The position numbers were made by a program, and so were the translations under genes. DNA of 64,000 bases from a virus, in the IMG/VR virus record IMGVR_UViG_3300027674_000001, positions 1 to 64,000 of that record; one strand, 5' to 3'. How positions within the stretch are numbered: the first letter of the stretch is position 1; every line of letters begins with the position of its first letter. This document shows positions 1-64,000 of this stretch, piece by piece. The notes under the pieces are model-generated. The model saw nothing but the letters and a program-made list of their open reading frames with translations, was not told the DNA's origin and did not search any database.

Positions 1-1
1 C

Positions 2-529
2 AACCTTCAAATACGCAAACGAGCCACCGGCACAGGTAAGGCACAGTGGATCGATTACATGTTAGGTAAGCGAGCCGTCCCGTACGGATTCCCGGAAGCG
101 TTCCTATGCTCGCCGTCGTTTACCTCTCTCGGGTTCCAATCACACCGGGTAATTGATATCGATGAGGCTGTGGCGTGGATCATGGTATTGTACCGGACGT
201 GGAGTAAACCGTGGAAAGATCACAAGAGCATGCGAGTCCTGTACGATAACACAGGAGATGGGAAGAAGGACAAGGACGACTCGGCGCACGGGCCACCTAA
301 GCCACCCGGTACCCTACTCCCGACTGATCGCAATAGTAAACTCATGTACCGAGCTGGGGTCGCGAGTAAGTTGGCTCGCGGTATCGGGTACGAGAAGGCG
401 GTAGCCGCCGCGGGACATTTCCCTAGTGTTAAATCAATGGTCAACGCGAGCGCGGAAGAATGGGCGCTCGTATCTGGGTTTGGACGTGTCATGGCAACCG
501 CGGTGTATGATAAGGTGAGAGAGGAGTAA
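2..529 (+). CDS. Partial CDS with its 5' end outside the window. Function unknown, with a helix-hairpin-helix-like C-terminus (possible nuclease or DNA-binding protein)
   Basis: The frame is open from base 2 to the stop at 527-529, so the listed 59..529 ORF probably starts upstream of the window. The C-terminal GIGYEKAVAAAGHFPSV...GFGRVMA resembles tandem HhH motifs. The function is a guess. Confidence 0.45.
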   Translation, partial: NLQIRKRATGTGKAQWIDYMLGKRAVPYGFPEAFLCSPSFTSLGFQSHRVIDIDEAVAWIMVLYRTWSKPWKDHKSMRVLYDNTGDGKKDKDDSAHGPPKPPGTLLPTDRNSKLMYRAGVASKLARGIGYEKAVAAAGHFPSVKSMVNASAEEWALVSGFGRVMATAVYDKVREE

Positions 530-530
530 C

Positions 531-1178
531 GTGGGCGGCTGCAATAGCTGGCATGGTGGACATCGATGCTCTAACCCTGCCGAGTATAGACTACTGCACC
601 CAGATGGATCATTTAATCCTGGCGGGTGGATCTGTGGCAAGTGTGCCGCCGAGGTAATTGAGGAGTATGCGGAGAAACTAGGAGAGACGTGGGATATCGC
701 ACCACTAGAGGAGTCAACCGGAATACCCGCGCCCGAGACAACGAAAGAGAGGACGTTTACCATGCCATTACAGTGTGATCGTTGGCCCCCGCCCTATACT
801 GCTCGTTGCCCTAATCCCGCGCTCTATCGCCTCACTCGCACCCATCCCATCGAAGGAGTCCAGTACCTTGGCGGGCCGGTATGCGCGGAGTGTGCCGGGG
901 TCATCCTGTCCGAGGAAGAGAACGAGAGAGTAGCGGCGGGCGGCCCGTGGGACGTAGAGGAGATTGACCCGGAAACCCTTGCCGCTGCCCACCTTGACCC
1001 CTTGCCTGAGAACGTACCTACCCCTCAGGGCGCTCCCCGATTCCTGTACACCATCCCTCCGATTCCCTCGAAGGTTGAACGGGTGACTAAGTACCAGAGA
1101 GCTACCGCGCCCGCCACTCCGCGCCGACGTAGTACCCACAGTACCATTGACGTTGCTGGACTTAATGAGGACATGTAA
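531..1178 (+). CDS. Hypothetical protein with two tandem Cys-rich (zinc-ribbon-like) modules
   Basis: GTG start one base after the upstream stop. Two similar modules (C..NPAEYRLL...GKCAAEV and C.NPALYRLT...CAECAGV). Ends in TIDVAGLNEDM. Confidence 0.55.
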   Translation: MGGCNSWHGGHRCSNPAEYRLLHPDGSFNPGGWICGKCAAEVIEEYAEKLGETWDIAPLEESTGIPAPETTKERTFTMPLQCDRWPPPYTARCPNPALYRLTRTHPIEGVQYLGGPVCAECAGVILSEEENERVAAGGPWDVEEIDPETLAAAHLDPLPENVPTPQGAPRFLYTIPPIPSKVERVTKYQRATAPATPRRRSTHSTIDVAGLNEDM

Positions 1179-1184
1179 ACCGCT

Positions 1185-2627
1185 ATGACTTATCACTTCA
1201 TCGAAGGCGATATATTCGACATACTCCCGGGGTTTGAAGATGCCTCGTTCGATGCTTGCTTTTGTGACCCTCCATACCACATTTCGTTTATGTCGCGTAC
1301 TTGGGATAAAGGGGATGTTGCATTCCGTCCTGAGACTTGGGCAGAAGTATTCAGGGTACTTAAACCGGGCGCGCCATTGCTGGCATTCGGTGGCACTCGC
1401 ACCGTCCACAGGTTGACGTGTGCGATTGAGGATGCAGGGTTTGAGATCCGGGATACGTTGATGTGGCTTTACGGTTCTGGGTTTCCAAAAAGTCACGATA
1501 TAAGTAAAGGGATAGACAAGGCGCTTGGGCTAGAGCGAGAAGTGATCGGGCAGAAGATGCGCCCAGATGGTAAAGCAATGATTGACGCACGGCCCAATAA
1601 CTTCGATGGATCATTAGAAGGTTGGGATAGGCCGTGGAAGAAAGATCGCGCAAAGGTTGAGTTACAAGCATCAATCACCGCCCCCGCCTCTCCCGAATCC
1701 GCGCTATGGTCTGGCTATGGTACCGCGTTAAAACCAGCATGGGAGAGTATTATACTCGCGATGAAGCCATTAGATAGCGGGCTCACGTACGCTGAGAATG
1801 CGATGAAGCATGGGGTAGCGGGGTTGAATGTAGATGGTGCTAGGGTTAATGTTGATGGTGAGCGTCCACACATACAGCGCACTAATGACAAGTCTCTAGA
1901 TGGCGACGTATACGGTAGCGGTATAAATGGATCGAGAAGTTTAGGCACATTCAGTACCGGCCGCTGGCCCGCGAACCTTCTCCTATCCCACAGCGAGCAA
2001 TGCGTTGAAGGCACAGATGAAATATATGTATGCGCGGACGATTGCCCTGTTAGGCTGCTGGATAAGCAGAGTGGACAGACACGCTCACCAGATAAACCAG
2101 TAACCCAAGGTGTCAACTCTCGCGGCAGCGGATATAAAGTCGCCAAGGAACGCATAGATGCTGGTGGTGTAGGCTACGGTGACCGTGGTGGTGCCTCTCG
2201 ATTTTTTTACCAAGCCAAGGTTTCAACTCGCGAAAGAAACATGGGGGGAATCAATTGCTCCCATCCAACTCTCAAGCCTATTTCGTTATGTAAATACCTC
2301 GCAACTCTCATCCTTCCACCAGCCCACACCGATGGCTCCCCCCGCTCTCTACTCACTCCGTTCTCCGGCGCGGGCTCCGAAGTCTTGGGCTCCCTCCGCG
2401 CGGGCTGGGAGTATGTGATAGGGGTTGAGAGTGACCCGGAATCCGTGGCGTGGGCTGAGTGTAGGGTAGCGGCTGGATTGGGTGAGACGGTTCCCCCAAT
2501 GCCGTCTGCTTTCGCCAAGGCGCCCAGATCAGGACAAGACACCAGCCTCAATCCCTCACCTAGAACGGCTAGACAGGGCAAGGGGACGAGAATTGACGCG
2601 GACGCCTTGAATGAGGGAATCGACTAA
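1185..2627 (+). CDS. DNA N6-adenine/N4-cytosine methyltransferase (beta-class, DPPY type)
   Basis: Motif IV DPPY (FCDPPYH) lies near the N-terminus and AdoMet motif I (PFSGAGSE) near the C-terminus, which is the beta-class order. 480-aa ORF. The C-terminal tail is RIDADALNEGID. Confidence 0.85.
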   Translation: MTYHFIEGDIFDILPGFEDASFDACFCDPPYHISFMSRTWDKGDVAFRPETWAEVFRVLKPGAPLLAFGGTRTVHRLTCAIEDAGFEIRDTLMWLYGSGFPKSHDISKGIDKALGLEREVIGQKMRPDGKAMIDARPNNFDGSLEGWDRPWKKDRAKVELQASITAPASPESALWSGYGTALKPAWESIILAMKPLDSGLTYAENAMKHGVAGLNVDGARVNVDGERPHIQRTNDKSLDGDVYGSGINGSRSLGTFSTGRWPANLLLSHSEQCVEGTDEIYVCADDCPVRLLDKQSGQTRSPDKPVTQGVNSRGSGYKVAKERIDAGGVGYGDRGGASRFFYQAKVSTRERNMGGINCSHPTLKPISLCKYLATLILPPAHTDGSPRSLLTPFSGAGSEVLGSLRAGWEYVIGVESDPESVAWAECRVAAGLGETVPPMPSAFAKAPRSGQDTSLNPSPRTARQGKGTRIDADALNEGID

Positions 2628-2633
2628 GGGTAC

Positions 2634-2662
2634 TTGACAGGGTACCCTATCCATGGTAGCGT
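2634..2662 (+). promoter_or_regulatory. Sigma70-type promoter P1 (member of the conserved family)
   Basis: TTGACA 2634-2639, 17-nt spacer, TGG-TAGCGT with the -10 at 2657-2662. The -35 lies between complementary arms GGGTAC 2628-2633 and GTACCC 2642-2647. Confidence 0.6.
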
Positions 2663-2829
2663 CCTCCTTAGAGGACTAAAGACTAGCGGGGGTCGCGAGA
2701 CAAAAGGCCCGCCACATCTAAGCTGAGTCCGCCCCGTTTAGTCCTCTCTTGTGATCCCCTGCCGCTCTCCCGGATTCGCCGGAACGGGTGGCCGCCGTCA
2801 TCTACTCTCGGAAGGAAGGTACTCACCCT

Positions 2830-3246
2830 ATGCCCATCGCGAACACCGCCACACACGCCGCCAAGACTCCCGCCGCTCCCAAGCCCCCCAAGGCCGCTGG
2901 CACCAGCGTCAACAAGTCCGGTGCTCCCCGCGCCCCCAAGGGTCCCTCTCTCGTCTGGACCTCTGGCAAGGGGTCCATGGATGCCGTCCTCGTCAACGCC
3001 GCTCGCACTCAGGCCGCCGAGGGCAACGGGCTCGTGTACATTGGCCCGCTCGTGGACTCCCTCAAGTCCAGCCCGCTGTTCGCCGATGCCGTGGCCGCTG
3101 GCACCCTCACCCAGGCCAAGGTGAGTAGCCGTATCGCCAAGCTGCGGGCCTTCGGAGTCATCCTGCCCAAGAGCGGGCGCAACCGCTCCCAGGTGGACGT
3201 TGCGGGGCTCAACGAGGGAGTGGAGGCCGAGCTGGCCGCCGAGTAG
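2830..3246 (+). CDS. Lys/Ala/Pro-rich basic protein (histone-like/DNA-binding candidate), apparently monocistronic
   Basis: ATG 2830 follows GGAAGGAAGG. The N-terminus is AKTPAAPKPPKAAGTSVNKSGAPRAPKGP. The gene is visibly GC-richer than its neighbours. It has its own promoter upstream and terminator downstream. The C-terminus carries VDVAGLNEG. Confidence 0.65.
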   Translation: MPIANTATHAAKTPAAPKPPKAAGTSVNKSGAPRAPKGPSLVWTSGKGSMDAVLVNAARTQAAEGNGLVYIGPLVDSLKSSPLFADAVAAGTLTQAKVSSRIAKLRAFGVILPKSGRNRSQVDVAGLNEGVEAELAAE

Positions 3247-3277
3247 GTCAAAGACCGAGACAGACCATCTCCTCGCA

Positions 3278-3317
3278 AGCCACGGGGTTGTGTACCGCCC
3301 GCCCCGTGGCTCTTTTT
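3278..3317 (+). terminator. Rho-independent terminator
   Basis: 10-bp stem AGCCACGGGG 3278-3287 / CCCCGTGGCT 3302-3311, followed by TCTTTTTC. Confidence 0.7.
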
Positions 3318-3374
3318 CGTCCAGCCAGCGCGTGGGTTCCGGGACGCGGTTCCGGGCCTAGGGCCTTGGGGTCC

Positions 3375-3403
3375 TTGACAGGGACCCCGGCCTGTGGTAA
3401 GGT
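3375..3403 (+). promoter_or_regulatory. Sigma70-type promoter P2 (conserved family)
   Basis: TTGACA 3375-3380, 17 nt, TGG-TAAGGT with the -10 at 3398-3403. 7-bp arms GGGGTCC 3368-3374 / GGACCCC 3382-3388 flank the -35. Confidence 0.65.
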
Positions 3404-3495
3404 GGAACCCGTGCTCAGTTGCTTGATAACGCGGTAGCGATGGGCCGAGGACGACTCGGTGGCATCTGAGCACAATTAAAAACGAGGTGACCCCC

Positions 3496-3786
3496 ATGTT
3501 GCGATTCGTTGACGTGCGAGGGTACGGTACTGATGGCAGGTTCTCTTACTACAACACGGTCACAGGCAAGTATCTAGAACTAGACGGCGATCAGATATGG
3601 GATTCGATGCAAGAGGTAGAAGAGAGTCACACGAGCGACAGATCGGGGGCAGGGCTAGAATACCCGCTTGATCGACTTCAAACGATTACACCCCAATGGG
3701 CATTTATTCAGTCCACAGAAGAGGAGATGCAAGAAGCCATCTATAGATTCTACGGCGTGGGTGCTGTGGTAGGGCAGAGGCCATGA
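3496..3786 (+). CDS. Hypothetical protein
   Basis: ORF with ATG 3496 about 9 nt after ACGAGG. GTG 3487 is an alternative start. It is the first gene after P2. Confidence 0.55.
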   Translation: MLRFVDVRGYGTDGRFSYYNTVTGKYLELDGDQIWDSMQEVEESHTSDRSGAGLEYPLDRLQTITPQWAFIQSTEEEMQEAIYRFYGVGAVVGQRP

Positions 3787-3989
3787 AAATTATAATCGGT
3801 GGAGTAAATCTCACCATCCCACTCGATCAGCGTATCGACGTAGCGCGGCAAGTGGTGGGCCAGCTAGAGCAGTGCGAAATACTCCCCGTGTTTGAGGGGA
3901 TACCCGATCACGTCAAAGTGTGGATAGCCGATTGGGATGCAGGCGTGAAGAAGAGAGCACTTCGCCAGATGCTGAAGGGGGGACGTTGA
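3783..3989 (+). CDS. Hypothetical protein
   Basis: 68-aa ORF. Its start overlaps the upstream stop (ATGA), suggesting translational coupling. Confidence 0.5.
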   Translation: MKIIIGGVNLTIPLDQRIDVARQVVGQLEQCEILPVFEGIPDHVKVWIADWDAGVKKRALRQMLKGGR

Positions 3990-4405
3990 TGTCAATTTCT
4001 GTCAACCGCACCGGGTACCTAGTCACGTACTCTATCCCAGTCCGCGAGCTTGGTAAGGGTCCAGCCCCGCACGATGGCGGATACCGTACCTACGCCTGCG
4101 CCGACGAAGCCGCACTGGCCGCGCTTATCCTCCGGTTAACTGGACGTGAACTGAGTACGTATCCGAGACGGTCCACACACCCACAGTGGAAAGAAAAGAG
4201 CGAGAGCATCATGTGGACTATCCCCGGAGTCCAAATCGCGCACCCGCTCCATATCTACTCGACGAGTACAGGATGCGAAACGGAGATAGCGACAGTGTGC
4301 GGTCATGTGAGATTCGGGACGACACTCTCATGTGTCAAGGATTACGGGCACAAGGGCCAACACAACTACGGTAGAACCAAAAGGCACACGGCCCCGTGTT
4401 CGTAG
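3989..4405 (+). CDS. Hypothetical protein
   Basis: In-frame ATG 3989 overlaps the upstream TGA. The listed 3920 start would overlap the previous gene by 70 nt. Confidence 0.5.
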   Translation: MSISVNRTGYLVTYSIPVRELGKGPAPHDGGYRTYACADEAALAALILRLTGRELSTYPRRSTHPQWKEKSESIMWTIPGVQIAHPLHIYSTSTGCETEIATVCGHVRFGTTLSCVKDYGHKGQHNYGRTKRHTAPCS

Positions 4406-4680
4406 CCACCGCAGCTAAGATCCACTCGGCTCGTTGTGGGGGATTCGCTACCGCTCCCATCGATGATCTCATCTTCGCCGCGAGCCATGACGGTTGGTGT
4501 CCATCATTCATCCACTGGCTGAGAGAGAATCGATATCTCCGGTGGCCCAACACCCCGGACGTACTCCGATACTACGGATGGGTGGCGAATGAAGATCTCA
4601 CCATGGCGCGATTCGACACGGTACCCGGGTGGAAGTTTGCGGCGGCGTTGGATGAGATGGAACCAAGGAGTAACTGTTGA
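4396..4680 (+). CDS. Hypothetical protein
   Basis: 94-aa ORF in a tightly packed co-directional array. Confidence 0.5.
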   Translation: MFVATAAKIHSARCGGFATAPIDDLIFAASHDGWCPSFIHWLRENRYLRWPNTPDVLRYYGWVANEDLTMARFDTVPGWKFAAALDEMEPRSNC

Positions 4681-5207
4681 CCGCGCGAGGTGACACCGTG
4701 ACCCGCTTAATTACTCTTTCGATATCCACCTATATAGGTACATCGTTTCTCGCCACCCATTACTATGGACGCCTATACAATACCGCCGATGACGAATATT
4801 CCTCCATAGACGTAGAGCGTCCGATGACCCACCGAGAGATTGTCGCCGCGAACAAGGAAGCGGGGCACTCTGTATGCGAGCGCGGGGACATGACTAGTCG
4901 CCTTCTTAGTGAGGATGAGGTACATAAGGTGGCTATCAAGTGGTACAAGGCCCACTCCGATGCCTTCGATGATGCGGTACTCCTAGAGGGCCATTTCGCG
5001 TCGTGTGATCCCAAGAAGGCTATCGCCGGTCCACCGGATATCGTAGCGCGGATTAACTCCTTGTGGGAAGCATGGGAGACAATGAACGGATGGGACGGTG
5101 GTAATAGAATAGGTGCGCGAGCCGTGGCAAAGGTATGGGATGAGTTGATGAAGGAAATTAGGCAAGGAGGGATAACCCCGTGGACTCCGATCAATCCGCT
5201 ATCCTAA
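4677..5207 (+). CDS. Hypothetical protein
   Basis: 176-aa ORF with a TTG start overlapping the upstream stop. GTG 4698 is an alternative start. Confidence 0.55.
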   Translation: MTARGDTVTRLITLSISTYIGTSFLATHYYGRLYNTADDEYSSIDVERPMTHREIVAANKEAGHSVCERGDMTSRLLSEDEVHKVAIKWYKAHSDAFDDAVLLEGHFASCDPKKAIAGPPDIVARINSLWEAWETMNGWDGGNRIGARAVAKVWDELMKEIRQGGITPWTPINPLS

Positions 5208-5671
5208 CTCTCCTCCGCGCCCGTGGCCCTCTAACAGTCTCCCAAATCGCGGATGCCATCTATCCCAATGGTACTGGGTTCATGGAAGATTGTGGCCTAA
5301 GCGCGGGAGACAAGATAGACCTAGAACTGTCTCGCCTACAATACTCGGTAGAAGAGATAGGAAGAGATGACGAGGGCGAAGGCATCTACTCCGCTACCAC
5401 TCCCGAACGGTACGCGGAACTACGCAAGATTGCCCGCTGCGACATGGCACAGTGGCTTAGGGATGTTCGCTCTAAGATGCGGCGGAAGGCTAGGGACACA
5501 GACCAGGACCTATATAACGAGATTGATTACCACCTGTACCGAGCCACCCTTAGCGAGCGCCGCCATATCATGCGAGCGAGTAAGCGGCCAGTGGGGGAGA
5601 TGGTAGCCGAGTTTAACGCGAAGGGTTTAAGGTGTATTAATGACATAGAGAGGGAGAAAGGTACGCTATGA
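5180..5671 (+). CDS. Hypothetical protein with an N-terminal winged-helix-like segment
   Basis: 163-aa ORF. ILTLLRARGPLTVSQIADAIY resembles a MarR/wHTH recognition region. Weak call. Confidence 0.5.
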   Translation: MDSDQSAILTLLRARGPLTVSQIADAIYPNGTGFMEDCGLSAGDKIDLELSRLQYSVEEIGRDDEGEGIYSATTPERYAELRKIARCDMAQWLRDVRSKMRRKARDTDQDLYNEIDYHLYRATLSERRHIMRASKRPVGEMVAEFNAKGLRCINDIEREKGTL

Positions 5672-5997
5672 CAATCGACGAAGCCATCGCCCAGTGCGAT
5701 ATCCGCAATTACCGGAAAGATGTCAGATGGGTACCCAACCCCAATGAACCAGTCGAGTTTATCCCTGTGTACAGTGTAGATAGCGGCCAAGCAGATATCA
5801 GCGGGCCAACCGATGCACTATTAATGTTATTTATGTGCGGTGTAAGTAGTGTGGACGGTAATGATGTGATCCGCACTATCCGTACTCGTGACTATATATG
5901 TAATCCTGTAGATATCATGGTGATTAAGGTTGAGAGTACAACTGACAAAGAGTCAAGCCAAGGTAACATCATCTGGCGTCGGCCTACATCAGTATGA
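5668..5997 (+). CDS. Hypothetical protein
   Basis: 109-aa ORF with ATGA overlaps at both ends. Confidence 0.5.
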   Translation: MTIDEAIAQCDIRNYRKDVRWVPNPNEPVEFIPVYSVDSGQADISGPTDALLMLFMCGVSSVDGNDVIRTIRTRDYICNPVDIMVIKVESTTDKESSQGNIIWRRPTSV

Positions 5998-7418
5998 TAG
6001 TAGTCCCTGGTGCTGGCCGCCTACCTAACCTCGTGCTGCTTTGTGGGGAAGCTCCCGGCGCACAGGAAGCCGAGAAGGGAGAGCCATTTATAGGACGTAG
6101 CGGGCAAGAACAAAGCTGGTATTTATCCCGCCACAACCTTAACGTCCGCAACTGGTATCGTACCAACGTCTCGAAATGCTGGCATGGTGATAATCGCGAC
6201 CCCTCCCGCGAAGATATCGAGGAGTGGACTCCTGTACTCCTCTCCGAAATAGAACAATGCTCCCCCTCGCTCGTGATAGCAGTCGGGAGGTTCGCCGCTC
6301 GATTCTTCCTCGGGGAATCGGTAGAGATGGATATGGTTCACGGGCTACCCCATCGCCCCGGTGCCTTCGATCCCTCGCGTATATCCCGCGCGCCCAAGGG
6401 GTGTGTTATCCTGCCCGTGACGCACCCAGCTAGTGTCTTCCACGGCTCCGATGACAAGAAGAATGATATCCGGGCGCTGGTAGACTGGGATTACTCTCAG
6501 GCCGCGCAAGTGTTAGCTTTGATTAAATCCGGCCGCGCCCACGAGATAGACTACCGTGGTGACGAATATCCCAATCCGCACTATGAAGACGTATCGGGTC
6601 AATTCATCTCTGATTACATCGCCGCTAAAGTCACTCTCGGCGGGGTGCAATCCATGGCGCTTGACACCGAGGGAGTACCGGGCGCCGAGTGGTCTATACA
6701 GGTGAGCTTAGACCCAGGTGAGGGATTCTTACTCAGGTGCGCTCGCGATGACTTCCAGGTGGGGATAGCGGCATTACAGGAGGCGGTAGATAAAGGTATC
6801 TTGGTTATAACCCATGACGCCTCCACCCCTGCCGGCTGCTGCTACGATACCATCATGGCGCGCGGTATGGGGCTCGATTTATCCCGAGCATCCAACATCT
6901 TCAACACGATGACAGCGCTGTACCTATTACGTTTCGAGCCCCAAGGACTCAAGCCCGCAGCTTGGCGCTGGTGTGGCATGCGCATGACAGACTATGAGAG
7001 CCTAATCGGCGACATCGGCTACCGGAAGCAATTCGAGTACCTATGTAGGGTACTGGATTACCGAGATTCCCCTTGGCCTACAATTGAACCTCGAATGGTG
7101 CACGAACACGATGGCACCTCGCGCGTATATTCGCCCCATGGCATAGAGCAATCGGCCCGGAGTATCGTTCTCGATATCGCCAACGGTAAGCTAGACAAGG
7201 ACGGGAATCCGCCCGATCCGTGGAAGCGATGGAAGCAAGTCCTACCGGAGATTAGAGAGATTACCTCGCGGGTGCTAGGCCCCATGCCTACAGGTAATCT
7301 AGGGGATATACCTCTAGAGGACGCCACTATCTACGCAGCTAAAGATGCCGACGCTTCCTTACGACTGTATTACGCGCTGTCGGATGAATTGCGGCGACGG
7401 GATCTAACACAGGCATAA
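5994..7418 (+). CDS. Family-4 uracil-DNA-glycosylase-like domain fused to a PolA-type 3'-5' exonuclease domain (N-terminal part of a split DNA polymerase)
   Basis: UDG4-type motifs GEAPG..E...G.PF.GRSG and THPAS. Exonuclease motifs MALDTEG (ExoI) and YAAKDADAS (ExoIII). The ORF ends at the usual exo/pol domain boundary. Confidence 0.85.
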   Translation: MIVVPGAGRLPNLVLLCGEAPGAQEAEKGEPFIGRSGQEQSWYLSRHNLNVRNWYRTNVSKCWHGDNRDPSREDIEEWTPVLLSEIEQCSPSLVIAVGRFAARFFLGESVEMDMVHGLPHRPGAFDPSRISRAPKGCVILPVTHPASVFHGSDDKKNDIRALVDWDYSQAAQVLALIKSGRAHEIDYRGDEYPNPHYEDVSGQFISDYIAAKVTLGGVQSMALDTEGVPGAEWSIQVSLDPGEGFLLRCARDDFQVGIAALQEAVDKGILVITHDASTPAGCCYDTIMARGMGLDLSRASNIFNTMTALYLLRFEPQGLKPAAWRWCGMRMTDYESLIGDIGYRKQFEYLCRVLDYRDSPWPTIEPRMVHEHDGTSRVYSPHGIEQSARSIVLDIANGKLDKDGNPPDPWKRWKQVLPEIREITSRVLGPMPTGNLGDIPLEDATIYAAKDADASLRLYYALSDELRRRDLTQA

Positions 7419-7424
7419 ACAGAC

Positions 7425-8525
7425 ATGCCAGCTTACTACAACGAGATAGACCCATTCGTGGCCAATTGGCTAGAGTGGCTAGTTAAAGTTGAGATGATCG
7501 CGGATGGCGTGGTAGATAGGCGCTCTATCAAGGACGTTATGCCAAGTGACTTGAACGGGTTTACTCAGTGTCATTTCTTCGCGGGTATAGGCGGCTGGTC
7601 GTATGCGTTACGGTTGACTGGATGGCCCGATAATAGACCCGTGTGGACAGGCTCATGCCCATGTCAACCGTTCTCAGGTGCAGGGCTAATGCTGGGAGAG
7701 AATGATGATAGGCACCTCTGGCCAAGTTGGTTTGATCTCATTGCGCAGTGCCAACCTCCAATCATCTTTGGAGAACAAGTTGCAAGCCCGCCTGGACGTG
7801 AATGGCTCGATACTGTATCAGCTAATTTGGAAGCATTGGACTATGCCATCGGGGCGGCGGATCTGTGCGCTGCGGGCATCGGTGCCCCGCACATCAGGCA
7901 ACGGCTGTGGTTCGTGGCCGAGTCCACGAGCGACCGATACGGGGAGACGCGGATGGAAGCCGAGTCCCGGAGAGGGCAATGTACAACTCGACAGGATGGC
8001 AGCGATGTGGCTAGCGGGGTATCCAACACCAAACACCCGCGATCACCATGCACAGGGGGCAACCCACAACACGAAAGCTCAATCGTCGTCACTGGCAACA
8101 AAGTTAGAGAAGAAAGCGCGGCCTATGGGCTGGCCAACCCCGATGGCAGGAACACCGAAACAGAAGGGTTACAACGAAGCCGGCAACACGGACAGCAGCC
8201 GAAAGACGGTCGCACTATTATCAGGTTGGCCCACGACTCGTTCCAGCGATGCAGAGAAGAACGTGCGAACGATAGAAGGGAGCGCCCGCGAGATGGCAAG
8301 GAAGGGCACAGCGCAGGACTTGAACCAAGCGGCGACACTAACCTATGGGCCTTGTGCGAATGGCTCCCATACTCAGATGGTAGATCGCGGCCAGTTGAAC
8401 CCGGCACATTCCCGTTGGCTCATGGGATTCCCCGACGTGTGGGACGATTGCGCGGATATGGTAACGCGATAGTACCTCAAGTCGCCGCTGAGTTTATAGG
8501 TGCATATCTGGATACAGAACAATGA
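7425..8525 (+). CDS. DNA (cytosine-5)-methyltransferase with an anomalous reading-frame structure
   Basis: This frame carries motifs I FFAGIGG, IV PCQPFS, VI FGEQV, VIII QRLWF and X GNAIVPQV. The central third is Arg-rich and low-complexity, while the overlapping ORF 7702..8472 carries family-typical target-recognition motifs. See the finding on this gene. Confidence 0.7.
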   Translation: MPAYYNEIDPFVANWLEWLVKVEMIADGVVDRRSIKDVMPSDLNGFTQCHFFAGIGGWSYALRLTGWPDNRPVWTGSCPCQPFSGAGLMLGENDDRHLWPSWFDLIAQCQPPIIFGEQVASPPGREWLDTVSANLEALDYAIGAADLCAAGIGAPHIRQRLWFVAESTSDRYGETRMEAESRRGQCTTRQDGSDVASGVSNTKHPRSPCTGGNPQHESSIVVTGNKVREESAAYGLANPDGRNTETEGLQRSRQHGQQPKDGRTIIRLAHDSFQRCREERANDRRERPRDGKEGHSAGLEPSGDTNLWALCEWLPYSDGRSRPVEPGTFPLAHGIPRRVGRLRGYGNAIVPQVAAEFIGAYLDTEQ

Positions 8526-9802
8526 CTGGCCGCCACACCACCATGGAAGAGTGTATGGCGGTACTCCCGATATTCGAGGAGATGCAGCGGAATGGTATGC
8601 CCGCATCCCGATCATACTTCGAGGCCCTATCCGCCGAGATGTGGCAGCGTATGTCCACGGTTCAACGACGTATATCCACGGAATACTTCGATGGCCGCCC
8701 GTTCAATCCCAATTCCACCAAGCAAGTGGCAACCCTTCTCCGTCGTCGCGGACTCGTGGGGCATAAGCGGACCCAAGCGGGCGCTGTATCTACCTCCGAG
8801 AAGTCCATAGGGCACTTGCAATTCACGGACCCCGCGATTCATGACGTATTCGAGTGGCGGGAGTACGAGCATATCAAAGACGCATTCTGTCAACCCATCT
8901 TAGGTAAATTCGACCCCGCTAACCCGGACGATATCCAACCCATCCGGTGTGTTATCCGTACTACTCGCATCCCTACGCGGCGGATAGCTGCTAGTGACCC
9001 TAATCTACTCGCTATGCCGGTGCGCACCGAGGAAGGACGTAAAGTGCGAACCGGGTTCATATGCCCCGAGGGTGAGGTATTCGGAGCTTGGGACTACTCG
9101 CAATTAGAAATGCGCTGCATGGCGCACGAATCGCGCGACCCCCTCATGTGTCAACTGTTTTACGAGAATCGAGATATCCACACCGAGACAGCGGCTCGAA
9201 TATTCAAGATACCGCTAGATCAGGTAGATAAGTTCAAGCATCGTATCCCGGCGAAAAATTCGGGATTTGGAATTCTATATGGGATACAAGGCGAAGGACT
9301 GTTAACCCAACTCCGGATGCTCGGCATCGAGGGATGGACTAAAGAGTCTTGCCAAAAACTAATCGGTGACTGGTTGGACGTGTTCCAAGGAGTAAAAGAG
9401 TACATCGCGCGGACAGCGGTAGAGGTGGCGAAAGTCGGCTATGTGCGGGACTACTCAGGAGCCTATCGCTACATCCCTGGAATCCGCCACTACGACCGCA
9501 AGATAGCCGCAGAGGCCGCACGGTTAGCAGTGAGTCAACGTATCCAGGGCTTGGCGCAAACCATGATACAGCGAGCGATGATTTATCTCCGGCCCCAGAT
9601 ACGCTCTATGCAGGATAGTGGGCTTAACGTTAAGTGGCGCCTTCAAGTGCATGACGAATTACTTAAGTCGTTCACCCCGGACTTGTGGGAGCCATTAGAT
9701 TACATCGTCCGGGATGCGTTAGTTAACCACAGCGGGATAGAGTTAAGAGTGCCGATAGAGTGTGAAGGTAAGTACGCCTCTAGGTGGTCTGATCTTAAGT
9801 GA
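8522..9802 (+). CDS. Family-A DNA polymerase, polymerase domain only (C-terminal part of the split polymerase)
   Basis: Motif A DYSQLEMR, motif B RIPAKNSGFGILYG, motif C QVHDEL. The ATG overlaps the methyltransferase stop (ATGA). Confidence 0.9.
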   Translation: MTGRHTTMEECMAVLPIFEEMQRNGMPASRSYFEALSAEMWQRMSTVQRRISTEYFDGRPFNPNSTKQVATLLRRRGLVGHKRTQAGAVSTSEKSIGHLQFTDPAIHDVFEWREYEHIKDAFCQPILGKFDPANPDDIQPIRCVIRTTRIPTRRIAASDPNLLAMPVRTEEGRKVRTGFICPEGEVFGAWDYSQLEMRCMAHESRDPLMCQLFYENRDIHTETAARIFKIPLDQVDKFKHRIPAKNSGFGILYGIQGEGLLTQLRMLGIEGWTKESCQKLIGDWLDVFQGVKEYIARTAVEVAKVGYVRDYSGAYRYIPGIRHYDRKIAAEAARLAVSQRIQGLAQTMIQRAMIYLRPQIRSMQDSGLNVKWRLQVHDELLKSFTPDLWEPLDYIVRDALVNHSGIELRVPIECEGKYASRWSDLK

Positions 9803-9812
9803 GGTTAAGGCT

Positions 9813-10493
9813 ATGCCCTACGCTAATATAGAAGTTGGAAGAATGAAAGCCAGAGAGAGGTATCTCAGAAACAAGGAAGCTATTGACTCTGCATCAAGAG
9901 AATACTATTGGAAGAATAAAGAACGAATAAACTCCAAGAGGAGAAAACCAATCCAAAGTGCAAGCGAAAGAGCCGACCATTTAACTGCCAAACTAAGGGC
10001 TAGGTTCCAGAGTTACCTACGTCGTAATAAGGTAACTGGGTGCTTAGAGTGGATGGGCTATAAAGATGTTCACGGATATGGTAAACTGTGGATAGGTAGC
10101 CAGAAAGATGGCACCCTTAGAAAGGAAATGTCTCATCGCGTTGCGTGGATTCTAGCTGGTAAAGAGATTACACCAGAGAAACCATTTATCCTGCACAATT
10201 GCCCATGCGGCGACAATCCCTCGTGTTGCGAGATCGCGCATCTATGGGATGGCACAGCAGCAGACAATAATACCGATAGATCAAGAAAGGACAGAAGTAG
10301 ACGCAGTGAGCTAGGACTCCCTAGAGGTGTTCAACCAAATTACACTCAGAAGGAATCTTACCAAGCCCGTATTCAAGTGGGCAGTAAGCAAATCTACATC
10401 GGATCGTATAGCTCAATCGAAGAGGCTAGGCAAGCTGTAGAAGCTGCCGGCGGATGGAGACAAGAAGAGAGCGGCGGCGATGCCACCACGTAA
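9813..10493 (+). CDS. HNH homing endonuclease with a C-terminal AP2-like DNA-binding domain (free-standing mobile gene)
   Basis: GCLEWMGYKDVHGYG...SHRVAW...LHNCPCGDNPSCCEIAHLWDGTAADN is an HNH_3-type signature. YQARIQVGSKQIYIGSYSSIEEA is AP2-like. The gene is visibly AT-rich relative to its flanks. The start was moved to ATG 9813. Confidence 0.85.
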   Translation: MPYANIEVGRMKARERYLRNKEAIDSASREYYWKNKERINSKRRKPIQSASERADHLTAKLRARFQSYLRRNKVTGCLEWMGYKDVHGYGKLWIGSQKDGTLRKEMSHRVAWILAGKEITPEKPFILHNCPCGDNPSCCEIAHLWDGTAADNNTDRSRKDRSRRSELGLPRGVQPNYTQKESYQARIQVGSKQIYIGSYSSIEEARQAVEAAGGWRQEESGGDATT

Positions 10494-10635
10494 CCGTCAC
10501 CGCCACTCTATCCCCTCGCGCCGTCGTAATCGCGGGTACCGATTTCTCCCCCTCGTGGCGTCCGTGCTAAGTTGTCATCTTGTGATCTGGTCAACCCGTA
10601 GATCGGGGATTCTAGGCCCCCCAAGAAGACGGGCC

Positions 10636-10665
10636 TTGACAGGGACCCCCCGAGGATGGTAGTCT
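10636..10665 (+). promoter_or_regulatory. Sigma70-type promoter P3 (conserved family)
   Basis: TTGACA 10636-10641, 18 nt, TGG-TAGTCT with the -10 at 10660-10665. The flanking arms GGGCC/GGACC have one mismatch. Confidence 0.6.
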
Positions 10666-10674
10666 TTTGGGGCG

Positions 10675-10875
10675 ATGAGCGAGCGAGTAGAGGACCGACA
10701 AAACGGGGCAGGGTGCCACCTGTCACGGGCAGCGGCTCGGCAACTGGGCGATGACCCGGATACACGGGCGAACCCGGATACCGTGGCATGCGACAAATCG
10801 GTCGCCGTGGCACACGGACAGCGGGAGACGGTGGACGCATACTCTCGCCGCTTGCCCATCGCGTTGCACCTTTGA
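10675..10875 (+). CDS. Possible small protein (66 aa) on a very short leader
   Basis: The ATG lies 10 nt after the P3 -10 element. No Shine-Dalgarno sequence. Composition is not clearly coding. Alternatively this region is a 230-nt untranslated leader. Confidence 0.3.
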   Translation: MSERVEDRQNGAGCHLSRAAARQLGDDPDTRANPDTVACDKSVAVAHGQRETVDAYSRRLPIALHL

Positions 10876-10891
10876 TCTAATTCACTAGCCA

Positions 10892-11077
10892 ATGTACCAG
10901 CCAACCGCTATCGAGATCGCCCGTCACGGCTACACCGAATCGGACGACGCATTACGCCTATCATTCGGTGCGTACTTCCGCGAGTGTGAGAGGGTGTTTC
11001 TAGAGAGATTAGAGGAACTGGTGTCTCAAGAGATCGCTAAGCAAATCACCGCGGATGGGTACGGGATCAAGGTCTAA
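10892..11077 (+). CDS. Hypothetical protein
   Basis: 61-aa ORF with no obvious RBS. Confidence 0.4.
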   Translation: MYQPTAIEIARHGYTESDDALRLSFGAYFRECERVFLERLEELVSQEIAKQITADGYGIKV

Positions 11078-11084
11078 ACTCGCC

Positions 11085-11279
11085 ATGGACGCCGTTACTA
11101 GGCTATTGGACTTCCTCGATGCCATCTTTAATTCTAAGGATGAAGATCCGCACGTTATCCCATATGCGTCCAGTTGGGATATCGACGTATACGATAAGTC
11201 ACCTCTAGGCAACGGGTATACGATGTGGGAGACGGGTAAACGGTTGCTCGCGGACGCCAAGGCGGAACTCAACTCATGA
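11085..11279 (+). CDS. Hypothetical protein
   Basis: ATG 11085 is the first non-overlapping start within the listed ORF 11055..11279. Confidence 0.45.
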   Translation: MDAVTRLLDFLDAIFNSKDEDPHVIPYASSWDIDVYDKSPLGNGYTMWETGKRLLADAKAELNS

Positions 11280-11542
11280 AATGCCTATTAGGTACGGACG
11301 ATTGGGAGGTGATCTATCTCACTGTTTGCGTACCTCTCGTACACCTTAACATCGATGGACAGAGCATTCCAGAAGTCGTCCCAAGCGAGCGCTCGCTAAG
11401 CGCGTCGTTCGATACCGTTGAAGCAGATGTGCCCGATGAGTTAGTGGCCAGATACCTTGCCGCTAATAAGGAATTCGAGGAAGTGCAGCACGAGTTGTCT
11501 AATATCTTGGGCGACGATGCACGGGACGCGATATGTCGATAG
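11276..11542 (+). CDS. Hypothetical acidic protein
   Basis: 88-aa ORF with an ATGA overlap with the upstream gene. Confidence 0.5.
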   Translation: MKCLLGTDDWEVIYLTVCVPLVHLNIDGQSIPEVVPSERSLSASFDTVEADVPDELVARYLAANKEFEEVQHELSNILGDDARDAICR

Positions 11543-11552
11543 GGCTACTACC

Positions 11553-12284
11553 ATGTCGATAGACGTACAAGGGCTTAACCAACTCGAGAACCCCGCGCAT
11601 TATTCCACCGCGGAGGGCGACCCCACTTTACATAGTTTGCAACGCTCACGAACGAGACGGCAACCGGGCGAGTGGGAGGAGTTATACTTCCAATTTCTCT
11701 GCGAGGGTAAGACTCGCGAAGTGGCCGCCGCGCTCGCTGGGGTTACTCGCCAGGCTCCATTTCTCCGTCGTAAATCCGATGTGTACTTCGCCGAGATGGA
11801 GTATGCCAGCGTACAGATGGGTACGGCGGATTTATTGAATGATGCGCGGGATGTAATCAAAGAACGGGCGCGCGGGTATGAGAGAGTATTGATCCATCTA
11901 CTATCTCACCGAGGGGTTAACGCTAAGACTATCGTAGAGACGAGTGGACCAAATGGTGGGCCACAACAAGTCAACGTGACAGGTGGCGTGGGTGGCGTGG
12001 GCGCGTTTGACATTGACGCTATCCCAATGCCGATTGATGTTAAGCGAGCGGTGGTCGCGCGCATGGAAGAGATTGAGGCGATGATAGCACCGTACCGGGG
12101 GAACATGAATGGACCAAAGCCAAATGTGGGGCAGCTTGCTACTGGAGATCGCGGTAATGGGGTTAGCATTCTTGGTGGGGTACGTGGGGATGCGATGGAT
12201 AGACAGGAGAAGGTAATCAACGTAGCACAGGCACAGGTTACCGCACAGTCCCGCCCGCGCCCGCTTGTGAGGTTACCGATATGA
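11553..12284 (+). CDS. Hypothetical protein with a helix-turn-helix-like segment
   Basis: ATG 11553 lies just after the upstream stop. GKTREVAAALAGVTRQAPFLR resembles an HTH. The N-terminus MSIDVQGLNQLE resembles the tail motif of the three left-end proteins. Confidence 0.55.
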   Translation: MSIDVQGLNQLENPAHYSTAEGDPTLHSLQRSRTRRQPGEWEELYFQFLCEGKTREVAAALAGVTRQAPFLRRKSDVYFAEMEYASVQMGTADLLNDARDVIKERARGYERVLIHLLSHRGVNAKTIVETSGPNGGPQQVNVTGGVGGVGAFDIDAIPMPIDVKRAVVARMEEIEAMIAPYRGNMNGPKPNVGQLATGDRGNGVSILGGVRGDAMDRQEKVINVAQAQVTAQSRPRPLVRLPI

Positions 12285-12297
12285 GAGCCCGTGAACT

Positions 12298-12645
12298 GTG
12301 CTAGTAATCACACAGAGGAGTATTATACTTGGTGTGTCGAAGGCGTGGGATACCCAATACGGCGGTACTCCCGATGACCCGCACCACGAGCTGATAGGCA
12401 AGCGCCTACGTGAGCTTGATCTGTCTACTGCATCCAAGCGCACCGTAAACAAGATCATCGGCAATGACTCGTGGACTAGGCTGCCTGCTTGTGATGAGTG
12501 TGGACAGAAGAATGTACCTGTGTCTGTGCGCGTAGGCCAGGAGCCTGACTGGGAAAGCCGCACCGCTACCTTGTGTGTGCCGTGTCTATGTAAGGCTGTA
12601 AAGGAGGCAGAGGCTCAACTCTCTGCGATTGCGGCCTATGGCTAA
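12298..12645 (+). CDS. Hypothetical protein with a Cys4 zinc-ribbon-like motif
   Basis: CDECG...CVPCLC pairs. The start is uncertain. Confidence 0.5.
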   Translation: MLVITQRSIILGVSKAWDTQYGGTPDDPHHELIGKRLRELDLSTASKRTVNKIIGNDSWTRLPACDECGQKNVPVSVRVGQEPDWESRTATLCVPCLCKAVKEAEAQLSAIAAYG

Positions 12646-12853
12646 TTCCGCCTACGCTCTCGACTACATTAACGGTGACTCACCCGACTCCCCCGTCCGT
12701 GGAGCCCACGATGGATTCCACGATTTAACCCGCCGCCACATTAGCCTAATCCCACTAGTCAGCCGTTACCGGGGCCACGAGCGCCATTTAGAACGGTTGA
12801 TCGATCAATGGGAGACGTTAGATAGAAAGGTGAGCACCGATGGAGTTGCGTAA
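12638..12853 (+). CDS. Hypothetical protein
   Basis: ATG 12638 overlaps the upstream stop region and is in frame with the listed ORF 12629. Confidence 0.45.
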   Translation: MANSAYALDYINGDSPDSPVRGAHDGFHDLTRRHISLIPLVSRYRGHERHLERLIDQWETLDRKVSTDGVA

Positions 12854-12940
12854 ACCATTGGATAGAAAGGAGTCATCGCAATGATTGTGGCTTGGATGGG
12901 CGCCATCCGAGTGGAACCTGAAAAGGTTGGAGGCTAGATA

Positions 12941-13204
12941 ATGGGTAACACTGCCGCTGAGCACGTACTCCGCACGATAATGACTAATGCTGAGTACGAC
13001 GGTGTAGTCGAGCAGTTGATGGCCATCCGCGCCGAAGTACTCAAATCGCAAGAATCTGGCAAGACCATAACCGTGTCAGGTTCTTGGTGGCGTCCTTCGC
13101 ACCTATTACCATTCTCCGCGCTAGATCCTCCAATTGATAAGTACAAGCCAGGTAATATGCACATCGACCTGCACATTGAATTCCTCGGTACTGAAGAAAG
13201 GTAG
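12941..13204 (+). CDS. Hypothetical protein
   Basis: 87-aa ORF preceded by GGTTGGAGG. Confidence 0.5.
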   Translation: MGNTAAEHVLRTIMTNAEYDGVVEQLMAIRAEVLKSQESGKTITVSGSWWRPSHLLPFSALDPPIDKYKPGNMHIDLHIEFLGTEER

Positions 13205-13216
13205 GATAACCCACCT

Positions 13217-14107
13217 ATGAGCAACGGAGCCCCTGAGCACGTACGTATCGCCGCTATATCCCCTCTCCATAGCCGCGATCACAAGTTCCCTATCATCCTC
13301 GACGATTACGCCGACAACGGGACCGTAAACCAGAAGCTTCTATCCTCTGCCAACTCTCTCGCGGTGTCGGTCCTACGTCCAGACCTCATCTCTGCACTAG
13401 TCGCCCAGCGGCGCCTGTTGAATTACCTCACTCTCCAATCCACCCATGGTCATATGTCCCTCGGTACTGGCCACTTCGATATCAACGAGCAATTTGCATC
13501 CGATCCTCATGCCGCGTTACATGGTGGGTGGGCGGCGATGGCCCTGTACGAGACTCACCTAGCCCGGGATCAGTTCCATATCGATCGCCTCACCCCCGCT
13601 CTTGCAGCGGCTATGATCGATTGGTGGGCGGCCCACTTACTCGGGCTGAGCCACTTCTGGGTAACGGGTGCCGGGGTCCGCATGCCATGCGCCCGCGCGA
13701 AATTTCTCCCAGGCCAGTTTACGTGGGAAAGCCGAGTGTACGCGCGTGTGATGTTAGGCGAGAGCGGACACACGGCGGCCCAGAAGTACGGGGGTATCCC
13801 ACCGGGGGCTAAGTACGTATTCGATGTGGTGTTAGAATCGTGTAAGCCACTATTCCCAGCGATTAAGGCGAGAATGGCTACCGTGGCGCTGAAACTTGGT
13901 AACCCGATTAGGCGATGGGATGGCGCCGGGCCTAACGGTGGATTCGTCGCCGCGTACGTGAGGGACAGTCCAGATGTAATGGCCCCGATGGGTTGGTGTA
14001 TCGTAGATGGCCAAGGAAAGATCACAGGTAATAACAGGTTGCTATCGGAGGGGTTCAATACGTCGGGACCCGAGCCCAACGGACTACCTACCATAGTAAT
14101 CGGATAA
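13217..14107 (+). CDS. Hypothetical protein (296 aa)
   Basis: Long ORF with RBS GAAAGGTAGG. No family recognised by eye. Confidence 0.6.
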   Translation: MSNGAPEHVRIAAISPLHSRDHKFPIILDDYADNGTVNQKLLSSANSLAVSVLRPDLISALVAQRRLLNYLTLQSTHGHMSLGTGHFDINEQFASDPHAALHGGWAAMALYETHLARDQFHIDRLTPALAAAMIDWWAAHLLGLSHFWVTGAGVRMPCARAKFLPGQFTWESRVYARVMLGESGHTAAQKYGGIPPGAKYVFDVVLESCKPLFPAIKARMATVALKLGNPIRRWDGAGPNGGFVAAYVRDSPDVMAPMGWCIVDGQGKITGNNRLLSEGFNTSGPEPNGLPTIVIG

Positions 14108-14131
14108 CCCGGGTGAACAACAACGAGATAT

Positions 14132-14578
14132 ATGAGTGCGGGTGTGGGTGTACGTGTTAGGGAATGGAAGTGTACAACCGATATGAAAAGTTGGACAGAT
14201 AGCAGATTCGGTAATCGCCTCCATAAATCGTGGTGGAAGCGCAGACATTACTTAGATCATACGATGGAACTGTCTCATTGGCCGTGGTGGATGTTGCGGC
14301 GTTGGTTGAAATGGTTCACATGGCGTATACATCTGGGCTCATTCTGCACTGAGATGTGCCAACGGTGTGGCCGTTGTCAACCCTTGGTATGGTGGGCTGA
14401 TGATGAGATATGGCAAATAGTGTCCGGGGTAACTGGGCCGAGCAGAGGTGGCGCGTATTGTCCTGAGTGCTTTGATTGTCTATTTAAGCGAAAAACTGGC
14501 ATTCTTTTAAGTTGGGCACCGGAGATCCATGAAGCGCGCATAGAGAGGTGGGATAAATGGAGAGCGGAGAATAAATGA
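14132..14578 (+). CDS. Hypothetical Trp/Cys-rich protein
   Basis: 148-aa ORF with CQRCGRC...CPECFDC zinc-ribbon-like pairs. Confidence 0.5.
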   Translation: MSAGVGVRVREWKCTTDMKSWTDSRFGNRLHKSWWKRRHYLDHTMELSHWPWWMLRRWLKWFTWRIHLGSFCTEMCQRCGRCQPLVWWADDEIWQIVSGVTGPSRGGAYCPECFDCLFKRKTGILLSWAPEIHEARIERWDKWRAENK

Positions 14579-14805
14579 TCGACGACTCTCCATACGGGCG
14601 CCCACGACTCCGCGCTGAGCACGCTAAATACATGCGCGCAGATGCCACCATTCGTAACCTTCGCCGCCACGATCACCACTACGATAACCCTATAACCGGC
14701 GAACCCAACCGTATTGCGTGGTGCGCGTACTACCGTGAGCAACTAATTAACCTTGGCGTGATAGTGCCTACCGGCATCGTGTCGGACTCTGGCACTGAGC
14801 AATAA
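14575..14805 (+). CDS. Hypothetical protein
   Basis: 76-aa ORF with an ATGA overlap. Confidence 0.5.
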   Translation: MIDDSPYGRPRLRAEHAKYMRADATIRNLRRHDHHYDNPITGEPNRIAWCAYYREQLINLGVIVPTGIVSDSGTEQ

Positions 14806-14807
14806 GT

Positions 14808-14867
14808 CAACCGTACAACCGTACAACCGTACAACCGTACAACCGTACAACCGTACAATGTACAACG
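14808..14867. repeat. Tandem octamer repeat (CAACCGTA) x6 perfect, plus two degenerate units
   Basis: Perfect copies at 14808, 14816, 14824, 14832, 14840 and 14848, then CAATGTA and CAACG. Located in the intergenic gap ending about 20 nt before ATG 14889. Confidence 0.95.
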
Positions 14868-14888
14868 AAAGGTAGGTAACCCACCACC

Positions 14889-15632
14889 ATGAGCCAGACA
14901 TTTAACCCTCCCAAGTCCGTTGCCGAGTGCGCCGTCAACGCGGGGCTCGGCCGTACCCAGTGCATTAGTTACTTTACCCCCGATGGCATCCAAACCAAAT
15001 CCACCCTCGCTGGCACCATCGTCCCCGAGCATCATCTAGATTTCTCGGGGGATCGGCATGTGCTCGCCGATTCGATGGTGGCCCGCTATGGCAAGGGGCT
15101 TGGATTCCCGTGGGAGCACGCTACCCCTGGTAACCCTGTAGAGTTCACGCCCACTCCTGTCTACGCTTACGCGGGGGATTTAGACGAACTCAAATGGGGT
15201 GTGACGGGGATGGTGCTCACCGCCTTGCTGTTCGGTGGGTGGTTCGGGCGCAGCGGGCTAGTTCTCCCGTACACCCTCACCGTGGAGGACGCTGCTGATA
15301 TTCTCGTGCTGTGGGATTTAGCGGTGGCTCTGGGCCAGTCCTCTGGCGGTATCAGCAGCGTGGGAGGGGTGTCGATATTCCCGGCCGCCATCGTGGTGGA
15401 CACGCTCCCTACCGAAGGCGTCCTCACGGGTCAACCATACCAAGTCAAGTCCACGGGCGAAGTGTGGATCTATAACGGGACGAAGTGGAATAGTCAAGGG
15501 GTGCAAGGCGCGGGTGCAGCGGGTGGAACGGGCGCGGGCTCTGGCACCGTCTCACTCGCCACCCTCACTGCTGCCGTCGTGGGTATCCAAGCCCAGATGG
15601 CCACACTCAAGAAGAAACTGGGGATTAAGTAG
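14889..15632 (+). CDS. Hypothetical protein (247 aa) with a Gly/Ala-rich C-terminal region
   Basis: ORF with RBS GAAAGGTAGG. No family recognised. Confidence 0.6.
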   Translation: MSQTFNPPKSVAECAVNAGLGRTQCISYFTPDGIQTKSTLAGTIVPEHHLDFSGDRHVLADSMVARYGKGLGFPWEHATPGNPVEFTPTPVYAYAGDLDELKWGVTGMVLTALLFGGWFGRSGLVLPYTLTVEDAADILVLWDLAVALGQSSGGISSVGGVSIFPAAIVVDTLPTEGVLTGQPYQVKSTGEVWIYNGTKWNSQGVQGAGAAGGTGAGSGTVSLATLTAAVVGIQAQMATLKKKLGIK

Positions 15633-15647
15633 AGTAAGACACACGCC

Positions 15648-15669
15648 TAGACATCAACTAGACATCAAC
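15648..15669. repeat. Tandem 11-bp repeat TAGACATCAAC x2 (a third partial GAGACAT at 15677)
   Basis: Read directly from the sequence. It lies upstream of the lipoprotein gene and contains TAGACA -35-like hexamers. Confidence 0.8.
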
Positions 15670-15712
15670 ACACACCGAGACATTAAAACCACAAGGAGCC
15701 ACGACGATAACC

Positions 15713-16225
15713 ATGAGACACCTAACTCGATTCATTCCCATCGCTCTATCTACTTTCATCCTCACGGTTGCTCTACTCGCGGGCTCTGGGTGCGCTGCCA
15801 CGAATGCAGCCATCCACTCGGCAGCGGGTACCGTGGCGAGCGCCACCACAGCAACAGGGGTAACCGGACAAGTGGGGCAGCTCCAAGTCCTCACTGGCAA
15901 CTTGGACGCTGACTTGTTCCGCGCCCTAATGTCCATCCGTGCGGGCCTCATGCAGTTCTCCGTAGCGGCGGCGGGTGACCCTGCTCTAACCGTTATCGCC
16001 AATAACCAGATAGCTAGGTTTAACTCGGCCGCCGCTGAGATAGTCCATTTCCGGGCGCTGTTTGGGGTGGTGAATGCAGCGGTGAGTGAGGGGGTGAGCC
16101 TACAGGGGCAACCGGTGGACTGGACTCAGCTCACCCCGATCGGGCCGGTGGGGACGGCGCCCCCGGTGAGCCCTGCCACGAGCCCGAGCCCGAGCGCCCC
16201 TGCACCCAAGCCCCCGGGCAGGTAG
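15713..16225 (+). CDS. Putative secreted protein or lipoprotein
   Basis: The N-terminus MRHLTRFIPIALSTFILTVALLAGSGC has a signal-peptide shape with a Cys after Gly. RBS AAGGAG. Pro-rich C-terminus. Confidence 0.55.
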   Translation: MRHLTRFIPIALSTFILTVALLAGSGCAATNAAIHSAAGTVASATTATGVTGQVGQLQVLTGNLDADLFRALMSIRAGLMQFSVAAAGDPALTVIANNQIARFNSAAAEIVHFRALFGVVNAAVSEGVSLQGQPVDWTQLTPIGPVGTAPPVSPATSPSPSAPAPKPPGR

Positions 16226-16257
16226 ATCGGGGCGCAGGCGTCAACGTAGCGTGTGCG

Positions 16258-16323
16258 CGCCCGGGGTGGAATCGCTGTGGTGCCTGAGTGTGCCGGCCGG
16301 CGGGACCTCCCGGGCGTTTTCTT
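16258..16323 (+). terminator. Possible terminator (long-loop hairpin plus T-tract)
   Basis: CGCCCGGG 16258-16265 pairs with CCCGGGCG 16309-16316, followed by TTTTCTT. The large 43-nt loop makes this weak. Confidence 0.3.
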
Positions 16324-16374
16324 GTCTACTCAGTCGCTTCAATACTTCCGTGAGCTTGCCGGCCCCTCTAGTCC

Positions 16375-16404
16375 TTGACAGGGACCACCCGCGCGTGCTA
16401 CGCT
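16375..16404 (+). promoter_or_regulatory. Sigma70-type promoter P4 (conserved family)
   Basis: TTGACA 16375-16380, 18 nt, TGC-TACGCT with the -10 at 16399-16404. Followed by an about 270-nt leader before ATG 16677. Confidence 0.6.
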
Positions 16405-16676
16405 CAGTCTTTCCGGCACCGTGAATGGCGCGCCCAAGCGAACCCGATAACCTCGAGCCTGCACCTGTGATAGGTGGTACAGGCTCTCGATTATTCTGTT
16501 GCTATTGCCAAGTGTATGCTACCGTGCCACACCATTGCCCCGACCGAGTACACCATCTCGCTGGTATCCGTTACTCCTGCGCGCCATACAGATCCGCGAG
16601 TAGTAACCAGGTTGACATGTTCTCTGGCCGCCGATCGTTACACATGGGCGAGATGGATTAGAGCATAATATAGCCA

Positions 16677-17057
16677 ATGAATACAAGAAACCCAACTCCG
16701 CTAAGCGCTCTCGCTCCTCCCGCTCCTCCCGCTCCTCCCGCTCCTCCCGTCTCTCGTTCTGCTGTATTCATCTCGCCCACATCTCGCCACACCGTTACCC
16801 CGTTCGACTCTACACCCGACACGTATACGTTAGATGGGGTGGTGTATCAATACGTTGGGACTTCGGATGGGGCGGCGTTCTACATGACGGATGAGCAGAT
16901 AGATAAAGCTGGGTATGCTCTTGCATCTCCTCGATACCTTGATTCGTTTGTCACATGTAACGGGTTGGGGCCTTGGTGTGAGCAATGCGGCGATTGTCTC
17001 GTGTGTTACGGTGAGGACGTATGTACGGTTACCGGAGAGCCGCACTCGTGCCCATAA
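16677..17057 (+). CDS. Hypothetical protein with a (PAP)n tract and a Cys-rich C-terminus
   Basis: 126-aa ORF. A 9-bp repeat GCTCCTCCC x4 at 16713-16748 encodes PAPPAPPAPPAP. The C-terminus has CEQCGDCLVC. Confidence 0.5.
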   Translation: MNTRNPTPLSALAPPAPPAPPAPPVSRSAVFISPTSRHTVTPFDSTPDTYTLDGVVYQYVGTSDGAAFYMTDEQIDKAGYALASPRYLDSFVTCNGLGPWCEQCGDCLVCYGEDVCTVTGEPHSCP

Positions 17058-17785
17058 AGCAACCCGAGACACCTGTGCCACCGAAGCCCGCACCACCCCG
17101 CAGTAATCTAATCCATCTCCCTGTTGGGGATCACGGATATACGCGAGGTAAGAAGGAACGCAAGCAGCATGAGCACTCGGTGGGGTACGGTACTGAGGAC
17201 TTCGATATTATCGATGAGTTAACCGTTAACCGAGATCAGTACTCAGTGGGGCCAGAGGACAAGTGCTTTAATCTATCTATGCTCGACTTCCCGTCCTTAT
17301 GCTCTATCGCGGTTAACGGTATCAAGGCTCGAATGGGGTTAAACAGTATTCGTATTGGGGTTCACACGATCATATCATGTTGCATAGCTAACGCCATTAC
17401 CATCATAGATAAACGAGATCATACACGGCAAACCCTAGAATCACGGGAGAGATTCGATCTCAGTAATCCCGACGCCGATGGTTATATAATCACTCAACTT
17501 AATAAGTGGTTCGATCAGTTTGCGGGGGAGATCGTGTTCAGCGGAGAACGGCAGAATATTAAATTGCCGCTTGGAGTGGGGTCTAGCTTGAGCGAGCTGT
17601 CAAAGGGGTTGGGGTTGGGCAATCCCACCATGGCAGTCATATGCTCTATGCTTACACTAAGTACTCAGTCGTCCGTTAATCGCCACCATAGGGCTGCCAT
17701 GAGCCGACACGTAGAGGACTTCTACCAGTTGATAAGAGTGAGGATAGATGGGATTGATGCGCTGATGGAGAGGTTTAACCTGTGA
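17021..17785 (+). CDS. Hypothetical protein (254 aa)
   Basis: Long ORF, somewhat AT-richer than its surroundings. It overlaps the upstream gene by 37 nt. No family recognised. Confidence 0.5.
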   Translation: MYGYRRAALVPIKQPETPVPPKPAPPRSNLIHLPVGDHGYTRGKKERKQHEHSVGYGTEDFDIIDELTVNRDQYSVGPEDKCFNLSMLDFPSLCSIAVNGIKARMGLNSIRIGVHTIISCCIANAITIIDKRDHTRQTLESRERFDLSNPDADGYIITQLNKWFDQFAGEIVFSGERQNIKLPLGVGSSLSELSKGLGLGNPTMAVICSMLTLSTQSSVNRHHRAAMSRHVEDFYQLIRVRIDGIDALMERFNL

Positions 17786-17891
17786 CTAGGAGCAACGTTA
17801 GTCACTCTAGTCATGTTCTAGGAAATGTGACTAGGATGACTAGCACCTATTCGATTGGCGTAAATGCGGCGTATTTTAGTCACTTAGTCAC
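17782..17891. repeat. Array of seven CTAGTCA(C/T)-type sites in both orientations
   Basis: GTGACTAG at 17782 and 17827, ATGACTAG at 17836, TAGTCAC at 17799, 17877 and 17885, TAGTCAT at 17808. All lie within a 160-bp intergenic gap. Confidence 0.85.
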
Positions 17892-17944
17892 GGATTACTC
17901 ACGCGCGCACGCGTACATTACTTCTCTAGAGGAGCCCCCAGCCC

Positions 17945-18466
17945 ATGAAGCCCACACCTAGAACCCCTAAGCGTGCAACCCGAGAGAGTAATCGCCCGAG
18001 TAACCGATGGTGGAAAATATGGGTAAGCGGGGAGTCTGATGACTTGATGGCAGTAAGGTACTATGGCACTAAGAAAGATGCACTAGATAAAGCAGCCGTG
18101 CATTTCTTGTGCCAGGTTAGCCATCTAGAAATAGTTGAACCCAAGCTAGCAGAAATAGTTGAACCCAAGCTAGCGAGTGTGGAGGATTGCTTACACAATC
18201 TTATCGACCATCCTCGACATTACACGAGCCACCCCAGCGGAGTTGAATGCATAACCATCATCGAACACTTCACCCATAACGTTGGCGCGGCGATTAAATA
18301 CCTGTGGCGAGCGGGGTTGAAGTACCCGAGTAACACAATGACTTACGCTGAGATACAGGAGGCACGGCTAGAGGATTTACGTAAAGCCAAGTGGTACATT
18401 AACCGCGAGATTCAACGTAGACTAACAGAACGAGAGAACAAGGCGCGCGAGGTGGTGAATGACTAA
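17945..18466 (+). CDS. DUF3310-like phage protein
   Basis: HPRHYTSHPSGVECITIIEHF...AAIKYLWRAGLK matches the conserved core I associate with DUF3310. Contains a 24-bp tandem duplication at 18128-18175. Confidence 0.55.
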   Translation: MKPTPRTPKRATRESNRPSNRWWKIWVSGESDDLMAVRYYGTKKDALDKAAVHFLCQVSHLEIVEPKLAEIVEPKLASVEDCLHNLIDHPRHYTSHPSGVECITIIEHFTHNVGAAIKYLWRAGLKYPSNTMTYAEIQEARLEDLRKAKWYINREIQRRLTERENKAREVVND

Positions 18467-18764
18467 GCGGTTAACTGGACTAGGCTCATCCCCTCTTGAC
18501 GCCATTGGAGTGGATACTGGACCCGCTCACGATCACCCAGTAGATAAACTCCTGCGAGGTAAGGCGACAACGAGAGATTACGATAAGGAGTACCGTATAC
18601 CCCCATCGCTAGTGCCCCCCATCATTGCATGGAAGTGTACTAGGTGTAAGCGCATATGGAGCACAAGAAACACGCCCGAGATGGGAGTTATGCCATGTTC
18701 TGAAACCGGATGGGCGCACGAGATAGAACCCGTGAGAGCGCCAAGAGGTCAGGAAAGGAGTTAA
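18459..18764 (+). CDS. Hypothetical protein
   Basis: 101-aa ORF overlapping the upstream stop. Confidence 0.45.
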   Translation: MTKRLTGLGSSPLDAIGVDTGPAHDHPVDKLLRGKATTRDYDKEYRIPPSLVPPIIAWKCTRCKRIWSTRNTPEMGVMPCSETGWAHEIEPVRAPRGQERS

Positions 18765-18771
18765 CCCGCGC

Positions 18772-19143
18772 ATGAGCGACGATTTAACCTGCAACCCGAT
18801 ACCGATACATGACACACCTATAACCCCCACGCCAATCTACCGTGGAGAGTTATCCGAGGTACGCTCCCAACTCTCCGAGGTGCTAGCCAAGTTACAGATA
18901 GCCCCAGCTGGTGCCAGTGCCACACCTGCGCCGGTATTCTCCGTACTAGACTTCATCACGCTAATGTCCACCATCGAACGTACCGCGTTGGACGTGGCAT
19001 GGCAGAGTGTACCCAAGAACGCACCCACCGCGCAATTGACGGATTGGTTGACGCGGGCGGAGGTGGTAGCCAAGTACATGCGGCGGCGATTGGGGTTACC
19101 GGAGAGTGTGGTGCAAGCGCCGGTGCCGCCCATTACTACGTAA
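18772..19143 (+). CDS. Hypothetical protein (small terminase candidate by position only)
   Basis: 123-aa ORF immediately upstream of the large terminase gene. No motif support. Confidence 0.45.
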   Translation: MSDDLTCNPIPIHDTPITPTPIYRGELSEVRSQLSEVLAKLQIAPAGASATPAPVFSVLDFITLMSTIERTALDVAWQSVPKNAPTAQLTDWLTRAEVVAKYMRRRLGLPESVVQAPVPPITT

Positions 19144-19153
19144 CATTTGCCCT

Positions 19154-20641
19154 ATGCCTATTGCACCTCGCTCTACTGTCGAGCCTGTGCCCCCTCTTAC
19201 CTACGCGGGTGCTATACAGGAATTATCTCGCGCCGATCAATGGCAAGCATCCCTAGCCCGAGACTCCCTCCGCGATTTCATCAAACAGAATTGGACAATC
19301 GTAGAGCCCATTAAGAAGCTTATCTGGAACTGGCATCACTATGTATTCTGCGATGTGTTAGAACAGATTACCGCTGGCAAGATACGACGTATCGTAATTA
19401 ACGTGCCCCCAGGTAGCTCGAAAAGTCTTTTTGCATCCGTTTTTTGGCCAGCGTGGGAATGGGCTAAAGATCCATCTCTCCGCTACCTAACCGCGTCCTA
19501 TACCGATGCCAACACCATCCGAGATAACCGTAACGTTAGATTCATCGTTACCTCGGATAACTACAAAAAGTATTACTGGGCCAACCCCACCCACGTAGAC
19601 TTGGTGGCACTCGACGCTGCCCAATCCGCCAAGATTCGATTTGACACCACCGCTAAGGGTTGGCGTATCGCTACCTCTGTCGGCGGCATCGGTACCGGCG
19701 AGCACCCTGACAGAATTATTATCGATGATCCGTTGAAGGCTAAGGATGCCGACTCCGATGTAGAGTTAGCCGCGTGTCAAACATGGTTCGACGGTACTAT
19801 CTCCACACGTGGCGCGAGCGAACGAATCGCGATAGTGGTAATCATGCAGCGGTTACATAGGAGAGATCTAAGCGGGTATCTATTGGGTAAGGGTGGCTGG
19901 GATCACTTAATGCTCCCGATGAGATTCGATCCCAAGCGGGCCGATCCAAGGGACATGAGAACCCAACCGGGCGAATTATTGTGGCCAGAGTTGTGGACGG
20001 AAGCGAAGGTGCGACAAGAGGAGATAGACCTAAACCAATTTGGGGCCTCGGGGCAGCTACAACAAGATCCAGTACCAGCCGGTGGTGGCCTATTCAAACG
20101 AGAGTGGTTTACATTCGTGGATCAATCACCAGCCCGGTGCCGCCGATGCCGAGGATGGGATACCGCAGACACCCCCGGCGGAGGCAACTGGACGGTTGGA
20201 ACTAGGTTAGGGTACGATGATGAAATGGGCGACACCTACATAGAGCACAACATCCGAGGGCAATGGGGGCCAGGTGAGGTATCTACTAATATCAAGATGG
20301 CAGCCGAAATGGACGGGGTAGCATGTCTTATTCGCGAGGGCAGCGGGAGTGGTAAGGCTACAACCGAGGCGAGGGGTAAGATGCTAGCCCGGTACGATTA
20401 CGCCGCTGCCCCCGAGACTACCAAGACGGGTAATAAGATTCAACGAGCTAGCCCATTCCGTGCGCAGTGTGAGCTGGGTAAGGTTAAGATAGTGAGAGGA
20501 CCGTGGAATGAAATGTATATTGATGTGTTGTGTTCGTTTCCTGTTGGGGTTGTGGATGATGACGTGGACAGTACGAGCAACGCGTATAATGGACTCGTGG
20601 GAGATATGGAAGCAATGGATGGATTAGGGGTGACATGGTGA
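19154..20641 (+). CDS. Terminase large subunit
   Basis: Walker A-like VPPGSSKS, Walker B-like RIIIDDP, then the IVVIMQRLH segment and a C-terminal nuclease-like region typical of TerL. ATG 19154 is the first start after the upstream stop. Confidence 0.85.
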   Translation: MPIAPRSTVEPVPPLTYAGAIQELSRADQWQASLARDSLRDFIKQNWTIVEPIKKLIWNWHHYVFCDVLEQITAGKIRRIVINVPPGSSKSLFASVFWPAWEWAKDPSLRYLTASYTDANTIRDNRNVRFIVTSDNYKKYYWANPTHVDLVALDAAQSAKIRFDTTAKGWRIATSVGGIGTGEHPDRIIIDDPLKAKDADSDVELAACQTWFDGTISTRGASERIAIVVIMQRLHRRDLSGYLLGKGGWDHLMLPMRFDPKRADPRDMRTQPGELLWPELWTEAKVRQEEIDLNQFGASGQLQQDPVPAGGGLFKREWFTFVDQSPARCRRCRGWDTADTPGGGNWTVGTRLGYDDEMGDTYIEHNIRGQWGPGEVSTNIKMAAEMDGVACLIREGSGSGKATTEARGKMLARYDYAAAPETTKTGNKIQRASPFRAQCELGKVKIVRGPWNEMYIDVLCSFPVGVVDDDVDSTSNAYNGLVGDMEAMDGLGVTW

Positions 20642-20657
20642 AAGGAGAACTACTTCG

Positions 20658-20846
20658 ATGGACAACGTTGAACGGTTGAAACTGTACCCCCATCTGGTCG
20701 ATGAGTTGATAGCGCAAGTGGACGATTTACTTATCAACGAGGATTGCCCATGTGCGCGTACACATCGCCACCCATGCCCACGATGTAAGGTAACTATCGT
20801 GCAAGCACAGGAATTACTTCGGCGGCTCTGGTACAGGCGAGGGTAA
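20658..20846 (+). CDS. Hypothetical small protein
   Basis: 62-aa ORF after TerL with CPCA...CPRC Cys pairs. Confidence 0.45.
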   Translation: MDNVERLKLYPHLVDELIAQVDDLLINEDCPCARTHRHPCPRCKVTIVQAQELLRRLWYRRG

Positions 20847-20854
20847 TCTGGTCC

Positions 20855-20884
20855 TTGACACGGGCGCGGGCTCCGTGCTACGCT
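20855..20884 (+). promoter_or_regulatory. Sigma70-type promoter P5 (conserved family, 3' arm degenerate)
   Basis: TTGACA 20855-20860, 18 nt, TGC-TACGCT with the -10 at 20879-20884. Confidence 0.6.
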
Positions 20885-20892
20885 CGCCCACA

Positions 20893-20979
20893 ATGACCCT
20901 GCGACGGTTCTTCGGCAAGTCTCCCCCGCTGGTAGGGCGCCCCTCTCCCGTCCTGATGACCAGCGGGGGAGCTTTTTAA
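20893..20979 (+). CDS. Candidate 28-codon leader micro-ORF spanning the terminator hairpin
   Basis: ATG 20893 lies 9 nt after the P5 -10 element. The ORF reads through both arms of the hairpin and stops at TAA 20977-20979, inside the T-tract. Purely positional evidence. Confidence 0.25.
   Translation: MTLRRFFGKSPPLVGRPSPVLMTSGGAF
20921..20977 (+). terminator. Rho-independent terminator/attenuator
   Basis: 13-bp stem CTCCCCCGCTGGT 20921-20933 / ACCAGCGGGGGAG 20959-20971, followed by CTTTTT. Confidence 0.7.
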
Positions 20980-21008
20980 TTTCACCCCGTCAACCCTTGT
21001 CAATCCGC

Positions 21009-21422
21009 ATGCGCATCCCCGACATCAACGTAGTCGTCAACTTCTCCGAAGAGGACCGGGATTTAATCCGCTCGGTACTCATCGGGCTAACCAGACTGGA
21101 GATCCTAATGTCAAAGAATACCGATGCACTCGCCGCCTTGGAAGCCATTGAAACCACTCTCGCCGCCGATGAGGCTCTAGAAGAGAGCGACCTTACCGCG
21201 TTGACCGCTGAGGTTACCGCGTTGAAGGCTCAGCTGGCCACCGCCACCGCCGAAGATAACTCCGCTGAGATCGCCACGACTACGGCCGCGATTACTGCAT
21301 TGGATGCCAAGATCAAGGCGAGTATTGCAGCGGCGCAGGGAGCACTACCGCCAGCGCCACCCGTGACCCCTCCTGCTACAATATTGCCGCAGGGTATTGA
21401 CAAGGGGCGCGCTCCGGCCTAG
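21009..21422 (+). CDS. Ala-rich coiled-coil protein
   Basis: ORF with ATG 21009 (TTG 20997 is an alternative start). Long Ala/Leu/Thr heptad-like region and a Pro-rich tail. Confidence 0.5.
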   Translation: MRIPDINVVVNFSEEDRDLIRSVLIGLTRLEILMSKNTDALAALEAIETTLAADEALEESDLTALTAEVTALKAQLATATAEDNSAEIATTTAAITALDAKIKASIAAAQGALPPAPPVTPPATILPQGIDKGRAPA

Positions 21423-21425
21423 AAT
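21397..21425 (+). promoter_or_regulatory. Sigma70-type promoter P6
   Basis: TTGACA 21397-21402, 17 nt, TAGAAT 21420-21425. It lies inside the 3' end of the upstream ORF. Confidence 0.6.
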
Positions 21426-21432
21426 GGATCAC

Positions 21433-21804
21433 ATGAGCAGCTTCCTTTCCGCCGCCGCCGAGCAGCACCTCGCCCGCCTACAGCGAATCGTCTCCGCGGA
21501 GCGCATGTTGCGAGAGTACCCTGATCGATGCATGGCAATGAGGATGGCACTAGGGATGAAACGTCCTGCGCTCGCGGAAGCATTGGGAGTGACAGATGAC
21601 ACCATCGCGAACCGAGAGACGGGACGCCATTCACCTGTAGGGGAAGCAGCGGTGGCTCATCTTGAATACCTAGAGCGAGCCATCGAGATAACCCATACAC
21701 CTAGAGCAAGGGTCGAGGCAATCTATCGGGAGCTTTACATGGCGCGCGGTGGACCACCTCGAATACCGCGAGAGAGAACGAGCTACAATGAATGCTCCCG
21801 ATAA
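21433..21804 (+). CDS. XRE-family helix-turn-helix regulator, probably on a leaderless mRNA
   Basis: MKRPALAEALGVTDDTIANRETG is a classic XRE HTH. ATG 21433 lies 8 nt after the -10 element and has no Shine-Dalgarno sequence. Confidence 0.65.
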   Translation: MSSFLSAAAEQHLARLQRIVSAERMLREYPDRCMAMRMALGMKRPALAEALGVTDDTIANRETGRHSPVGEAAVAHLEYLERAIEITHTPRARVEAIYRELYMARGGPPRIPRERTSYNECSR

Positions 21805-22063
21805 ATCCTCCCTCGCCGCAGAACTAGACGCGGTGGAACGTGAGCGTAGATCCCTTCACGGCGGCACTCGATTAATCGGGTGGGTTCCTGACACCCGAAA
21901 CCAGGACACTCACACTCACCCTGATCGCTTAGTGCTGTCGGATCGCAACGGTAAGCCGGTCCATAAGGAGCAAGTCATCCGATCGCGCGATGGGAGACTG
22001 TACCGGATCGCGGGTGATGGTAGCCTACGGAGAATTAAACCCAACAGTGGGGGTAAGCCATAG
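21788..22063 (+). CDS. Hypothetical protein
   Basis: ATG 21788 within the listed ORF 21749..22063. It overlaps the regulator's 3' end by 17 nt. Confidence 0.45.
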   Translation: MNAPDKSSLAAELDAVERERRSLHGGTRLIGWVPDTRNQDTHTHPDRLVLSDRNGKPVHKEQVIRSRDGRLYRIAGDGSLRRIKPNSGGKP

Positions 22064-22419
22064 TGCCATTCATCCAAATCGACATGAGTGCTTTCTCTGG
22101 ACTCACTGGCAACTATAAAACCTACGTGGCGGCGTTCGTCGGCATCGTGGGTAATGCCCTCGCGGTGTTCCATGTCGTCACTCTCACGCCTGATCAACTT
22201 CTCTCGGCTAACGCGGTCGTCGGGATGGTGGTCGCTATATTCCTCCGAATGGGTGTGAAGAAGGCACAGGTGGCGGCGGCGGATGCCACGAGCGCCGCGA
22301 ATCGGGCCGCCACTACAGTAGCGATGGCCGCTAATTCAATACCAATACCTAAACCAGTGTCCACCGCTCTCCCCTCTCTCGCTGCTGACATGACAGAGCA
22401 TGCAGGTACCAAACTGTAA
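22063..22419 (+). CDS. Membrane protein with two predicted TM helices (holin candidate)
   Basis: Hydrophobic stretches YVAAFVGIVGNALAVFHVV and AVVGMVVAIFL followed by a charged tail. The holin call is positional and weak. Confidence 0.45.
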   Translation: MPFIQIDMSAFSGLTGNYKTYVAAFVGIVGNALAVFHVVTLTPDQLLSANAVVGMVVAIFLRMGVKKAQVAAADATSAANRAATTVAMAANSIPIPKPVSTALPSLAADMTEHAGTKL

Positions 22420-22439
22420 ACTGTAAGGGGTGCGCACTT

Positions 22440-22871
22440 ATGAGGCATACTATGCGAATTGTCACCATGGTTTCCACTGTGCTCCTACTTGGCATCGTCA
22501 CCCTTGGTTGTCGCTCGATCAACCCCGGGCCTCACTCCTACTGGATTGGCAGCGTCAAGGCCGATTGCGCTGCCCTCTACGACCCCACCACCAATCTGGC
22601 TTGGCACTGCGGTCATCCCCCGCCGCGCGCGGGCGCTGGCCACGCCTGCGGCCCCTCTTCGGACGAAACAGCCCAGCTGCAAGCTGAGCTGCTGGCACTG
22701 AGCAGCAAGCCCGGGGCGCCTTCCACCACGGGTGACGCCATGCGGACGCGCATCATTGAGCAGGCGCTCTCCGGCCCGAGATTCTGCCCCAGCCCAGATG
22801 TCTTCTGCGGGTACCCTGTCGATTGTAAACTCAATACGGCCGGGGTGGTGAACGTGGGGGCTAAACCGTGA
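22440..22871 (+). CDS. Cys-rich lipoprotein
   Basis: The signal peptide MRIVTMVSTVLLLGIVTLGC has lipobox L-G-C. RBS AAGGGG. The mature part contains about 7 Cys. Confidence 0.6.
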   Translation: MRHTMRIVTMVSTVLLLGIVTLGCRSINPGPHSYWIGSVKADCAALYDPTTNLAWHCGHPPPRAGAGHACGPSSDETAQLQAELLALSSKPGAPSTTGDAMRTRIIEQALSGPRFCPSPDVFCGYPVDCKLNTAGVVNVGAKP

Positions 22872-23219
22872 TCCTCATTCCGGCCTGCATCCTCTGCGCT
22901 CAGGTGTCGATCGGCAAAATCATTTTGCTGCCGCGACCAGCGTGCTTCACCTTCCGCTATGGTGGCGTCGAACTGCAAATTTGCGAGCATGGCGGTGCCC
23001 AGCAGGAGCAGGCGCAGGCCGCGCCGGAGGAAGGGCGATGAGGGCCACCTACGGACCTTTCCTGCCGTCCAAGACGAGACGGCGCTCGCGCAAGGCGATA
23101 CCGCGGAGGGCCGCTCCTGCGGTTGTCACGCTGGCGTTCCTGGCCGAGGCGTTCCCGCGCGAGCGCCGTGCGCTTACCGCTTGCAGGCGCGGTCTGGGCG
23201 TTCAGACGGGATACGAGCC

Positions 23220-23639
23220 ATGATGACCCGCGCCCCCTGCCTGCTCGCCCTCGCCGCCGCGTTGCTCGCCGGGTGTGCATCCACCCCTTGCTCTAATCCC
23301 ATACTATCCCACTCGCGCCATATCGATATCTCCTCTGGCACTGATATCCCAGGAGTAGTCTTGGGTGTGGTAGTCAACATGTGCGTGGAAACGGAGCGGG
23401 CTAATTGGGGTGCAGGTAAGCAAGAAGGCCGCCCCCACTGCTGGGTAAAGGTGAAGGTAGCACGGACGACGGGCGATCTAGGTTCTTGGTTTCGTGATTC
23501 CCGGTGGTTTGGCAATGACTGTAGCGGTGTGCCATTTAACCCTGGTGATCTCGTGTGGGTGCCGCTAGGTGCCGGTGTTATAACCCATAGGCGATACGAT
23601 TTTGACGCTATGGCCGCGCACGAAGCAGGCCACGAATAG
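23220..23639 (+). CDS. Lipoprotein ending in an HEAGH motif
   Basis: MMTRAPCLLALAAALLAGC has lipobox LAGC. ATG 23220 lies within the listed ORF 22959..23639. The last residues are AAHEAGHE. Confidence 0.55.
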   Translation: MMTRAPCLLALAAALLAGCASTPCSNPILSHSRHIDISSGTDIPGVVLGVVVNMCVETERANWGAGKQEGRPHCWVKVKVARTTGDLGSWFRDSRWFGNDCSGVPFNPGDLVWVPLGAGVITHRRYDFDAMAAHEAGHE

Positions 23640-23655
23640 GGCAGGGTCCCCAGCA

Positions 23656-24174
23656 ATGACGGGCACGCAACGTACAAAGCGCACAGGGCGCCGTGTTATC
23701 GATACCACTAGCACTGGAATACCTGTGGACGCTAGTGGCGGTCCAACCATTGACCCCACCGCCAATGTCCTCAACTTGGTAGAGGCGGCTATCCAACGCC
23801 AGGACGACCTCCGCAATCTTACCGAGAGATACGCTAAGGATTTATCGGATCTCCGCGAACGGTATCAGGAGAAATTAGCTGAGGCCGAATCTAAGCGGGT
23901 AGACGCCAACGCTCTCGCAGAATCGCGCCGAATAGACGCCTTGCTCGCTGCTAGCCAGAACGCTGTAACCCTTGCCTCAATCGAGGGTAAAGGTACTGCT
24001 GCCGCTCTCGCCGAGCGAGTGGATGCCTCAGCTAAAGCCCTAGCCCAAGGTAGCGGACGTGATCTTGGTATGGGTATGGGCATGAAAATGGTTATTGGGT
24101 TTGTGGCGTTATTCGGGACCCTGATGACTCTCGCCGGTGCGGGTGTTCTACTGTGGACGATATTACACAAATAG
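23656..24174 (+). CDS. Coiled-coil protein with a C-terminal transmembrane anchor
   Basis: ATG 23656. Charged heptad-like central region. C-terminal MVIGFVALFGTLMTLAGAGVLLWTIL. Confidence 0.55.
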   Translation: MTGTQRTKRTGRRVIDTTSTGIPVDASGGPTIDPTANVLNLVEAAIQRQDDLRNLTERYAKDLSDLRERYQEKLAEAESKRVDANALAESRRIDALLAASQNAVTLASIEGKGTAAALAERVDASAKALAQGSGRDLGMGMGMKMVIGFVALFGTLMTLAGAGVLLWTILHK

Positions 24175-24184
24175 GCACAGTACA

Positions 24185-24511
24185 TTGGACTCTTATAAAT
24201 CCCGCTGGTGTAAGTGCCATCGATGCCCTCAAGGCCAACCCCCTTGCATCGGTGCGGACTGTCTATGGTTCGGGGATAATCTAGTCAAGTCCATCGTAGC
24301 CGCAGAGGATGCTGACAGGGGAGAACGAGAGCGAGTCAACCGGGGCGGGGCCAACACTAGTGTACGCCAAGCCAACGAAGCGCGACGTGCCTCTGCTTTA
24401 GCTCGTGCTCGTACTCAAGCAGAGGATAGCGGATTCCAAGTGGAGCGGGGCCGAGATGGCGAGTATATTGTAACGGAGAAGGATGGGAGTAAGCGAGTGG
24501 TGAAGATGTGA
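24185..24511 (+). CDS. Hypothetical basic protein, start uncertain
   Basis: TTG 24185 is the first in-frame start after the upstream stop; the listed ORF begins at 24137. Cys-rich N-terminus and Arg/Ala-rich middle. Confidence 0.4.
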   Translation: MDSYKSRWCKCHRCPQGQPPCIGADCLWFGDNLVKSIVAAEDADRGERERVNRGGANTSVRQANEARRASALARARTQAEDSGFQVERGRDGEYIVTEKDGSKRVVKM

Positions 24512-25332
24512 TACCTGATAAGGATAAGGTTCATTGTGTTATGTTCTCGGGTGGAATAAGCTCGTGGGCCGCTGCTTGGCGCGTTCGTGAACGCTATCCC
24601 GACTGTGGTATTATTGCCCTGTTCGCAGATACCAACATGGAAGACGAGGATTTGTACCGATTTCTGGATGAGGCAGCCGACTCTGTGGGGGCGTGTCTTA
24701 TAAAGATATCTGATGGCCGCACTCCTTGGGAAGTGTTCCGAGACGTGAGGTTCTTGGGAAATAGTAGAGTAGACCCATGCTCCAAGATACTAAAGAGAGA
24801 CTTACTAGATAAGTGGAGAAATGACAACTTGGAACGAGACGCCACTATCCTATACGTCGGCATAGACTGGACAGAGCAGCACAGATACCAGAATGTTAAG
24901 GGGCGCATGTACCCATGGAGAGTAGATGCACCCCTATGTGAGCCACCATATTTCAGTAAGAACCGAGCCCGTGATTTACTTCTAGAAATAGGTATCCAGC
25001 CCCCACGATTGTACAGCTTGGGGTTCTCTCATAACAACTGTGGCGGATTCTGTATTAAGGCTGGACATGCTCACTTTGCTAATCTATTACGGACAATGCC
25101 AGATAGGTATGCTTACCATGAGGGTAAAGAAGAGGAAATTAGACAACAGCTCGGCAAAGATGTGTCTATCCTGGTTGATAGGGCAGGCGGCACTAAGAAG
25201 CCCATGACACTCAAAGACTTTCGCGAGAGAATTACTTGCGGGGAGGATTATGACAGATATGACATTGGCGGTTGTGGGTGCTTCTCTGGCCCAGTAGACG
25301 CAATCCCTAGCGAGTCCCTACCGTTGACCTAG
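24508..25332 (+). CDS. PAPS-reductase/PP-loop ATP-pyrophosphatase family protein
   Basis: N-terminal PP-loop VMFSGGISSWAAAW, then the conserved-looking D..R.LGNSRVDPCSK and Cys clusters NNCGGFC and GGCGCF. Confidence 0.75.
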   Translation: MIPDKDKVHCVMFSGGISSWAAAWRVRERYPDCGIIALFADTNMEDEDLYRFLDEAADSVGACLIKISDGRTPWEVFRDVRFLGNSRVDPCSKILKRDLLDKWRNDNLERDATILYVGIDWTEQHRYQNVKGRMYPWRVDAPLCEPPYFSKNRARDLLLEIGIQPPRLYSLGFSHNNCGGFCIKAGHAHFANLLRTMPDRYAYHEGKEEEIRQQLGKDVSILVDRAGGTKKPMTLKDFRERITCGEDYDRYDIGGCGCFSGPVDAIPSESLPLT

Positions 25333-25468
25333 CCTCCACCCCTACATCTTGCGAGGGGTAGAATCCTACCCACTCCGTGGTACAACTTGCCCCCGAGGAC
25401 CTATCTCCTTGGGAGCCCGCACCTACTCACCGTCTCGCCTCTCCGGGTCCACCCGGGGTACCCGAGCC

Positions 25469-27274
25469 ATGGCTGCCCGGGATGCCCACGAGCTATCCCT
25501 TGCCCACGGTACCGCTGCTGGCCCTGGCCCAGAGGACCCTACCGCCTCCGCTACCCTCCGTTCGGCCGAGTCCGATCTCCTAGGTAGGGCGCGCCTCGCC
25601 GAGCGGTTCTCTGCTCTCCGGGACGGCATCGGGTACGGTGGCCGGCGCGATTACTACCGTCTCCTAGGCTACAAGGAACGTCTACTCCCGCAGGATTACC
25701 GAGCGCGGTATAAGCGGGGGGGTATCGCCGAGCGGTGTGTTGAAGCCTACCCCAAGGCTACGTGGTCAGGTGGCGCCTCGATCGTCGAAGACCCCGATCC
25801 CAATAACGTTACTGAGTTCGAGGACAAGACTACTACCCTCTGTGATCGTCTCGCCGTCTGGAAGGAGATCATCAAACTAGATATCCAAATGGGGCTAGGC
25901 CGGTACGCAGCTCTCCTTATCGGTACGGGTGACAAGGATCTAGAGGAGCCCCTGAAATCCGGCTCTCTCTCCGGCCCTGAAGACATTATCTACATCACCC
26001 CGCTTACCGAGGACCGAGCCCAAATCCAGCAGAGCATTACCGACACCACCGATCCACGGTTTGGCCTACCTGAGTTCTACATGTGTTATCTTGGTATCCC
26101 GGCCTATTCCATGGTTGAGGATGACATTGGCCCATACTCTGGCGCCTCTCATGCTGTAACCAAGCGAGTCCATCACACGCGAATTATTCACGCGGCCGAG
26201 CAGTGTCTATTTGATAATGTATTCGGTAAGCCCCGCCTCCGTGCCGTGTGGAACTATCTAGATGACTTGTTAAAGGTGTCCGGTGGTGGCGCTGAAGCCT
26301 CCTGGCAGCGGGTAGATCCCGGTATCCACGTGAACATCGACAAGGACCTCCGCATAGGGAAGGAGGAGCTTAAAGCCCTGCGCGAGATGATTGAGGAGTA
26401 CCAGCACGGGGGTATATCGCGTCTCATCCCCACTCGTGGTGCCGATGTTAAGATGTTGAACGCCCTCGTGGACAAGTGGGGGCCTAACCAAGATGCCGTC
26501 ACTCGGTTGATTTGCGCCGTGCTCGCTATACCCCATCGCGTACTTATGGGGAGCGAGAGAGGGGAGATGGCGTCAACCCAAGACCGGGATAACTGGTCCG
26601 ACCGTGTAGCGGAGAGACGGCAGGAGTTTGGTATCCCACTAGTCCGTGCATTCATTAGTCGTCTACAGGAATTTGGCGCGCTACCTGATGTGGATGACTA
26701 TGAGATTCAGTGGCCCGATGAGGAGGAATTAAACGAGCAAGAGAAGGGAGCCCTACTTCTCACTTACGCCCAAGCCAACCACAACAACGGGGAAGTAATC
26801 ATAACCGCCAACGAGATGCGCGATCAAGTACTAAGTCTACCTCCGCTTGTGGTAGAACCCGCCACTGATGCCAACGGTAACCCGATCGACCCCACCCAAG
26901 TAGCGGCAGATGGGTCTACTGATGTACCGGGCCAAGGTAATAAGCCACTCAACAATACCCCTACATCGGGTGATACTGCGGGGGCTCCGGGTACTCCGGG
27001 CGCACCAGGTACAGGCACAGGTTCGGGCGGGCCTACTGCCACCGATCAACAGCGGATGGTGCAACCGGATCTAGTTGTTGGTAACCCTGGTAGCCCTGGC
27101 AAGGTTAAGTCCTCGTCCTCGTCCTCGTCCTCATCTGTAATCCGGGTAAGTGCCATCCGGTTTGCATCTGGCAAGACAATCCCCATCGCCAAGATTCGAT
27201 CGCCGGAAGTGCGCCGCCTAATTGCCACCAAGCTATCCGTACAGCGTAAATTACGACGCAACGGGCTACTGTAA
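25469..27274 (+). CDS. Portal protein (DUF1073-like)
   Basis: Size, position upstream of the protease/scaffold and capsid genes, and the segment YRLLGYKERLLPQDYRARYKRGGIAERCVEAYPKATW typical of DUF1073 portals. ATG 25469 was preferred over the listed 25349. The C-terminus has Gly/Pro-rich and poly-Ser tracts. Confidence 0.75.
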   Translation: MAARDAHELSLAHGTAAGPGPEDPTASATLRSAESDLLGRARLAERFSALRDGIGYGGRRDYYRLLGYKERLLPQDYRARYKRGGIAERCVEAYPKATWSGGASIVEDPDPNNVTEFEDKTTTLCDRLAVWKEIIKLDIQMGLGRYAALLIGTGDKDLEEPLKSGSLSGPEDIIYITPLTEDRAQIQQSITDTTDPRFGLPEFYMCYLGIPAYSMVEDDIGPYSGASHAVTKRVHHTRIIHAAEQCLFDNVFGKPRLRAVWNYLDDLLKVSGGGAEASWQRVDPGIHVNIDKDLRIGKEELKALREMIEEYQHGGISRLIPTRGADVKMLNALVDKWGPNQDAVTRLICAVLAIPHRVLMGSERGEMASTQDRDNWSDRVAERRQEFGIPLVRAFISRLQEFGALPDVDDYEIQWPDEEELNEQEKGALLLTYAQANHNNGEVIITANEMRDQVLSLPPLVVEPATDANGNPIDPTQVAADGSTDVPGQGNKPLNNTPTSGDTAGAPGTPGAPGTGTGSGGPTATDQQRMVQPDLVVGNPGSPGKVKSSSSSSSSSVIRVSAIRFASGKTIPIAKIRSPEVRRLIATKLSVQRKLRRNGLL

Positions 27275-29091
27275 TGGACTCCCTTACTTCTCATCTTGTC
27301 CAGTTCCGATGTGCCATAGGGGGTGATGGGGCCAAGATTCGATCCGCCAAATATAACGGTACGGATTACGTAGTGGCGCCCGTAGTGATATTTATCGCGG
27401 ATACCGTGATCCACCCGGTTAACGCCGCCGAGCCCGAACTAGTCACGGCGAGGGCGTTACGTGTGGCCCCTGGTGGCTGGAATAGCCGTCCGATTATCAT
27501 GGATCATCCTCACAACGGCGACGACTACACAAGTGCCAATGACCCTGAAATACTAGAACAATTGCAATTTGGCACGATCTTTCACGCAAAGTATCATAAT
27601 AATCGAGTCATCGCGGACGCGTACCTAGATCCGGCCCGGGCGAAGGTAGTAGGCCCCGATGCTGTGGACGTAATCGAGCGGTTGAGATCTGGGAAGATGG
27701 TGGAAACTAGCGGGTGTGCGTATACCGTGGCGCGGCTAGAGTCCGGTACCCACTCTTCCGGTAAACGTTACGGTGCGGTATGGGTGGAGATTACCCCGGA
27801 CCATCTCGCTATGTTACCCCGGGGTACGGAAGGCGCTTGCTCAGTGGACATGGGCTGTGGGATGCCGAGAGCCGCACGAGCTAACAATCACGATCAAACA
27901 AAAGGAGCACATACCGTGGCATCTACTGTGAAAGCAAACAAAGATAAGATCAAGGGTGCCGTGGCTCGCTTCACTTCCCAAGTATCGCGGCTGTCCGCTG
28001 CCGGTACCGACTCCCAAGGCCAAGAGGATGCGGAGAAGATCCAATACGAGACTATTTCCAAGATGCTAGACGCGGCTAGTGCCAGCTTGGAATCCGCAAG
28101 GACTTTAGCCGCCTCGCTTATTGCCATGGGAGATGGTGCGGAGGAAGAGGTAGAGGACGCTTGCCTCGAATCCATCCGCGCTATGTGCATGCAAGCTACT
28201 GGCGATCTATACGCCGTGAGTAGTGCATGCTGGGATGCCTTGGACGATAACTCAGTGGGGGAGGGTGGTGAAGTTGTCCCGGTGGTAATCGTCGGTGATA
28301 CCCGATATAACGCCGGAGCCCGCCACAACTCCACCGATCAAAAGAACGTGCAACAGGTGCATGACATGAGCGTCAAACTAGGCGCTGACTGTGCCCCCGC
28401 TAAAGCCTCTTCCGCCGCTACTGCCGCCACCACCACCGCCAAACCGTGCGGATGTAAAGATAACGCTGCCCAACCAACTGAAGGAGCCATTACTATGAGC
28501 AACGCAAAGTCGGACCTGATTGGGCAGCTGATCGCCAGTAAGGATCATCCTAGCCCATTCACCGAGGATGACCGGAAGACTCTTGAAGGGTTCTCCGAAG
28601 AGAAGTTGACCGCGCTAGCTGCCACGGTTAAGGCGAGCGTGGCAGCGGTACAGGTTAAGGACAAGACGCCGGAGCCCGTTGCCGTGGTGACCCCTGCCGC
28701 CGCTGCATCCGCGCCTACTACCCCTAAGACTCCCGATGAGATCGAGACGGAGTTTCTAGCCCGCGCGGACGTGCCCCAGTCCGTCAAGGACGCCATGCAG
28801 GAACGTAAGCTAGCAGTGGCGGCCAAGCGAGCCCAGCTAGTCTCTGGCATCCTCAAGGCATCGTCCGGCATCTACACCAAGGAGCGGCTGGAGTCCAAAC
28901 CCACCGAGGACTTGGAGGAGTTGGCTAGGTTTGCCAAGGTAGCCATGCCCAAGGACTTCTCTGGCGCTGGTGGCGTGTTCCCCGATAAGTTGGACGAGAA
29001 GCCCGCTATCAGGGTACCCCCCGACTCGTTGGAAGATGGTCGTAAGCTCCGGGCAGCACGGCAGGCGGCCATGTCGGGCAAGGCTAACTAA
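27274..29091 (+). CDS. DUF2213-like prohead protease/scaffold protein
   Basis: The N-terminus YNGTDYVVAPVVIFIADTVI...GGWNSRPIIMDHP resembles DUF2213, which commonly follows DUF1073 portals. The C-terminal half is Ala/Lys/Glu-rich and scaffold-like. Confidence 0.6.
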   Translation: MDSLTSHLVQFRCAIGGDGAKIRSAKYNGTDYVVAPVVIFIADTVIHPVNAAEPELVTARALRVAPGGWNSRPIIMDHPHNGDDYTSANDPEILEQLQFGTIFHAKYHNNRVIADAYLDPARAKVVGPDAVDVIERLRSGKMVETSGCAYTVARLESGTHSSGKRYGAVWVEITPDHLAMLPRGTEGACSVDMGCGMPRAARANNHDQTKGAHTVASTVKANKDKIKGAVARFTSQVSRLSAAGTDSQGQEDAEKIQYETISKMLDAASASLESARTLAASLIAMGDGAEEEVEDACLESIRAMCMQATGDLYAVSSACWDALDDNSVGEGGEVVPVVIVGDTRYNAGARHNSTDQKNVQQVHDMSVKLGADCAPAKASSAATAATTTAKPCGCKDNAAQPTEGAITMSNAKSDLIGQLIASKDHPSPFTEDDRKTLEGFSEEKLTALAATVKASVAAVQVKDKTPEPVAVVTPAAAASAPTTPKTPDEIETEFLARADVPQSVKDAMQERKLAVAAKRAQLVSGILKASSGIYTKERLESKPTEDLEELARFAKVAMPKDFSGAGGVFPDKLDEKPAIRVPPDSLEDGRKLRAARQAAMSGKAN

Positions 29092-29142
29092 CCCACAATC
29101 TTAACCAATCAAGATAACGTATAACGGGAGACATACCCCACC

Positions 29143-29616
29143 ATGGCCTACAATCTGGAAACCCACGCACCCAACACGATCATTCTCTCGGGGCGTAAAG
29201 AGCACGAGATTGTCAATGATCTCCCTGTCGTCGCGGTAGGAGCCAAGCCCGGTATGTTCGTGGAAGGCTACCTAGCTCCTGGTAACATCCGTGCATGGCG
29301 ACCCCACAGCGATGCCGCCCGCGAGCTAAGTGCATTTATTCTTCTCGAACAGGATATCGAGAACCTTACCGTAGATTCCCCCTATGGTAGCGGTGACCTT
29401 GCCATCGTTCACCCGGTTCGCGCGGGAATGACACTATGGGCGCTACTCCCATCAGGCCAGAACATCGCCGCGATGGATTTCCTTCAGAGTAATGGTGATG
29501 GCCGCGTGAAGGCCGCCAGCGCCGTCACCGCTGCTGCAAACGTCGCGCGAATCCAAGCACTGGAAGCCATTGGCCCAACCACCGTAGATACCCGTATCCG
29601 GGTGCAAGTGGTTTAA
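29143..29616 (+). CDS. Capsid accessory/decoration protein candidate
   Basis: 157-aa ORF between the scaffold and major capsid genes with a strong RBS context. Call is by position only. Confidence 0.45.
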   Translation: MAYNLETHAPNTIILSGRKEHEIVNDLPVVAVGAKPGMFVEGYLAPGNIRAWRPHSDAARELSAFILLEQDIENLTVDSPYGSGDLAIVHPVRAGMTLWALLPSGQNIAAMDFLQSNGDGRVKAASAVTAAANVARIQALEAIGPTTVDTRIRVQVV

Positions 29617-29678
29617 CCAGTAGATACTTAGATACCTAGAACCCTGAACACGATATCCCGATAGGAGACACAACCACC

Positions 29679-30713
29679 ATGCTACCGGAAATCTCTATTG
29701 CCCCTCCCTCGATCTTTGAGGGAGTGCCCGCTGAGTACCACGATAACCCGATCGGGTACATTCGCTCGTGTGCGCCCTTGCCCCTCCACGCGGAGGAATT
29801 GATTGACAAGGCGATTACCCAGGTGGCCCTAGAGCGCCTGGTGATTGCTGACGACATCGATTCCATGGGGCTCTCCACTCCCCTCCCCAACTGGCTAGCG
29901 GTAATGAACTTCCGTTGGCAGAAAATGTCAAAGATCGGAAACGCTGTCTTCTCCATGCTGCCGGACGTACGGGGCGAGGATGACAAGGTAGACCTTGGGA
30001 TCGATAGCTTGCCCATCTACTGTATTACGTCAAAGTTCAACCTGCACGCCCGTCTATTCTCCGAGTGGGAGCGGACCGGAATCCCCATCGATACCACCAT
30101 GGTGCAGCAGCACACGCGGCGGGTGAGTGAGGCCATCGAGGTATCCACCATCTGGGGTCCGCCTGCTAACTTCCAAGTCAACGGGGCCACGGTTCCCGGA
30201 CTCCTTACCGCGCCTAACGGTTCCATCTTCCAGTACTCCTCTAACCTCAAGTGGGATGATCCCTCGAAAACTGGTATCGAAATAGTGGATGATGTGCTCG
30301 GCATGATCGACGCCGAGCAGGCCAACCAGATGTATGGCCCATACATCCTCTATGTCGGGACGAAGTACGGCAACGTCCTTAACCAAGATTACAAGACTGC
30401 CAACGTCAACACGGTTACCACCCGTCAGCGCCTCTTGGAAATCGAGGAAATCTCGGCAATCAAGAAGGCGGATCGTCTCCCCAAAGACACCGTGTTGATG
30501 ATTCAGCCCACGTCCAACGTAGTCAAGATGATTAAGGGCCAGAGTCCTACCGCTGTCTCGTGGATGGAAGGCCCCCCTGGACTCCAGACTCGCCGGTACA
30601 TGATTCTCGCGTGTATGATCCCCCAGGTAATCGAAACCTACTCCGGTGGCACGAATAACGCTGGTCAGAGCGGCGTAGTCATCGGGACTAGTAACGGAGT
30701 TGTGGGGCAGTAG
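29679..30713 (+). CDS. Major capsid protein (HK97-fold, encapsulin-like family)
   Basis: 344 aa, in the position expected after the scaffold and decoration genes. Its segments resemble the encapsulin/linocin-type shell proteins used by DUF1073/DUF2213 phages. Confidence 0.7.
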   Translation: MLPEISIAPPSIFEGVPAEYHDNPIGYIRSCAPLPLHAEELIDKAITQVALERLVIADDIDSMGLSTPLPNWLAVMNFRWQKMSKIGNAVFSMLPDVRGEDDKVDLGIDSLPIYCITSKFNLHARLFSEWERTGIPIDTTMVQQHTRRVSEAIEVSTIWGPPANFQVNGATVPGLLTAPNGSIFQYSSNLKWDDPSKTGIEIVDDVLGMIDAEQANQMYGPYILYVGTKYGNVLNQDYKTANVNTVTTRQRLLEIEEISAIKKADRLPKDTVLMIQPTSNVVKMIKGQSPTAVSWMEGPPGLQTRRYMILACMIPQVIETYSGGTNNAGQSGVVIGTSNGVVGQ

Positions 30714-30736
30714 GGCAGTAGGGCAATGGGGTAGTA
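30705..30736 (+). repeat. G-rich octamer tandem repeat forming a canonical G-quadruplex motif
   Basis: GGGCAGTA GGGCAGTA GGGCAATG GGGTAGTA. The G3+ tracts at 30705, 30713, 30721 and 30728 are separated by 4-5 nt. It overlaps the capsid stop codon (30711-30713). Confidence 0.7.
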
Positions 30737-30804
30737 GGACGCGAACGAGTCAACCGATAACCAATCACCAGCCACGTATCCTCTAGGGAGGTAAGACACC
30801 AATC

Positions 30805-31440
30805 ATGGCTTCTACAGCAACCGCAACCACAGATACAGACACCGGCACCGATACCGCCGCGCCTAAGGTAACCGTACCTACTCGCCGATATCGTCTCCTT
30901 CGTGGCACCATTGCACGCCGCGAACACGCTATTGCCCACCGTGACGCATCTACTGGCAAGATTAACGATCAGTACCTTAACGGTACTACGGTGGTGTATT
31001 GCGCGTACGACCCCGAGAAGGAAAACTCCGCTGGCAACATTATCGAGCTTACCGATGATGAGGCCGGCCCGTATCTTGAAGCCAATCCCCCTCGCGTGGA
31101 GTTGATCGGTGGCCATGGTGCGCATCGGGTGGCCGCGCGTCCCACTCCGTCTACTCAGGCTCAGGCTCCGCAGGCCCCAGTAGAGTCCTCGCCAGTACCC
31201 CGTCCCGCCGCGCTGATTCCTGCGCCTGCACCCGAAACGCTAGAGGAGTTGGCGCCCGATGGCAACGATAATGACATGGTAGCTATCATGTTTGGTCTAC
31301 TCGCTCCAGCGGCCATCGAGCTAATCAATGGCATGGAAACCGTGGCAGAATTGCAATCCGCTCGATACGGCGAATTGGCTGGGCGTAACCGTAAGGGAGT
31401 CATTGACGCCATCGATGCCCGGATGCCGGACGAGGTGTAA
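30805..31440 (+). CDS. Hypothetical head-module protein with a Thr/Asp-rich N-terminus
   Basis: 211-aa ORF with RBS GGGAGG. N-terminus MASTATATTDTDTGTDT. Pro/Ala-rich middle. Confidence 0.55.
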   Translation: MASTATATTDTDTGTDTAAPKVTVPTRRYRLLRGTIARREHAIAHRDASTGKINDQYLNGTTVVYCAYDPEKENSAGNIIELTDDEAGPYLEANPPRVELIGGHGAHRVAARPTPSTQAQAPQAPVESSPVPRPAALIPAPAPETLEELAPDGNDNDMVAIMFGLLAPAAIELINGMETVAELQSARYGELAGRNRKGVIDAIDARMPDEV

Positions 31441-31588
31441 CCGTGGCCTACATAAGATATCTGGCGAAAAGATACTTAAGACCGATAACTGTGAGACGGG
31501 AGAGAAGGAGAGGCATAGATCACCGGGCCGTGTATTTGTTTGGTGTCAGAGTGGGCATCATAGAAGACTAACCAAATAAGATACTCCG

Positions 31589-32269
31589 ATGCCCATCTCT
31601 CTCATTACCACGGTCGGTGATCCTGCGGCGAATTCCTATACCTCTCAACTGGAATTCGTACAATACATTGCCGTGCGGTTCCCGCCGATCGCGTGGGCTC
31701 TAGCTGCATCCCAATTAGTGCCACCTGTGCTATCTCCCGCGAATGGCCCCGCGAGCGATCTATTGAATGCAACCCTCATCGCCGCTGCCCGTGAACTAGA
31801 CAACTGTTTCCGGTGGAACGGTACCGTAGATGCCATCACATTCCCTAACCAAGTCCGTGCTCACCCTCGCAAGGGACTACTTACTCGCAATGGCCAACCG
31901 CTCGACCCCGCCTCTATCGCGGTAGACTTGAAGAATGCTCAGTGTGAGTTCGCCCTACAGTTGAACGTGAGCGATTTACTGGGGGATATCCAGCAACTCA
32001 AGCAGCACGTCGCATCCGTCAAGGCCGGCTCGGTACAGGTGAATTTCCAACAGCATCTAATGGCTACGTACGACTCAGCCGATATAGACGTGCGTATGCG
32101 AGGCCCGGCATTCAACGCAGTGTCGAACGTAGTCCCAGACGAAGTGCGACGACTCTTAGTCCCATCGTGGTACCGCATGCCCCACGTCCGGCGAAACGTC
32201 ATCGTGGGAGTGTTCACAGGCTCGGGCCGCTATCACCACCTTGGAGAGTTGGACGGAGACGACGATTAA
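31589..32269 (+). CDS. Head-tail connector candidate (gp6-like)
   Basis: The N-terminus GDPAANSYTSQLEFVQY resembles the start of gp6-like connector proteins, and the position fits. Confidence 0.45.
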   Translation: MPISLITTVGDPAANSYTSQLEFVQYIAVRFPPIAWALAASQLVPPVLSPANGPASDLLNATLIAAARELDNCFRWNGTVDAITFPNQVRAHPRKGLLTRNGQPLDPASIAVDLKNAQCEFALQLNVSDLLGDIQQLKQHVASVKAGSVQVNFQQHLMATYDSADIDVRMRGPAFNAVSNVVPDEVRRLLVPSWYRMPHVRRNVIVGVFTGSGRYHHLGELDGDDD

Positions 32270-32302
32270 CCCACACGTTATACTAAGGGAGGTACGCAAC
32301 TC

Positions 32303-32761
32303 ATGGGCGCGACATTCGATATCAAGGTAGTTAAGGGCAACCGGGCGGTACAATATCACCCCACCCACATTGCTGAGAAAAACGTATGGCCAAATTCCCC
32401 CGCTGGCCGCCGTTATCTTGCCATGCTGGATATGACGGAGGTGCAGGTACAGGAAGCTATCGATGACGGTGAAATCGGGGAGGCACCCGGCACCTACATT
32501 GAACTCTGCGGACTCGATAAGCGCCTATTTCCCACTGGCGGCTTTACCGTGCATATATCTGGTGGTAACCACGATAACCCCGAGTGTATACCCGCTGATG
32601 TAGTGTACTCGCTCAGAGACAATGGTGATACCAAGGACAAGTGGCCCAGTGCAGCCATGCGAGCCCAGCTAGAAATGGTAAAGGCTGGATGGCGCCCTGA
32701 TCGCGGTGAGGCTATGCCCGAGAGTCCAGAGCCCGAAGTAGCAGAGGGGGTGGCACCGTGA
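32303..32761 (+). CDS. Hypothetical structural-module protein
   Basis: 152-aa ORF with RBS AAGGGAGG. Confidence 0.5.
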   Translation: MGATFDIKVVKGNRAVQYHPTHIAEKNVWPNSPAGRRYLAMLDMTEVQVQEAIDDGEIGEAPGTYIELCGLDKRLFPTGGFTVHISGGNHDNPECIPADVVYSLRDNGDTKDKWPSAAMRAQLEMVKAGWRPDRGEAMPESPEPEVAEGVAP

Positions 32762-32973
32762 GCGAGCGTGACCCCGGAATCATCGTCATAGCCAAAGCCC
32801 GTATCCGGTACATTGATATTGGTGCGCCAAAAGGCAATCAACCGCAGACTAGTTATTACGTGTGCGGTCCAGTACGTGGTACCTTGGCGGAAGCGGAGAG
32901 CGATGCAGATATATTAAACAAAGCCCTCTGGGCAGATCGTATGAAGAATCGCGAAGAGGGGGCTAGTGGTTAA
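32758..32973 (+). CDS. Hypothetical protein
   Basis: 71-aa ORF with a GTGA overlap. Confidence 0.45.
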   Translation: MSERDPGIIVIAKARIRYIDIGAPKGNQPQTSYYVCGPVRGTLAEAESDADILNKALWADRMKNREEGASG

Positions 32974-33386
32974 TGGCCTTCCCCGTCGAATTACTCCGGC
33001 TCGGCGTTGGGATCGCGTCCCACCTAACCGCTGGCGTCCAGCAACCCGTGACTATTGAACCGTGGATCGGTCAAACCGCGCACGGACCATCGTACGGTGC
33101 GCCTGTCACATTCGATGGTCAATCCTCGGGCCACCCTATGCCCTTGGTAGACCTCACCACTAAGCAACGGGTAGTCAAGGGCCAATGGATCAACGTTGCC
33201 GGGACACTTACATTTCTTGGCGACGTAGCTCCCAACGGTGCTCCCGGTAGATTAGAGCCAATCGATACCCGGGACCGGATTACCCTCGCGGATGGTACCC
33301 GGTGGCCTATAGTCCAATCAGGGGGGTTTAATGATCCGGGTACAGGGCGCCCGTTGGCCCCCGAAGTGTGGCTAGGGGCAAGATGA
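32973..33386 (+). CDS. Hypothetical structural-module protein (head-closure candidate by position)
   Basis: 137-aa ORF with a TAATG overlap. Confidence 0.5.
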   Translation: MAFPVELLRLGVGIASHLTAGVQQPVTIEPWIGQTAHGPSYGAPVTFDGQSSGHPMPLVDLTTKQRVVKGQWINVAGTLTFLGDVAPNGAPGRLEPIDTRDRITLADGTRWPIVQSGGFNDPGTGRPLAPEVWLGAR

Positions 33387-33925
33387 TGGCTAAGCTAAGT
33401 GAATTTAACGAGATAGTGTGGAATGATCCACGGTTGCCTATGCACCCAGAGATGCATTTCTCTGTGTCTAAGGCAATGATATACGAGCCTGTTATCGCGC
33501 TAGATAAAAGTAGAATACTAGTAGCGGATACAGCCCGTATCGACGCCTTTTGTAAGCTACATGGTGGAGATGGTATCTATATTGGCGATCGTGTACACAT
33601 CTCATCGTTCTGTGATCTAAATATAGGTGGTGGGTATCTGATCTTGGAAGATGGTTCAACTCTTTCCCCTGGTGTCATGATCGTAACCGGATCTAGTGTT
33701 CCTGCACCCGGCCGATCGTGCTCGGCAATCTCGCCTGATGTGGTGATATCCAAGTCATTCGTTCGCGTAAATAAGAACGCGACCATATTCACAGGAGCAA
33801 TTATCCTCCCAGGTGTAACCATTGGGGAGGGTGCAGTAGTCGCGGCCGGTGCCATGGTTAACCACGATGTCCCGGATGGTGACACCTGGGGTTGCGTTCC
33901 AGCGCGGAGACTCCACCTAGTATGA
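33383..33925 (+). CDS. Left-handed beta-helix (hexapeptide-repeat) acetyltransferase
   Basis: Hexapeptide periodicity IGDRVHISSFCDLNIGGG...IFTGAIILPGVTIGEGAVVAAGAMV, as in LacA/WbbJ-type O-acetyltransferases. Confidence 0.8.
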   Translation: MMAKLSEFNEIVWNDPRLPMHPEMHFSVSKAMIYEPVIALDKSRILVADTARIDAFCKLHGGDGIYIGDRVHISSFCDLNIGGGYLILEDGSTLSPGVMIVTGSSVPAPGRSCSAISPDVVISKSFVRVNKNATIFTGAIILPGVTIGEGAVVAAGAMVNHDVPDGDTWGCVPARRLHLV

Positions 33926-34632
33926 ATATCGCGGTTGTCTCCCTTTTCCGTAACATGGTCGGACGTATTGATCCGTATATGGCGCAAATCGATACCCTAC
34001 AGCGCCACGTATGGCTCGATTCTACCGATCACACGGTTAGAGTAATAGCGGTAACTGGTGATAACACGGACGCTACCGAGGATGAATTACAGGTGTCTGC
34101 AAATCGTTATCGTGTGCCACTGTCCATCGTCAAGTGTAATCATGGGCTCCAAGTATTTCCGTCGTGCGAGGACCCCAATAGACTCGCGGCGCTTACCAAG
34201 GTATTGATGGCTGGTATGCGAGCTGTAAGCCATGACAAGTACGGAGACGATGTTGTCCTATATGTTGAGTCTGATTTGATATGGAATCCGCACCAAGTGG
34301 GATCGATCATAGATATGGCGTATCGGCGTGATGGCTACTTTGATATTATCGCGCCCATGATCTTCTGTGGTGATGGCTCTCAGTTCTATGATGTGTGGGG
34401 GTTTAGGCACGATGGTGCTAGGTTCTCATGGGATGCTCCATATACCCATGATCTACTGTACGGTGGAATAACTGAGCTAGATAGTGTGGGTTCGTGTTTC
34501 GCGTGTAGGGCGAAAGTGGCAGAGAAGGTTACCCCTATTGGTAAACTGGCCCTTGTATCGTGGTGTAACGGAGCGCGGGCGCAAGGGTATCAAGTCGGGG
34601 TCGCGCAAGGGTTTCGCGTGAGTCATCCATGA
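33922..34632 (+). CDS. Putative GT-A-like nucleotide-sugar transferase
   Basis: Rossmann-like N-terminus MNIAVVSLFRN and a DxD-like YVESD. Sits among glycosyltransferase genes. Weak by sequence alone. Confidence 0.4.
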   Translation: MNIAVVSLFRNMVGRIDPYMAQIDTLQRHVWLDSTDHTVRVIAVTGDNTDATEDELQVSANRYRVPLSIVKCNHGLQVFPSCEDPNRLAALTKVLMAGMRAVSHDKYGDDVVLYVESDLIWNPHQVGSIIDMAYRRDGYFDIIAPMIFCGDGSQFYDVWGFRHDGARFSWDAPYTHDLLYGGITELDSVGSCFACRAKVAEKVTPIGKLALVSWCNGARAQGYQVGVAQGFRVSHP

Positions 34633-34913
34633 ACGTGATAGCTACTCATATACTTGACAAGATAGACGCCGCGGATACTCTCGGCATCCCTGGTGCCTTC
34701 CAATTCGAGGCAAACGATAAAGGGATATTTTATGTTTGCCCGTGCGGTTGTCAATCATTGGGGTTTCTTGGATTTCGTGGACTTGAGGACAAGGAGCGGC
34801 CATCTTGGGAGTGGGATGGGAACAGGGAGAAGCCAACGCTATCGCCCAGTATATTGCGGCGGGCTTGCGGATGGCACGGGTTCTTACGTGGTGGTGCATG
34901 GGAGTCTTGTTAA
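34629..34913 (+). CDS. Small zinc-binding protein (DUF6527-like)
   Basis: CPCGC...W.WDGN.EKPTLSPSI...C.WHGFLR.G pattern. The family name is from memory and unverified. Confidence 0.45.
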   Translation: MNVIATHILDKIDAADTLGIPGAFQFEANDKGIFYVCPCGCQSLGFLGFRGLEDKERPSWEWDGNREKPTLSPSILRRACGWHGFLRGGAWESC

Positions 34914-34940
34914 CGTAATACTAAGGGAGGGATATAACCG

Positions 34941-35861
34941 ATGCGAGTACATGTCAAGCCGACCGGGTTACATAGCAGAGCCATGGTGCGGGTATCTAAT
35001 GCACTAACCCGTTACGCGCCCACGGGGATAGAGATAGTAGATGACCCGAGCCCGAGTGAATGTGATCTAGTGGTGTTACATGTGATCGGGCGGGATGCGA
35101 TTACGGTAGCTGAGCAGATGAATCAATGCGAGCAGAGATGGGCGGTGATCCAATATTGCCTAAAAACGGCGGGGTTTAGCCGAGAGACTTGTAAAGACTG
35201 GTTTGAGTTGTGGCGCGGCGCTGAGTGCTTGTGGAGCTACTATGATCTATCCGATGCGGCTAGCGTGGACGGATGGGATTTCTACTACGCTCCCCTCGGT
35301 CTAGACGATGCATTCCTATCTCGCTCCCACATCTCCTCCCCATCTTCTCGCCCATTCATCCTCACGTCCGGTTATGTCTCTGGCCCCGGTGCAGAACCCA
35401 TTGCCGAGGTGTGGGAGGCCGCGCGTAGACTGGGGATTAATGCCGTGCATATTGGCCCTAAAGTAGTAGAGGGGATGACAACGTATCCACCCGATTGGGA
35501 CGCGCGCCACCAGATATCCGATGGGGAGTTAGCCGAGTTGTATGCGCGGGCTACTTGGGTGGCCGCCCTTCGACATGTAGAGGGATTCGAGTTGCCCGCG
35601 GCGGAAGGACTCGCGTGTGGCGCTCGCCCCATCGTATTTTCTCAGCCCGCGCTATGGCACTGGTATGGTGACCATGCGATATACGTCCTCGATCAAAGCG
35701 GGGAGCCTCTGATTCAAGAACTGTGCAAGGTAATGAGGTATGTACCGGAGCCTGTAAGCGCCAAGGAGCACGAACAGGTAGTACGGAAATTCAACTGGGA
35801 GCGAGTGTGTACCGGGTTCTGGGCGCGAGTGCAAGCTAGCATAGGCGAGGTAGCCGCGTGA
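34941..35861 (+). CDS. GT-B fold glycosyltransferase (GT4-like)
   Basis: C-terminal signature VEGFELPAAEGLACGARPIVF matches the E(G)FG.P..EA.A.G.P motif of GT4 enzymes. Confidence 0.6.
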   Translation: MRVHVKPTGLHSRAMVRVSNALTRYAPTGIEIVDDPSPSECDLVVLHVIGRDAITVAEQMNQCEQRWAVIQYCLKTAGFSRETCKDWFELWRGAECLWSYYDLSDAASVDGWDFYYAPLGLDDAFLSRSHISSPSSRPFILTSGYVSGPGAEPIAEVWEAARRLGINAVHIGPKVVEGMTTYPPDWDARHQISDGELAELYARATWVAALRHVEGFELPAAEGLACGARPIVFSQPALWHWYGDHAIYVLDQSGEPLIQELCKVMRYVPEPVSAKEHEQVVRKFNWERVCTGFWARVQASIGEVAA

Positions 35862-36244
35862 ATTTCTCATTTGACCTAGACGGTACGATCACCGCCCACA
35901 CTGCGGTATTCGTGGCCTTTGGTAAAGCTCTCCGGGCAGCGGGGCACCGTGTCACGATACTGACAGGTATTGACTTGGGCACCTTCCATGGCCGGCGCAC
36001 CACAAAATATCCAGAACTCGCGGACACGTCTTGGTATGACGATGTTGTGACCGCAGATGACTACAACGCGAACGAGCGAGCGTTAGCGGCACAGGTAATT
36101 AATGGCAATCTAGATAATCACATTCTCGTGGGTATGTTCAAGCGGAGGATATGCCGAGAGCGTGGTATCGCGGCCCACTTCGACGATGACATATCCCATG
36201 TAAGCCCAGAACCCGGCACTGCATTATTCGGGGTGATCCGGTGA
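35858..36244 (+). CDS. HAD-superfamily hydrolase-like protein
   Basis: The N-terminal FSFDLDGTIT is HAD motif I (DxDGT). Confidence 0.6.
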   Translation: MNFSFDLDGTITAHTAVFVAFGKALRAAGHRVTILTGIDLGTFHGRRTTKYPELADTSWYDDVVTADDYNANERALAAQVINGNLDNHILVGMFKRRICRERGIAAHFDDDISHVSPEPGTALFGVIR

Positions 36245-38211
36245 AGGTGCTCTGGGTCGGAGACGCAGTGGTAAGTAGTGGGTTTAGTAAGTGTACCCAT
36301 TCCGTGTGCGATAACCTCCACGCGAATGGGCATACCGTTAACGTGCTAGGCATGTCATACCATGGTGATCCACACAAGTACCCATATGACATATATCCGT
36401 GTGTCCAGCCGCTAGACTTCGGCGGTGACGCATACGGTACCCTGCGCCTCCCAATCCTCTGTAAACGGCTCAACCCCGACGTGATTGTACTCCTGAATGA
36501 TCCGTGGAACATCAACGATCCGAATAATCAACCGTCTTACCTTGACATGCTCAAGCGAACCAAGATTGGCACCCCTGTAATCGCTTGGCTCGCGGTAGAC
36601 GGGCTCAACCAGAAGGCCGCACCCACCCTAAACGATCTAACACACGTAGTCGTGTGGACTCAATTCGCAGCGGATGAACTGATCAAGAGCGGATATAAAG
36701 GCCCCATCTCTATCGTTCCTCTCGGGGTGGACACCTCAGTATTCAACCCCAAGGATCAAGCCGAGAGCCGCGCCAAGGTATGCCCGCCAACGCTCCCTCC
36801 CGATGCCTACCTAGTCGGCGCCGTGGGACGTAATCAACCACGCAAGCGGCTCGATCTCACCATCTCGTACTTCGCCGATTGGGTTACCCGGTGCGATATC
36901 CCTAACGCCTATCTCTACCTCCACATCGGCCCAACCGGCGACGTGGGGTGTGATATTCATTCACTGGTACGATACTACGGGATGGCGGGGAGCGAAGGAA
37001 AGCCAGGACGCGTCATCATCGCTGAAACCCCTCTCGGCATGGGCTACGATGAGTCCATCATGCCGTACGTCTATTCCGCGCTCGATTGCTACCTGAGTAC
37101 GTCCCAAGGCGAGGGGTGGAATCTTCCGATGTTAGAGGCGATGGCCTGTGGCGTACCCGTTATTGGCCCTGATTGGGCTGGCCCGGGTTCATGGGCTCGC
37201 TCGGCAGCCGTCCTCATCCCCTGCACTACTACCGCTCTCACCGCTCCCATTAACGCACTCGCTTACACCATCGGCGGGATACCCGATCAACGTCACACAG
37301 TTAACATGCTCAACATGTTGTACCGGAGCGATGCCCACCGAGAGATGCACAGTAGACTTGGATTGGAATTGGCTAAGAGTCTATCTTGGCATCGCACCGG
37401 AGACATGATGCGTGGGGTAATCGAGTCGGTTGTAAAGGAGCGCACAGATAAGCGGGCAATGGTTGCGGTGCCACCTGTACCACCAAAGGTTAACGTGTGT
37501 GTGACTGTCCTTACTCGATATGATCTCCTGAGATCCTTTCTCCTATCGCTGGATGCCAGCACGATCACACCTCATGCTGTGTATATTGTAGATAATGGAC
37601 AAAGTCCAGACAAGATAAAAGAGGCCATCGCTGGGACATGTGAAAAGATCGCGTGTGTAGAGGTGGCTGGCCCTTCGCGCCGCCGTGGTCTAGCAGAATC
37701 GTGGAATTGGTTCCTAGGTCGTACTCGCGGCGAAGACCGCATCATATGTAACGATGATATCGAATTCGGCCCGCAATCCATAGAGCGAATGATCGCCGCT
37801 ACAACCGATCTAGCGTTTCCTGTTGGCATTGGATTCTCGTGCTTTTTGATCCGTGATACTTGCGTCAAGAAAATTGGCCTATTCGATGAGAAACTGTCTC
37901 CGGGATTCGCATACTTTGAAGACTGTGATTACATGACGCGAAAGGATAAGTACAACGAAACCCATGGCGGTAATGATGCTGTATCTATGGTTGATATCCA
38001 CGACACTGATATTAAGCACTTGGGCCACGGTACGCAGCGTGGTGACTTCGACGCAGAAGGAATCAAGGAATTCCGCCGTAACTACTTCGCGGCACAAGAG
38101 CGGTATATTGCCAAGTGGGGAACGTTGCCACCTGGGCTAAACCGTCTACAGGAGTCAGATGTAGAGGAGATCGGGGAGATAGTGGAATTGAGAGAGGGTA
38201 CCCATGGGTAA
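36241..38211 (+). CDS. Bifunctional glycosyltransferase (N-terminal GT4-like, C-terminal GT2-like)
   Basis: GT4 signature SQGEGWNLPMLEAMACGVPVIGP. The C-terminal half has VCVTVLTRYDLL...YIVDNGQS and NDDIEF (DxD), typical of GT2. Confidence 0.8.
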   Translation: MKVLWVGDAVVSSGFSKCTHSVCDNLHANGHTVNVLGMSYHGDPHKYPYDIYPCVQPLDFGGDAYGTLRLPILCKRLNPDVIVLLNDPWNINDPNNQPSYLDMLKRTKIGTPVIAWLAVDGLNQKAAPTLNDLTHVVVWTQFAADELIKSGYKGPISIVPLGVDTSVFNPKDQAESRAKVCPPTLPPDAYLVGAVGRNQPRKRLDLTISYFADWVTRCDIPNAYLYLHIGPTGDVGCDIHSLVRYYGMAGSEGKPGRVIIAETPLGMGYDESIMPYVYSALDCYLSTSQGEGWNLPMLEAMACGVPVIGPDWAGPGSWARSAAVLIPCTTTALTAPINALAYTIGGIPDQRHTVNMLNMLYRSDAHREMHSRLGLELAKSLSWHRTGDMMRGVIESVVKERTDKRAMVAVPPVPPKVNVCVTVLTRYDLLRSFLLSLDASTITPHAVYIVDNGQSPDKIKEAIAGTCEKIACVEVAGPSRRRGLAESWNWFLGRTRGEDRIICNDDIEFGPQSIERMIAATTDLAFPVGIGFSCFLIRDTCVKKIGLFDEKLSPGFAYFEDCDYMTRKDKYNETHGGNDAVSMVDIHDTDIKHLGHGTQRGDFDAEGIKEFRRNYFAAQERYIAKWGTLPPGLNRLQESDVEEIGEIVELREGTHG

Positions 38212-38626
38212 ATTCACTCTCTCGGGCGCAGACATCCTCGCTCGCAAGCTGGACGAAATCAAGCTGGAACTCCGCACTAAACTTGACGCGGCAATGGGCG
38301 AGGAAGCGGACGCGATTCTAGCAGACGCACAAGAGAACTACGTGCCAGAGGACTCAGGCGATCTAAAGGACTCAGGGGTAGTCACAGAAAGCAAGATAGT
38401 CACATTAGATGGCCCAATCGAGTATGGCATATCGTTTGGCGATGATAAGACAGCCGCGTATGCCATAAGTGTGCATGAGTATCCCAGCGAGCATGATCCT
38501 CGCTCGTGGAAAGCGGCCAAGGATGGCGTCCACTTCCGTAAAGGTGGGCCAAAATATTTGGAGATCCCGTTCCGTAAGGCTGAGAGTGGGATGCTTGAGC
38601 GGATCGCGTCCAAGGTGAAGCTATGA
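38204..38626 (+). CDS. HK97 gp10-family neck/tail-completion protein
   Basis: The motif YVPEDSGDLKDSG and the downstream AAYAISVHE fit the gp10 family pattern (VP.dTG.L..S ... YA..vE). Confidence 0.65.
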   Translation: MGKFTLSGADILARKLDEIKLELRTKLDAAMGEEADAILADAQENYVPEDSGDLKDSGVVTESKIVTLDGPIEYGISFGDDKTAAYAISVHEYPSEHDPRSWKAAKDGVHFRKGGPKYLEIPFRKAESGMLERIASKVKL

Positions 38627-38898
38627 TCCAAGGCCCAAACGTCAATAAGCTAATCGTGTGTAAAATGTCTATCCAAGGCGTTCCGAAGGATACACCCGAT
38701 CCGCTTAGGGCTGTTGCAGAATTCTTCGCCAGCACCGAGAACCTAAAAGAGCACGCTAAGGAGGCTACTGAGTGGGTTGAGCAAGCTATATTAGCTGTTA
38801 AGTTAGCCCCAGATAACAAGTGGGGTAATGACGATGAAGCTATAGCGGGCGAGATACTGCGCAGGATAGACGAGATAAAAGCCTCTAAAGTAAACTAG
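38623..38898 (+). CDS. Hypothetical protein
   Basis: 91-aa ORF with an ATGA overlap. Confidence 0.45.
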   Translation: MIQGPNVNKLIVCKMSIQGVPKDTPDPLRAVAEFFASTENLKEHAKEATEWVEQAILAVKLAPDNKWGNDDEAIAGEILRRIDEIKASKVN

Positions 38899-38902
38899 TG
38901 CC

Positions 38903-39319
38903 ATGCCTACGACTACGTTCTATCTCTACATTGAAGCAGTACAGGACCCATTCAGCATCGGGGTGGACTCCTCTAACCGTGCCATGTATTCGTGCAATTA
39001 CGTCTCTTGTGCCCGTTCACCCGCAGACCGGTTCACGGATGATCTAATCTCCGTCCTCACTAATCTCGGGCTCGCTACTGCCGGCACTGACACATTCTCC
39101 GGGAGTATTGCTACCATCCCCCCACAAGGCGCTGGCCCATTTACTCTCATCCTCAAGAGTAGTGGATTTGGCCCGGATCAAACCCATGCGAATGATACCT
39201 ACACTCGCCCGGCCGCCCAGATCATCGTATTCGCGGCCGATGACACTGTAGCCCAATCCCACGCTTACGCTATCTTTCACGCCCTCCATGGCATACGTAA
39301 CTCCTCGGTCACGTCATGA
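38903..39319 (+). CDS. Tail terminator/completion candidate
   Basis: 138-aa ORF immediately upstream of the major tail protein gene. Positional call. Confidence 0.45.
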   Translation: MPTTTFYLYIEAVQDPFSIGVDSSNRAMYSCNYVSCARSPADRFTDDLISVLTNLGLATAGTDTFSGSIATIPPQGAGPFTLILKSSGFGPDQTHANDTYTRPAAQIIVFAADDTVAQSHAYAIFHALHGIRNSSVTS

Positions 39320-39392
39320 GAGAGTACCACAATACAGCAGTACCCACCCCTCATGTTAACGCGGCTCATGTGGCCGAAGGAGAACAGTAACC

Positions 39393-39860
39393 ATGCCCAG
39401 CAGCAGTAATGCGATCAGCGGCCACGGCGTACAGATGGCCATCGAAAAGTTTGGTGATCCATCGGGACAGTTTACCGTGGTCGCTGAGCTAACCGGCGAT
39501 ATCAAGCGGCCAGAGCTATCCCGTCCCGAGGTAGAAGTTACGCCTCATAATGATGACATAGACACTTGGGTGTTGTCGGTTGCTACCCGAGCGGCTGTGC
39601 CATTTACCTGTAACTTCATTTACAATGACCCTACCCACGATTTCTCGACTGGTTTCCAGAAGCTCTTCGCTGCCAATCAGATTTTCGGGGTGAGGTTGCG
39701 CGGTCCCAACGGTGCATCGGGAGCCAATGAAGTCATCTTGTCCGCGCAGGTGCAGAAGATCGGCGTAGTGGACAAGATCAAGGGAGTAGAAGAGGTAATG
39801 GTCACCCTTCGCCCCCACGGTTACATGCTTGTAGATGGTAAGCCGTTCCCACACGCGTAA
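39393..39860 (+). CDS. Major tail protein
   Basis: 155-aa ORF with RBS AAGGAG, located directly before the chaperone pair and tape measure. Confidence 0.6.
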   Translation: MPSSSNAISGHGVQMAIEKFGDPSGQFTVVAELTGDIKRPELSRPEVEVTPHNDDIDTWVLSVATRAAVPFTCNFIYNDPTHDFSTGFQKLFAANQIFGVRLRGPNGASGANEVILSAQVQKIGVVDKIKGVEEVMVTLRPHGYMLVDGKPFPHA

Positions 39861-39919
39861 CACAGGTTAACCATAACCTTTAACCCCAATCGTCTTACTA
39901 AGGAAGGTAGGCACCGCTC

Positions 39920-40375
39920 ATGGCAACTCGTAAGAAGGTAACGAAGCGCGTCACTCCCATCTCAGCTGGCCCTCGCACCCTCTCCGCACGTGATCTCCGC
40001 ATCAGCCAGAAGCTAACCCCCATCCACGTTCCCGAGTACGGCGGCATCGTGTACAAGCGGGAGCTTCCTGCGTCCGTTATGATCTCCCGCCCGGCTGTAG
40101 CCGATCCCAACGACCCCATTCAGCAACAAAACACCGTCTCATACTTCATCTGTAAGTCGATCGTTGACGAGAACGGTAACCAGATTTTCGCCGACGAAGA
40201 GGCAGACACGCTCCGGGACATCCTCAGCATCTCTGTCTATACCCTATTCACCCAAGCCGTTACGGGTTCCGGTGGTGCCGCCGGTACTGCTGGACTCTCT
40301 CTCACCGATAAGGATGGCGGTGCACTCCCAAACGATTCTACGGCAACCCGCTCCTCCGATTCGGATACAGACTAG
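39920..40375 (+). CDS. Tail assembly chaperone (gpG-like)
   Basis: Position between the major tail and tape measure genes. Contains a slippery heptamer near its 3' end. Confidence 0.6.
   Translation: MATRKKVTKRVTPISAGPRTLSARDLRISQKLTPIHVPEYGGIVYKRELPASVMISRPAVADPNDPIQQQNTVSYFICKSIVDENGNQIFADEEADTLRDILSISVYTLFTQAVTGSGGAAGTAGLSLTDKDGGALPNDSTATRSSDSDTD
40327..40333 (+). other. Candidate -1 programmed frameshift heptamer C CCA AAC
   Basis: X XXY YYZ pattern in the G frame (codons CTC CCA AAC), 40 nt before the G stop. The -1 frame is open from at least 40321 into ORF 40390..40821. Confidence 0.5.
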
Positions 40376-40389
40376 CACTCCAATTAGGG

Positions 40390-40821
40390 GTGTGGAACGT
40401 CGAAGGAGAGGGCGGGTTGCTGTCCGAGACTGGGATGTCTTGGGAGCAGTTTAGGGCATGGATCGACTACGCACAAGTTGACCCGTTTGGCTCAGAACGA
40501 GGTGATATGCAAGCTGCCCTAATCGCGCACACAGCAGACAACGTGAGCAGGACACTAATAAACGTCAACCGGGACCCCGATAAGTCCAACCCGGTTAAAC
40601 CGAGTAAGATAACCGATTTCCTACTCAGGTTCGGAGAGGATGAGAAGAAAGCTAAAGAGGCGGGTACCCGAGGTGCTGTGGAACCCGCTCGCCGCCATAA
40701 CCGTATCCTATCCTCCGCTGGTTGGCAAAGAACCGTGGCACAGATTAAAGACGTTGCTGATATCGCCAGTGCCACTAGGAAAACTCGCGATAGGGACACT
40801 GGTGAAATAAAGTATGAATAG
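40390..40821 (+). CDS. Tail assembly chaperone extension (gpT-like), probably made as a G-T fusion
   Basis: It is in the -1 frame relative to 39920..40375. WEQFRAWIDYAQVDPFGSERGDMQAALIAHT resembles gpT-type chaperone sequences. Confidence 0.6.
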   Translation: MWNVEGEGGLLSETGMSWEQFRAWIDYAQVDPFGSERGDMQAALIAHTADNVSRTLINVNRDPDKSNPVKPSKITDFLLRFGEDEKKAKEAGTRGAVEPARRHNRILSSAGWQRTVAQIKDVADIASATRKTRDRDTGEIKYE

Positions 40822-41611
40822 CGCGAGGGGGGTGTACGAGATTAGAAACACCGTTAACGGGAAACGGTACATCGGGTCTACGTCTTTAACTTTCGCGAAA
40901 AGGTGGGCACAGCACAGTAGCGACTTGAGACTTGGTAAACACCCCAATAGCCACCTTCAACGTTCGTGGAACAAACACGGTCCAAGGTTATTCACTTTCA
41001 AGATACTCCTGGTATGTAGTCAAGCGGACTTACTGATGTTTGAGAAAAGGTGCATCGATAGACTAAAACCTGAATACAACATTTGTCCTGTGGCGGGGTC
41101 GCGCATAGGGGTGAAACTAACAGACGAACAAAAGGCGAGGATATCAAAGGCTCACACAGGTAAGAAACTCTCCGCCGAACATAGGGCAAAGCTAATTAAG
41201 TCGCTTCTAGGGAACAAGCATCGCTTAGGGCATCATCCATCGGAGGAGACAAGGGCAAAGATAGGGTTAGCGAGTCGAAGCAATAAATACAATCTAGGGC
41301 GCAAGCCCACTGCCGAAACACGAGCAAAGATGAGCACTGCGAGACTGGGGAAGAAGTGTCCTAAGTCACCAGAGCAAAGGGCTAATATATCCAAGGCGCT
41401 CTCGGGCAATAGTAATCGTTTGGGGCGTAAAGCCTCAGAAGAGACACGAGATAGGTTGAGGGTGTCTCACTTGGGGCATAAGCACTCCGAAGAGACAAAA
41501 GCTAAAATGAGGCTAGCGAGATACAACCGCAAGCCAATCTCAGAAGAGACACGGGCCAAGATGAAGTTAGCTTGGATTCTGCGCAAGCAAAGTAAAGGTA
41601 TAGGCGCATAA
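40814..41611 (+). CDS. GIY-YIG homing endonuclease with multiple NUMOD3-like repeats (free-standing mobile gene)
   Basis: GVYEIRNTVNGKRYIGST (GIY..YIG), R..QH and N motifs, then about 7 repeats of the type S.EHR.KIS.A..G. Markedly AT-rich. Confidence 0.85.
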   Translation: MNSARGVYEIRNTVNGKRYIGSTSLTFAKRWAQHSSDLRLGKHPNSHLQRSWNKHGPRLFTFKILLVCSQADLLMFEKRCIDRLKPEYNICPVAGSRIGVKLTDEQKARISKAHTGKKLSAEHRAKLIKSLLGNKHRLGHHPSEETRAKIGLASRSNKYNLGRKPTAETRAKMSTARLGKKCPKSPEQRANISKALSGNSNRLGRKASEETRDRLRVSHLGHKHSEETKAKMRLARYNRKPISEETRAKMKLAWILRKQSKGIGA

Positions 41612-41613
41612 AG

Positions 41614-44600
41614 ATGGCCTTGGATATTGGAGCTATACAAGCCACCCTAACCATGACCGAGGATTTCTCGGTTGTGTTGGCCAAGGTGCGCGATGAGCTA
41701 GATAAAACCGGGGTAAGGACACAACAGGTTGGCGATAACATAGACGCCTCCACACAGAAGATTCAATCAGCGTACAACCGTCTTGCGAGTAGTCTGGACC
41801 CTGCTACCGCCGGTGCCATTAAATACACTCAAGCCCACTCTACTCTATCGGCGGCCTTAGACAAGGGCATCATCTCCCACGAGACGTACACAACATCTCT
41901 CACTGCCGCCGGAGAGAAATTCCTTACGGCCGGTACCAGTGCTCAATCCTTCCGTGATCTAATTGCAGGTGTAACCGAAATCGCGGGGCAATGTGGCACT
42001 GCTACGGCCGAGCTAGGTGGTAAGCTAGACAGTCTCATAGGTAACTTCTCTGGGCTTGGTGCCGCTGTAGCTGCCATGGGGCCACTTGTTCTCCCCATAG
42101 CTGCTATCGCTGCTGCCCTAGCCGTGGTCGCCGCGGGATTCGAGGCAGTAAAGATATCGTACGACTTTATCAAGGACGCTGTAACGGAGGGCATGAAAAC
42201 CCAGGCGATCATAGAGCAACTTAATAACACCCTACGCAACACGGGCTCGGCATCAGGGTTAAGTAGCGCCGACATGATTAAGTACGCAGATTCCCTTCAA
42301 TGGGTTAGTGGCGCTAGTAAGGACGCCATCATCCAAGGCGAGGGGATGCTAGCCCGGTTTACCAAGATAGGTCCGGATGCGTTCAAGCCTGCTACCCAAC
42401 TCGCTCTCGATTTCGCCCAAGCCACTGGCCGCGATGTGCCTGAGTCATTCAAGCTAATTGGTGTGGCACTAGAAGGGGGTCAGAAAGCCTTCCGTGCCCT
42501 CGTTGACGTGGGGATTATCCTCGATACAGGGCAGAAGGCGCGCCTCAAAGACATGTTGGCCATGGGGGACGTGGCGGCCTACCAAGCCCTCATGATGGAA
42601 GCCCTCCGGAGTAAGGTTGCCGGGGCCGCCGCTGCTTATGAGCAAACCTTGGCAGGCTCTATCAATAGAGCTGAGAAGGAGTTAAAAGCAGCCAAGGAGA
42701 CTATTGGTTCTGAGGTTATCCCTGCGCTGGAGGACTTGTTTAGAGTAGTAACCGGGACTGCTGGTGGCTGGGATCAAATACACATTAAGATTCAATCTGC
42801 CGCAACTTATATCGGTGAAGCCGTTCGTAATATGGTGTACGGGGTAGCGTCGCAGCTAATTGAATGGAACATTGACTGGTATGAAGCCAAGGCATCGTTC
42901 TTGAGTTTTGAAGAAGGGTTATTAAGTGTTAGTGAGCCTGTGTCTAAATTTATGTCGAACGTCCTCCATATTCCATTTGTGGATATCAGCGATAAACTTA
43001 ACAAGGTAAGGACCGACATACAGGACACAACGGATGACATAAACACTCAAGCGGTCAATTTGGCTACTCTCACTTTACAGTATAATGAGCATCGGAAGGC
43101 CCTTGAAGGTAATACCATTGTCCTCCCAAAGGTTAAGACCGGACTTGAAGACCTTAAAGCGGCACAGAAGAGTGCAGGGGAAGCTGCTGATGGTGCCCGG
43201 GCCGCCGTAGATAAGTACATTGTTAGCCTGCAAACCCAGGAGGCCACCCTAAGCAATTCTATCGCGAGTAATCAGGCTCTACTCGTGGCCCTTGATAGCG
43301 GACTCCCTGCATATGAGGCTCTAAAGCAGCGGCAGATTACATCCGATGCTGTAACCAAGGCCATCACCGCAAGCAATAAGACGTACCAGGATCAACTAAT
43401 ATCATTAGATAAAACCCTCTCTGGTTTAGAGAGTAAACAAGATAAGGATACCACCCATAAGGTTAATTACGGTGCGGCTATTGTGGGGGTACAGGAGCAG
43501 ATAGCCCGACTCACTAGCGAACACGATAAATACATTGTCAAGATAAAGGAACTCATCCCATTAGAGATTGCGGATAAGGAAGCGGTAGCTGAGAGAGATG
43601 CGGCGTTGAAGGCTACTCTTGCTAATACCCAAGCCGTTGCCATTGCTCGTGCTCAGTTAGCCGATGCTGAGAGTAGGTATACCAGTACCGCCGCTCAAGT
43701 CACTATCGTTATCGCCGCTCAGAACAAAGCCTTCTCTGAACTCCATGTGATGAGCGGGCAGGCATATGATGATCGTGTCCGCGAGTTAACCCAACAGGCC
43801 CAATACATTCAAGGGTTGAAGGATCAGAAGTTTATCCAAGATCAGATTAACGCGGCCACCGATGCGATGGCTAAGCTCCGTGCGCAGATAGCGGACACCA
43901 ACGAATTAAACTCGGTAACCCAAGCGTATGGTGCGACGATCTCCGGTATCCTGTCCAAGTATGGGCTATTGTCTACCTCTACCCGTGAACTCAACATCCA
44001 AACCCAACTCCGCAATGATCTCCAGAAGGATCGCATAGCGGCCAATTCCAAGGAAGCCCAAGACCTAGAGAAATTCATCAGAGCCCAGGACGCCTATACC
44101 CTATCCCTCAAGGCCACCCAGGCCCAAATCGAGGCCAACCAAGCTGTATGGAAATCGTACGATGCCACGATAACCAACAGTAATCAGCAATTCCTATCTG
44201 GGTTAAATACCCTCATCGAAACGGGCAAACTAAACTTCCAGACATTCGTAACCCAACTAGAGGACATCTGGCTCAAAGGTATAGAGCAGATGATTGCTGC
44301 TGCCCTAGAAAGAAATGTCGTTGATAGTTGGACAAGAGGGCTTACTGGTGCGGCTAACCCTGGGGGTACCCCTTCCGCTCAATTTGCTGCTGCTGTGGCC
44401 CAATTCGGCACATACGTCAACGCCTTAACCACTGGTAGTGGATTAGGTGGCGGGGTCGGCGGTGCTGGTGCCGGAGTATGGTCTGGCTTTAGTGCCCCCA
44501 TCGCTAACTTATCTAGCGCGAGCAATGTTCAACAGACCGCGGCCAGTAATCAACAAGTGGCAGCTGTATCACAACTATCTGCCGCCGATGCGTTCACCAA

Positions 44601-47379
44601 GGGCGCGGCCATCGAGGCGACTACCGCGCAGATGAATCAAGCGACCGCGTATATCAATCAGGCATCAGCGGCGACTAATACAGGTAGTAGTGTCATTGGC
44701 GCTGGCGGTGCCGCTGCCGGCGCCTCTGGCTTTAGTAGTTTCCTTGGCGCCGTTGGGCTATTTATCATAGCGGTGGGGTTAATCAACCAATACACATCCC
44801 GAGAGGATGCAGCCCAAGCAGCCCGCGAATTTAACACTCAAGGTGATATCTTTATCGGGAACCTGGGTCCGTCGCTAGCTCGATACATTGTCCAGCCACC
44901 GCGTCTCCCGACTGGTATTGGAGGTGATCCTCCGCACGGTCCTGTGGGCGATGAAGGTGGTGGCGGTGGCCACGATCCTGGCATAATGAAGTCCGCTGCG
45001 GCAGCCGTACAATCGTTTCAATCGGCATATGGCGCAATCGGTGCCCTAATCAACAATCTTACTGCGGTAGGTAGGCAATTTACCTCCGCTATTCAATCGT
45101 TCCTATTGCAGCTGCAATCCGCCATGGGCGGGCTCATTACGTTTATGCCCAACGTGAGCGTGCTACTATCCGCCGACGGTAAAAAGTACGCCGTCACGGT
45201 AGGCGGCGCGGTAATCGGGTTCTTTAACAATCTCACCGACGCCACTAACGCCGGAATTATTGCTGGGCTACAGCACGCTACCTTTACTGGTGCCGCGAAG
45301 GCTATCGAAGACTACATACATAACGCGGTTAATATCCCGGGTATGGACCCGCAGACCCTTCTCAACAATGTAAAGACTCTAGCGGGTATCCTCCAAGCCC
45401 AAGCCGATGTACTCGCGGGTGCTGGCGCGGCCATCGCCAACGCGATGCAGAAGATAGTAGACACGGCTCAACAGGAGCGAGCCGCTGTCGAGTCCATGGG
45501 GATTAGTGGCGCCGATTTAATTACATTCCTTAAGGCCATCGGTGACGCTGAAGTCGCTGGCATCATGCAGCAGCGAAATCTCCTCACTGGTACAAAGGAA
45601 ACCAATAAGCAGATCCAAGAAGAGCAAGCAGCGGCGTTCAATGCCAAACTAGCGATAGCGCAGGCTGAAGTCGCCACTGAGATATATACAGTAGAGGGGC
45701 AGATTCAAGCGGTCTTGGGCATGGTCAACTTCGGCATCGGGGTGATAACTCTAGCCCAGCTCCTGGTCCAGACCACGATCATTCTTTCACAGGCTGGTAC
45801 GGATTTCGTCAATAATTTAATCGCCGAATACAACGCGCTTCAAGGGCTGCACGACCAGCTTATGGCGATCAAGCCGGTGGCCCCCGGCGACGTCAAGGTA
45901 CCTGGCAGCGGTGCCACTCAATCAGTCACAACGCTAGCTCAAGCTCTCCAAATTCTCGATCAAGCAGCACTCGCTCTGGCCCAATTCGGCCTATCCGCGT
46001 ACCGGGCTGCACTCCTCAAAATCGAAACCGATATCCATAATCAGGAGAAAGGGTTAAGGGCTACCTCTCAAGCCTATCGTGATCTAGAGCAGGCCGAGCG
46101 CGACCAGATAGCCCTTCTCAATGCGCAAACCCAAGCGGCGACCGATGCCACGGTTATCCCCCTCATCCAGCAAGCCCATGGGATATCTACATTCCGTATA
46201 TCCCTCGCCACCCTTCAACGTCAATTCGATGACTTGTATGCTACTGAGAAAGCCCTAGGTGCGGGTAGTGCGGAACTCGGCCGTATCCGGGTGGCCGAGC
46301 TCCAAGCCGAGCACAATCTAGTCATGCAGATAGTGGGGGCACTATCCCTCCCTATCGACACCGCCCAAGCCAACGCCAAGAAGTATTCCGACGCCATCGA
46401 GGCACTTAACATTGGCCTCGCCGATGGAGCTATTACCGCCTCTCAATGGGCCGCTGAGATGGCCCAGATTACTCAAAAGGCCCAAGCCGACATCCTCACG
46501 ATGATAGAGAACATCTATACATCGGTAGGGGATACGGCCGATGCGGAGAAGATAAAGGAGCAATTACAACAGATAAATTTTGAAATCCAATTGGCTCAGT
46601 TGCAAGTCATGGCAGCGGCGTTACTAGCTACTGGCGCTATAACCCAAGCTCTATACGATCAAGTGCAACGAATCGAGGCGTACTATACGGACCCAGCCCA
46701 TCAACCTAACTGGGCAGCTATCAATGCGGGTGCCAGCGCGGCGGCTAGCGGAGTCCAGTCCTCGGCTAGCTCCATAGCGTCTGCGCTACAAACCCTAATT
46801 ACCGCCTTCCACACCGCCAAAGACAACATCATGAAGCTGTACGATAGCCTTACATCGGGGACTATGGGAGGGGTGGCACCTGATAAGGCCATCGCAGCGG
46901 CTCGTGCCCAGTATGATGCCGCGATGGCCCTAGCCGACACGGGGGATCTCGTTGGCCTCCAGAACGCGCCCGCTGCCGCCCAAGCGTGGATTACCGCGCT
47001 AAAGGCATATAGCCCATCCTTGTACGATATCGAGTTGCCTAATATCGAAGCCGAACTATTGAAATTAGGCCACAGCACCACGGTACACGACGCCACCACC
47101 GGAATGACCTACTCTGAGCAATTGCAACAAACAGCTAACACCACCCTAGCTAGCATAGGTACCACCCTTACAGGTTCTGCTACTACCCTGAGTACCGGCA
47201 TGACCACTCTATCTACGTCGTCACAAATGCAGTCTGGCCTCCAAACCCAAATGGTGCAACAGGGCGCCCAAACCATGACTCTCCTCCGCTCGATAGACAA
47301 CAGGCTCGCTAACCCCCCCAATGGGTTAGTGGGACAGAAGCGCCCTACGGGGACTAATCAACTGTTAAGGGCAGCGTAA
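41614..47379 (+). CDS. Tail tape measure protein
   Basis: 1921 aa, Ala/Gln/Leu-rich and coiled-coil-like, with Gly-rich hydrophobic segments. Canonical position after the chaperones. Confidence 0.9.
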   Translation: MALDIGAIQATLTMTEDFSVVLAKVRDELDKTGVRTQQVGDNIDASTQKIQSAYNRLASSLDPATAGAIKYTQAHSTLSAALDKGIISHETYTTSLTAAGEKFLTAGTSAQSFRDLIAGVTEIAGQCGTATAELGGKLDSLIGNFSGLGAAVAAMGPLVLPIAAIAAALAVVAAGFEAVKISYDFIKDAVTEGMKTQAIIEQLNNTLRNTGSASGLSSADMIKYADSLQWVSGASKDAIIQGEGMLARFTKIGPDAFKPATQLALDFAQATGRDVPESFKLIGVALEGGQKAFRALVDVGIILDTGQKARLKDMLAMGDVAAYQALMMEALRSKVAGAAAAYEQTLAGSINRAEKELKAAKETIGSEVIPALEDLFRVVTGTAGGWDQIHIKIQSAATYIGEAVRNMVYGVASQLIEWNIDWYEAKASFLSFEEGLLSVSEPVSKFMSNVLHIPFVDISDKLNKVRTDIQDTTDDINTQAVNLATLTLQYNEHRKALEGNTIVLPKVKTGLEDLKAAQKSAGEAADGARAAVDKYIVSLQTQEATLSNSIASNQALLVALDSGLPAYEALKQRQITSDAVTKAITASNKTYQDQLISLDKTLSGLESKQDKDTTHKVNYGAAIVGVQEQIARLTSEHDKYIVKIKELIPLEIADKEAVAERDAALKATLANTQAVAIARAQLADAESRYTSTAAQVTIVIAAQNKAFSELHVMSGQAYDDRVRELTQQAQYIQGLKDQKFIQDQINAATDAMAKLRAQIADTNELNSVTQAYGATISGILSKYGLLSTSTRELNIQTQLRNDLQKDRIAANSKEAQDLEKFIRAQDAYTLSLKATQAQIEANQAVWKSYDATITNSNQQFLSGLNTLIETGKLNFQTFVTQLEDIWLKGIEQMIAAALERNVVDSWTRGLTGAANPGGTPSAQFAAAVAQFGTYVNALTTGSGLGGGVGGAGAGVWSGFSAPIANLSSASNVQQTAASNQQVAAVSQLSAADAFTKGAAIEATTAQMNQATAYINQASAATNTGSSVIGAGGAAAGASGFSSFLGAVGLFIIAVGLINQYTSREDAAQAAREFNTQGDIFIGNLGPSLARYIVQPPRLPTGIGGDPPHGPVGDEGGGGGHDPGIMKSAAAAVQSFQSAYGAIGALINNLTAVGRQFTSAIQSFLLQLQSAMGGLITFMPNVSVLLSADGKKYAVTVGGAVIGFFNNLTDATNAGIIAGLQHATFTGAAKAIEDYIHNAVNIPGMDPQTLLNNVKTLAGILQAQADVLAGAGAAIANAMQKIVDTAQQERAAVESMGISGADLITFLKAIGDAEVAGIMQQRNLLTGTKETNKQIQEEQAAAFNAKLAIAQAEVATEIYTVEGQIQAVLGMVNFGIGVITLAQLLVQTTIILSQAGTDFVNNLIAEYNALQGLHDQLMAIKPVAPGDVKVPGSGATQSVTTLAQALQILDQAALALAQFGLSAYRAALLKIETDIHNQEKGLRATSQAYRDLEQAERDQIALLNAQTQAATDATVIPLIQQAHGISTFRISLATLQRQFDDLYATEKALGAGSAELGRIRVAELQAEHNLVMQIVGALSLPIDTAQANAKKYSDAIEALNIGLADGAITASQWAAEMAQITQKAQADILTMIENIYTSVGDTADAEKIKEQLQQINFEIQLAQLQVMAAALLATGAITQALYDQVQRIEAYYTDPAHQPNWAAINAGASAAASGVQSSASSIASALQTLITAFHTAKDNIMKLYDSLTSGTMGGVAPDKAIAAARAQYDAAMALADTGDLVGLQNAPAAAQAWITALKAYSPSLYDIELPNIEAELLKLGHSTTVHDATTGMTYSEQLQQTANTTLASIGTTLTGSATTLSTGMTTLSTSSQMQSGLQTQMVQQGAQTMTLLRSIDNRLANPPNGLVGQKRPTGTNQLLRAA

Positions 47380-47407
47380 CGATAAATGGTTTGGGGCTTA
47401 ATGGCTT

Positions 47408-49774
47408 ATGAGTAACCATGGCACTACGCTAGGTGATTTCGCTCTCGGGGGGTTTCCGTCCGCCGATTCGCAATCAATCGCGGACCCTCTCCCAGGTATC
47501 CTATCTGACCCCAGCGCGCGGAGGGAGTTTCTATTACGAGCCACCCCCTCGGCGTACGTGGCAAAGGGATTTGTGCAAGATGGGTTTGTGAGCGGGGCCA
47601 ACGTGGATCTTAGCACGGGAGGATACACTAGTAAGCCAACCGATGCCCCCTATAAACTCTTCCCCCCTGGTGTAGGTAAACCCTATGCGCTGTCCGTGGC
47701 TCTTCCTCTCCCTGCCGCTCAGACCGCACCCCAGGACCCTAGCGCCAAGCCAGGCGACCCCGATCTATCCGGTGGCTCCACTCTCACCATCGGGGATATC
47801 ATCATTAACGATCCAGAGACGTTGCGTGACACCGATGCGCTCTATGATTGGCTAGGGGCTAACGTTGACCTGTACCTCGGTAAACCCGATGATCCGTTAA
47901 CCCTATTCACTCGATTCTTCAGTGGGGCCAGTGCAGGGATTAAGTACAATATCGATTCGTGGTCCATCCTGATGCGGGATGCGCGGTTCCAACTTAAGCG
48001 GCGCTTACAGACTACTAGGTATATCGGATCTGGTGCAGCGCTTAGACTATCCACTGCCGGTGATAAGGTAGTCATGGCTGGCTTCCCGTCCCAAACCGGC
48101 TCCATTACTGTAGAAGCATGGATAAATGTAACCAATGTTGCCACGAGTAATCAACGGTGGATATCCCAGGAAGATAGCACGGGCGCAGGCCATGGGTGGG
48201 AGTTGGGTACGGGAGTACCGGGCGACGTGAGATTCCTAACTCGTGGATTATCATCCGTTGCCATGGATACGGTAATCACCGTGGGGCGGCATCACGTGGC
48301 TTGTGTGTGGGATGCTGTGGCCAAGACTAAAACCATCCTAATCGATGGGGTGGTGGCAGGGCTAATTACGGGGGTAACCGGGGCATTGGCCGCCAGTTCC
48401 GCCCCTTTGCAATTCTTCACCGATACTCTGGGTAATCCCTCGGCCGCTGTGGGGACTACTCTAGATGAAGTGCGGATTTGGAACGTGGTGAGGACTCAAA
48501 CCGAAATCCAAACCAACATGGGGCGGGTGTTGGTAGGTAACGAAACAGGGCTCATCGGACTCTGGCACTTGGACGAAGGTAATGGCACTGCTACCGCCGA
48601 CTCTAGCCCAACCGGTGCCAATGGGACTATTACCGGGTGTCAGTGGGTAGGGAGCCTAGAGGGAGACTCATCGATCGCCGGCACTCCTAAACCTCGCGCA
48701 CTAGGGTTGAAGCGACAAGTTACAGGTAAGCTAGTAGACTCCCAGCACTTGGTATATCAACTCAATGACGGGAGCATGCAAGGGATTGACGCGGGCCGCG
48801 ACTCCGGAACTACGTTTACACTTGGGGTGGATCTCGCCGACATATACTCCGCTAGTCCTGCGCCCGCGACATACAACACATGTCTGGCTAAGGGACTCGC
48901 TCGTCTAGGCTCCTCCCCCATAGGGCAAATCACGTGGGATATTCGTGGGGATAACTCCGGCCCACTTGGATATCAATCCACCGCCGCTGGTATCAATCGC
49001 AAGATTGCTACCCAGTGGGGCGGTAAGAACGATCCTAGTGATTTAGACGTAGCATCGTACTCCGCCCTCAGTAGTCTCCAGCCCGCCACCATTGGACTCT
49101 ATTACGACTCTGATATAAACGTGGATGCAGCGATGGACGATGCCGTGAAGATGGCCGCGTGTTGGTGGAGTCCCACTCGCACTGGAACCATTACAGTTGG
49201 GCGGATCGATCCCCCTGAGAACCAAGTAGCTACGGTATCTCTCACCGCTGAGAATCTCGCAGACCCCGATGTAACCGGCACAGGTAGCTCAGCGACTCTA
49301 GAGATTGGGACACCGATTGGTGTAAGGGTTGGACACGTAATATTAGGTTACCGTCCTTATCAAACCGTTCTCACAGGCACCCAGAGTGCCCAGAGCCTAT
49401 CTCTCGCCACCCGTAATGATCTTGCCCAACCATACCGATGGGTGTACTCAGACGACCCCAACGCGAGCCCCGATGCCGACACGCTCACGATAGTTACTGG
49501 CATCGATGATCCCGCTGCCGCACAGGTTGAATGCGATAGACAATTGGTCATGTGGAAGGTGGACCGGCGAACCCGAGTAATGACGATAGATTCCGGCATC
49601 CTCTCATATTACATCGGGACGGTGTTTAACGTTACATTACCGCGATACGACCTCACCTCGGGTAAAAACATGACGGCTATAGGCATCGCTGAGGACATGG
49701 GGTCCCAGAGTACAGGGGGCGGGATGAGTAGCGCACCCTCCCCCGATAAATTCGACGTTACTCTGTTTAGTTGA
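47408..49774 (+). CDS. Distal tail/baseplate protein with an inserted LamG (concanavalin-like) domain
   Basis: First gene after the tape measure. ITVEAWINV...HHVACVWD...[17 protein letters not shown] matches the Laminin_G_3 pattern. Confidence 0.65.
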
Positions 49775-49795
49775 GAGGGTGAACGGTAGATTACC

Positions 49796-50650
49796 ATGGG
49801 CAACGCATACCTTCTGAGTTCTAAACTATCCGACGCGGCGACGATTGTGGCATCGGATGCGGTAGGTAACGCGGGTGCGGCCAACCTGTTGATATCGCGT
49901 CCACGGTTGAAGTATCGCTCGATAACCGCCACCCCTAACTTGGTACTGGACTTTGGGGCTCCCACGACAATCGATACCGTAGTCCATGGGTTTATCAACG
50001 GGATGGCGGGTGACACGTTTACTCTCCGTATGGCCAGTGCCCAAGGTAAGCTCACCGATGGCACGGCAGAATTTAATGCGGCGGCAATCGCTCAACCCGT
50101 GTGGCCTGTAGGGAGCAACCTAGCCGCGTATGATCAGATGCATCGTGGATATAAACTCCCATCGGCTCAAACCCTCCGATGGGCTCGAATCGATTACGGA
50201 TTCTCGGGTAACTCAGATGGATTCGTGGACATGGGACGGCTCATCCTCGGTAAGAGGATCGAGCCCAGTATTAGCGTTAAGGGTGGGTGGACCCCCGGTG
50301 GACTAGAGGCCATCGCGGAAACTGTGGACTTGAGTGGTGAAGAGAGCCCGCGTCAAATGGGGACTAAGAGAGATTTGCAAGCCACGTGGCACGATGTAAC
50401 CCAATCGGAGATGAACGCGATTTACGAGATGTTGTTAGAGAGAGGGAGTGCTAAGGATCTCGCTATGGTAATTGACCCAGACTCTATCTACCCGATGAGT
50501 CAAACAGTAATCGGGCGGGTTAAACAGAAGTTTACATTCCCCCAGACGATTAATACCGGGAGTGATCCATTGGGTAGCGGTGGACGTAGTGGGCTACACT
50601 TTACTGTGGTGGTGATAGTCAGTGAAATGGCACCCTTGCTGATGAATTGA
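49796..50650 (+). CDS. Tail-tip-associated protein
   Basis: 284-aa ORF in the tail module. No motif recognised. Confidence 0.5.
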   Translation: MGNAYLLSSKLSDAATIVASDAVGNAGAANLLISRPRLKYRSITATPNLVLDFGAPTTIDTVVHGFINGMAGDTFTLRMASAQGKLTDGTAEFNAAAIAQPVWPVGSNLAAYDQMHRGYKLPSAQTLRWARIDYGFSGNSDGFVDMGRLILGKRIEPSISVKGGWTPGGLEAIAETVDLSGEESPRQMGTKRDLQATWHDVTQSEMNAIYEMLLERGSAKDLAMVIDPDSIYPMSQTVIGRVKQKFTFPQTINTGSDPLGSGGRSGLHFTVVVIVSEMAPLLMN

Positions 50651-50663
50651 CAATCAAGCCAAA

Positions 50664-51080
50664 ATGTGCTATGGTCCTGCTGTGATAGACGCTGAATATC
50701 TTAATGGAGGCGAACCTGGTTTATCCCAGACTCTGGCCCCTTTGCGCCAATCTACCACTTACACGTATGGAAGAGATCTGCGATTAATGGCGTGTCATGT
50801 GATTGATTTGCTAGATAAATCTGGTAAAGCTAATTACTGCTCTAGAAAGTGTTTTGGCGAGAGTAAACGTGCCGGTATGCCTGGTCGTATTTATTGGAAG
50901 ACCGCTATGGACAATTATTTTGTCAAATATGCTCGCAGGGGAATGGTGTTATCTGATATGGTTCCTGTGTTGTCATCGTTGACGGAGTTTGCAGGTATGC
51001 GTGTTACCGTCCCGGCTTTGAGACGAAGATACAATAAACTGAAAGATGCCGGCGTACTGTTACCTCAACTAGGAGAGTAA
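50664..51080 (+). CDS. Hypothetical protein in an AT-rich island
   Basis: 138-aa ORF, visibly AT-richer than the flanking tail genes. Confidence 0.45.
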   Translation: MCYGPAVIDAEYLNGGEPGLSQTLAPLRQSTTYTYGRDLRLMACHVIDLLDKSGKANYCSRKCFGESKRAGMPGRIYWKTAMDNYFVKYARRGMVLSDMVPVLSSLTEFAGMRVTVPALRRRYNKLKDAGVLLPQLGE

Positions 51081-51084
51081 ATCT

Positions 51085-51984
51085 GTGTCTACTGCTTACC
51101 CGATACTCTGTTTGGTTCAGACTAGCACAACTGGAAACAGTACCCCGTACAACGTAATCGAGACTAGCATTAAACCAGGGTATAGGAGCCTCACCCAAGC
51201 TACGTTAGATCTATCGATAACTTCAGGTCAACAAGTGTACTACATATGCCGCCAATCCAATGTAACCAACGGCCCTGCGTTGTTTGAATATGGTAAAGGC
51301 ACTTGGGACAATGTCGCTAAAACTGTCTCTCGTGACAGTATAATCCAGTCCTCAAATGGCGGTAATAGCGTGGCATGGGGGGCATCGGTAAAGGATCTTT
51401 ACGTTAGCGATGTGTCTGGTGCTCTATTTCTCCAAGCGGCGAATAATCTAAGCGATCTAGCTAACATCGCGGCGGCTAGAGGGGTATTGGGGTTGGGTAG
51501 TGCCGCTTTGGTTGATACTGCGGCTGTAGGAGGTAGCGGAGAAGCTGGCGAGGTACCACTACTAGACGGTGGAGGTAACATCCCCCTGTCGATGTTGGGT
51601 AATGCACCAGGAGCACCATTCCCTGCTGGTACCGCTCTCCCTTTCTATCAAGACTCCGCGCCCCCTGGTTGGACGATAACAACCGCTATAACAGACAAGA
51701 TTCTAAAGATAACCAAAGGGAGTGCGGCTAGTGACACGACTGGCGGAACTAGTGACGGTGGTATTGGCGGATGGGATAACAGTTGGGGGATAACAGTCGC
51801 TGGCCATGTGCTAGGTGCTACGGAGGTACCTGTTTCGGTAGCTGGGACTGCCGGGTCTAGTGGCCCTCCCACTATCGCGGATCTCGTCACGTCTCAAGCC
51901 TCAGCCGCGCACGCGCACACGCTTTCTAGTTCCACCCAATGGAGGCCACCAGCAGCCTATTTCATCATTTGCACCAAGAACTAG
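51085..51984 (+). CDS. Tail fibre protein with a C-terminal tail-collar-like domain
   Basis: FPAGTALPFYQDSAPPGWT and the terminal AHAHTL...PPAAYFIICTK resemble the phage tail collar domain pattern (P.GW ... H.H ... P.y..l.y.I). Confidence 0.6.
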   Translation: MSTAYPILCLVQTSTTGNSTPYNVIETSIKPGYRSLTQATLDLSITSGQQVYYICRQSNVTNGPALFEYGKGTWDNVAKTVSRDSIIQSSNGGNSVAWGASVKDLYVSDVSGALFLQAANNLSDLANIAAARGVLGLGSAALVDTAAVGGSGEAGEVPLLDGGGNIPLSMLGNAPGAPFPAGTALPFYQDSAPPGWTITTAITDKILKITKGSAASDTTGGTSDGGIGGWDNSWGITVAGHVLGATEVPVSVAGTAGSSGPPTIADLVTSQASAAHAHTLSSSTQWRPPAAYFIICTKN

Positions 51985-52002
51985 GAAAGCGAGACATTAC
52001 CG

Positions 52003-52731
52003 ATGAGCGAGATAGATCACCCGTTCCGCAATGCCTTCAAATGCCGTCTGTGGGTTAAAGGAACCGCATGTCTGTGCCCTGCATGGTTATCAGTCACACA
52101 GGAGCACGATAAGTCCACTGGCGAACCGTCGAGCCACGTCACTGGGTGTGCGTTTCAACTACTCCCGTGGTTACTGACAGGCCCCATCGTCAAGTCATCG
52201 CAGGTATTAGATGAGGTAGGGGCAATGCGCAAGGACGTTCAACATGCCCAGAGAATAGTCGGGGATTTGAGCGTCCTTGCGAGGATAGGTGTAACTATGT
52301 TAGCAGCCGCCAGGGATTCGGGTAATGGACAAAATCTGCATCTCACCAAGCTCTTCTCCAGGAGGGATGAAATCCTGCCAGAAGATAATCGAAGTGGTAC
52401 ACCAGCCAGTGACAAGCGCCTCGCAAGTGGGGATCAAGCTACCGAGACACCGGAGCTGGACTTGGCCCCCACTAGCCGTATTGACGAACACGGCAACCTC
52501 GATAACGTTGCCACCGTTGCCGAAGAGGGAGATTCCCGCTACTCGTCCAGTGACGTAGATGCCAGGAGTCTGGGCGTGGGCGGTAGCGGTACTGGTGAGA
52601 GCGCACAGGGTGAAGATAGTAATGGCGATGGCGCGGACGGCGCGGACGGCACGGACGACGGTTCTCCTAGTCATGGTCATGGCTTGTTTCCTCCTTTGTC
52701 TATACCTTACAACCCCACACCATACGCCTAA
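52003..52731 (+). CDS. Hypothetical acidic protein
   Basis: 242-aa ORF. Its C-terminal Gly/Asp-rich tract is encoded by 9-bp repeats (GGCGCGGAC). Confidence 0.45.
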   Translation: MSEIDHPFRNAFKCRLWVKGTACLCPAWLSVTQEHDKSTGEPSSHVTGCAFQLLPWLLTGPIVKSSQVLDEVGAMRKDVQHAQRIVGDLSVLARIGVTMLAAARDSGNGQNLHLTKLFSRRDEILPEDNRSGTPASDKRLASGDQATETPELDLAPTSRIDEHGNLDNVATVAEEGDSRYSSSDVDARSLGVGGSGTGESAQGEDSNGDGADGADGTDDGSPSHGHGLFPPLSIPYNPTPYA

Positions 52732-52740
52732 AGGTGGCCA

Positions 52741-55548
52741 ATGTCAATACCACGTAGAATCGTCCTCGCTCTTCCTCTCGCCCTAGCCCTGTTCGCCGGT
52801 ATCCCCGCTTCCTCTCTCTGGGGCCAGATTTGCCCTCAACCCATTACTCTCCGCGCCGGTACATGTCTCGCTGGTACCACCTCATGCTCGACTAAAGGTA
52901 ACACTCTCACCTTCTCCGATATGGACGCGAATCTTATAGATGTCGATGCCCTGTGTAACTCTCTCGTCCCTGCTACTCCCACCACTCGCGGTATCTCCGT
53001 CCAATCAATCACGTACAACGTCAAGGACCCAACTTACGGTGCCCTAGGTGACGGTGTAACCAATGACACCGCTGCAATCCAAGCAGCCATTACCGCTGCG
53101 GGTATAGCAGGAGGCGGTACCGTCTACATCCCCGAGGGCACCTATAAGATATCAACCCTCACATCTACCGCGTTGGGTGTGTACATCATGGGGGCTGGCA
53201 ACAACGCAACCACCCTCACATCCACCGCCACCACCGGAGATATCATCGCATTTGGCAATATCTCCTCAGCCTACACTCCCTGTGGTGGCCTTCGTAACGT
53301 CGCGATTAAGTCCAGTGTCACCCGTACATCTGGCGCCGCTCTCACCATCGACGGTTGCCAGAATGGGTGGTTTGAAGGGTTATTCATCGCTCCCACCCAC
53401 GGTGACGGTATCCATATCGCCCCTACCAACCATCTCGCCGCCAACCTCTTCATCCGAGATAGTATAATCAATCTCACGGGCAACGGGTTCGTAGGTATCC
53501 TAATCCAAGGCGGTAATGATAGATTCATTCGCTCCCTATCGATCGATGGGGGGCTCGGTACTGGTGGCGCTGCCATCGAAATCCAGAACTCTGGCGGTGA
53601 TTGGGTCACTGACACCGAAACCGCGCGATTCGACTATGGGGTGTGGATCAACCCTGGTACAGGACAATCCGTCACTTGGGGCAACATGTATAACGTTCTC
53701 GCCGACACCAACAATATCAACGGGATTAGGATCGCGGCGACGGGCTCCGGGTCTATCTCTGCCGAAACGTTTACATCCGTCTGGACGAGTACGAATGGAC
53801 CCGGAGTGGCGACAGGGCGAGGCATCTACATAGGTGGCGGTGCAGCCGGTCTAACCTTCATCGCTCCCCGAGTCATCAACAATGGCGGCCACGGTATCGA
53901 GATTGCCGGGAGTACTGGAATAACCATCTCGGGCGCACGAGTATCGAGCAACGGGCAAGCCGCGAGTAATACGTACGACGCTATCAACGTCAATTCCTCC
54001 GTTGGGTTCTTTAGAATCCAAAACAGCGATCTACCGGGCGCGGGCGCATCATTCTCCGCTGGCCAACGCTACGGAGTAAATATCGCTGCCGGCTCCGATA
54101 ACTACATGGTAACGGGTAACGATTTAACCGGGAACATGTCTGGGGGGGTGTTCAATGCCCCTGGCCTCGCTGCCACCCGTAAGGTATGCGGTAATTTACC
54201 GTTTGACGCTACGTGTGTGGATCTCCCCCCATCCGCCAGCGTCACCGATGCCATGCTGGTCAGTGGGTATTCCGGGGTAGGCGCGTGCGGGAGCCATACA
54301 TGGGCTAGCACCCTCAATCGTAACGCTATCCAAACCTGTACCCAACCTAACTACACTGATCTAACGGGGGTATTACCCAACCCTAGCGCATCCACCCTCG
54401 GCGGTATCGAGTCCCTAGCCGCTGTCGCGAGTAAATGGATTAACACTATTTCTACCAGTGGCGTACCGAGTGCAACCCAACCAGCGTTTACCGATATCTC
54501 CGGTACAGTGGGCGCGGGCCAACTACCCAACCCTTCAGCATCTACTCTAGGTGGAGTACAATCCTTGGCATCCTCGGCATCCAAGTGGATTAATCAGATA
54601 TCCACGAGCGGTGTACCGAGTGCTACTCAGCCCGCTTTCACCGATATATCTGGTGTAGCAACTGGGGCACAGCTACCTAACCCATCGGCTACTACACTAG
54701 GCGGTGTTGAGTCCTTGGCTACCGTAGCCTCGAAATGGATTAACACCATCTCCACCTCCGGTGTACCAAGTGCAACTCAACCAGCATTCACGGACATTAG
54801 CGGTGCCGCGTCCACCGCTCAAATCCCTTCGGTGGTATTCGCATCCGGCACCGACACTGTAACCAATACTTCCACCCAAGTCCACATCACCAATACCGAT
54901 GCGTCGGCTAACCCGCCATTCTTCTACTGTACCCACAATCGTAGTGCGGGGCCTCTCTTGGGTGGCGACGGGGTATGTGGATTATATGGGGATTTTCTAA
55001 ACAGTGCCTCCGCTACTAAGGAAGCGTTCTACATCCACGGTAACGTTGTCAGCCCTACATCTGGCTCTGAGACGGCACAGGTGCTATTCGATGTCATGGG
55101 CGGGGGTGGTACGGTTGGATCGGTAGCGTCTATGCTCACGTTGGCGGGCGGCGCATCACCAATAAATACTCTAACGGGCCACCTAGTCTCTGGTGCAGTT
55201 AGCACTAATCCCACCGTGGCATGCACTGGCACCGGCACATCCCCACCCGCTCCATCTATCGCCGGTACCGATACAGCGTTTATTATCACGATGAACACTG
55301 GTACCGCGCCGAGTAGTTCCGGCACATGCACTACTACATTCGCGCACGCCTACGTAACCAATGCCCCCGTTATGGCGTGTATGCTGGTGTCGGGTGCGAG
55401 CGCTTGGGGGAATACGGCATCGTTGGAATTAACCACCGAGAGCGTATCCGCGCCGGTGTTGACATGGACTAATGCTGTAGCGGGGGTACTCGGGATACTT
55501 ACAGGATCGTCAAGTTACAAGATGAGTTGTATTATCGTGGGTCGATAA
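52741..55548 (+). CDS. Tailspike/depolymerase-like protein with a pectate-lyase-3-type beta-helix
   Basis: YNVKDPTYGALGDGVTNDTAAIQAAI...GGGTVYIPEGTYKIS is the Pectate_lyase_3 N-terminal signature. 935 aa, last gene of the plus-strand structural block. Confidence 0.8.
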   Translation: MSIPRRIVLALPLALALFAGIPASSLWGQICPQPITLRAGTCLAGTTSCSTKGNTLTFSDMDANLIDVDALCNSLVPATPTTRGISVQSITYNVKDPTYGALGDGVTNDTAAIQAAITAAGIAGGGTVYIPEGTYKISTLTSTALGVYIMGAGNNATTLTSTATTGDIIAFGNISSAYTPCGGLRNVAIKSSVTRTSGAALTIDGCQNGWFEGLFIAPTHGDGIHIAPTNHLAANLFIRDSIINLTGNGFVGILIQGGNDRFIRSLSIDGGLGTGGAAIEIQNSGGDWVTDTETARFDYGVWINPGTGQSVTWGNMYNVLADTNNINGIRIAATGSGSISAETFTSVWTSTNGPGVATGRGIYIGGGAAGLTFIAPRVINNGGHGIEIAGSTGITISGARVSSNGQAASNTYDAINVNSSVGFFRIQNSDLPGAGASFSAGQRYGVNIAAGSDNYMVTGNDLTGNMSGGVFNAPGLAATRKVCGNLPFDATCVDLPPSASVTDAMLVSGYSGVGACGSHTWASTLNRNAIQTCTQPNYTDLTGVLPNPSASTLGGIESLAAVASKWINTISTSGVPSATQPAFTDISGTVGAGQLPNPSASTLGGVQSLASSASKWINQISTSGVPSATQPAFTDISGVATGAQLPNPSATTLGGVESLATVASKWINTISTSGVPSATQPAFTDISGAASTAQIPSVVFASGTDTVTNTSTQVHITNTDASANPPFFYCTHNRSAGPLLGGDGVCGLYGDFLNSASATKEAFYIHGNVVSPTSGSETAQVLFDVMGGGGTVGSVASMLTLAGGASPINTLTGHLVSGAVSTNPTVACTGTGTSPPAPSIAGTDTAFIITMNTGTAPSSSGTCTTTFAHAYVTNAPVMACMLVSGASAWGNTASLELTTESVSAPVLTWTNAVAGVLGILTGSSSYKMSCIIVGR
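54373..54822 (+). repeat. Three tandem 150-bp (50-aa) repeats inside the tailspike gene
   Basis: LPNPSA(S/T)TLGG(I/V)(E/Q)SLA..ASKWIN.ISTSGVPSATQPAFTDISG units start at 54373, 54523 and 54673. Confidence 0.9.
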
Positions 55549-55727
55549 GTTATTTCAACCAGAGGGAAGATGCCGCTTCTTGAAAGCGTTCCATCGCTCT
55601 CTCGCGGCAGCCCACTCTAGGCATAGGGGGCAATTGGCCCCATGTGTGCCCTTCTCGTCCCAGTGCATATGCCCGCGCCCTGCCTGCATTGCCGTCTCTG
55701 CGGCGGCAACTATCATCTCGGTTATCG

Positions 55728-55928
55728 TCACTGTGTCTCCCTCCCAACCATTCGCCGTGTCACCCTAGCCGCCTTCTCCCGGAGACTCGTTACCGCTTTA
55801 TCCCGTGACGCCCTACCAGCGGTATAGCAAGCCAACCCATACGCGAGTATGAGGGTACCGAAGTAGACTAACTCGGCAGAGTGGAGTATGGTGATGATTG
55901 AGCCCATGGGAATTATCCTCCTAGTCAT
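55728..55928 (-). CDS. Small membrane protein (about 60-66 aa), first gene of the leftward transcript
   Basis: Hydrophobic LVYFGTLILAYGLACY segment. The minus-strand ATG at 55928 lies 6 nt after the P7 -10 element (leaderless option). The alternative ATG at 55907 is preceded by AGGAGG. Confidence 0.5.
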   Translation of the reverse strand: MTRRIIPMGSIITILHSAELVYFGTLILAYGLACYTAGRASRDKAVTSLREKAARVTRRMVGRETQ

Positions 55929-55933
55929 GTCTG

Positions 55934-55963
55934 ACACTACCTCACGGGGAGAGTCCCTGTCAA
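55934..55963 (-). promoter_or_regulatory. Sigma70-type promoter P7 (conserved family, leftward)
   Basis: On the minus strand: TTGACA (complement of 55958-55963), 18 nt, TAGTGT (complement of 55934-55939). Arms GAGTCC 55951-55956 / GGACTC 55964-55969. Confidence 0.55.
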
Positions 55964-56000
55964 GGACTCCCATTCGTCCACTACACCACTGCGGCCGCCG

Positions 56001-56020
56001 CTTGTGAAACTTGTCACAAG
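56001..56020. promoter_or_regulatory. Candidate operator palindrome between the divergent promoters
   Basis: CTTGTGA-aacttg-TCACAAG, perfect 7-bp inverted arms, located between P7 and P8. Confidence 0.4.
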
Positions 56021-56060
56021 CTGGTCAGCACCGGGGCACGTGGGCGCGTCTTGGGGGGCC

Positions 56061-56089
56061 TAGACAGGGACCCCCTTCTGTGGTACGCT
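56061..56089 (+). promoter_or_regulatory. Sigma70-type promoter P8 (conserved family, -35 variant TAGACA)
   Basis: TAGACA 56061-56066, 17 nt, TGG-TACGCT with the -10 at 56084-56089. Confidence 0.55.
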
Positions 56090-56095
56090 CCTCCT

Positions 56096-56530
56096 ATGCC
56101 CCGCTCCAGCGCTGCCGCGACCCTCGCTCTCGAGCCCGAGCCCGATATTCTCTCCCTCTCTCTCGCGCGCGTACCACCCATCGCCTTAGCCGCTGCTACA
56201 CCCGTGGCGGCTGCTGGAGCGGGCCATGACTCCCCTCTCTTGCTCATCGCCGAGCTAGACCATGTAATCGCGGAGATGACGTACCATGGGCTGTCCCGGG
56301 CCACGGGGTTGAGTCGGAGCCATATCACCGGGATACTCAAGGGCCGGCGGAATTGCACCGTGGCCTATGCGGAGAGGTTGGCGGTAGGACTCGGGGTGAG
56401 TACGGCTGAGCTATTGGCATACTCGGGGGCTAAGAGGGTAGGCTACCTGGCTACCTTGAACGGTGGCAGGGCTGGCGGTAAGAAGGCTGGTAAGGCTCCC
56501 GGTAAGTCCCGTCGTAAACGGGCCAGATAG
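56096..56530 (+). CDS. XRE-like helix-turn-helix regulator, probably leaderless
   Basis: LSRATGLSRSHITGILKGRRNCTVAYAERLAVGLGVSTAELL is HTH_XRE-like. ATG 56096 lies 7 nt after the -10 element. Basic C-terminal tail. Confidence 0.6.
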   Translation: MPRSSAAATLALEPEPDILSLSLARVPPIALAAATPVAAAGAGHDSPLLLIAELDHVIAEMTYHGLSRATGLSRSHITGILKGRRNCTVAYAERLAVGLGVSTAELLAYSGAKRVGYLATLNGGRAGGKKAGKAPGKSRRKRAR

Positions 56531-56616
56531 CCCCTAGATAACTTTCTCGCCGTAACCAAAGTCTCAATGATGCCATACACTTACGAGGAATTGAGCGATT
56601 TGGGGGTTGAGGGTCC

Positions 56617-56646
56617 TTGACAGGGACCCTGGACGGGGGGTACTCT
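56617..56646 (+). promoter_or_regulatory. Sigma70-type promoter P9 (conserved family)
   Basis: TTGACA 56617-56622, 18 nt, TACTCT 56641-56646. 7-bp arms AGGGTCC 56610-56616 / GGACCCT 56624-56630. Confidence 0.6.
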
Positions 56647-56652
56647 ACACCC

Positions 56653-56850
56653 ATGGTAACCACCTGGAAGGTTCGCACGACGCAGCACACCCGGACGCTC
56701 ACCAACGGCACCAAGTACGTACATGCATACTACACCCCTATGTGGGTAACCGAGGGCGGTGTCTGGAACGTGTACCCCGACGTGTTCTCAGATCGCTCCC
56801 ATGCCGCTCGGATCGCCAAGCGGCTTAGCTTAGGGCAGGAGATCGCATAG
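56653..56850 (+). CDS. Hypothetical small protein, probably leaderless
   Basis: ATG 56653 lies 7 nt after the P9 -10 element. 65 aa. Confidence 0.5.
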   Translation: MVTTWKVRTTQHTRTLTNGTKYVHAYYTPMWVTEGGVWNVYPDVFSDRSHAARIAKRLSLGQEIA

Positions 56851-56892
56851 ACAGGGGCGCCGGCACATAAGCCAGCCCAAGGAGAAGATGAG

Positions 56893-57132
56893 ATGACAAC
56901 CGCACACACCTCCACCATCTACCCGTTCACGTCTGTTACCCGCCAGTGGGAAGACTGGGGGATCAAGGTCCGCAAGATCGGGGCTAAGTCGTGGTCATTC
57001 GTGACTCCGCGTGGTGGCACCATCCGCCTAAAGATCCATGCGGCCCGCTTCACCAGTAACGCTGTTGCCGCTACTATCGTACAGATGACGAAGGACAACC
57101 CGGGATACGAGTTCAAGAAAGCTATCCTGTAG
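56893..57132 (+). CDS. Hypothetical protein
   Basis: 79-aa ORF with RBS AAGGAGAAG. Confidence 0.5.
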   Translation: MTTAHTSTIYPFTSVTRQWEDWGIKVRKIGAKSWSFVTPRGGTIRLKIHAARFTSNAVAATIVQMTKDNPGYEFKKAIL

Positions 57133-57182
57133 AGCACTCGTCTCACCACCCTCTCACGGTCGTACATACAAGGAGAGACACC

Positions 57183-57377
57183 ATGCAAGACTATACGATT
57201 TACATCATCCCGGTAAAGACAGGTGTTCGTGCGCGCTGTGGTGGCCCCTACAAGGCAGAGACAGCGGAGGGCGCGCTAGATGCGTACTTCGCTGATTTCC
57301 CCGATGAGGCCCCATCCGCGGAGGGGAACGAGTATGACGAGAACGAGTACGATGCTGCGCCCGAGGTGCACTCATGA
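57183..57377 (+). CDS. Hypothetical acidic protein
   Basis: 64-aa ORF with RBS AAGGAGAG. Confidence 0.5.
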   Translation: MQDYTIYIIPVKTGVRARCGGPYKAETAEGALDAYFADFPDEAPSAEGNEYDENEYDAAPEVHS

Positions 57378-58924
57378 GCCCTGTCATCGGACTCCCGCTC
57401 CCGCCCAAGGTAACCCTCTCTCGCTACCAAGAGGCCATCATCGCCCGGGTGAGGGAGTCATCCACGCGAGTTATCCGCCTTGTGGTGAACGCAGTCGCAG
57501 GCAGCGGTAAGACCCACACTCTCAAAGCCATCTGCCGCGAGATCCCCTCATCCGCGAATAGCCTCTTCCTCGCGTTTAACAAGCATATAGCCGAAACCCT
57601 CAAGTCAACCCTCCCTCGCCACGTAGAGGTGAAAACCTGCCATGCGTTCGGGTTGGCCGCTGTCTCCGCGCACTTGGGCCGGGTGCAAGTCAACTCGGGC
57701 AAGTACAGTCAACTCATCTACGCTAAGACGAAGGAGATCGCAGAGGGCAAGTTCACTGCGGATAGCTGGACTATGGGAGAGATGAGCTTTCAAACCATTC
57801 GATCCACCCTCATGTCCCTACATCGTCTCGGTACCGCAAATCTGATCGATTTCTCTTCCACTGATGCACTCGACGCTCTATGCGCCCAATACGGTATCCA
57901 GTTGAACGGGAACCGGGCTACCATCTACGCGGCCATTCAAGCGGTGGTAGCGGATGGGTTGCGGCAAGCCCAAACGCAGAAGGTAGTAGACTTCTCGGAT
58001 ATGTTGTGGCTCCCGCATGTCCTCGATATCCGACTCCCCGCGCGGGATTGGATACTCATCGACGAATTACAAGACTTGTCAAGAGCACAACGTAGCCTTG
58101 CTATGCGAGCCACGGACGATCACACTAACATCGTAGGCGTGGGGGATCGCCGGCAATCGATCCAAGGTTTCGCGGGGGCAGATTGCGACAGCGTAGACAA
58201 CTTCGTGGCTTGCACGGACGCGGAGGAATTGCCCCTCTCGATCTGCTACCGTTGCCCCGAGTCACATATCGCCCTCGCTCAAGAGATCGTCCCTGAGATC
58301 GAAGCCCGGGAGGATGCACCAGAAGGCGTGATTCAACACTTGCCTTACAGTGCCGTGTCCACCCATGTGCGCGTGGGCGACATGCTCATCTGTCGTACTA
58401 CCGCCCCCCTCATCAAACTCTGCATCCACCTCATCGGCCGCCGTATGCCCGCGAAGGTTCGCGGCCGGGACATCGCCAATCAACTTACCGACATCGTAGC
58501 GGACGTGGCGAAGGTAGCGGGGTTTGAGTACCGAGGATTCCAAGGCACCCTGTCGGACTACCTCTCACGCAAGGTGGCGAAGTTAGAGGGCAAGCACGAC
58601 AGCGAGCAAGCTATTGAGGCGCTTACCGACAAGTGCGATGGGGTGAGGGCGTGTTACGAGTCATTCACGGACGCGCGGACGGTGGATGAGTTGAGTAGGG
58701 CAATCGAGAACCTGTTTAGCGACCAGGACTCCGCGATAGTCCTCTCCACGGTACATCGGGCGAAGGGACTGGAAGCAGATCGGGTATTCATCCTGTGCCC
58801 CGAAAAGTTACCCCTAGTGTGGAAGGGACAGAGGCCAGAGCAACTAGCCCAAGAACTCAACTTGAAATATGTGAGTCTAACGAGGTCTAAGGAAACCCTA
58901 GTATTCGTGGAAAGTGAGAGGTGA
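57374..58924 (+). CDS. UvrD/PcrA-like superfamily-1 DNA helicase
   Basis: Walker A AVAGSGKTHTL, motif II ILIDELQD, motif III-like GDRRQSI and the C-terminal STVHRAKGLEADRVFI motif. Confidence 0.85.
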   Translation: MSPVIGLPLPPKVTLSRYQEAIIARVRESSTRVIRLVVNAVAGSGKTHTLKAICREIPSSANSLFLAFNKHIAETLKSTLPRHVEVKTCHAFGLAAVSAHLGRVQVNSGKYSQLIYAKTKEIAEGKFTADSWTMGEMSFQTIRSTLMSLHRLGTANLIDFSSTDALDALCAQYGIQLNGNRATIYAAIQAVVADGLRQAQTQKVVDFSDMLWLPHVLDIRLPARDWILIDELQDLSRAQRSLAMRATDDHTNIVGVGDRRQSIQGFAGADCDSVDNFVACTDAEELPLSICYRCPESHIALAQEIVPEIEAREDAPEGVIQHLPYSAVSTHVRVGDMLICRTTAPLIKLCIHLIGRRMPAKVRGRDIANQLTDIVADVAKVAGFEYRGFQGTLSDYLSRKVAKLEGKHDSEQAIEALTDKCDGVRACYESFTDARTVDELSRAIENLFSDQDSAIVLSTVHRAKGLEADRVFILCPEKLPLVWKGQRPEQLAQELNLKYVSLTRSKETLVFVESER

Positions 58925-58928
58925 CTAA

Positions 58929-59216
58929 GTGATTACGATTACGTTCCCCGTTCCACCCGGTAAGCGAGTGTCCATCATCAACTCAACCCAAGCGTGTGTA
59001 GAGTTGACTGAGCGAGCGGATGATATCTTGGTGGAGATCACTAATTCCCCTGGTCCCGTTGACATGGCTGTCCATACCGAGCCGCTAGCGAGTAACATGA
59101 CCATGGGCCAAGCTGGCGATGACAAGGGTATTTCTCTACTGAAACATGCCGCTGATATCGAGCGGATGATCCGAGAGGAAGAAGCTGGCCCATTCGCCGA
59201 AGAAAGCGAGAGGTGA
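58929..59216 (+). CDS. Hypothetical protein
   Basis: 95-aa ORF with a GTG start. Confidence 0.45.
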   Translation: MITITFPVPPGKRVSIINSTQACVELTERADDILVEITNSPGPVDMAVHTEPLASNMTMGQAGDDKGISLLKHAADIERMIREEEAGPFAEESER

Positions 59217-59220
59217 GAAC

Positions 59221-59436
59221 GTGAACCAAGCTAACCATACAGCCGCTACCAACGCGATTCGTATCGCTCTCTTGGGGTGGGGTCGCTCCGGCAAGTATGT
59301 GTCCCGCGAAGTATTCCTCTTCCGAGATCGTGCAAGGGGATGGCGCTCGATAGGTCAACCCATCGGTGACAAGATCGCTGAACTCTACGAAGCCGCTGCT
59401 GATGAGCGTGAGGCCGGCCTAGACCCGTGCAGATAG
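59221..59436 (+). CDS. Hypothetical protein
   Basis: 71-aa ORF with a GTG start. Confidence 0.45.
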   Translation: MNQANHTAATNAIRIALLGWGRSGKYVSREVFLFRDRARGWRSIGQPIGDKIAELYEAAADEREAGLDPCR

Positions 59437-59448
59437 GCGTGGTATCCC

Positions 59449-59868
59449 ATGCGCGATCACCTAGACACTCACGTAGCCGCACGGTTCCTATCCCGGTTCG
59501 GGCTCGCTATCGGGCTCAATGAACTACTCTATCTCGAACGGGAGATTACCTCGGGCTCCCATCGGTGTATCGGAGTACAGGAGGCTCGTGAGCCAGGCAA
59601 CGGGAGTCCAGGTCACCGCGAGCGGCACATCTACTCTATGGCTATATCGATACCCGGGCGCACCCCAGTGGCTCTGTACGCAGTCTGGGACCCCGAGAGT
59701 AGGAGAGTGGTGAGCGTATTACCTCCTTCATGGGCCGTGCCCCACGGTAAGCTATGGGGCGATGGGGGTAAGGTACACGACGGTAGGACGAGTAGGAAGG
59801 ACCCACGAGATGACGCGTACCAGAGGGAGCGCAGGCCACGACGGGAACCCATCAGACGGGGAGCGTAA
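59449..59868 (+). CDS. Hypothetical protein with an Arg-rich tail
   Basis: 139-aa ORF. Confidence 0.45.
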   Translation: MRDHLDTHVAARFLSRFGLAIGLNELLYLEREITSGSHRCIGVQEAREPGNGSPGHRERHIYSMAISIPGRTPVALYAVWDPESRRVVSVLPPSWAVPHGKLWGDGGKVHDGRTSRKDPRDDAYQRERRPRREPIRRGA

Positions 59869-59956
59869 TTAAGTGTCTACCCTATATGTAGGACAAATGC
59901 CGACATAGAATGACCCTAAAGTGTAATGATTACATGGTATCGATGAGGATAAGGGC

Positions 59957-59985
59957 TTGACTCGGGGTAGATAGGGAGGTAGTAT
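59957..59985 (+). promoter_or_regulatory. Candidate sigma70-type promoter P10 (not of the hairpin family)
   Basis: TTGACT 59957-59962, 17 nt, TAGTAT 59980-59985, in an AT-rich 150-bp gap. Confidence 0.45.
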
Positions 59986-60021
59986 GACCTTGGATGAAGG
60001 TACTAGAGAGGAGATGAAGAG

Positions 60022-60150
60022 ATGACCGATAAGGAACTGCGCGAATGGGATAGGCTGTCAGACCTCTGGGCCACAGGCAAGGCAACCAAGGCTCAGATGC
60101 TTCGCTGCTTGCAGCTTGACCGCAAGGCTGAGAAGGCGGCACAGTCATGA
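60022..60150 (+). CDS. Small hypothetical protein (42 aa, below the ORF-track cutoff)
   Basis: ATG 60022 follows GAGAGGAGATGAAGAG. The stop TGA 60148-60150 overlaps the next ATG (ATGA). Confidence 0.4.
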   Translation: MTDKELREWDRLSDLWATGKATKAQMLRCLQLDRKAEKAAQS

Positions 60151-60374
60151 CCCTTGCCCAAGCACTGGCCCACCTAGACGACTCCGAATCCCTCTCCCTC
60201 CCCGATCCGTGCGAGGACTGCCACAACAACGGTGGATGGTTCGACCGTGGCGTGTGGGTCGATTGCTCCTGTGTGCGGGAGAAGGCGGAACGGGACGAGC
60301 TAGCCCTACGTGACGCCGTGAAGGCCCACAACCGGAGGCATGGGCGGGATGAGACGTGGGACGGTGTACTGTGA
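60147..60374 (+). CDS. Hypothetical Cys-rich protein
   Basis: 75-aa ORF with CEDCHNNG...CSC. Confidence 0.45.
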   Translation: MTLAQALAHLDDSESLSLPDPCEDCHNNGGWFDRGVWVDCSCVREKAERDELALRDAVKAHNRRHGRDETWDGVL

Positions 60375-60688
60375 CCCGTAACACTATCCAGTTCACTGCA
60401 ACTGATCCTAGCGATGGGGTGGTCTGCTGCCCTATTAGCCCAAGCCATCAACTCAGTGCGGATGCCCAAGTTGGGTGGTACTACTGTTACCAGTGCGGCA
60501 AGAGCTACTATGAAAAGTCTAGGTCCGTCCTCGTGTATGAGGTGACCTACTTCGACTCTATCCGCTCCCGCGCAAGTAAGCACTCGATCATGGTCCAGTC
60601 GTTCGCCAACCGATCCGACGCGGATGCGTTTGCGGACAAACACACCCTCTACGGTCGGCGCGCGAAAGTGGAAGAGGTGAGCAAGTGA
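60371..60688 (+). CDS. Hypothetical protein with a zinc-ribbon-like motif
   Basis: GTG 60371 overlaps the upstream stop (GTGA). CCPIS...CYQCG motif. Confidence 0.45.
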   Translation: MTRNTIQFTATDPSDGVVCCPISPSHQLSADAQVGWYYCYQCGKSYYEKSRSVLVYEVTYFDSIRSRASKHSIMVQSFANRSDADAFADKHTLYGRRAKVEEVSK

Positions 60689-61086
60689 TCGGTTCCACCC
60701 CTGTCACTTGGCGCGTGCCGTCATCCTACACCGCCGCTCAACTGGTGCAGGCCGTCCAAGTGGCCAAGGCCCGTCTCGCGGCCGGGGTGTGCGATCGGTT
60801 CAATACTTCCGATTGGGCATCCGACCCCATGACCGTAACTGAGTACCTTGCTTGGTTCCGCAAGTGCCTCCACGAGAAGGCCAGTAGGGGGCAAGTGCGA
60901 CACGGGCGTAAGCTCTCGGGGATCTACCAGCTTGAACTCTCTCGTGATGCCCAGAGGCTACGTGGACTCGGCAGCGGTAACCGTCTCGTAACCCCAGAGG
61001 TGCGGGCGCGAGTAGGGGATCATATCCACAGACACGTTGATGGCGCTGTGACCGTATGCCAGTGTCCAGAGAGCAAGTGCGTATGA
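60685..61086 (+). CDS. Hypothetical protein
   Basis: 133-aa ORF with a GTGA overlap. Confidence 0.45.
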   Translation: MIGSTPVTWRVPSSYTAAQLVQAVQVAKARLAAGVCDRFNTSDWASDPMTVTEYLAWFRKCLHEKASRGQVRHGRKLSGIYQLELSRDAQRLRGLGSGNRLVTPEVRARVGDHIHRHVDGAVTVCQCPESKCV

Positions 61087-61370
61087 GCCCGCGCGATCTC
61101 ACGGGGTACACCAAGACAACCGCTAGGCACGGCGGCGAGTCGTGCAGCGGACACCCAGTCAAGACTTCGGCCGATCTCTACCGTACCATCGATGGCGAGC
61201 ACTATGTCTGCTGGACAGCTGGCGATGGAACTCCCCTGAGAGCGGCACTCTACCGCCATGCTGGTGTTCGATGCTCTCGGCGCGGTAACGAGATATTCGT
61301 ACATCACATGGATCAGCCCAAGGCTATAGACGTTGACCGGAAGTATGGGGCGGGGATGGGGTGGGCATGA
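61083..61370 (+). CDS. Hypothetical protein
   Basis: ATG 61083 overlaps the upstream stop (ATGA). Confidence 0.45.
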   Translation: MSPRDLTGYTKTTARHGGESCSGHPVKTSADLYRTIDGEHYVCWTAGDGTPLRAALYRHAGVRCSRRGNEIFVHHMDQPKAIDVDRKYGAGMGWA

Positions 61371-61666
61371 CTACTCCCACCCCCACCTCTGCGTGGATCT
61401 CCTCCATTGCCTACCGAATGGGTTACCTCGCTTTATTCCTGCGTTGTGAGGACATACATGATCCACCAGTAGCTCTTCTCTATGGGCCGTCTCTAGAGGA
61501 TATAAGGCCGATCCCGTCATGGCTTCCCGGATTACTCGCCGCTGGCACGGGTAAGCGGTCTATCGGGCGCGCGTATAACACCCTGGTCAAGGGTAGGTAC
61601 GCATACCAGAGGGTCGAGGGTTGGAAACAGGTTGCCGATCTACGGAGGATGATGCGTGATGAATAG
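61367..61666 (+). CDS. Hypothetical protein (KTSC-domain-like)
   Basis: SSIAYRMGYLALFLR...SIGRAYNTLVKGRYAYQRVE loosely fits the KTSC pattern. ATGA overlap. Confidence 0.4.
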   Translation: MTTPTPTSAWISSIAYRMGYLALFLRCEDIHDPPVALLYGPSLEDIRPIPSWLPGLLAAGTGKRSIGRAYNTLVKGRYAYQRVEGWKQVADLRRMMRDE

Positions 61667-61865
61667 GGACGCCATTCAACTTGGTGATATCATACAATCT
61701 AGAGAGTCGGGGGTCTGCGGAAGAGTGTATAGTGTGTTTCTCGGCGAGGGTAATCTCACCGTGGCCACTATCTTTACCGTCCCTAGACGCGATGATTCTC
61801 TGTCTGGTAACGACTACATTACTTTGCCTGTTGATGATCTGGTCGTAGTGGGTCGCACATATTAA
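61656..61865 (+). CDS. Hypothetical protein
   Basis: 69-aa ORF. Confidence 0.4.
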   Translation: MMNRDAIQLGDIIQSRESGVCGRVYSVFLGEGNLTVATIFTVPRRDDSLSGNDYITLPVDDLVVVGRTY

Positions 61866-61895
61866 CCAGTTGAAGGCGATGATGGGAGGCATAGT

Positions 61896-62111
61896 ATGAA
61901 AGTTACTAATTTCACAACCAACGAACGGGCGGCCATTGCCAACTTTCACCCTACAAGCACGTACATCATGCGAAAGTCGGCACTGCAAATGCTCTTACTC
62001 AACCATCCGCGTCCTGCGCTATGGAAGGGCGAGGAGTACAAGATCAAGTCAACGCATATCGGGGTAGGCGTCTACGAAGTTACCGGCGACTTCAATTGGA
62101 GAGGAGTGTAA
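61896..62111 (+). CDS. Hypothetical protein
   Basis: 71-aa ORF with RBS GGGAGG. Confidence 0.45.
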   Translation: MKVTNFTTNERAAIANFHPTSTYIMRKSALQMLLLNHPRPALWKGEEYKIKSTHIGVGVYEVTGDFNWRGV

Positions 62112-62116
62112 CCACC

Positions 62117-62473
62117 ATGGCCACCGCGCGAGTAACCACTACCGTTGAAGTCCCATCCGTGTCCACCCTCCGCGACTTGAAGGCTCGCCGCGCGCTCCCA
62201 TCTCTATGCGCGGCATACCGAGACTTGCGGGCTCAGATCAAGGCCCTAGAGGACTCCGCTAAGCCCATCGCCGCCGAGATAGCCGAGCATGCCGAACGGG
62301 CCGGGGTGGATAAGGTAGATGGCGAGGGGTGGAGGTTGAACAAGTGCAAGGGGAAAAAGAGCATCAGCAAGACGGCCCTACTAGAGCACGGAGTAAGCAT
62401 GCTCACGATTGAGCTATCCACAACGGAAGGTGCGCCATATTACAAGGTGCTTGGGCGAGACGAGAAGGAGTAG
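62117..62473 (+). CDS. Hypothetical protein
   Basis: ATG 62117 is the first start after the upstream stop, within the listed ORF 62021..62473. Confidence 0.5.
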   Translation: MATARVTTTVEVPSVSTLRDLKARRALPSLCAAYRDLRAQIKALEDSAKPIAAEIAEHAERAGVDKVDGEGWRLNKCKGKKSISKTALLEHGVSMLTIELSTTEGAPYYKVLGRDEKE

Positions 62474-62477
62474 CCCT

Positions 62478-62618
62478 GTGTCGCTCATCTGGTACTCCGT
62501 CCTCATTCTCCGCGCTATCGGGGTCGTCGTGGCCCTAGGCGCGCTCGTGGTAGTTGGCGTATTCGCGTGTGGAGTGGTGATGGGGGTTAAGGAAGTAAGG
62601 AGGATGATGTGGCGATAA
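62478..62618 (+). CDS. Small membrane protein (46 aa)
   Basis: GTG 62478. Almost entirely hydrophobic: LIWYSVLILRAIGVVVALGALVVVGVFACGVVMG. Confidence 0.35.
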   Translation: MSLIWYSVLILRAIGVVVALGALVVVGVFACGVVMGVKEVRRMMWR

Positions 62619-62806
62619 CCGAAACAGATGGCAAGGGGCACAACGAGATATCCGATCTACTTTCGGAGAGAGCTAGATTGCGGGCTCCTCTGCGTCGATT
62701 CATTGAAACTCATTTTAAGCTCCACAGTGGGGAGCCTGATTTCGATGCAGTGTGCAAGGAGATGGGGATAAGCAAAGTTACTCGTATCTACGGCAGAGGG
62801 GAATAG
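62609..62806 (+). CDS. Hypothetical protein
   Basis: 65-aa ORF. Confidence 0.4.
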   Translation: MAITETDGKGHNEISDLLSERARLRAPLRRFIETHFKLHSGEPDFDAVCKEMGISKVTRIYGRGE

Positions 62807-64000
62807 TGCTCCCCGTTGACCTTGGCCTGCCAGAGTCCCGGTTCCCCGGTTACCGCCCCGGACAGGAGCCCGCTATCCTCGACCTCTCTACCTCTGAGGC
62901 TCGGTTCGATCTCTTGAATTCTCCGGTTGGCTCGGGTAAGTCGCTAGTCAACATGTCCACCGCGTTACTCAAAGGCGACCGCGTCCTGTACCTTGTGAGT
63001 AACAAGGGATTACAAGCTCAGGTGGCCGCCGACTTCGGTTGCATCGGTATGGTGAACATATCAGGCCATTCCCACTACTCCTGTGCATCGTCCTCGCTTG
63101 ACCCCGATACCGGAGACTTCGACGGGTTGGAATGCGACCGCGAACGGTGCGAGTATTGGCCACTAGTAGCCGCCGCTCACGCGAGTAATTCCGTCGTCAC
63201 TAATTACGCGCACCATGTCACCATCGGCAAGTCTGATGATCCTGACCGATTGGGTAAATTCGATCTCATCGTGTTAGACGAAGCCCACCTAGCGCCTGAT
63301 CTACTGGTGGACTTGCTATCCGTGCGGGTGTCCAATCGCGCTATCCATCGGTTACTAGGCATCGACACCCCCGCGCATACCGCTGATGTATCCGAGTGGG
63401 TTAAGTGGGCCGGTACTGCGGTAACTGAGGCCCGGGCGAAGTATAGATCTCTCCGGCGCGCCATTGACTCGCGAGGATACGTGGGAGACGATGGGAAGGA
63501 GCTAAGTAAGCTATCTCGCTTGGGGAAGGATCTCTCCCGCCTCGCGGCGAGTGTCACAGATGGCACCAAGTGGGTAGTGGCCGAGCATACCACTCGCGCG
63601 GTAAAGCTCTCCCCCGTGTGGGCCAACCGATACGCGGAACAGTGCCTATACCGTGGCATCTCCAAGGTTCTCCTATCCTCTGCCACACTATCTATCGATA
63701 TCTGTAAATATCTCGGGATCGATTCAACGGTGCCAGGGCTCGCTTACTATCGTGAGGTGGAGAGTACATTCGATCCGAGACGGCGCCCGTTCTACTACAT
63801 CCCCACTGTCCGGGTCGATAGCAAGATGACAGAAGGATCAATGAGACTCTTAATGAATCGGGTCGACTCGTGGATAGAAGGCCGCTTAGATCGTAAGGGA
63901 GTCATCCACTCCCGCTCATACAGGTATGCCAATGATGTAGTACGAAGAAGTAAGTACAAGGATATCATGTTACACCATAACACGGATACGGCGCGCCAAG
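62806..64000 (+). CDS. DinG/XPD (Rad3)-like superfamily-2 helicase, 3' end outside the window
   Basis: Open frame from GTG 62806 to the window end; it is absent from the ORF track because it has no stop. Walker A SPVGSGKS, DEAH box VLDEAH, a Cys cluster (C..C...C) between them as in the FeS-domain helicases, and VIHSRSY later. Confidence 0.75.
   Translation, partial: MLPVDLGLPESRFPGYRPGQEPAILDLSTSEARFDLLNSPVGSGKSLVNMSTALLKGDRVLYLVSNKGLQAQVAADFGCIGMVNISGHSHYSCASSSLDPDTGDFDGLECDRERCEYWPLVAAAHASNSVVTNYAHHVTIGKSDDPDRLGKFDLIVLDEAHLAPDLLVDLLSVRVSNRAIHRLLGIDTPAHTADVSEWVKWAGTAVTEARAKYRSLRRAIDSRGYVGDDGKELSKLSRLGKDLSRLAASVTDGTKWVVAEHTTRAVKLSPVWANRYAEQCLYRGISKVLLSSATLSIDICKYLGIDSTVPGLAYYREVESTFDPRRRPFYYIPTVRVDSKMTEGSMRLLMNRVDSWIEGRLDRKGVIHSRSYRYANDVVRRSKYKDIMLHHNTDTARQ

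Follow-up and report, generated by a model that had tools for sequence, protein, structure and literature searches.

Four otherwise unrelated proteins encoded in the window, by which we mean the whole stretch of 64,000 nucleotides of viral DNA analysed here, carry closely similar copies of one short peptide at a terminus, and a fifth protein probably does so too. The presence of the peptide at these termini, its conservation at the amino-acid level, its spread to unrelated proteins and its co-variation within genomes are observed; that it binds something, and what it would bind, we infer. With a probability of roughly 0.6, we take it to be a portable short linear docking motif, common to its carriers, for one co-evolving putative partner. 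The window comes from soil and belongs to a lineage of uncultured phages of ~60-70 kb in which a clamp is not recognizable and a different peptide would link the carriers. Knowledge of the partner would reveal how methylation, DNA coating and packaging are coupled in a phage of this kind, and would also yield a small transferable recruitment tag in that system.

A terminal peptide on unrelated proteins

The first-pass annotation, made from the DNA letters alone, had reported four copies of the peptide on proteins with nothing else in common, and both statements stand. In six frames of the window, the expression [IV]D[VA]x[GA]LN[EQ] matches only these four places, all at protein termini (Table 1), and the carriers, all of them DNA-associated, are a zinc-ribbon protein, an N6/N4 methyltransferase, a winged-helix protein and a small-terminase-like protein. 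The number of matches expected from residue composition is 0.0011 in the proteome of ~20,400 residues and 0.0011 in six frames; the expression was composed after the fact, but the margin over chance, a point that the annotation itself had raised, is huge (four copies against 0.001). A looser pattern adds a single match in six frames of the window, the candidate fifth copy, for which the chance expectation in terminal zones is ~0.1 by an estimate of ours rather than a computation. The 5.6 kb of the genome beyond the window contain no copy.

Table 1. Positions in the window of the motif copies, their carriers and adjoining features
Feature	Position	Strand	Basis or location
Carrier 1, Cys-rich double zinc-ribbon protein, 215 aa	531..1178	+	ORF
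Pro/Arg-rich linker of carrier 1, ...FLYTIPPIPSKVERV...ATPRRRSTHST	990..1145	+	Composition only
Motif copy 1, IDVAGLNEDM, then stop	1146-1175	+	C-terminus of ORF 531-1178
Carrier 2, N6/N4 DNA methyltransferase, DPPY type, 480 aa	1185..2627	+	PF01555, phrog_67
Methyltransferase linker, disordered, Pro/Ser/Arg-rich, residues 441-469	2505..2591	+	pLDDT ~40
Motif copy 2, IDADALNEGID, then stop	2592-2624	+	C-terminus of ORF 1185-2627
Sigma-70-like promoter element, TTGACA within a palindrome, then TGGTAGCGT	2634..2665	+	Ahead of the basic-protein gene
Carrier 3, basic protein, 138 aa	2830..3246	+	Gene call in L004 begins at ATG 2830
Motif copy 3, VDVAGLNEG, then VEAELAAE and stop	3193-3219	+	ORF 2830-3246
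Carrier 4, helix-turn-helix protein resembling small terminase subunit, 243 aa	11553..12284	+	Homologue match
Motif copy 4, MSIDVQGLNQLE, (MS)IDVQGLNQLE, then ~30-residue linker	11559-11588	+	N-terminus of ORF 11553-12284
Candidate carrier 5, 138 aa	50664..51080	+	Start ...VIDAEYLNGG; winged-helix paralogue
Candidate motif copy 5, IDAEYLNG (MCYGPAVIDAEYLNGGE)	50685-50708	+	Residues 8-15, N-terminal, ORF 50664-51080

As read from the sequences, the core of the motif is hydrophobic-Asp-hydrophobic-x-x-Leu-Asn, and its putative ancestral form is R-x-R-Y-x-V-D-V-x-G-L-N-x-L-L-G. Across the copies, Ile is encoded by ATT, ATA or ATC, Leu by CTT, TTG or CTC, Asn by AAT or AAC and Gly by GGA or GGG. 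Because the codons vary at synonymous sites, conservation is at the level of the peptide, as first proposed, and an element acting at the DNA level, for instance a promoter or an operator, is ruled out as the explanation. Three of the five copies are C-terminal and two N-terminal, the latter at distances of 8 kb and 47 kb. Each C-terminal copy is preceded by an Arg/Pro/Gly-rich linker, in keeping with the basic linker described before. In the AlphaFold models of two carriers, the motif is terminal and predicted to be disordered, with pLDDT of ~40 for the linker and motif of the methyltransferase and ~55-60 for the tail of the basic protein, and the neighbouring domains are confident in both.

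The carrier proteins

The zinc-ribbon protein matches no Pfam or PHROG family. It contains two tandem C-x8-10-C...C-x2-C zinc-ribbon-like repeats and has homologues in L007, where it is tailed (PDIDVDSLNEG, then stop), and in L016. Its linker is homologous to a 44-aa ORF of the latter genome (L016:9589-9723; MAKPFQIPPIPPKPKVGRARATRTAAPRRSKAGIDVASLNEGID, then stop). The methyltransferase is absent from L016, its place being taken by a tail-coding ORF that ends ...LNEGID, as does the methyltransferase of the window. The occurrence of linker and motif as a free-standing 44-aa ORF indicates that the unit is modular.

The methyltransferase is assigned to the N6_N4 class by DPPY at residues 28-31 and by a PF01555 match above the curated cutoff (E=2e-7; 31.6 bits against 26.7); it also matches phrog_67 at E=1e-33 and has 8000 homologues at E<=1e-10. 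In its AlphaFold model the catalytic core has pLDDT >90 and the final helix comprises residues 418-431, and the linker is variable in both length and sequence between homologues. C-termini of homologues within the lineage read IDVATLNE..., VDVDGLNSLL..., PDPDYLNSL and LDTEALDVLGDILS, the last two running to the stop codon. The first-pass view that methyltransferases of this class do not normally carry such a tail was only half right: short terminal motifs are frequent in the family, and the 120 closest homologues include 18 that end in Qxx[LM][FLW] (0.3 expected), 16 in DAPL[LFW] and 8 in this motif. In two unrelated phages, whose methyltransferases end QPGLFG and GDAPLLNEVSA, the same tail was not found on a second protein within ±10 kb.

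The basic protein consists, in order, of a Lys/Pro/Ala-rich N-terminus, a winged-helix-like domain of four helices (residues ~38-116, nt 2941-3177; pLDDT ~90 at residues 41-115), a short linker rich in Arg, the motif and an acidic stretch at the end. Foldseek returns weak winged-helix matches only, all at E>1, and a PDB sequence search no significant match. The search of related phages for the motif that had been suggested at the outset finds it in 12/12 homologues of this protein, at 25-46% identity to that of the window, the surrounding linkers not being kept; L127 and N128 hardly vary across the family. Forms of the ancestral type in the basic proteins of other genomes include GLNGLFG and GLNALLG. 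This family is, on comparison of the copies, the putative ancestral home of the motif, from which it would have been copied onto neighbouring genes. The pattern of the promoter element ahead of the gene, TTGACAGGGWMCC, occurs 8 times in the window against 0.27 expected.

The fourth carrier itself has no family match, and its homologue in L016 matches phrog_4044, "terminase small subunit," at E=3.9e-5. A PDB profile search gives weak matches only, to the small terminases 3zqp (E=0.35) and 4zc3 (E=1), and the large terminase subunit is encoded 7 kb downstream of the carrier's gene. The motif, as M-x-IDV-x-x-LN, is found in 3/3 homologues, with I3, D4, V5, L8 and N9 invariant (for example MAIDVRALNH in L016 and MPIDVRSLNQ in L007), and the linkers vary within the family. 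The candidate fifth carrier contains, at residues 74-137 (nt 50883-51074), a paralogue of the basic protein's winged-helix domain (against the basic-protein family, hhalign probability 94%, E=8e-8; hmmsearch E=4e-6), and this protein is probably the fifth bearer of the motif.

Distribution and co-variation in related phages

The tails of the methyltransferase and the basic protein change together within genomes. In L001 both read PDPDYLNSL; in L003 they read LDTEALDVLG and LDLDTLAGIL, respectively, and in L008 VDVDGLNSLL and IDVVAINKLL. The true pairing of tails is the best of 120 permutations, from five genomes only, and since the tail-coding DNAs of L001 are identical at 25 of 27 positions, gene conversion contributes and the test is partly driven by that genome. 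All six genomes with a motif-bearing client, the window's phage included, encode the basic protein, and in four relatives that lack this protein (L011-L014) the motif is absent altogether. The basic protein is the sole bearer in three genomes: in L015 and L017 no methyltransferase is seen in the flanks examined, and in L018 the methyltransferase is tailless and the copy in the basic protein is degenerate and internal; some lineages can thus do without the motif.

Gene conversion also enters an explanation without function, namely that the peptide is a recombination scar, a 3'-end duplicated at the insertion of a cassette and subsequently homogenized. The adjacency of three carriers, the tail-coding ORF of L016 and the near-identity of the L001 tails at the DNA level all fit such an origin. 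It leaves unexplained, however, that the peptide is kept although the copies in the window differ at most synonymous sites, that the two N-terminal copies are found at distances of 8 kb and 47 kb, and that the motif persists in every one of the divergent basic-protein homologues when the linkers do not; we give this explanation only a very slight chance.

Wider searches added little. In INPHARED, megablast with positions 1-12000 of the window gave only an 80-bp match, within a C5-methyltransferase, and tblastn with the basic protein and the N-terminal part of PolA found no relative. IMG/VR scans with alignments of the methyltransferase, the small-terminase-like protein and the basic protein gave no match, nor did genome contigs scanned with a PolA alignment. 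A word-indexed protein search with the basic and small-terminase-like proteins returned self matches only, and an IMG/VR DNA-pattern scan for VDVxGLNxLLG gave 4 matches, all in non-coding frames. The window contains no tRNA genes.

A proposed common docking partner

If the peptide is a docking motif, each carrier would use it to attach to the same site of a single shared partner, and methylation, DNA coating and the initiation of packaging would be brought to the same place on phage DNA. The motif would originally have belonged to the winged-helix family and been copied to neighbouring genes, the copies then drifting together within each genome. Such joint drift suggests a quickly evolving partner, and hence one that is probably phage-encoded. 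The partner may be the winged-helix protein itself; the alternative would be a specific host hub.

A more specific proposal, which we regard as possible but doubtful, is that phage DNA is coated or marked by the basic winged-helix protein, which would act as a viral "linker histone" and whose domain would serve as the receptor of the peptide. The protein's own tail would then link neighbouring winged-helix molecules head to tail, and the same handle on its clients would bring methylation and packaging initiation to phage chromatin, amounting, if true, to a peptide-based discrimination of phage from host DNA. The proposal draws on the presence of the motif in cis on both winged-helix paralogues, on the basic protein being encoded in all client genomes, on the lack of the motif in relatives without it, and on the fast, concerted change of the motif within genomes. 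In the AlphaFold models neither tail docked onto its own protein, and the models therefore give no direct support for self-binding.

Comparison with known terminal peptides

Replisome enzymes are organized on one hub by shared terminal peptides, such as clamp-binding motifs and SSB tails, and to our knowledge the T4 clamp is the only well-studied phage case. The T4 polymerase gp43, sigma factor gp55 and co-activator gp33 end in hydrophobic-acidic peptides that can be interchanged; joined to the body of each protein by divergent linkers, these peptides bind the gp45 clamp and so tether their bearers to one DNA-bound hub (PMC2988020, PMC7892883). By analogy these are the closest counterpart of the peptide described here: in both cases a near-identical short peptide lies at the extreme termini of unrelated proteins of one phage, on divergent linkers, and the T4 forms SLDFLFG and SLDFLYE (gp43 ends ...ASLDFLFG and gp55 ...SLDFLYEAND in the T4 record) resemble the ancestral GLNGLFG and GLNALLG of other genomes. 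Unlike the S-L-D-F-L-[FY] of T4, however, the copies in the window read GLNEDM, ALNEGID, GLNEGVE and GLNQLE, with the L-[FL]-G half lost; the conserved upstream hydrophobic-D-hydrophobic has no T4 counterpart, the carriers differ, two copies are N-terminal, and a gp45-type clamp or clamp loader is not detected in the ORFs scanned.

A scan against Pfam and PHROG of the replication-module and neighbouring ORFs and of the 5.6 kb outside the window, which took in not all small and structural-module ORFs and could miss a very divergent clamp, revealed no sliding clamp, clamp loader or ParA-type ATPase. A 383-aa protein of the replication module was considered as a hidden clamp and set aside: judged by eye only, its alignment suggests possibly an N-terminal domain of OB-fold/SSB-like type joined through a low-complexity linker to a small domain at the C-terminus, rather than a clamp.

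The bacterial beta-clamp motif, QL[SD]LF, or more generally Q-aliphatic-x-[L/M]-[F/L] or Q-aliphatic-x-[L/M]-x-[F/L], brings many enzymes to one pocket from disordered termini, C-terminal in Pol II and Pol IV and N-terminal in Hda (PMC11139829). The motif described here is likewise a short linear motif in a disordered terminus, and it could be a non-canonical version that tethers the carriers to the host sliding clamp, DnaN, a specific form of the docking explanation. In favour of this are the occurrence of beta-clamp motifs at either terminus, the Qxx[LM][FLW] peptides, of clamp-binding shape (PMC11139829), at the same C-terminal position of homologous methyltransferases, and the likeness of the ancestral N-x-L-L-G-hydrophobic to the Pol IV hexamer QLVLGL, the effect of Gln-to-Asn being modest (PMC11139829); phages Mu and T4 also link transcription or packaging factors to clamps (PMC12867686; PMC9026906). 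Nevertheless, we consider such a tether unlikely. NEDM (at the stop codon), NEGID (likewise), NEGVEA and NQLENP lack Gln, the aliphatic residue at position 2 and the terminal Phe/Leu, and no clamp-binding motif that is known includes the upstream hydrophobic-D-hydrophobic, the most conserved part. With a pocket as highly conserved as that of the beta-clamp, rapid concerted change is left unexplained, and the quick change of the motif between related phages contrasts with the near-universal beta-clamp-binding motif. The canonical motif itself can be discarded: no copy in the window obeys its rule, and a pattern scan near C-termini yielded no match within a real ORF.

ParB contains GLDALLG, similar to the GLNALLG found here, and its N-terminal ParA-binding peptide, LG[RK]GLxALL, is again terminal in a DNA-binding protein, with a disordered linker following it. 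Apart from one polar residue, a central Arg/Lys, that peptide is aliphatic (PMC12462528). A ParB-like ParA-binding peptide was rejected, the central position not being basic here, Asp and Asn being conserved, and the scanned ORFs having no ParA/MinD match.

Portable terminal peptides on flexible linkers also direct unrelated proteins to one assembly in the case of T4 capsid-targeting sequences and encapsulin cargo peptides, and phage P1 DarB provides a precedent for injected anti-restriction cargo. The peptide could, in the same way as these sequences and the P1 Dar proteins, dock its carriers to the procapsid interior, the scaffold or the portal for packaging and injection with the DNA. The combination of terminal peptide and flexible linker fits (PMC9026906), an injected methyltransferase and basic DNA-binding protein would make sensible anti-restriction cargo, and a portal and a possible protease or minor head protein are encoded. 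Against this, small terminase subunits, to which one carrier is similar, form no part of the virion; the genes of the three adjacent carriers are situated between an XPF-like nuclease and PolA, within the early/replication module; and a sigma-70-like promoter of its own precedes the basic-protein gene. In T4, moreover, the prohead protease cleaves off the targeting sequences, which are propeptides at the N-terminus (PMC9026906), whereas three of the five copies here are C-terminal, no cleavage residue is conserved, and the Glu position is S, G, A, K or V in relatives. We therefore judge virion targeting to be improbable.

A related suggestion is that the peptide is a processing site or degron, at which a prohead protease of the L-x-E type or a host AAA+ protease would trim early proteins or time their destruction. 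Terminal degrons are common, L-N-E in the three C-terminal copies of the window fits the L/I-x-E of T4 gp21 (the N-terminal copy has L-N-Q), and ORF 27274-29091 has a weak protease-family match (phrog_530, E=2e-6). The Glu is not conserved, however, relatives having LNS, LNG, LNA, LNK, INK, LDV and LAG; the conserved positions lie upstream, in hydrophobic-D-hydrophobic-x-x-L-N; cleavage there would take off only 2-9 residues; and host-protease degrons, which are themselves broadly conserved, would have no need of concerted change between close phages. Processing or destruction thus appears very unlikely, and the L-x-E site was dropped for its unconserved Glu. Among the roles that the first-pass annotation had held out for a portable peptide, then, a protease site is contradicted by the relatives and capsid targeting fits poorly, whereas docking to a common partner is favoured by the position at termini, the disordered linkers, the conservation as peptide, the copying onto other proteins and the concerted change within genomes.

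Apart from the motif itself, many phage and prophage methyltransferases of the carrier family end in clamp-binding-like Qxx[LM]F peptides. These ends suggest that a tether to the replication clamp is common for DNA methylation in bacteria, much as DNMT1 is tethered to PCNA in eukaryotes, which may matter more widely.

A terminal peptide shared by unrelated proteins

In the six-frame translation of the window, the pattern [IV]D[VA].[GA]LN[EQ] has exactly four matches, against 0.001 expected from composition, and each of them lies within a real open reading frame. The four peptides reported in the first-pass annotation are confirmed at their coordinates. Three lie 2-9 residues before a stop codon, and the fourth begins at residue 3 of its protein. 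The codons of the copies differ at synonymous positions, and it is therefore the peptide, not a DNA site, that is conserved, as that annotation had held. The tail peptides are GRNRSQVDVAGLNEGVEAE, KGTRIDADALNEGID, STHSTIDVAGLNEDM and MSIDVQGLNQLENPA, and the ancestral form is SRYTVDTAGLNALLGA. A further stretch, ...LAIGLNELLYLE at residues 20-31 of ORF 59449-59868, is similar to one half of the ancestral motif, the second (GLNxLL), and has no hydrophobic-D-hydrophobic half; the likeness is probably due to chance.

The Cys-rich protein contains two zinc-ribbon-like repeats and has no family match in Pfam and PHROG scans. The second carrier is an N6/N4 DNA methyltransferase (PF01555), for which the AlphaFold model gives a confident catalytic core with its last helix at residues 418-431, and a pLDDT of about 40 for residues 441-480, which hold the linker and the motif. 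In the model of the basic protein, a Lys/Pro/Ala-rich N terminus precedes four helices that form a confidently predicted domain (pLDDT about 90 over residues 41-115), and the C-terminal tail is flexible. A structure search with this model returned weak matches, all of them winged-helix (the histone H1x globular domain, Lrp and KAT6A), and the domain is tentatively described as winged-helix-like. The fourth carrier is probably, if tentatively, related to small terminase subunits: its homologue in the related phage contig L016 matches phrog_4044 (E=3.9e-5), and two small-terminase structures are among its own weak PDB matches. ORF 50664-51080, with the N terminus MCYGPAVIDAEYLNGGE, is a candidate fifth carrier, judged from a loose pattern match and from residues 74-137, which are homologous to the basic protein's winged-helix domain (hhalign probability 94%, E=8e-8; hmmsearch E=4e-6).

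Features of the window and of related contigs (L numbers)
Feature	Position	Strand	Remark
Cys-rich protein	531-1178		carrier 1
N6/N4 methyltransferase	1185-2627		carrier 2
Basic protein	2830-3246		carrier 3
PolA, UDG/exonuclease part	5994-7418	+	
C5 DNA methyltransferase gene	7425-8525	+	PF00145; between both PolA parts
PolA, polymerase part	8522-9802	+	
ORF after PolA	9762-10493		ends ...QIYIGSYSSIEEARQAVEAA
Direct repeat ATGTCGATAG, 10 nt	11532-11541		end of preceding gene
Direct repeat ATGTCGATAG, 10 nt	11553-11562		start codon of small-terminase-like gene
Small-terminase-like protein	11553-12284		carrier 4
Second motif	12264-12281		C terminus of small-terminase-like protein, PLVRLPI, then stop; also in L016
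Second motif	17108-17125		near N terminus of ORF 17021-17785, SNLIHLPVG; L017 homologue SNVVPLPVG
Large terminase subunit	19106-20641	+	
Portal	25349-27274	+	
UvrD-like helicase	57374-58924	+	
Second motif	57383-57400		N terminus of UvrD-like helicase, VIGLPLPP
Motif-like stretch	59506-59541		in ORF 59449-59868
TTGACAGGGWMCC copies	2634, 3375, 10636, 16375, 56061, 56617	+	
TTGACAGGGWMCC copies	22822, 55963	-	
L016 tail-only ORF	9589-9723		Pro/Arg-rich linker and motif, ...SKAGIDVASLNEGID, then stop; overlaps stop of Cys-rich gene (ATGGCTAA)
L003 methyltransferase homologue	10001-12046		681 aa
L017 genes shared with window	10001-11661, 18846-20402		

Distribution and concerted change in related phages

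Contigs of related phages were fetched through homologues of the methyltransferase, homologues of the basic protein (exhaustive HMMER search) and a PolA alignment, with about 10 kb covered on each side of the anchor genes. All 12 of the 12 basic-protein homologues carry the motif, preceded by Arg-rich sequence (as in GRGYQVDVTGLNGLFG, SRYTVDTAGLNALLG, GGYTVDVNALNGLLG, TVKPDVAHLNSLLG, RYELDVDGLNAIP and ATIDVVAINKLLG); its Leu and Asn are nearly invariant and the linkers are variable. The small-terminase-like protein starts M-x-IDV-x-x-LN in the three of three homologues seen, and in L007 the Cys-rich protein has the C terminus PDIDVDSLNEG. L016 has no methyltransferase; downstream of its Cys-rich gene, and overlapping it, lies an ORF of 44 codons for linker and motif only. 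This ORF could correspond to a tail peptide made on its own, mark a site of frameshifting or reflect an indel introduced in assembly.

In five genomes, that of the window phage included, the tail of the methyltransferase resembles that of the adjacent basic protein, and the true pairing has the highest similarity among the 120 permutations that this small sample allows. Because the DNA of the two tails is nearly identical in L001, gene conversion is part of the mechanism behind this concerted change. The methyltransferase homologue of L003, which retains its lineage tail at the end, also has a LAGLIDADG homing-endonuclease domain (PF00961) and probably contains an intein or inserted endonuclease.

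Tails of the methyltransferase and the adjacent basic protein in five genomes
Genome	Methyltransferase	Basic protein
Window	IDADALNEG	VDVAGLNEG
L007	IDVATLNE	VVGALNEG
L008	VDVDGLNSLL	IDVVAINKLL
L001	PDPDYLNSL	PDPDYLNSL
L003	LDTEALDVLG	LDLDTLAGIL

The basic protein retains the motif where no other protein has it, in L015, L017 and L018; no methyltransferase was seen in the fetched flanks of the first two, and that of L018 is tail-less. The motif is absent from four relatives (L011-L014) that have neither methyltransferase nor basic protein, all of which share the helicase with the window and most of which also share the nuclease and PolA. On this distribution, the motif is native to the winged-helix family and has been copied from it to further proteins within a genome.

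L017 is a 71-kb, otherwise unrelated phage. In the 20 kb fetched from it, only three genes are shared with the window: those for the basic winged-helix protein and the UvrD-like helicase, and a homologue of ORF 17021-17785 that directly adjoins the basic-protein gene in opposite orientation. The three may form a functional trio.

A putative docking motif

The motif is terminal, follows a disordered linker of variable length, has few invariant residues, is portable (it is found on unrelated proteins and at N as well as C termini), and changes in concert within a genome. Judged from sequences and models, such features are typical of short linear docking motifs, and from them we infer that the carriers share one putative binding partner. 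This partner could alternatively be a DNA-bound hub of the host; the rapid concerted change of the motif suggests a fast-evolving partner, hence one that is probably encoded by the phage. For a phage-encoded partner, the winged-helix domain is a candidate receptor, because the basic protein is consistently present and the motif occurs on both winged-helix paralogues. In the AlphaFold model, the tail of the basic protein is not docked in cis onto its own domain.

The closest analogue is the clamp-binding motif of T4, in the sense of working like it rather than of membership. T4 gp43, gp55 and gp33 bind gp45 through interchangeable hydrophobic-acidic C termini, which are attached by divergent linkers (PMC2988020; PMC7892883), and packaging is also coupled to gp55 and the clamp (PMC9026906). 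The termini in the T4 record, ...ASLDFLFG (gp43) and ...SLDFLYEAND (gp55), resemble the GLNGLFG and GLNALLG of the ancestral form in this lineage, but are unlike the window's own copies. Among the ORFs of the window phage scanned against Pfam and PHROG, neither a clamp nor a clamp loader was detected. The bacterial clamp-binding rule, Q-aliphatic-x-[LM]-(x)-[FL] (PMC11139829), does not describe the window motif. In ParB, the ParA-binding peptide consists of aliphatic residues around a central Arg/Lys (PMC12462528), a makeup that the motif lacks, and this candidate is ruled out. T4 capsid-targeting sequences are N-terminal, cleaved propeptides (PMC9026906). The earlier suggestion of an L-x-E protease site does not hold, as relatives do not conserve the Glu.

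Other short terminal motifs are found among the 120 closest homologues of the methyltransferase, of which 18 end in the beta-clamp-binding-motif-like Qxx[LM][FLW] (0.3 expected) and 16 in DAPL[LFW] (GDAPL[LFW]N); interior windows, used as a control, predict fewer than one of each. The C terminus of this family is thus a hot spot for short motifs and would be a general docking-peptide site. The window also holds a second short terminal motif, hydrophobic-hydrophobic-x-L-P-hydrophobic, for which we estimate about 1.4 proteome matches by chance, and which bears a loose likeness to the Hda-type clamp motif QLSLPL.

Genome setting and promoter-like elements

All large ORFs of the window are on the + strand. 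The window sequence is also found on a 69,772-bp soil-metagenome contig (ENA ERZ923212), and its end overlaps the beginning of the fetched upstream flank; the genome therefore measures about 69.6 kb and is either circular or circularly permuted. About 5.6 kb of it, within the replication module, lies outside the window. No close relative was found among the cultured phages or IMG/VR contigs searched. Seven promoter-like sites, TTGACA-17/18-TGGTAnnnT, point to a bacterial host.

PolA is in two parts in the window, with the C5 DNA methyltransferase gene between them; it is a single unsplit gene in L001, L003, L016 and L018, and is split by two small ORFs in L007. The end of ORF 9762-10493 resembles the AP2-type DNA-binding domain of homing endonucleases. 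A homologue with 67% identity to this ORF occupies the corresponding place in L003, and the other relatives have none. The two copies of the direct repeat at the small-terminase-like gene are in different frames.

The element TTGACAGGGWMCC occurs eight times in the window against 0.27 expected. Its TTGACA is embedded in a GGKWCC/GGGWMCC palindrome, and an extended -10 (TGGTAnnnT-like) lies 17-18 nt downstream at seven of the eight sites, the exception being 22822, so that the copies resemble a family of phage promoters that include an operator of their own.

Follow-up and report, generated by a model that had tools for sequence, protein, structure and literature searches.

About ten near-identical, host-type promoters appear to start the operons of an uncultured soil phage, whose genome measures ~69.6 kb and of which we analyzed the first 64,000 nt (the window). 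This reading, put forward in a first-pass annotation, is well supported in silico by the geometry of the elements, their enrichment, their placement ahead of genes in the matching orientation, the presence of leaderless ATGs and conservation in related phages. The inverted repeat around the -35 box is real, but its complementarity belongs to a conserved palindromic consensus and not to compensatory change. The explanation that we favor, at slightly less than even chances, is a promoter-operator module in which a dimeric helix-turn-helix (HTH) regulator would bind GTCC-N7-GGAC centered on the -35 box.

A family of host-type promoters

All nine annotated elements (P1 to P9) were found as placed, and a tenth copy, P10 (AGTCC TTGACAG GGACC), lies at 64880 of the same genome, beyond the window edge. 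Searching the window for TTGACA-N17/18-TAnnnT yielded 10 matches, compared with 0.56 ± 0.80 in shuffled sequences, and none of 100 shuffles reached 10. Eight of the 10 are family members, P8 being uncounted since its -35 box is TAGACA; the remaining two, at 50647 (+) and 52747 (-), have no arms. The core CCTTGACAGGGAC, with at most one mismatch, gave 6 matches for 0.10 expected, and every GTCC-N7-GGAC in the window belongs to a promoter of the family. Spacers are 17-18 nt long, TGn precedes the -10 box in six of the ten copies (P10 included), and a G after TTGACA and GG at +2/+3 are shared even by P5 and P6. Every copy lies upstream of genes and is oriented with their reading direction, with a leaderless-type ATG 5-9 nt past the -10 box in five cases (P3, P6-P9).

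P1 (2627-2662, +; -35 box at 2634-2639, -10 box TAGCGT at 2657-2662) has the variant arms AGGGTAC and GTACCCT around TTGACAGG; the methylase gene upstream has a stop codon that abuts the 5' arm, and the P1 leader measures 88-125 nt. P2 (3368-3403, +; GGGGTCC TTGACAG GGACCCC; -10 box TAAGGT after TGG) is predicted to drive a DNA-replication operon with genes from 3496 and a DNA polymerase gene at 5994-9802. P3 (10629-10665, +; ACGGGCC TTGACAG GGACCCC; -10 box TAGTCT) is followed 9 nt downstream by an ATG at 10675. The operon of P4 (16368-16404, +; CTAGTCC TTGACAG GGACCAC, a 4-bp core dyad; -10 box TACGCT) extends through the large terminase gene (19106-20641). Inspection of the arms confirmed that P5 and P6 lack the 3' arm: P5 (20848-20884, +; GGTCC TTGACAC GGGCG; -10 box TACGCT) has the 5' arm alone, and P6 (21397-21425, +; TTGACAA ... 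TAGAAT) has neither. P6 is located within the 3' end of the gene at 21009-21422, and the leaderless ATG at 21433 opens a first XRE-like gene. P7 (55934-55970, -; GGGAGTCC TTGACAG GGACTCTC; -10 box TAGTGT) is divergent from P8 and is predicted to drive two small minus-strand genes (55928-55555). P8 (56054-56089, +; GGGGGCC TAGACAG GGACCCC; -10 box TACGCT) has an imperfect -35 box, and the leaderless ATG at 56096 opens the second XRE-like gene. Finally, P9 (56610-56646, +; AGGGTCC TTGACAG GGACCCT; -10 box TACTCT) has a leaderless ATG at 56653, in an operon that includes a UvrD-like helicase gene (57374-58924).

Arm complementarity reflects a conserved palindrome

The arms pair over 7 bp in P2 and P9, over 7 bp in P1 only with an 8-nt loop, and over 6 bp plus G·U and G-C in P7. 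One mismatch each had been attributed to P3, P4 and P8; this is right for P8 (G·A at arm position 3), but P3 has three mismatches (positions 3, 6 and 7) and P4 has two. The first-pass annotation had also proposed that complementarity is maintained with different sequences, implying compensatory change. Over ten copies, pairing was 67.8% where shuffles gave 63.1% (51/500), and 32 of 500 shuffles attained the covariation score; exact permutation of the seven standard window copies gave nominal p values of 0.01-0.04 for partner-specific pairing.

A search of related genomes, three soil phages (L117, L118 and L119) found via the XRE gene beside P8, provided seven more copies. With these 17 copies, pairing was 69.9% against 68.8% in shuffled controls, 173 of 500 of which did as well; the covariation score was reached by 125 of 500 shuffles, and permutation of the 14 standard copies gave p values of 0.08-0.13. 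As the covariation signal was lost once the copies of the relatives were added, complementarity is a property of the palindromic consensus. The nine copies, their geometry and the inverted repeat are confirmed; the covariation of the arms is not supported.

Individual positions agree with this conclusion. Arm position 5 in the 14 standard copies is G-C in eight, A·C in five and A-T in one, such that the A-T "compensation" of P7 is a single case against five uncompensated A·C. At position 7, where P9 has A-T, its orthologues have G·G and A·C instead. The only compensated variant among the copies is P1, and an identical uncompensated G·A mismatch recurs at position 3 in P3, P8 and L119. On the sense strand, non-canonical pairs of the G·U and A·C types are about equally frequent, i.e., there is no strand bias.

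The consensus over the copies is RRRGTCC-TTGACAS-GGACCCC. In a comparison made without P1-P6 orthologues, the arms were conserved as sequence among the 14 standard copies of four phages with only 50-80% protein identity: the information profile shows no variation at arm positions 1, 2 and 4, and 11 of 14 copies have T-A at position 3, while the alignment showed the adjoining spacer to be randomized. Of the two half-sites, the left one is the more degenerate. Conserved arms beside a randomized spacer are expected of base-specific protein contacts rather than of pairing alone. Since there is no dyad at P5, at P6 or at four promoter-like sites of the TTGACC type in an L117-specific insert, the dyad is an add-on to a subset of promoters and, as far as the sequences indicate, is dispensable for promoter recognition.

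A candidate operator and its putative regulator

The regulator-site and RNA-hairpin functions suggested by the first-pass annotation are both possible, and the regulator site is the best explanation. According to the proposed mechanism, each element would be recognized as a strong promoter by the host housekeeping sigma factor, often yielding leaderless mRNA, and the 15-21 bp dyad around the -35 box would act as an operator, with its symmetry center at an A of TTGACA, ~-32. A dimeric HTH regulator on the GTCC and GGAC half-sites, whose centers are ~11 bp apart, would compete with sigma region 4, so that a single protein could turn off, or tune, every dyad-bearing promoter in concert. P5 and P6, which have no 3' half-site and head the portal-to-tail operon, would escape dyad control. 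The operators of classic HTH dimers, e.g., those of lambda and 434, have a similar size, half-site spacing and uncontacted center, and the 15-21 bp of the dyad, its ~11-bp half-site spacing and its 7-bp center, presumably uncontacted, fit this model.

The most likely dyad binder appears to be the 144-aa XRE-family HTH protein encoded at 56096-56530 (+), which, being made from the dyad promoter P8, would also regulate itself. Its HTH, TYHGLxRATGLSRSHITGxLKGRR, including the recognition helix, is invariant in the four phages and the protein otherwise diverges; its orthologues are each found behind a dyad promoter (4/4 phages). A second XRE-family HTH protein of 123 aa (21433-21804, +), encoded downstream of the arm-less P6, is an alternative candidate, and no similarity between the two was detectable. 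We infer, rather than observe, both repression by a dyad-binding protein and the identity of that protein.

Between the divergent P7 and P8 lies a separate perfect palindrome, GCTTGTGA-N6-TCACAAGC (56000-56021), that resembles CRP and Rex binding sites and gives the switch region another candidate operator, distinct from the dyad. It is conserved in L117, where 28 of 28 bases are identical, and in L119. In L118 the dyad is present and this palindrome is absent, which makes the dyad the only candidate site common to all four XRE loci.

Several observations count against an operator. In three of the four phages, the second palindrome (TTGTGA-N6-TCACAA) neighbors the XRE gene and could be the target of the XRE protein instead. 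The left half-site is the more degenerate, and the complementarity of P1, with its changed arm sequence and shifted register, suits selection for pairing better than a fixed half-site. The window copies on their own also give the nominal partner-specific pairing mentioned above. A simple scheme is further complicated by P4, which leads to the terminase gene and has the core dyad; a rule whereby early promoters have the dyad and late promoters have none fails for this reason.

Alternative explanations

The main rival explanation, which we consider unlikely, is that the dyad works as RNA: a stem-loop in read-through transcripts would attenuate, terminate or 3'-stabilize the upstream transcript, with the same DNA providing the -35 box of the next operon. 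The T4-like phages RB49 and phi1 offer a precedent in their PeSL cassettes, one subclass of which has the stem-loop over the -35 box (PMC2839356, PMC4122927). Five window copies fold at -12.8 to -16.7 kcal/mol, with z scores of -3.2 to -3.5 for P2 and P9, and three of the 14 distinct perfect hairpins of at least 7 bp are family elements despite genome-wide depletion of such hairpins (16 versus 35 ± 7 simulated). P1 retains 7 bp with a different sequence, and the hairpin-less P5 and P6 are located at a point where read-through could join the terminase and head-tail genes into a single late unit. However, none of the copies has a U tract after its hairpin, and the stem is 4 bp long or interrupted in P3, P4, P10 and three L117 copies (-5.7 to -8.3 kcal/mol; P4, -5.7 kcal/mol). 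Ordinary terminators are found nearby: a canonical intrinsic terminator, GCCACGGGG...CCCCGTGGC followed by T5 (3279-3317, +; -23.6 kcal/mol), ~60 nt upstream of P2; a terminator-like hairpin followed by T4 (16283-16320, +; -16.8 kcal/mol), ~58 nt upstream of P4; and, downstream of P5, a strong canonical terminator with a 13-bp G+C-rich stem followed by TTTTTAATTT (20921-20985, +; -31 kcal/mol), ~35 nt past the expected transcription start (whole leader, z = -3.4). Stopping upstream transcription is therefore already covered at these three sites, which, together with dyads devoid of a U tract and many 4-bp stems, weakens the termination reading. The lack of covariation over 17 copies and of strand bias between G·U-type and A·C-type pairs also argues against an RNA function, as do the strong dyads of P7 and P8, which have no co-directional gene immediately upstream, and the loop/-35 register, fixed in all copies, whereas PeSL stem-loops take five different positions.

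It is also improbable, in our estimation, that the arms have no function of their own and represent an extended promoter inherited by duplication, perhaps favored by the host RNA polymerase or another single factor, the palindromy being incidental or kept by quasi-palindrome homogenization (template switching, gene conversion). The latter process would yield the "compensated" P1, P7 and P9 without selection, and the absence of covariation suits this explanation, as do the bases shared beyond the hexamers, even by P5 and P6, and the long shared flanks of promoter families in other phages, such as L008 and L020. Yet, by rough estimate, chance would produce a palindromic consensus of 6-7 bp in a single fixed register with a probability of ~1e-3 to 1e-4, and arms as conserved as the -35 box among randomized spacers and flanks indicate purifying selection on arm sequence. 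The coexistence of arm-less promoters in the same genomes indicates that the polymerase does not need the arms, and no tendency to longer arms was detected among GTCC..GGAC promoter-like matches in 60 unrelated metagenome contigs or 17-mer matches in 29 genomes.

It is very unlikely that the conserved 21-bp modules are homology patches or recombinase targets for the gain and loss of gene modules between related phages. In favor of this reading, the interval between the P7 and P8 orthologues, 100 bp in the window, has ~4.4 kb of additional genes in L117, the entire P7 module is missing from L118, and the unrelated viral contig L003 carries the identical 21-mer GGGGTCCTTGACAGGGACCCC as a promoter ahead of a tRNA array, plus a second GGGTCCTTGACAG. 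Against it, these two indel events were the only ones seen and both are in an intergenic switch region, a setting in which mosaic joints are frequent anyway; 21 bp is very short for homologous recombination, and L003 and the window have no common protein.

Comparison with known systems

PeSL (promoter-early stem-loop) cassettes are found in the T4-like phages RB49, phi1, PST and nt-1. Those of RB49 and phi1 join sigma70-like promoters to stem-loops of the form G(n)-loop-C(n), which in one subclass overlap the -35 box; experiments demonstrated terminator activity, and a role in recombination was proposed (PMC2839356, PMC4122927). The family described here resembles them as a multi-copy set of strong sigma70-like promoters with a G-run/C-run inverted repeat, conserved in relatives and located at operon boundaries. 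Unlike in PeSL, the -35 box is always in the loop, there is neither an AT-rich upstream region nor a U tract, and canonical terminators are separate. PeSL cassettes belong to T4-like myoviruses, whereas the present ~70-kb soil phage is probably siphovirus-like, with a putative tape measure gene, an ORF of 1921 aa, in the tail-gene region.

Dispersed phage operators include the 17-bp lambda and 434-type sites over promoters, the P1 C1 operators, the conserved inverted repeats of phiC31 and the stoperators of mycobacteriophage L5, the stoperators and P1 operators being asymmetric. The dyad shares with them a 13-21 bp site repeated genome-wide, overlap with promoter elements and a nearby HTH gene. 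It differs in that all copies have a consensus -35 hexamer at the exact center of the dyad, and its binder is a candidate. No integrase was found among the proteins, part of the gene set, that were compared with profile libraries.

In Cluster O mycobacteriophages, siphoviruses of ~70 kb, each genome has 8-9 strongly predicted SigA-like promoters, some with leaderless mRNAs, along with a repeated dyad of 17 bp, TGTTCGG-N3-CCGAACA. A dimeric protein presumably binds this dyad, most copies of which are not at promoters (PMC4351075). A set of SigA-like-type promoters, leaderless starts and a repeated dyad in a ~70-kb genome are thus common to both, but here the dyad is at promoters only and encloses the -35 box.

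The sites of lambda CII are TTGC-N6-TTGC direct repeats that straddle the poor -35 box of PRE and mediate activation. As in that system, short repeats occupy both flanks of the -35 box, and regulator and sigma would share the same stretch of DNA. Here, however, inverted repeats surround a -35 box that already matches the consensus, which makes repression more likely than CII-type activation.

A conserved family of predicted promoters with a dyad around the -35 box

The positions that the first-pass annotation had given for nine promoter elements (P1 to P9; P7 on the minus strand, the others on the plus strand) were all correct, and the geometry it claimed was borne out: TTGACA-N17/18-TAnnnT yielded 10 matches against 0.56 expected, a number reached by none of 100 shuffled sequences. 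The core CCTTGACAGGGAC, with at most one mismatch, occurred 6 times against 0.10 expected. A tenth copy, P10 (AGTCC TTGACAG GGACC), is located at 64880 of the same genome, just past the end of the window (17493-17553 of L116, a sequence of this genome). It apparently falls within a called 185-aa gene, at the 3' end, and has an orthologue at 17167 of the related phage L117.

[quoted passage not shown] All copies are found 5' of genes, in the same orientation as the gene downstream. Five of them (P3 and P6 to P9) have an ATG 5-9 nt 3' of the -10 box, and their mRNAs are therefore predicted to be leaderless; the leaders of P1, P2 and P5 are 80-125 nt long. Promoter geometry and leaderless ATGs are preserved in the orthologous copies of three related soil phages, L117, L118 and L119. 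The features that define a sigma70/SigA-type promoter in sequence, i.e., -35 box, spacer, -10 box, position relative to genes and conservation in relatives, are thus all present. Judged by its sequence, the predicted promoter family, with the inverted repeat (dyad) whose two arms enclose the -35 box, is real and conserved.

Two promoter-like sites of the form TTGACA-N17-TATGGT, both without arms, were also seen in the tail-gene region, at 50647-50675 on the plus strand and 52719-52747 on the minus strand. Transcription from the latter would be antisense to the beginning of the tailspike gene.

Genome context, relatives and distribution of the motif

The window represents most of a ~69.6-kb circularly assembled soil-metagenome phage genome (ENA ERZ923212, contig k127_275921), with a G+C content of ~55% and nearly all genes on the plus strand. 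The region 5994-10493 harbors a split family A DNA polymerase: a methyltransferase gene (7425-8525) lies between its UDG-like and exonuclease part (5994-7418) and its polymerase part (8522-9802), and an HNH endonuclease gene (9762-10493) follows the latter. The window also codes for two helicases, two XRE-type HTH proteins, the large terminase, the portal protein, a pectate-lyase-like tailspike and, in the tail-gene region, a 1921-aa ORF taken as the putative tape measure. A search of part of the protein set turned up no integrase. DNA comparison revealed no close relatives among deposited or sequenced phages, and the portal protein is only 38% identical to those of Brevundimonas phages.

Repeats in this genome include 7.5 tandem copies of the 8-bp unit CAACCGTA in a narrow intergenic gap at 14808-14866 and a 150-bp repeat (2.4 copies) within the tailspike gene at 54433-54791. 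CCWGG is under-represented window-wide, with 80 sites vs 135 +/- 12 in third-order Markov simulations, which suggests that a Dcm or EcoRII-type site is avoided.

Relatives were reached through homologues of the XRE protein encoded behind P8, which led to three contigs from soil metagenomes: L117 (69 kb), L118 (26 kb) and L119. All three are syntenic with the window, with 50-80% protein identity, and seven further copies of the element occupy orthologous positions in them. L117 carries ~4.4 kb of extra genes (5500-9750) between the orthologues of P7 and P8 (55963-56061 in the window). Among its contents are an HTH_31 gene on the minus strand and four promoter-like sites of the TTGACC type, all of these sites without arms. 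The entire P7 module is missing from L118. In L117, the UvrD-like helicase has been cut down to a 93-aa fragment, which is followed by an RtcB gene.

An IMG/VR scan with a 17-mer returned 4 contigs, none of which has a protein in common with the window; IMG/VR relatives of the helicase, at ~40% identity, have different promoter families of their own, and the portal protein gave no match there. The contigs reached via the DNA polymerase (L120, L124, L125) and the intein-bearing helicase (L127, L128) are different phages in which the motif is absent. An identical 21-mer, GGGGTCCTTGACAGGGACCCC, is present in L003 (IMGVR_UViG_3300033144_003160; 10733-10790), a viral contig with no protein in common with the window, where a -10 box follows 17 nt later, ahead of a 15-gene tRNA array. 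A second promoter of this contig, GGGTCCTTGACAG at 6063, lacks the 3' arm.

A host-genome repeat or prophage was rejected as the source of the motif, since representative bacterial genomes gave 29 scattered matches, never more than one copy per genome, with arm extension at chance level. Hairpin promoters of this kind do not appear to be a widespread class either, because the 60 contigs that a metagenome scan with fixed 4-bp arms and a -10 box brought up are unrelated and extend the arms no further than chance would. The 17-mer is also part of a longer sequence (CCGGCGACCTGGTCCTTGACAGGGACCCGAGCACTCCAGACTGCTCCAC) conserved in five high-G+C Actinomycetota MAGs (L036, L041, L042, L044 and L053); this sequence is probably a single promoter or leader that these hosts have conserved, with no relation to the phage.

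The arms are conserved as sequence

Within the window, GTCC-N7-GGAC was found at these promoters only. The arms pair mostly as first described, except that P1 attains 7 bp only with an 8-nt loop and that P3 and P4, credited with one mismatch each, have three and two. The first-pass annotation had further interpreted arm differences between copies as compensatory change in a covarying hairpin. When compared with shuffled controls, the window copies were 67.8% paired vs 63.1% in shuffles (51/500), and their covariation score was matched by 32 of 500 shuffles; exact permutation of the 3' arms among the seven standard window copies gave p = 0.01-0.04. The covariation evidence from the window copies alone is marginal. 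With the copies from the relatives, which leave out orthologues of P1 to P6, pairing in the resulting 17 copies was 69.9% vs 68.8% in shuffles (173/500), the covariation score was matched by 125 of 500 shuffles, and permutation of the 3' arms among 14 standard copies gave p = 0.08-0.13. Compensatory change, and with it a covariation-supported RNA structure, was thus not supported.

The pairs that had seemed compensatory do not hold up. Of the 14 copies, 8 have G-C at arm position 5 and six have a 5' A there; five of these six are A·C, which leaves the A-T of P7 as the exception. The A-T of P9 at position 7 is replaced by G·G and A·C in its two orthologues, and P3, P8 and L119 share the same uncompensated G·A at position 3. 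The sole truly different yet complementary variant left is P1 (AGGGTAC / GTACCCT), which is known from the window genome alone. The family is a cautionary case, in which seeming compensation among a few paralogous copies was gone once the orthologous copies of relatives were included.

The conserved property of the arms is their sequence, with the consensus RRRGTCC-TTGACAS-GGACCCC. In the 14 copies neither arm varies at positions 1, 2 and 4, and in the information profile arm conservation equals that of the -35 box, with a near-zero, randomised spacer.

A candidate operator and its predicted binders

Our leading reading, to which we give slightly less than an even chance, is that the dyad is a DNA-level operator to which a dimeric HTH protein would bind, the XRE protein encoded at 56096-56530 being the likeliest binder. 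The fixed register of the palindrome, its -35-like conservation, the tolerated mismatches, the ~11-bp half-site spacing and the presence of the dyad on a subset of promoters argue for a recognition site at the DNA level. The half-site centres of the GTCC-N7-GGAC core are ~11 bp apart and the dyad extends to 19-21 bp, as in operators of HTH dimers, and the half-sites are conserved as sequence beside unconstrained flanks. The dyad is missing from P5, P6 and the TTGACC-type sites of the L117 insert. In the proposed mechanism, a dimeric HTH protein would occupy the dyad centred on the -35 box and, once bound, would shut out sigma region 4; repression is the likely effect because binding at this place should exclude that region.

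The XRE gene at 56096-56530 or its orthologue is found behind a dyad promoter in 4 of 4 phages. Its HTH segment, TYHGLxRATGLSRSHITGxLKGRR, is invariant in the four phages, and the N- and C-terminal parts diverge. These features point to this protein as the best candidate for binding the dyad; the unrelated XRE protein encoded behind the arm-less P6 (21433-21804) is an alternative candidate. PDB sequence searches with both proteins were uninformative and gave no solved relative, and a Pfam search of the small genes downstream of the promoters revealed no further DNA-binding candidates.

The interval that separates the divergent promoters P7 and P8 contains a second, perfect palindrome, GCTTGTGA-N6-TCACAAGC, which occupies 56000-56021 and is unique in the genome. 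It is present in L117 (9920-9947, 28/28 identical) and L119 (368-392) and absent from L118. It fully matches the CRP core, TGTGA-N6-TCACA, and, bar one base, the Rex consensus, TTGTGAA-N4-TTCACAA. It may serve a host factor or, given its conservation in L117 and L119, it may be the genuine operator of the XRE protein in place of the dyad. The dyad is slightly favored as the putative target, because L118 keeps the dyad without the second palindrome.

RNA folding, terminators and alternative readings

The dyad might instead act in RNA, as a stem-loop cassette like the promoter-early stem-loops (PeSLs) of T4-like phages, which we consider unlikely. The direct precedent is provided by phages RB49 and phi1, where each PeSL pairs a sigma70-like promoter with a G(n)-loop-C(n) stem-loop that in some cases overlaps the -35 box, and where terminator activity was demonstrated (PMC2839356). 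The elements described here have a similar anatomy, i.e., a repeated sigma70-like promoter with a G(n)-loop-C(n) stem-loop (consensus GGGGTCC-TTGACAG-GGACCCC), and five window copies would fold well as RNA, at -12.8 to -16.7 kcal/mol (z ~ -3.2 to -3.5 for P2 and P9). None of the dyads has a T run after it, and the element thus does not qualify as an intrinsic terminator. Indirect evidence also makes a terminator or attenuator role less likely: separate terminators are present, and many stems are weak, as those of P3, P4, P10 and several L117 copies are only 4 bp long or interrupted, at -5.7 to -8.3 kcal/mol. Also, the back-to-back, divergent P7 and P8 have no adjoining co-directional upstream gene, yet carry good dyads. 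Perfect hairpins are depleted in the genome (16 vs 35 +/- 7 simulated), and 3 of the 14 distinct ones are promoter elements. As for PeSL-type module shuffling, just two indel events, the 4.4-kb insert of L117 and the absence of the P7 module in L118, were seen near motif copies.

The separate terminators comprise a canonical one (3279-3317; 9-bp G+C stem and T5) ~60 nt upstream of P2, a terminator-like hairpin with T4 (16283-16320) 58 nt upstream of P4, and a very strong canonical one (20921-20985; 13-bp G+C stem and TTTTTAATTT) ~30 nt after P5. The terminator-then-promoter layout ahead of P2 and P4 is classic and separate from the dyad. The leader of P5 (20891-20985) has a z of -3.4, and because of the strong terminator that follows this promoter, its product may be a ~90-nt small RNA or an attenuated leader for gene 21009. 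A long-range stem in the 5' leader of the P2 operon (3410-3495; -31.5 kcal/mol, z = -2.4) stops just short of the gene 3496 ribosome-binding site. Neither known RNA families nor tRNAs were found when the window was scanned with Rfam and for tRNAs.

It is equally improbable, in our view, that the arms have no separate function and belong to an inherited extended promoter whose palindromy is incidental or maintained by mutation; their strong conservation across diverged phages speaks against it. We regard as distinctly unlikely a bifunctional 21-bp module that would serve as a -35 box within an operator in DNA and as a stem-loop insulating adjoining operons in read-through RNA, i.e., a PeSL-like stop-and-start cassette in a non-T4 soil lineage, possibly portable between unrelated phages. 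A DNA recombination cassette, a very unlikely reading, would draw its support from the two indels that adjoin motif copies and from the identical 21-mer serving as a promoter before the tRNA array of the unrelated viral contig L003.

Other candidates were rejected. The arms match GGWCC (AvaII), but as a restriction or methylation site this sequence is neither avoided nor confined to the promoters, since there are 84 sites vs 90 expected. Mimicry of a tRNA anticodon arm (5-bp stem, 7-nt loop, equivalents of U33 and A37) was judged a by-product of TTGACA; one 17-mer match, at 691-707 of contig L002, coincides with a tRNA-Asp(GTC) anticodon arm. A cruciform or single-strand promoter, by analogy with phage N4, was discarded in view of the duplex sigma70 -35/-10 geometry and the short stems.

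Significance and comparison with known systems

The lineage is one of uncultured soil phages, and this work maps its regulatory elements: ten predicted strong promoters, three terminators of canonical type, two regulators of the HTH class and two candidate operators that are distinct from each other. The invariant recognition helix of the XRE protein and the 17-21 bp dyad form a testable pair. If the dyad is an operator, a single protein would govern the majority of operons from a site with the -35 box at its centre, a compact design that could serve as a synthetic promoter-operator part.

In anatomy, the element resembles the PeSL subclass that overlaps the -35 box. A loose parallel is found in the Cluster O mycobacteriophages, where 8-9 SigA-like promoters and leaderless mRNAs occur together with a dyad of 17 bp that is separate from them (PMC4351075). 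In its predicted mode of action, the element would be closest to phage promoter-operator modules.

Follow-up and report, generated by a model that had tools for sequence, protein, structure and literature searches.

How is a C5-cytosine methyltransferase made from a gene whose conserved motifs are spread over two overlapping reading frames? The question is raised by a locus in the window, by which we mean the whole 64,000-nucleotide stretch of viral DNA analyzed here (IMG/VR record IMGVR_UViG_3300027674_000001, positions 1 to 64,000). The initial annotation proposed that a canonical protein would need a +1 shift of the ribosome shortly after the first group of motifs and a −1 shift before the last. 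Our comparison of the locus with its homologues points to a different answer. The enzyme probably consists of two separately translated proteins, and not of one frameshifted chain.

Results

The coordinates of both frames and the motif positions were verified against the sequence, and the split of the C5-methyltransferase motifs over two overlapping frames was found exactly as first described. All features given below are on the + strand. The gene in frame 0 (f0), called alpha here, occupies 7425..8525 and encodes 366 aa. It corresponds to the large (catalytic) domain of a C5-cytosine methyltransferase, with motifs I–VIII, an unconstrained linker and motif X. The second gene, beta (7702..8472, 256 aa), is nested wholly in alpha at an offset of +1, and this offset is kept in homologues. 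An N-domain is followed in beta by four WP(S/T)P modules and, further on, by a motif-IX-like segment. The +1 frame is free of stops for 260 codons. Among 5000 synonymous-codon shuffles, the longest such run was only 247 codons (mean 98), and among 5000 codon-order permutations it was 258. Nothing unusual was seen in the +2 frame, whose longest open run is 62 codons against a mean of 68 in the shuffles.

The large subunit was readily assigned. Pfam PF00145 matches f0 with 47.9 bits (cut-off 22), over residues 75–216 only, equivalent to profile positions 66–211 of 324. A scan with this profile had been suggested as a way to map where homology switches frame; it located the catalytic part in f0 and was silent on motifs IX and X. 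The family phrog_363 matches f0 over its full length (5e-72), and f0 residues 73–165 align to residues 74–170 of M.HhaI. Searches of alpha and beta against NCBIfam gave one sub-threshold dcm match for alpha and none for beta. The motifs FFAGIGG, PCQPFS, GEQV and RQR are all present in one chain and are invariant in 107 homologues. Motif I (FFAGIGG, 7575..7595) serves AdoMet binding. Motif IV (PCQPFS, 7659..7676) holds the catalytic cysteine; it aligns with PCQAFS of M.HhaI and is invariant in alignment A1. The motif VI-like FGEQV (7767..7781), equivalent to ENV, and motif VIII (APHIRQRLWFVA, 7884..7919) were assigned by alignments to M.HhaI and A1. Motif X (GNAIVPQV, 8460-8483) contains the invariant residues G346 and N347. 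Together with the preceding pre-motif X it makes up RRVGRLRGYGNAIVPQV (8433..8483), which is nearly invariant in A1. The residues R338, R341 and L342 are maintained despite synonymous codon changes. A counterpart, GISRNDQLRIIGNGVVPQQ, occurs in mycobacteriophage methylases. There is also a conserved C-terminal segment, W..DWL.CRDGK.RPVEPG.FPLAHG. The AF2 model of alpha has a pLDDT above 90 for residues 1–170 and 351–365, the latter a helix with a pLDDT of 94. When this model was used in Foldseek, M.HhaI, M.HaeIII and DNMTs were matched over approximately 170 columns.

The region between motifs VIII and X of alpha is of a different nature. This linker (f0 residues 166–307, 7920..8345) is open, unconserved in sequence and predicted to be disordered. 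R, G, E and S abound in residues 166–305, and V, L, I, M, F, W and C together account for 12% of the residues, against 36% in the N-terminal part. The linker has no consensus in A1, and its pairwise amino-acid identity (0.17–0.20) is the same as that of the non-coding third frame. In the AF2 model its pLDDT is 34–48, and the stretch 194–304 is disordered. Alpha is thus without a folded variable region (target-recognition domain, TRD) or motif IX between motifs VIII and X; their equivalents are encoded in the +1 frame. The sequence of the linker is a consequence of beta coding.

The +1 ORF is matched by phrog_1008 (1e-30), a separate 'DNA methyltransferase' family. It has 4696 database homologues, and none of the 120 listed has a Pfam domain. 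The likely translation start of beta (7694..7707) consists of a Shine–Dalgarno-like GGGAGAGA followed by ATGATG at 7702/7705, as read from the sequence. The same bases encode the GENDD motif of alpha. The GGGAG and ATGATG coincide with the point at which absolute +1 stop avoidance begins in the homologues, and the ATG at 7702 is likely to be the start codon used. Relatives do not always keep this start codon, and in many of them the frame is open further upstream. A truncation of beta in the window, relative to this N-terminal extension of its relatives (f0 codons 28–92), was considered and rejected. In the extension, the +1 amino acids are not constrained and stops are avoided only in part, and the ATG at 7702 therefore marks the start of the constrained core. 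A basic C-terminal tail of the relatives is absent from beta of the window.

The N-domain of beta (residues ~8–70, LIWKHWTMPSGRRICALRASVPRTS, 7723..7911) overlaps motifs VI–VIII of alpha. In the AF2 model it forms a helix (14–31) and a hairpin (40–60) with a pLDDT of 72–86. Its +1 identity is 0.53–0.56 versus 0.45 in the third frame, and several rare f0 codons are fixed beneath it (V131 GTA, F115 TTT, P111 CCT, V119 GTT and E136 GAA). The variable region (7912..8250) follows, in which the third codon position of the +1 frame is the most variable. It is made of four WP(S/T)P-type modules: SWPSPRATD (7912-7938), GYPTPNTRD (8017-8043), GWPTPMAG (8128-8151) and GWPTTRSSD (8224-8250). The module consensus reads GWPTPMAGTPAQ.G.NAAGN.DSSRKTV and GWPTPRA.DGEK.

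The motif-IX-like segment of beta (LNPAHSRWLMGFPDVWDD, 8395..8448), which includes LNPAHSRWLMGFPDVW, is nearly invariant in alignment A2. It lines up with FSEWMMGLPAGW, an in-frame stretch of the single-chain relative L050. We also take it to resemble KLHPRECARVMGYPDSY of M.HhaI. A beta profile aligned by hhalign to the variable region and motif IX of L050 gave a probability of 77% (E 2e-5), and HMM domain matches concur; the alpha profile aligns to motifs IV–VIII of the same protein (98.6%). The WPxP modules and the LNP..WLMGFP..W segment, which had been noticed as typical of the target-recognition region of phage enzymes, have homologues in single-chain mycobacteriophage methylases, where the variable region and motif IX are in frame. 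No direct link between beta and a classical motif IX was obtained from Pfam or from a PDB sequence profile. Pfam searches with C-terminal fragments also returned nothing, including those with single-chain relatives and with a hand-made beta/alpha chimera; the Pfam model is insensitive to motifs IX and X of this methyltransferase family. The AF2 model of beta is of moderate quality (mean pLDDT 63.5, pTM 0.34), with confident N- and C-terminal elements. Compared with PDB structures, it gave nothing at E ≤ 0.001; at a pTM of 0.34, no meaning can be attached to the best-ranked matches, which were spliceosome and cyanase chains.

The two frames were then compared by stop avoidance, synonymous constraint and conservation. 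The synonymous-shuffle set comprised 32 sequences, namely the window and 31 homologues. The middle of f0 contains 0 stops in these 32 sequences versus 87.4 expected from synonymous shuffles, and the +1 frame over f0 codons 93–165 contains 0 versus 45.4 expected in the 31 homologues; as the homologues were retrieved with f0 and are phylogenetically related, these statistics are not independent trials. In the same tests, the stops of the third frame match the chance expectation. The +1 frame is open for 270–520 codons in most of approximately 40 homologues, and the shortest runs are 162–243 codons; the +2 frame is open for only 28–121. Both +1 stop avoidance and synonymous-codon constraint begin at f0 codon ~93–105, at the ATG at 7702, approximately 70 codons upstream of motif VIII and of the proposed shift. 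The synonymous sites of alpha are constrained only under the beta overlap. For conserved residues with at least four codons, the codon entropy is 1.6–1.7 upstream, 1.22 at codons 93–165 and 0.73 at codons 308–348.

In the middle of the gene, the +1 frame has an amino-acid identity of 0.28, compared with 0.17 (f0) and 0.20 (third frame). Only the +1 frame is thus conserved there. Over f0 residues 100–167 and 308–344, the identities of f0 and of the +1 frame are both above that of the third frame. The frame under dominant selection therefore changes near 7920 and near 8450, as expected from the distribution of motifs in the initial annotation. A doubly constrained stretch (8387..8470) stands out by its fixed codons and its nucleotide identity to cultured phages. 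The fixed codons are P330 CCG (28/28), G334 GGG (31/32), V339 GTG (30/31), G340 GGA (29/30) and R343 CGC (30/30). Positions 8425-8459 encode both GFPDVWDD of beta and GIPRRVGRL of alpha, which are both conserved and under selection. The counterparts of these two peptides sit in series in the single-chain actinophage relatives. Since the same nucleotides encode both here, a single chain could hold only one of them. In two homologues (L039 and L041), a 195-codon insert codes in the +1 frame for an endonuclease domain (phrog_3322, 4.5e-29). The f0 translation of the insert is unrecognizable, and f0 has 0 stops across it versus 5.6–5.7 expected. One pair of homologues (L022 and L040) has a TGA in f0. 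Across a large family, purifying selection acts on both frames and keeps them open.

By tblastn, 215 phage records have the +1 ORF at the f0 loci with the offset of +1, and it was found at IMG/VR loci as well. At a coverage of at least 80%, f0 was found in 183 phage records and the +1 ORF in 167, the relatives having approximately 45% amino-acid identity. Within 5900–9900, identity to cultured phages at the megablast level (83–89%) is confined to 8387..8470, which matches 25 phage records with Burkholderia, Edwardsiella, Pseudomonas and Erwinia as hosts. The two-frame layout is present in hundreds of cultured phages and in thousands of metagenomic sequences. Both ORFs are already annotated in some GenBank records (K1ind2 ORF29/ORF28 and PhiXhv-28). 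Gene callers currently report one of the two frames. In the literature searched, 'Mte8' occurs as an annotation label only, and we found no description of an overlapping ORF in phage methyltransferase genes.

Discussion

We favor, on balance, the explanation that alpha and beta are same-strand overlapping genes, that both are translated, and that their products would form a heterodimeric C5-methyltransferase that modifies phage DNA. This judgment draws on the sequence comparisons, the structural models and analogy. Alpha would be the large catalytic domain, with motifs I–VIII at the N-terminus, motif X at the C-terminus and a linker of ~140 residues that need only stay free of stops. Beta would initiate at the internal ATG behind the GGGAG ribosome-binding site. 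It would supply the parts missing from alpha, namely a variable (target-recognition) region of WPTP-type modules and motif IX. The N-terminal domain of beta may dock onto alpha, and the two chains would assemble into a heterodimer, as experiments have shown for M.EcoHK31I. Independent initiation of beta, association of the two chains and methyltransferase activity are what we infer from this arrangement. The heterodimer is modeled on the precedent of M.EcoHK31I, whose activity depends on a motif-IX-bearing beta chain nested in alpha in a second frame (PMC2836561; PMC3404938). That most modules and motif IX are in the frame of alpha in the actinophage relatives indicates that the heterodimer is not universal in the superfamily.

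The dual-coding evidence fits equally well a pair of overlapping genes with independent functions, in which alpha alone is a complete, unusually compact methyltransferase and beta is a DNA-binding accessory, a regulator or an anti-defense protein. Alpha does hold every catalytic motif, and its conserved C-terminal segment could be a minimal DNA-contacting element; beta matches no known small domain in structure and in L039 and L041 includes an endonuclease domain. However, the modules and the LNP..WLMG.P..W segment of beta have their homologues between motifs VIII and X of the single-chain mycobacteriophage methylases and therefore belong to the enzyme, and the unconserved, disordered middle of alpha leaves it with no recognizable variable region. 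We consider independent functions rather unlikely. An artefact is scarcely credible. Compensating indel errors, a decaying pseudogene or a +1 ORF that is a by-product of a hydrophilic f0 could be invoked, given that the NTN-poor middle of f0 lowers the chance of +1 stops and that L022 and L040 have a TGA in f0. Against this, the identical f0 protein occurs on 6 contigs, and the layout is kept family-wide, in hundreds of phage genomes at approximately 45% identity; compensating indel errors do not explain this. The initial annotation had argued against a decaying pseudogene, and the conservation of both frames at the same +1 offset across approximately 40 diverged homologues bears it out. Shuffles that preserve the protein and codon usage still expect many stops, and the +1 amino acids are conserved where those of f0 are not. 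Shuffling of synonymous codons and of codon order, controlled by the third frame, ruled out a compositional by-product. An artefact is effectively refuted.

Frameshifting would make use of both frames in another way. A single programmed +1 frameshift after motif VIII, for which the lambda G/GT and dnaX products are models, would yield a fusion of alpha motifs I–VIII with the beta variable region and motif IX beside full-length alpha. This would explain why both frames are open downstream of motif VIII, and it would restore the canonical order of motif VIII, variable region and motif IX. The +1 frame is, however, already constrained ~70 codons upstream of motif VIII, there is no slippery or shifty site, and the fusion would be without motif X. 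We regard a single shift as improbable. The double shift of the initial annotation (+1 near 7920-7960, −1 near 8449-8459), giving one canonical chain, is yet more doubtful. It agrees with the switches of dominant selection near both points and with the same order of elements in single-chain relatives. It does not require f0 to be open through the middle (0 vs 87 stops), and f0 stays open even across the 195-codon insert that is coding only in the +1 frame. The +1 frame is also constrained before the first supposed shift, and GFPDVWDD (beta) and GIPRRVGRL (alpha) are both conserved on shared nucleotides. No slippery heptamers of the type X XXY YYZ were found in either frame across the gene, and there is no shifty stop at the junctions; the only homopolymer of at least 5 bases in the gene is a G5 at 8055. 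We know of no precedent for double programmed frameshifting within one gene. The proposal of the initial annotation thus gives way to two separately made chains. A candidate shift signal, GGG(G/A)TAG, closes the short +1 ORF of two mycobacteriophage genes; it was dropped, as it is missing in a third, DillTech15.

If alpha and beta are indeed the two chains of one enzyme, the consequences extend beyond this locus. A very large class of phage and prophage C5-methyltransferases may well consist of two polypeptides encoded in overlapping frames of one gene. Such a class would have thousands of metagenomic members and would include cultured phages of Escherichia, Klebsiella, Salmonella, Burkholderia, Xanthomonas and Pseudomonas. 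The small domain (target recognition and motif IX) would be a nested +1 gene of 250–520 codons, and the connector in alpha would have degenerated to a read-through linker. In length these overlaps would rank near the top of the conserved same-strand gene overlaps of double-stranded DNA phages, with ~260 to 520 codons over which the dominant constraint alternates between frames and with a linker that is the shadow of the other protein's coding. The 'canonical' actinophage methylase genes would also hide a short +1 gene. Annotation as one CDS, as 'Mte8-like' or as hypothetical would be systematically incomplete, and the two-chain design would account for phrog_1008, for the 'Mte8-like protein' label and for thousands of ORFs called 'hypothetical'. 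With specificity on beta and catalysis on alpha, the two could be exchanged or evolve semi-independently, which bears on restriction evasion. The pairs would also be natural split-methyltransferase scaffolds for engineering, a use for which M.EcoHK31I has already been exploited in targeted methylation.

M.EcoHK31I from E. coli HK31 was reportedly described as a heterodimeric C5-methyltransferase by Lee, Kam and Shaw in 1995. Its beta subunit has 176 aa. This subunit is encoded wholly inside the alpha gene in a different frame and carries motif IX; both chains are needed, and the N-terminus of beta mediates their association (PMC2836561; PMC3404938). By the published description, the locus in the window is alike in that beta is nested in alpha in another frame, with motifs I–VIII and X on alpha and a motif-IX-like segment on beta. 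In M.EcoHK31I, however, alpha reportedly holds the target-recognition domain and beta only motif IX, whereas here the variable region is all in beta and an unconserved, disordered linker takes the place of the TRD in alpha. M.EcoHK31I is also part of a restriction–modification system, whereas the gene described here is a phage orphan located in a replication module. M.AquI is split inside the variable region into two assembling polypeptides, with motifs I–VIII on alpha and IX–X on beta in sequence (PMC3404938); here, in contrast, the +1 frame holds a nested beta, and alpha retains motif X. As of 2012, these two were the only two-polypeptide C5-methyltransferases characterized (PMC3404938). Both have been treated as exceptions, and if our reading is right, the nested-frame design is common in phages.

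The single-chain mycobacteriophage methylases (for example, IrishSherpFalk gp71, prophiGD91-2 gp27 and Estave1 gp75) have homologous catalytic motifs, including a GENDDRHLWP-type segment, and share the LLPTP/WPTP modules and the NP.F.EWMMG.P.GW and GN.VVPQ motifs. They differ in that most modules and motifs IX and X are in the catalytic frame, which is overlapped only by a short +1 ORF (a beta-like N-domain and the first module). Among other overlapping phage genes, Rz1 of lambda is embedded in Rz on the same strand in the +1 frame, and the two products cooperate (PMC9409062). The overlap described here is far longer, with 256 codons in the window and up to ~520 in relatives, and its products would be two domains of one enzyme.

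Two nested reading frames

The methyltransferase gene holds two open frames on the plus strand. The longer ORF, α (7425..8525, frame 0 or f0, 366 aa), encloses β (7702..8472, frame +1, 256 aa), which lies one base out of phase. The initial annotation had described two overlapping frames that share the motifs of a C5-methyltransferase, and we found each of its motifs at its coordinates. In α we read FFAGIGG (7575-7595), PCQPFS (7659-7676), FGEQV (7767-7781), APHIRQRLWFVA (7884-7919) and GNAIVPQV (8460-8483). The β frame carries the modules SWPSPRATD, GYPTPNTRD, GWPTPMAG and GWPTTRSSD (within 7702..8472) and the motif IX-like segment LNPAHSRWLMGFPDVWDD (8395-8448). Residues 73-165 of α align with residues 74-170 of M.HhaI, and the Pfam DNA_methylase match is confined to residues 75-216. 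Residues 166-305 contain many R, G, E and S and few hydrophobic residues. The PHROG matches differ by frame (phrog_363 for α, phrog_1008 for β), and both are labelled 'DNA methyltransferase'.

The open +1 run in the α gene is not due to chance. None of 5000 synonymous-codon shuffles and none of 5000 codon-order permutations of the gene gave a run as long as its 260 codons; the +2 frame is unremarkable in the same test. The window's β stops at TAG (8470-8472), which is produced by ATA at α codon I349, a position that reads ATC in 28 of the 32 sequences compared. The basic C-terminal tail of relatives (CAPTATRSSRKSRK...) is missing. With no such tail and its frame closed upstream, the window's β is the family's minimal core.

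A family-A DNA polymerase is present in two ORFs that exactly flank the methyltransferase gene. The upstream ORF (5994-7418) contains a UDG-superfamily domain and the end of a 3'-5' exonuclease domain, and the downstream ORF (8522-9802) a DNA_pol_A domain (2e-78), its ATG overlapping the methyltransferase stop (ATGA, 8522-8525). The polymerase gene looks interrupted by the methyltransferase gene, either as an insertion or as an internal spacer. Against cultured-phage polymerases, the polymerase part reaches only about 30% identity.

Conservation and stop avoidance

We compared 32 non-identical sequences (the window and 31 homologues) frame by frame. Codons 1-92 of f0 bear the signature of f0 alone: variability peaks at the third codon position, and identity is 0.79-0.84 in f0 and at the by-product level of 0.44-0.51 in both other frames. 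Over codons ~100-167, identity is 0.60 in f0, 0.53-0.56 in +1 and 0.45 in the third frame (+2). Here the synonymous sites of α become constrained, and rare codons are fixed despite the 62%-GC background (V131 GTA, F115 TTT, P111 CCT, V119 GTT, E136 GAA). In the middle (168-307), +1 alone is conserved (0.28), with its third position the most variable, and f0 (0.17-0.20) is indistinguishable from the non-coding third frame (0.19-0.20). The α alignment has no consensus over this region, and the β alignment has strong modules (GWPTPMAGTPAQ.G.NAAGN.DSSRKTV, GWPTPRA.DGEK). Both frames are near-invariant at 308-344 (0.65 each vs 0.55 in the third frame). Codons are fixed at P330 (CCG, 28/28), G334 (GGG, 31/32), V339 (GTG, 30/31), G340 (GGA, 29/30) and R343 (CGC, 30/30), and α R338, R341 and L342 are retained despite synonymous changes. 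The stretch 8387-8470 is constrained in both frames; it is the sole part of 5900-9900 still matched by megablast (83-89%; phages of Burkholderia, Edwardsiella, Pseudomonas and Erwinia). Downstream of the β stop, the f0 signature returns.

Stops in one frame were then counted after shuffling synonymous codons in the other, with protein and codon usage kept. Given the β protein, the middle of f0 has 0 stops against 87.4 expected (32 sequences). Given the α protein, the +1 frame of the 31 homologues has 32 stops (29.9 expected) over f0 codons 1-27, 12 (26.8 expected) over 28-92 and 0 (45.4 expected) over 93-165. Stop counts in the third frame match expectation throughout. The obligatory β core therefore begins at about f0 codon 93, the site of the window's ATGATG (7702/7705), which has GGGAGAGA just upstream. 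In a pair of homologous loci (L022 and L040, 2001-2930), one TGA interrupts f0 at codon 188, in the middle; α motifs I (FFAGVGVW) and X (YGNAVNAIQ) are degenerate, and the +1 ORF is intact. In this pair, α may be decaying and β retained.

Two other homologous loci, L039 (2001-3647) and L041 (2001-3437), have ~195 extra codons inserted between motifs VI and VIII. In the +1 reading, this insert gives an endonuclease domain (phrog_3322, 4.5e-29; phrog_1035 'endonuclease VII', 8e-24; several HNH families) joined in frame to the remainder of β; in the f0 reading, it has no match. Across the insert, f0 has 0 stops against 5.6-5.7 expected (P(0) <= 0.001), and the third frame has 11. Thus +1 genuinely codes for protein, and f0 has to stay open to translation even over a stretch with no recognisable product. 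In these phages, β would be a fusion with an HNH/endonuclease VII-like nuclease domain.

Predicted structures

The AF2 model of α (107 sequences) has a confident large domain (pLDDT >90 at residues 1-170 and 351-365), and pLDDT is <50 at residues 194-304. Foldseek matched it to M.HhaI, M.HaeIII, DNMT1 and DNMT2 over ~170 columns. For β (118 sequences) only a partial model was obtained (mean pLDDT 63.5), with a confident helix and hairpin at 11-60, confident elements at 180-215 and 230-250, and low-confidence modules in between. A structure search of the β model against the PDB gave no match.

Relatives, distribution and annotation

Mycobacteriophage 'DNA methylases' (IrishSherpFalk gp71, prophiGD91-2 gp27, DillTech15 gp66, Estave1 gp75) and a more distant relative, L050, are single ORFs. 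They carry in one frame the catalytic motifs, several LLPTP..D..GG modules, NP.F.EWMMG.P.GWVT and then G.SRN.QL...GNGVVPQQ. The α profile aligned to L050 residues 63-161 (hhalign 98.6%) and the β profile to residues 204-358 (77%, E 2e-5). The initial annotation was therefore right about which frame holds which homology: β is the counterpart of the canonical enzyme's variable region and motif IX. The β HMM also matches the +1 frame of these five single-ORF genes, so that both of their frames are matched. Their short +1 ORF is conserved; it begins near GTNDERH/GENDDRH, encodes a β-like N-domain and one LLPTP module (e.g. LLLPTPRATDGTKGGPNQRGSSGDLMLPSAV), and stops ~45 codons past motif VIII; f0 there is charged and of low complexity. 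Such a short nested +1 gene may occur throughout the superfamily. In six related viral contigs with an actinophage-type gene (L054-L059; ~1900-2900 in L054), f0 stops directly after motif VIII, and the remaining parts of the enzyme (WLPTPTATD modules, AFAEWMMGLPEGW and GNGVCPQQ) follow in +1 with one internal stop. The gene may be a pseudogene with a frameshift, or it may be split in another way.

Searches with tblastn gave single full-length α matches (45-48% identity) in 183 cultured-phage records and β matches of >=80% coverage in 167 records, at the same loci. Among 61 IMG/VR loci, the β match, where found, is always +1 relative to α. In most of ~40 full-length homologues, 270-520 codons of +1 pass without a stop (162-243 in the shortest cases), against only 28-121 in the +2 frame. 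Protein databases hold at least 8000 α-type proteins with PF00145 and 4696 β-type proteins. None of the 120 β-type matches listed has a Pfam domain, and named ones are mostly 'hypothetical protein'. A few GenBank records call both ORFs. That of Escherichia phage K1ind2 (GU196280) has ORF29 'C-specific methylase' and, embedded in it, ORF28 'Mte8-like protein' (1583-2380, +1); PhiXhv-28 is annotated with two 'DNA methyltransferase' CDS that overlap. E. coli prophages in RefSeq have a single CDS only. Other Guernseyvirinae annotations have taken over the label 'putative Mte8-like protein'; we found no definition of 'Mte8' in the literature searched. A literature search likewise found no description of nested frames in phage methyltransferases, and the arrangement has so far surfaced only as double annotations without explanation.

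Origin of the overlap

A decaying pseudogene or a sequencing error could in principle leave motifs scattered over two frames. Both are ruled out by the conservation of the two frames in distant relatives and by an identical α protein on six contigs, one of which, 69.8 kb from a soil metagenome, has its genes in the same order; the earlier argument against decay is borne out. The initial annotation had also proposed that a +1 and then a -1 frameshift yield one canonical chain, and this is not supported. The f0 frame is kept open through the middle (0 vs 87.4 stops), constraint on +1 begins ~70 codons before the first proposed shift, and no slippery sites were found in the window's gene. Moreover, nucleotides 8425-8459 encode both GFPDVWDD of β and GIPRRVGRL of α, both selected, so one chain can carry either but not both; in single-chain relatives, their counterparts follow one another (GWPTGWVT...GISRNDQLRIIGN).

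Two polypeptides are the simplest model that fits all data. The large domain of C5-methyltransferases is discontinuous in sequence, comprising motifs I-VIII plus X. The α chain would form this domain, with the connecting segment now no more than a read-through linker, its sequence dictated by β. The β chain would supply the small domain, that is, the variable region and motif IX, and its N-terminal domain may dock onto α. That both frames are translated and selected is very probable. On balance we favour an α-β heterodimer, though with much less assurance; here we infer the translation of β, its association with α, and methylation. The locus is thus best read, with some reserve, as a nested-frame, two-polypeptide C5-methyltransferase. 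What stands out is how long the overlap is, how cleanly the split follows the structural domains and how widely the arrangement occurs.

Among characterised C5-methyltransferases, M.AquI and M.EcoHK31I are exceptions of this two-polypeptide kind (2012 paper, PMC3404938). M.EcoHK31I is the experimental precedent: its β, encoded in a second frame within the α gene, is needed for activity and binds α through the N-terminal 40-70 residues (PMC2836561). The layouts, compared by description, differ in the target-recognition domain, which is reported in α for M.EcoHK31I and would lie in β here.
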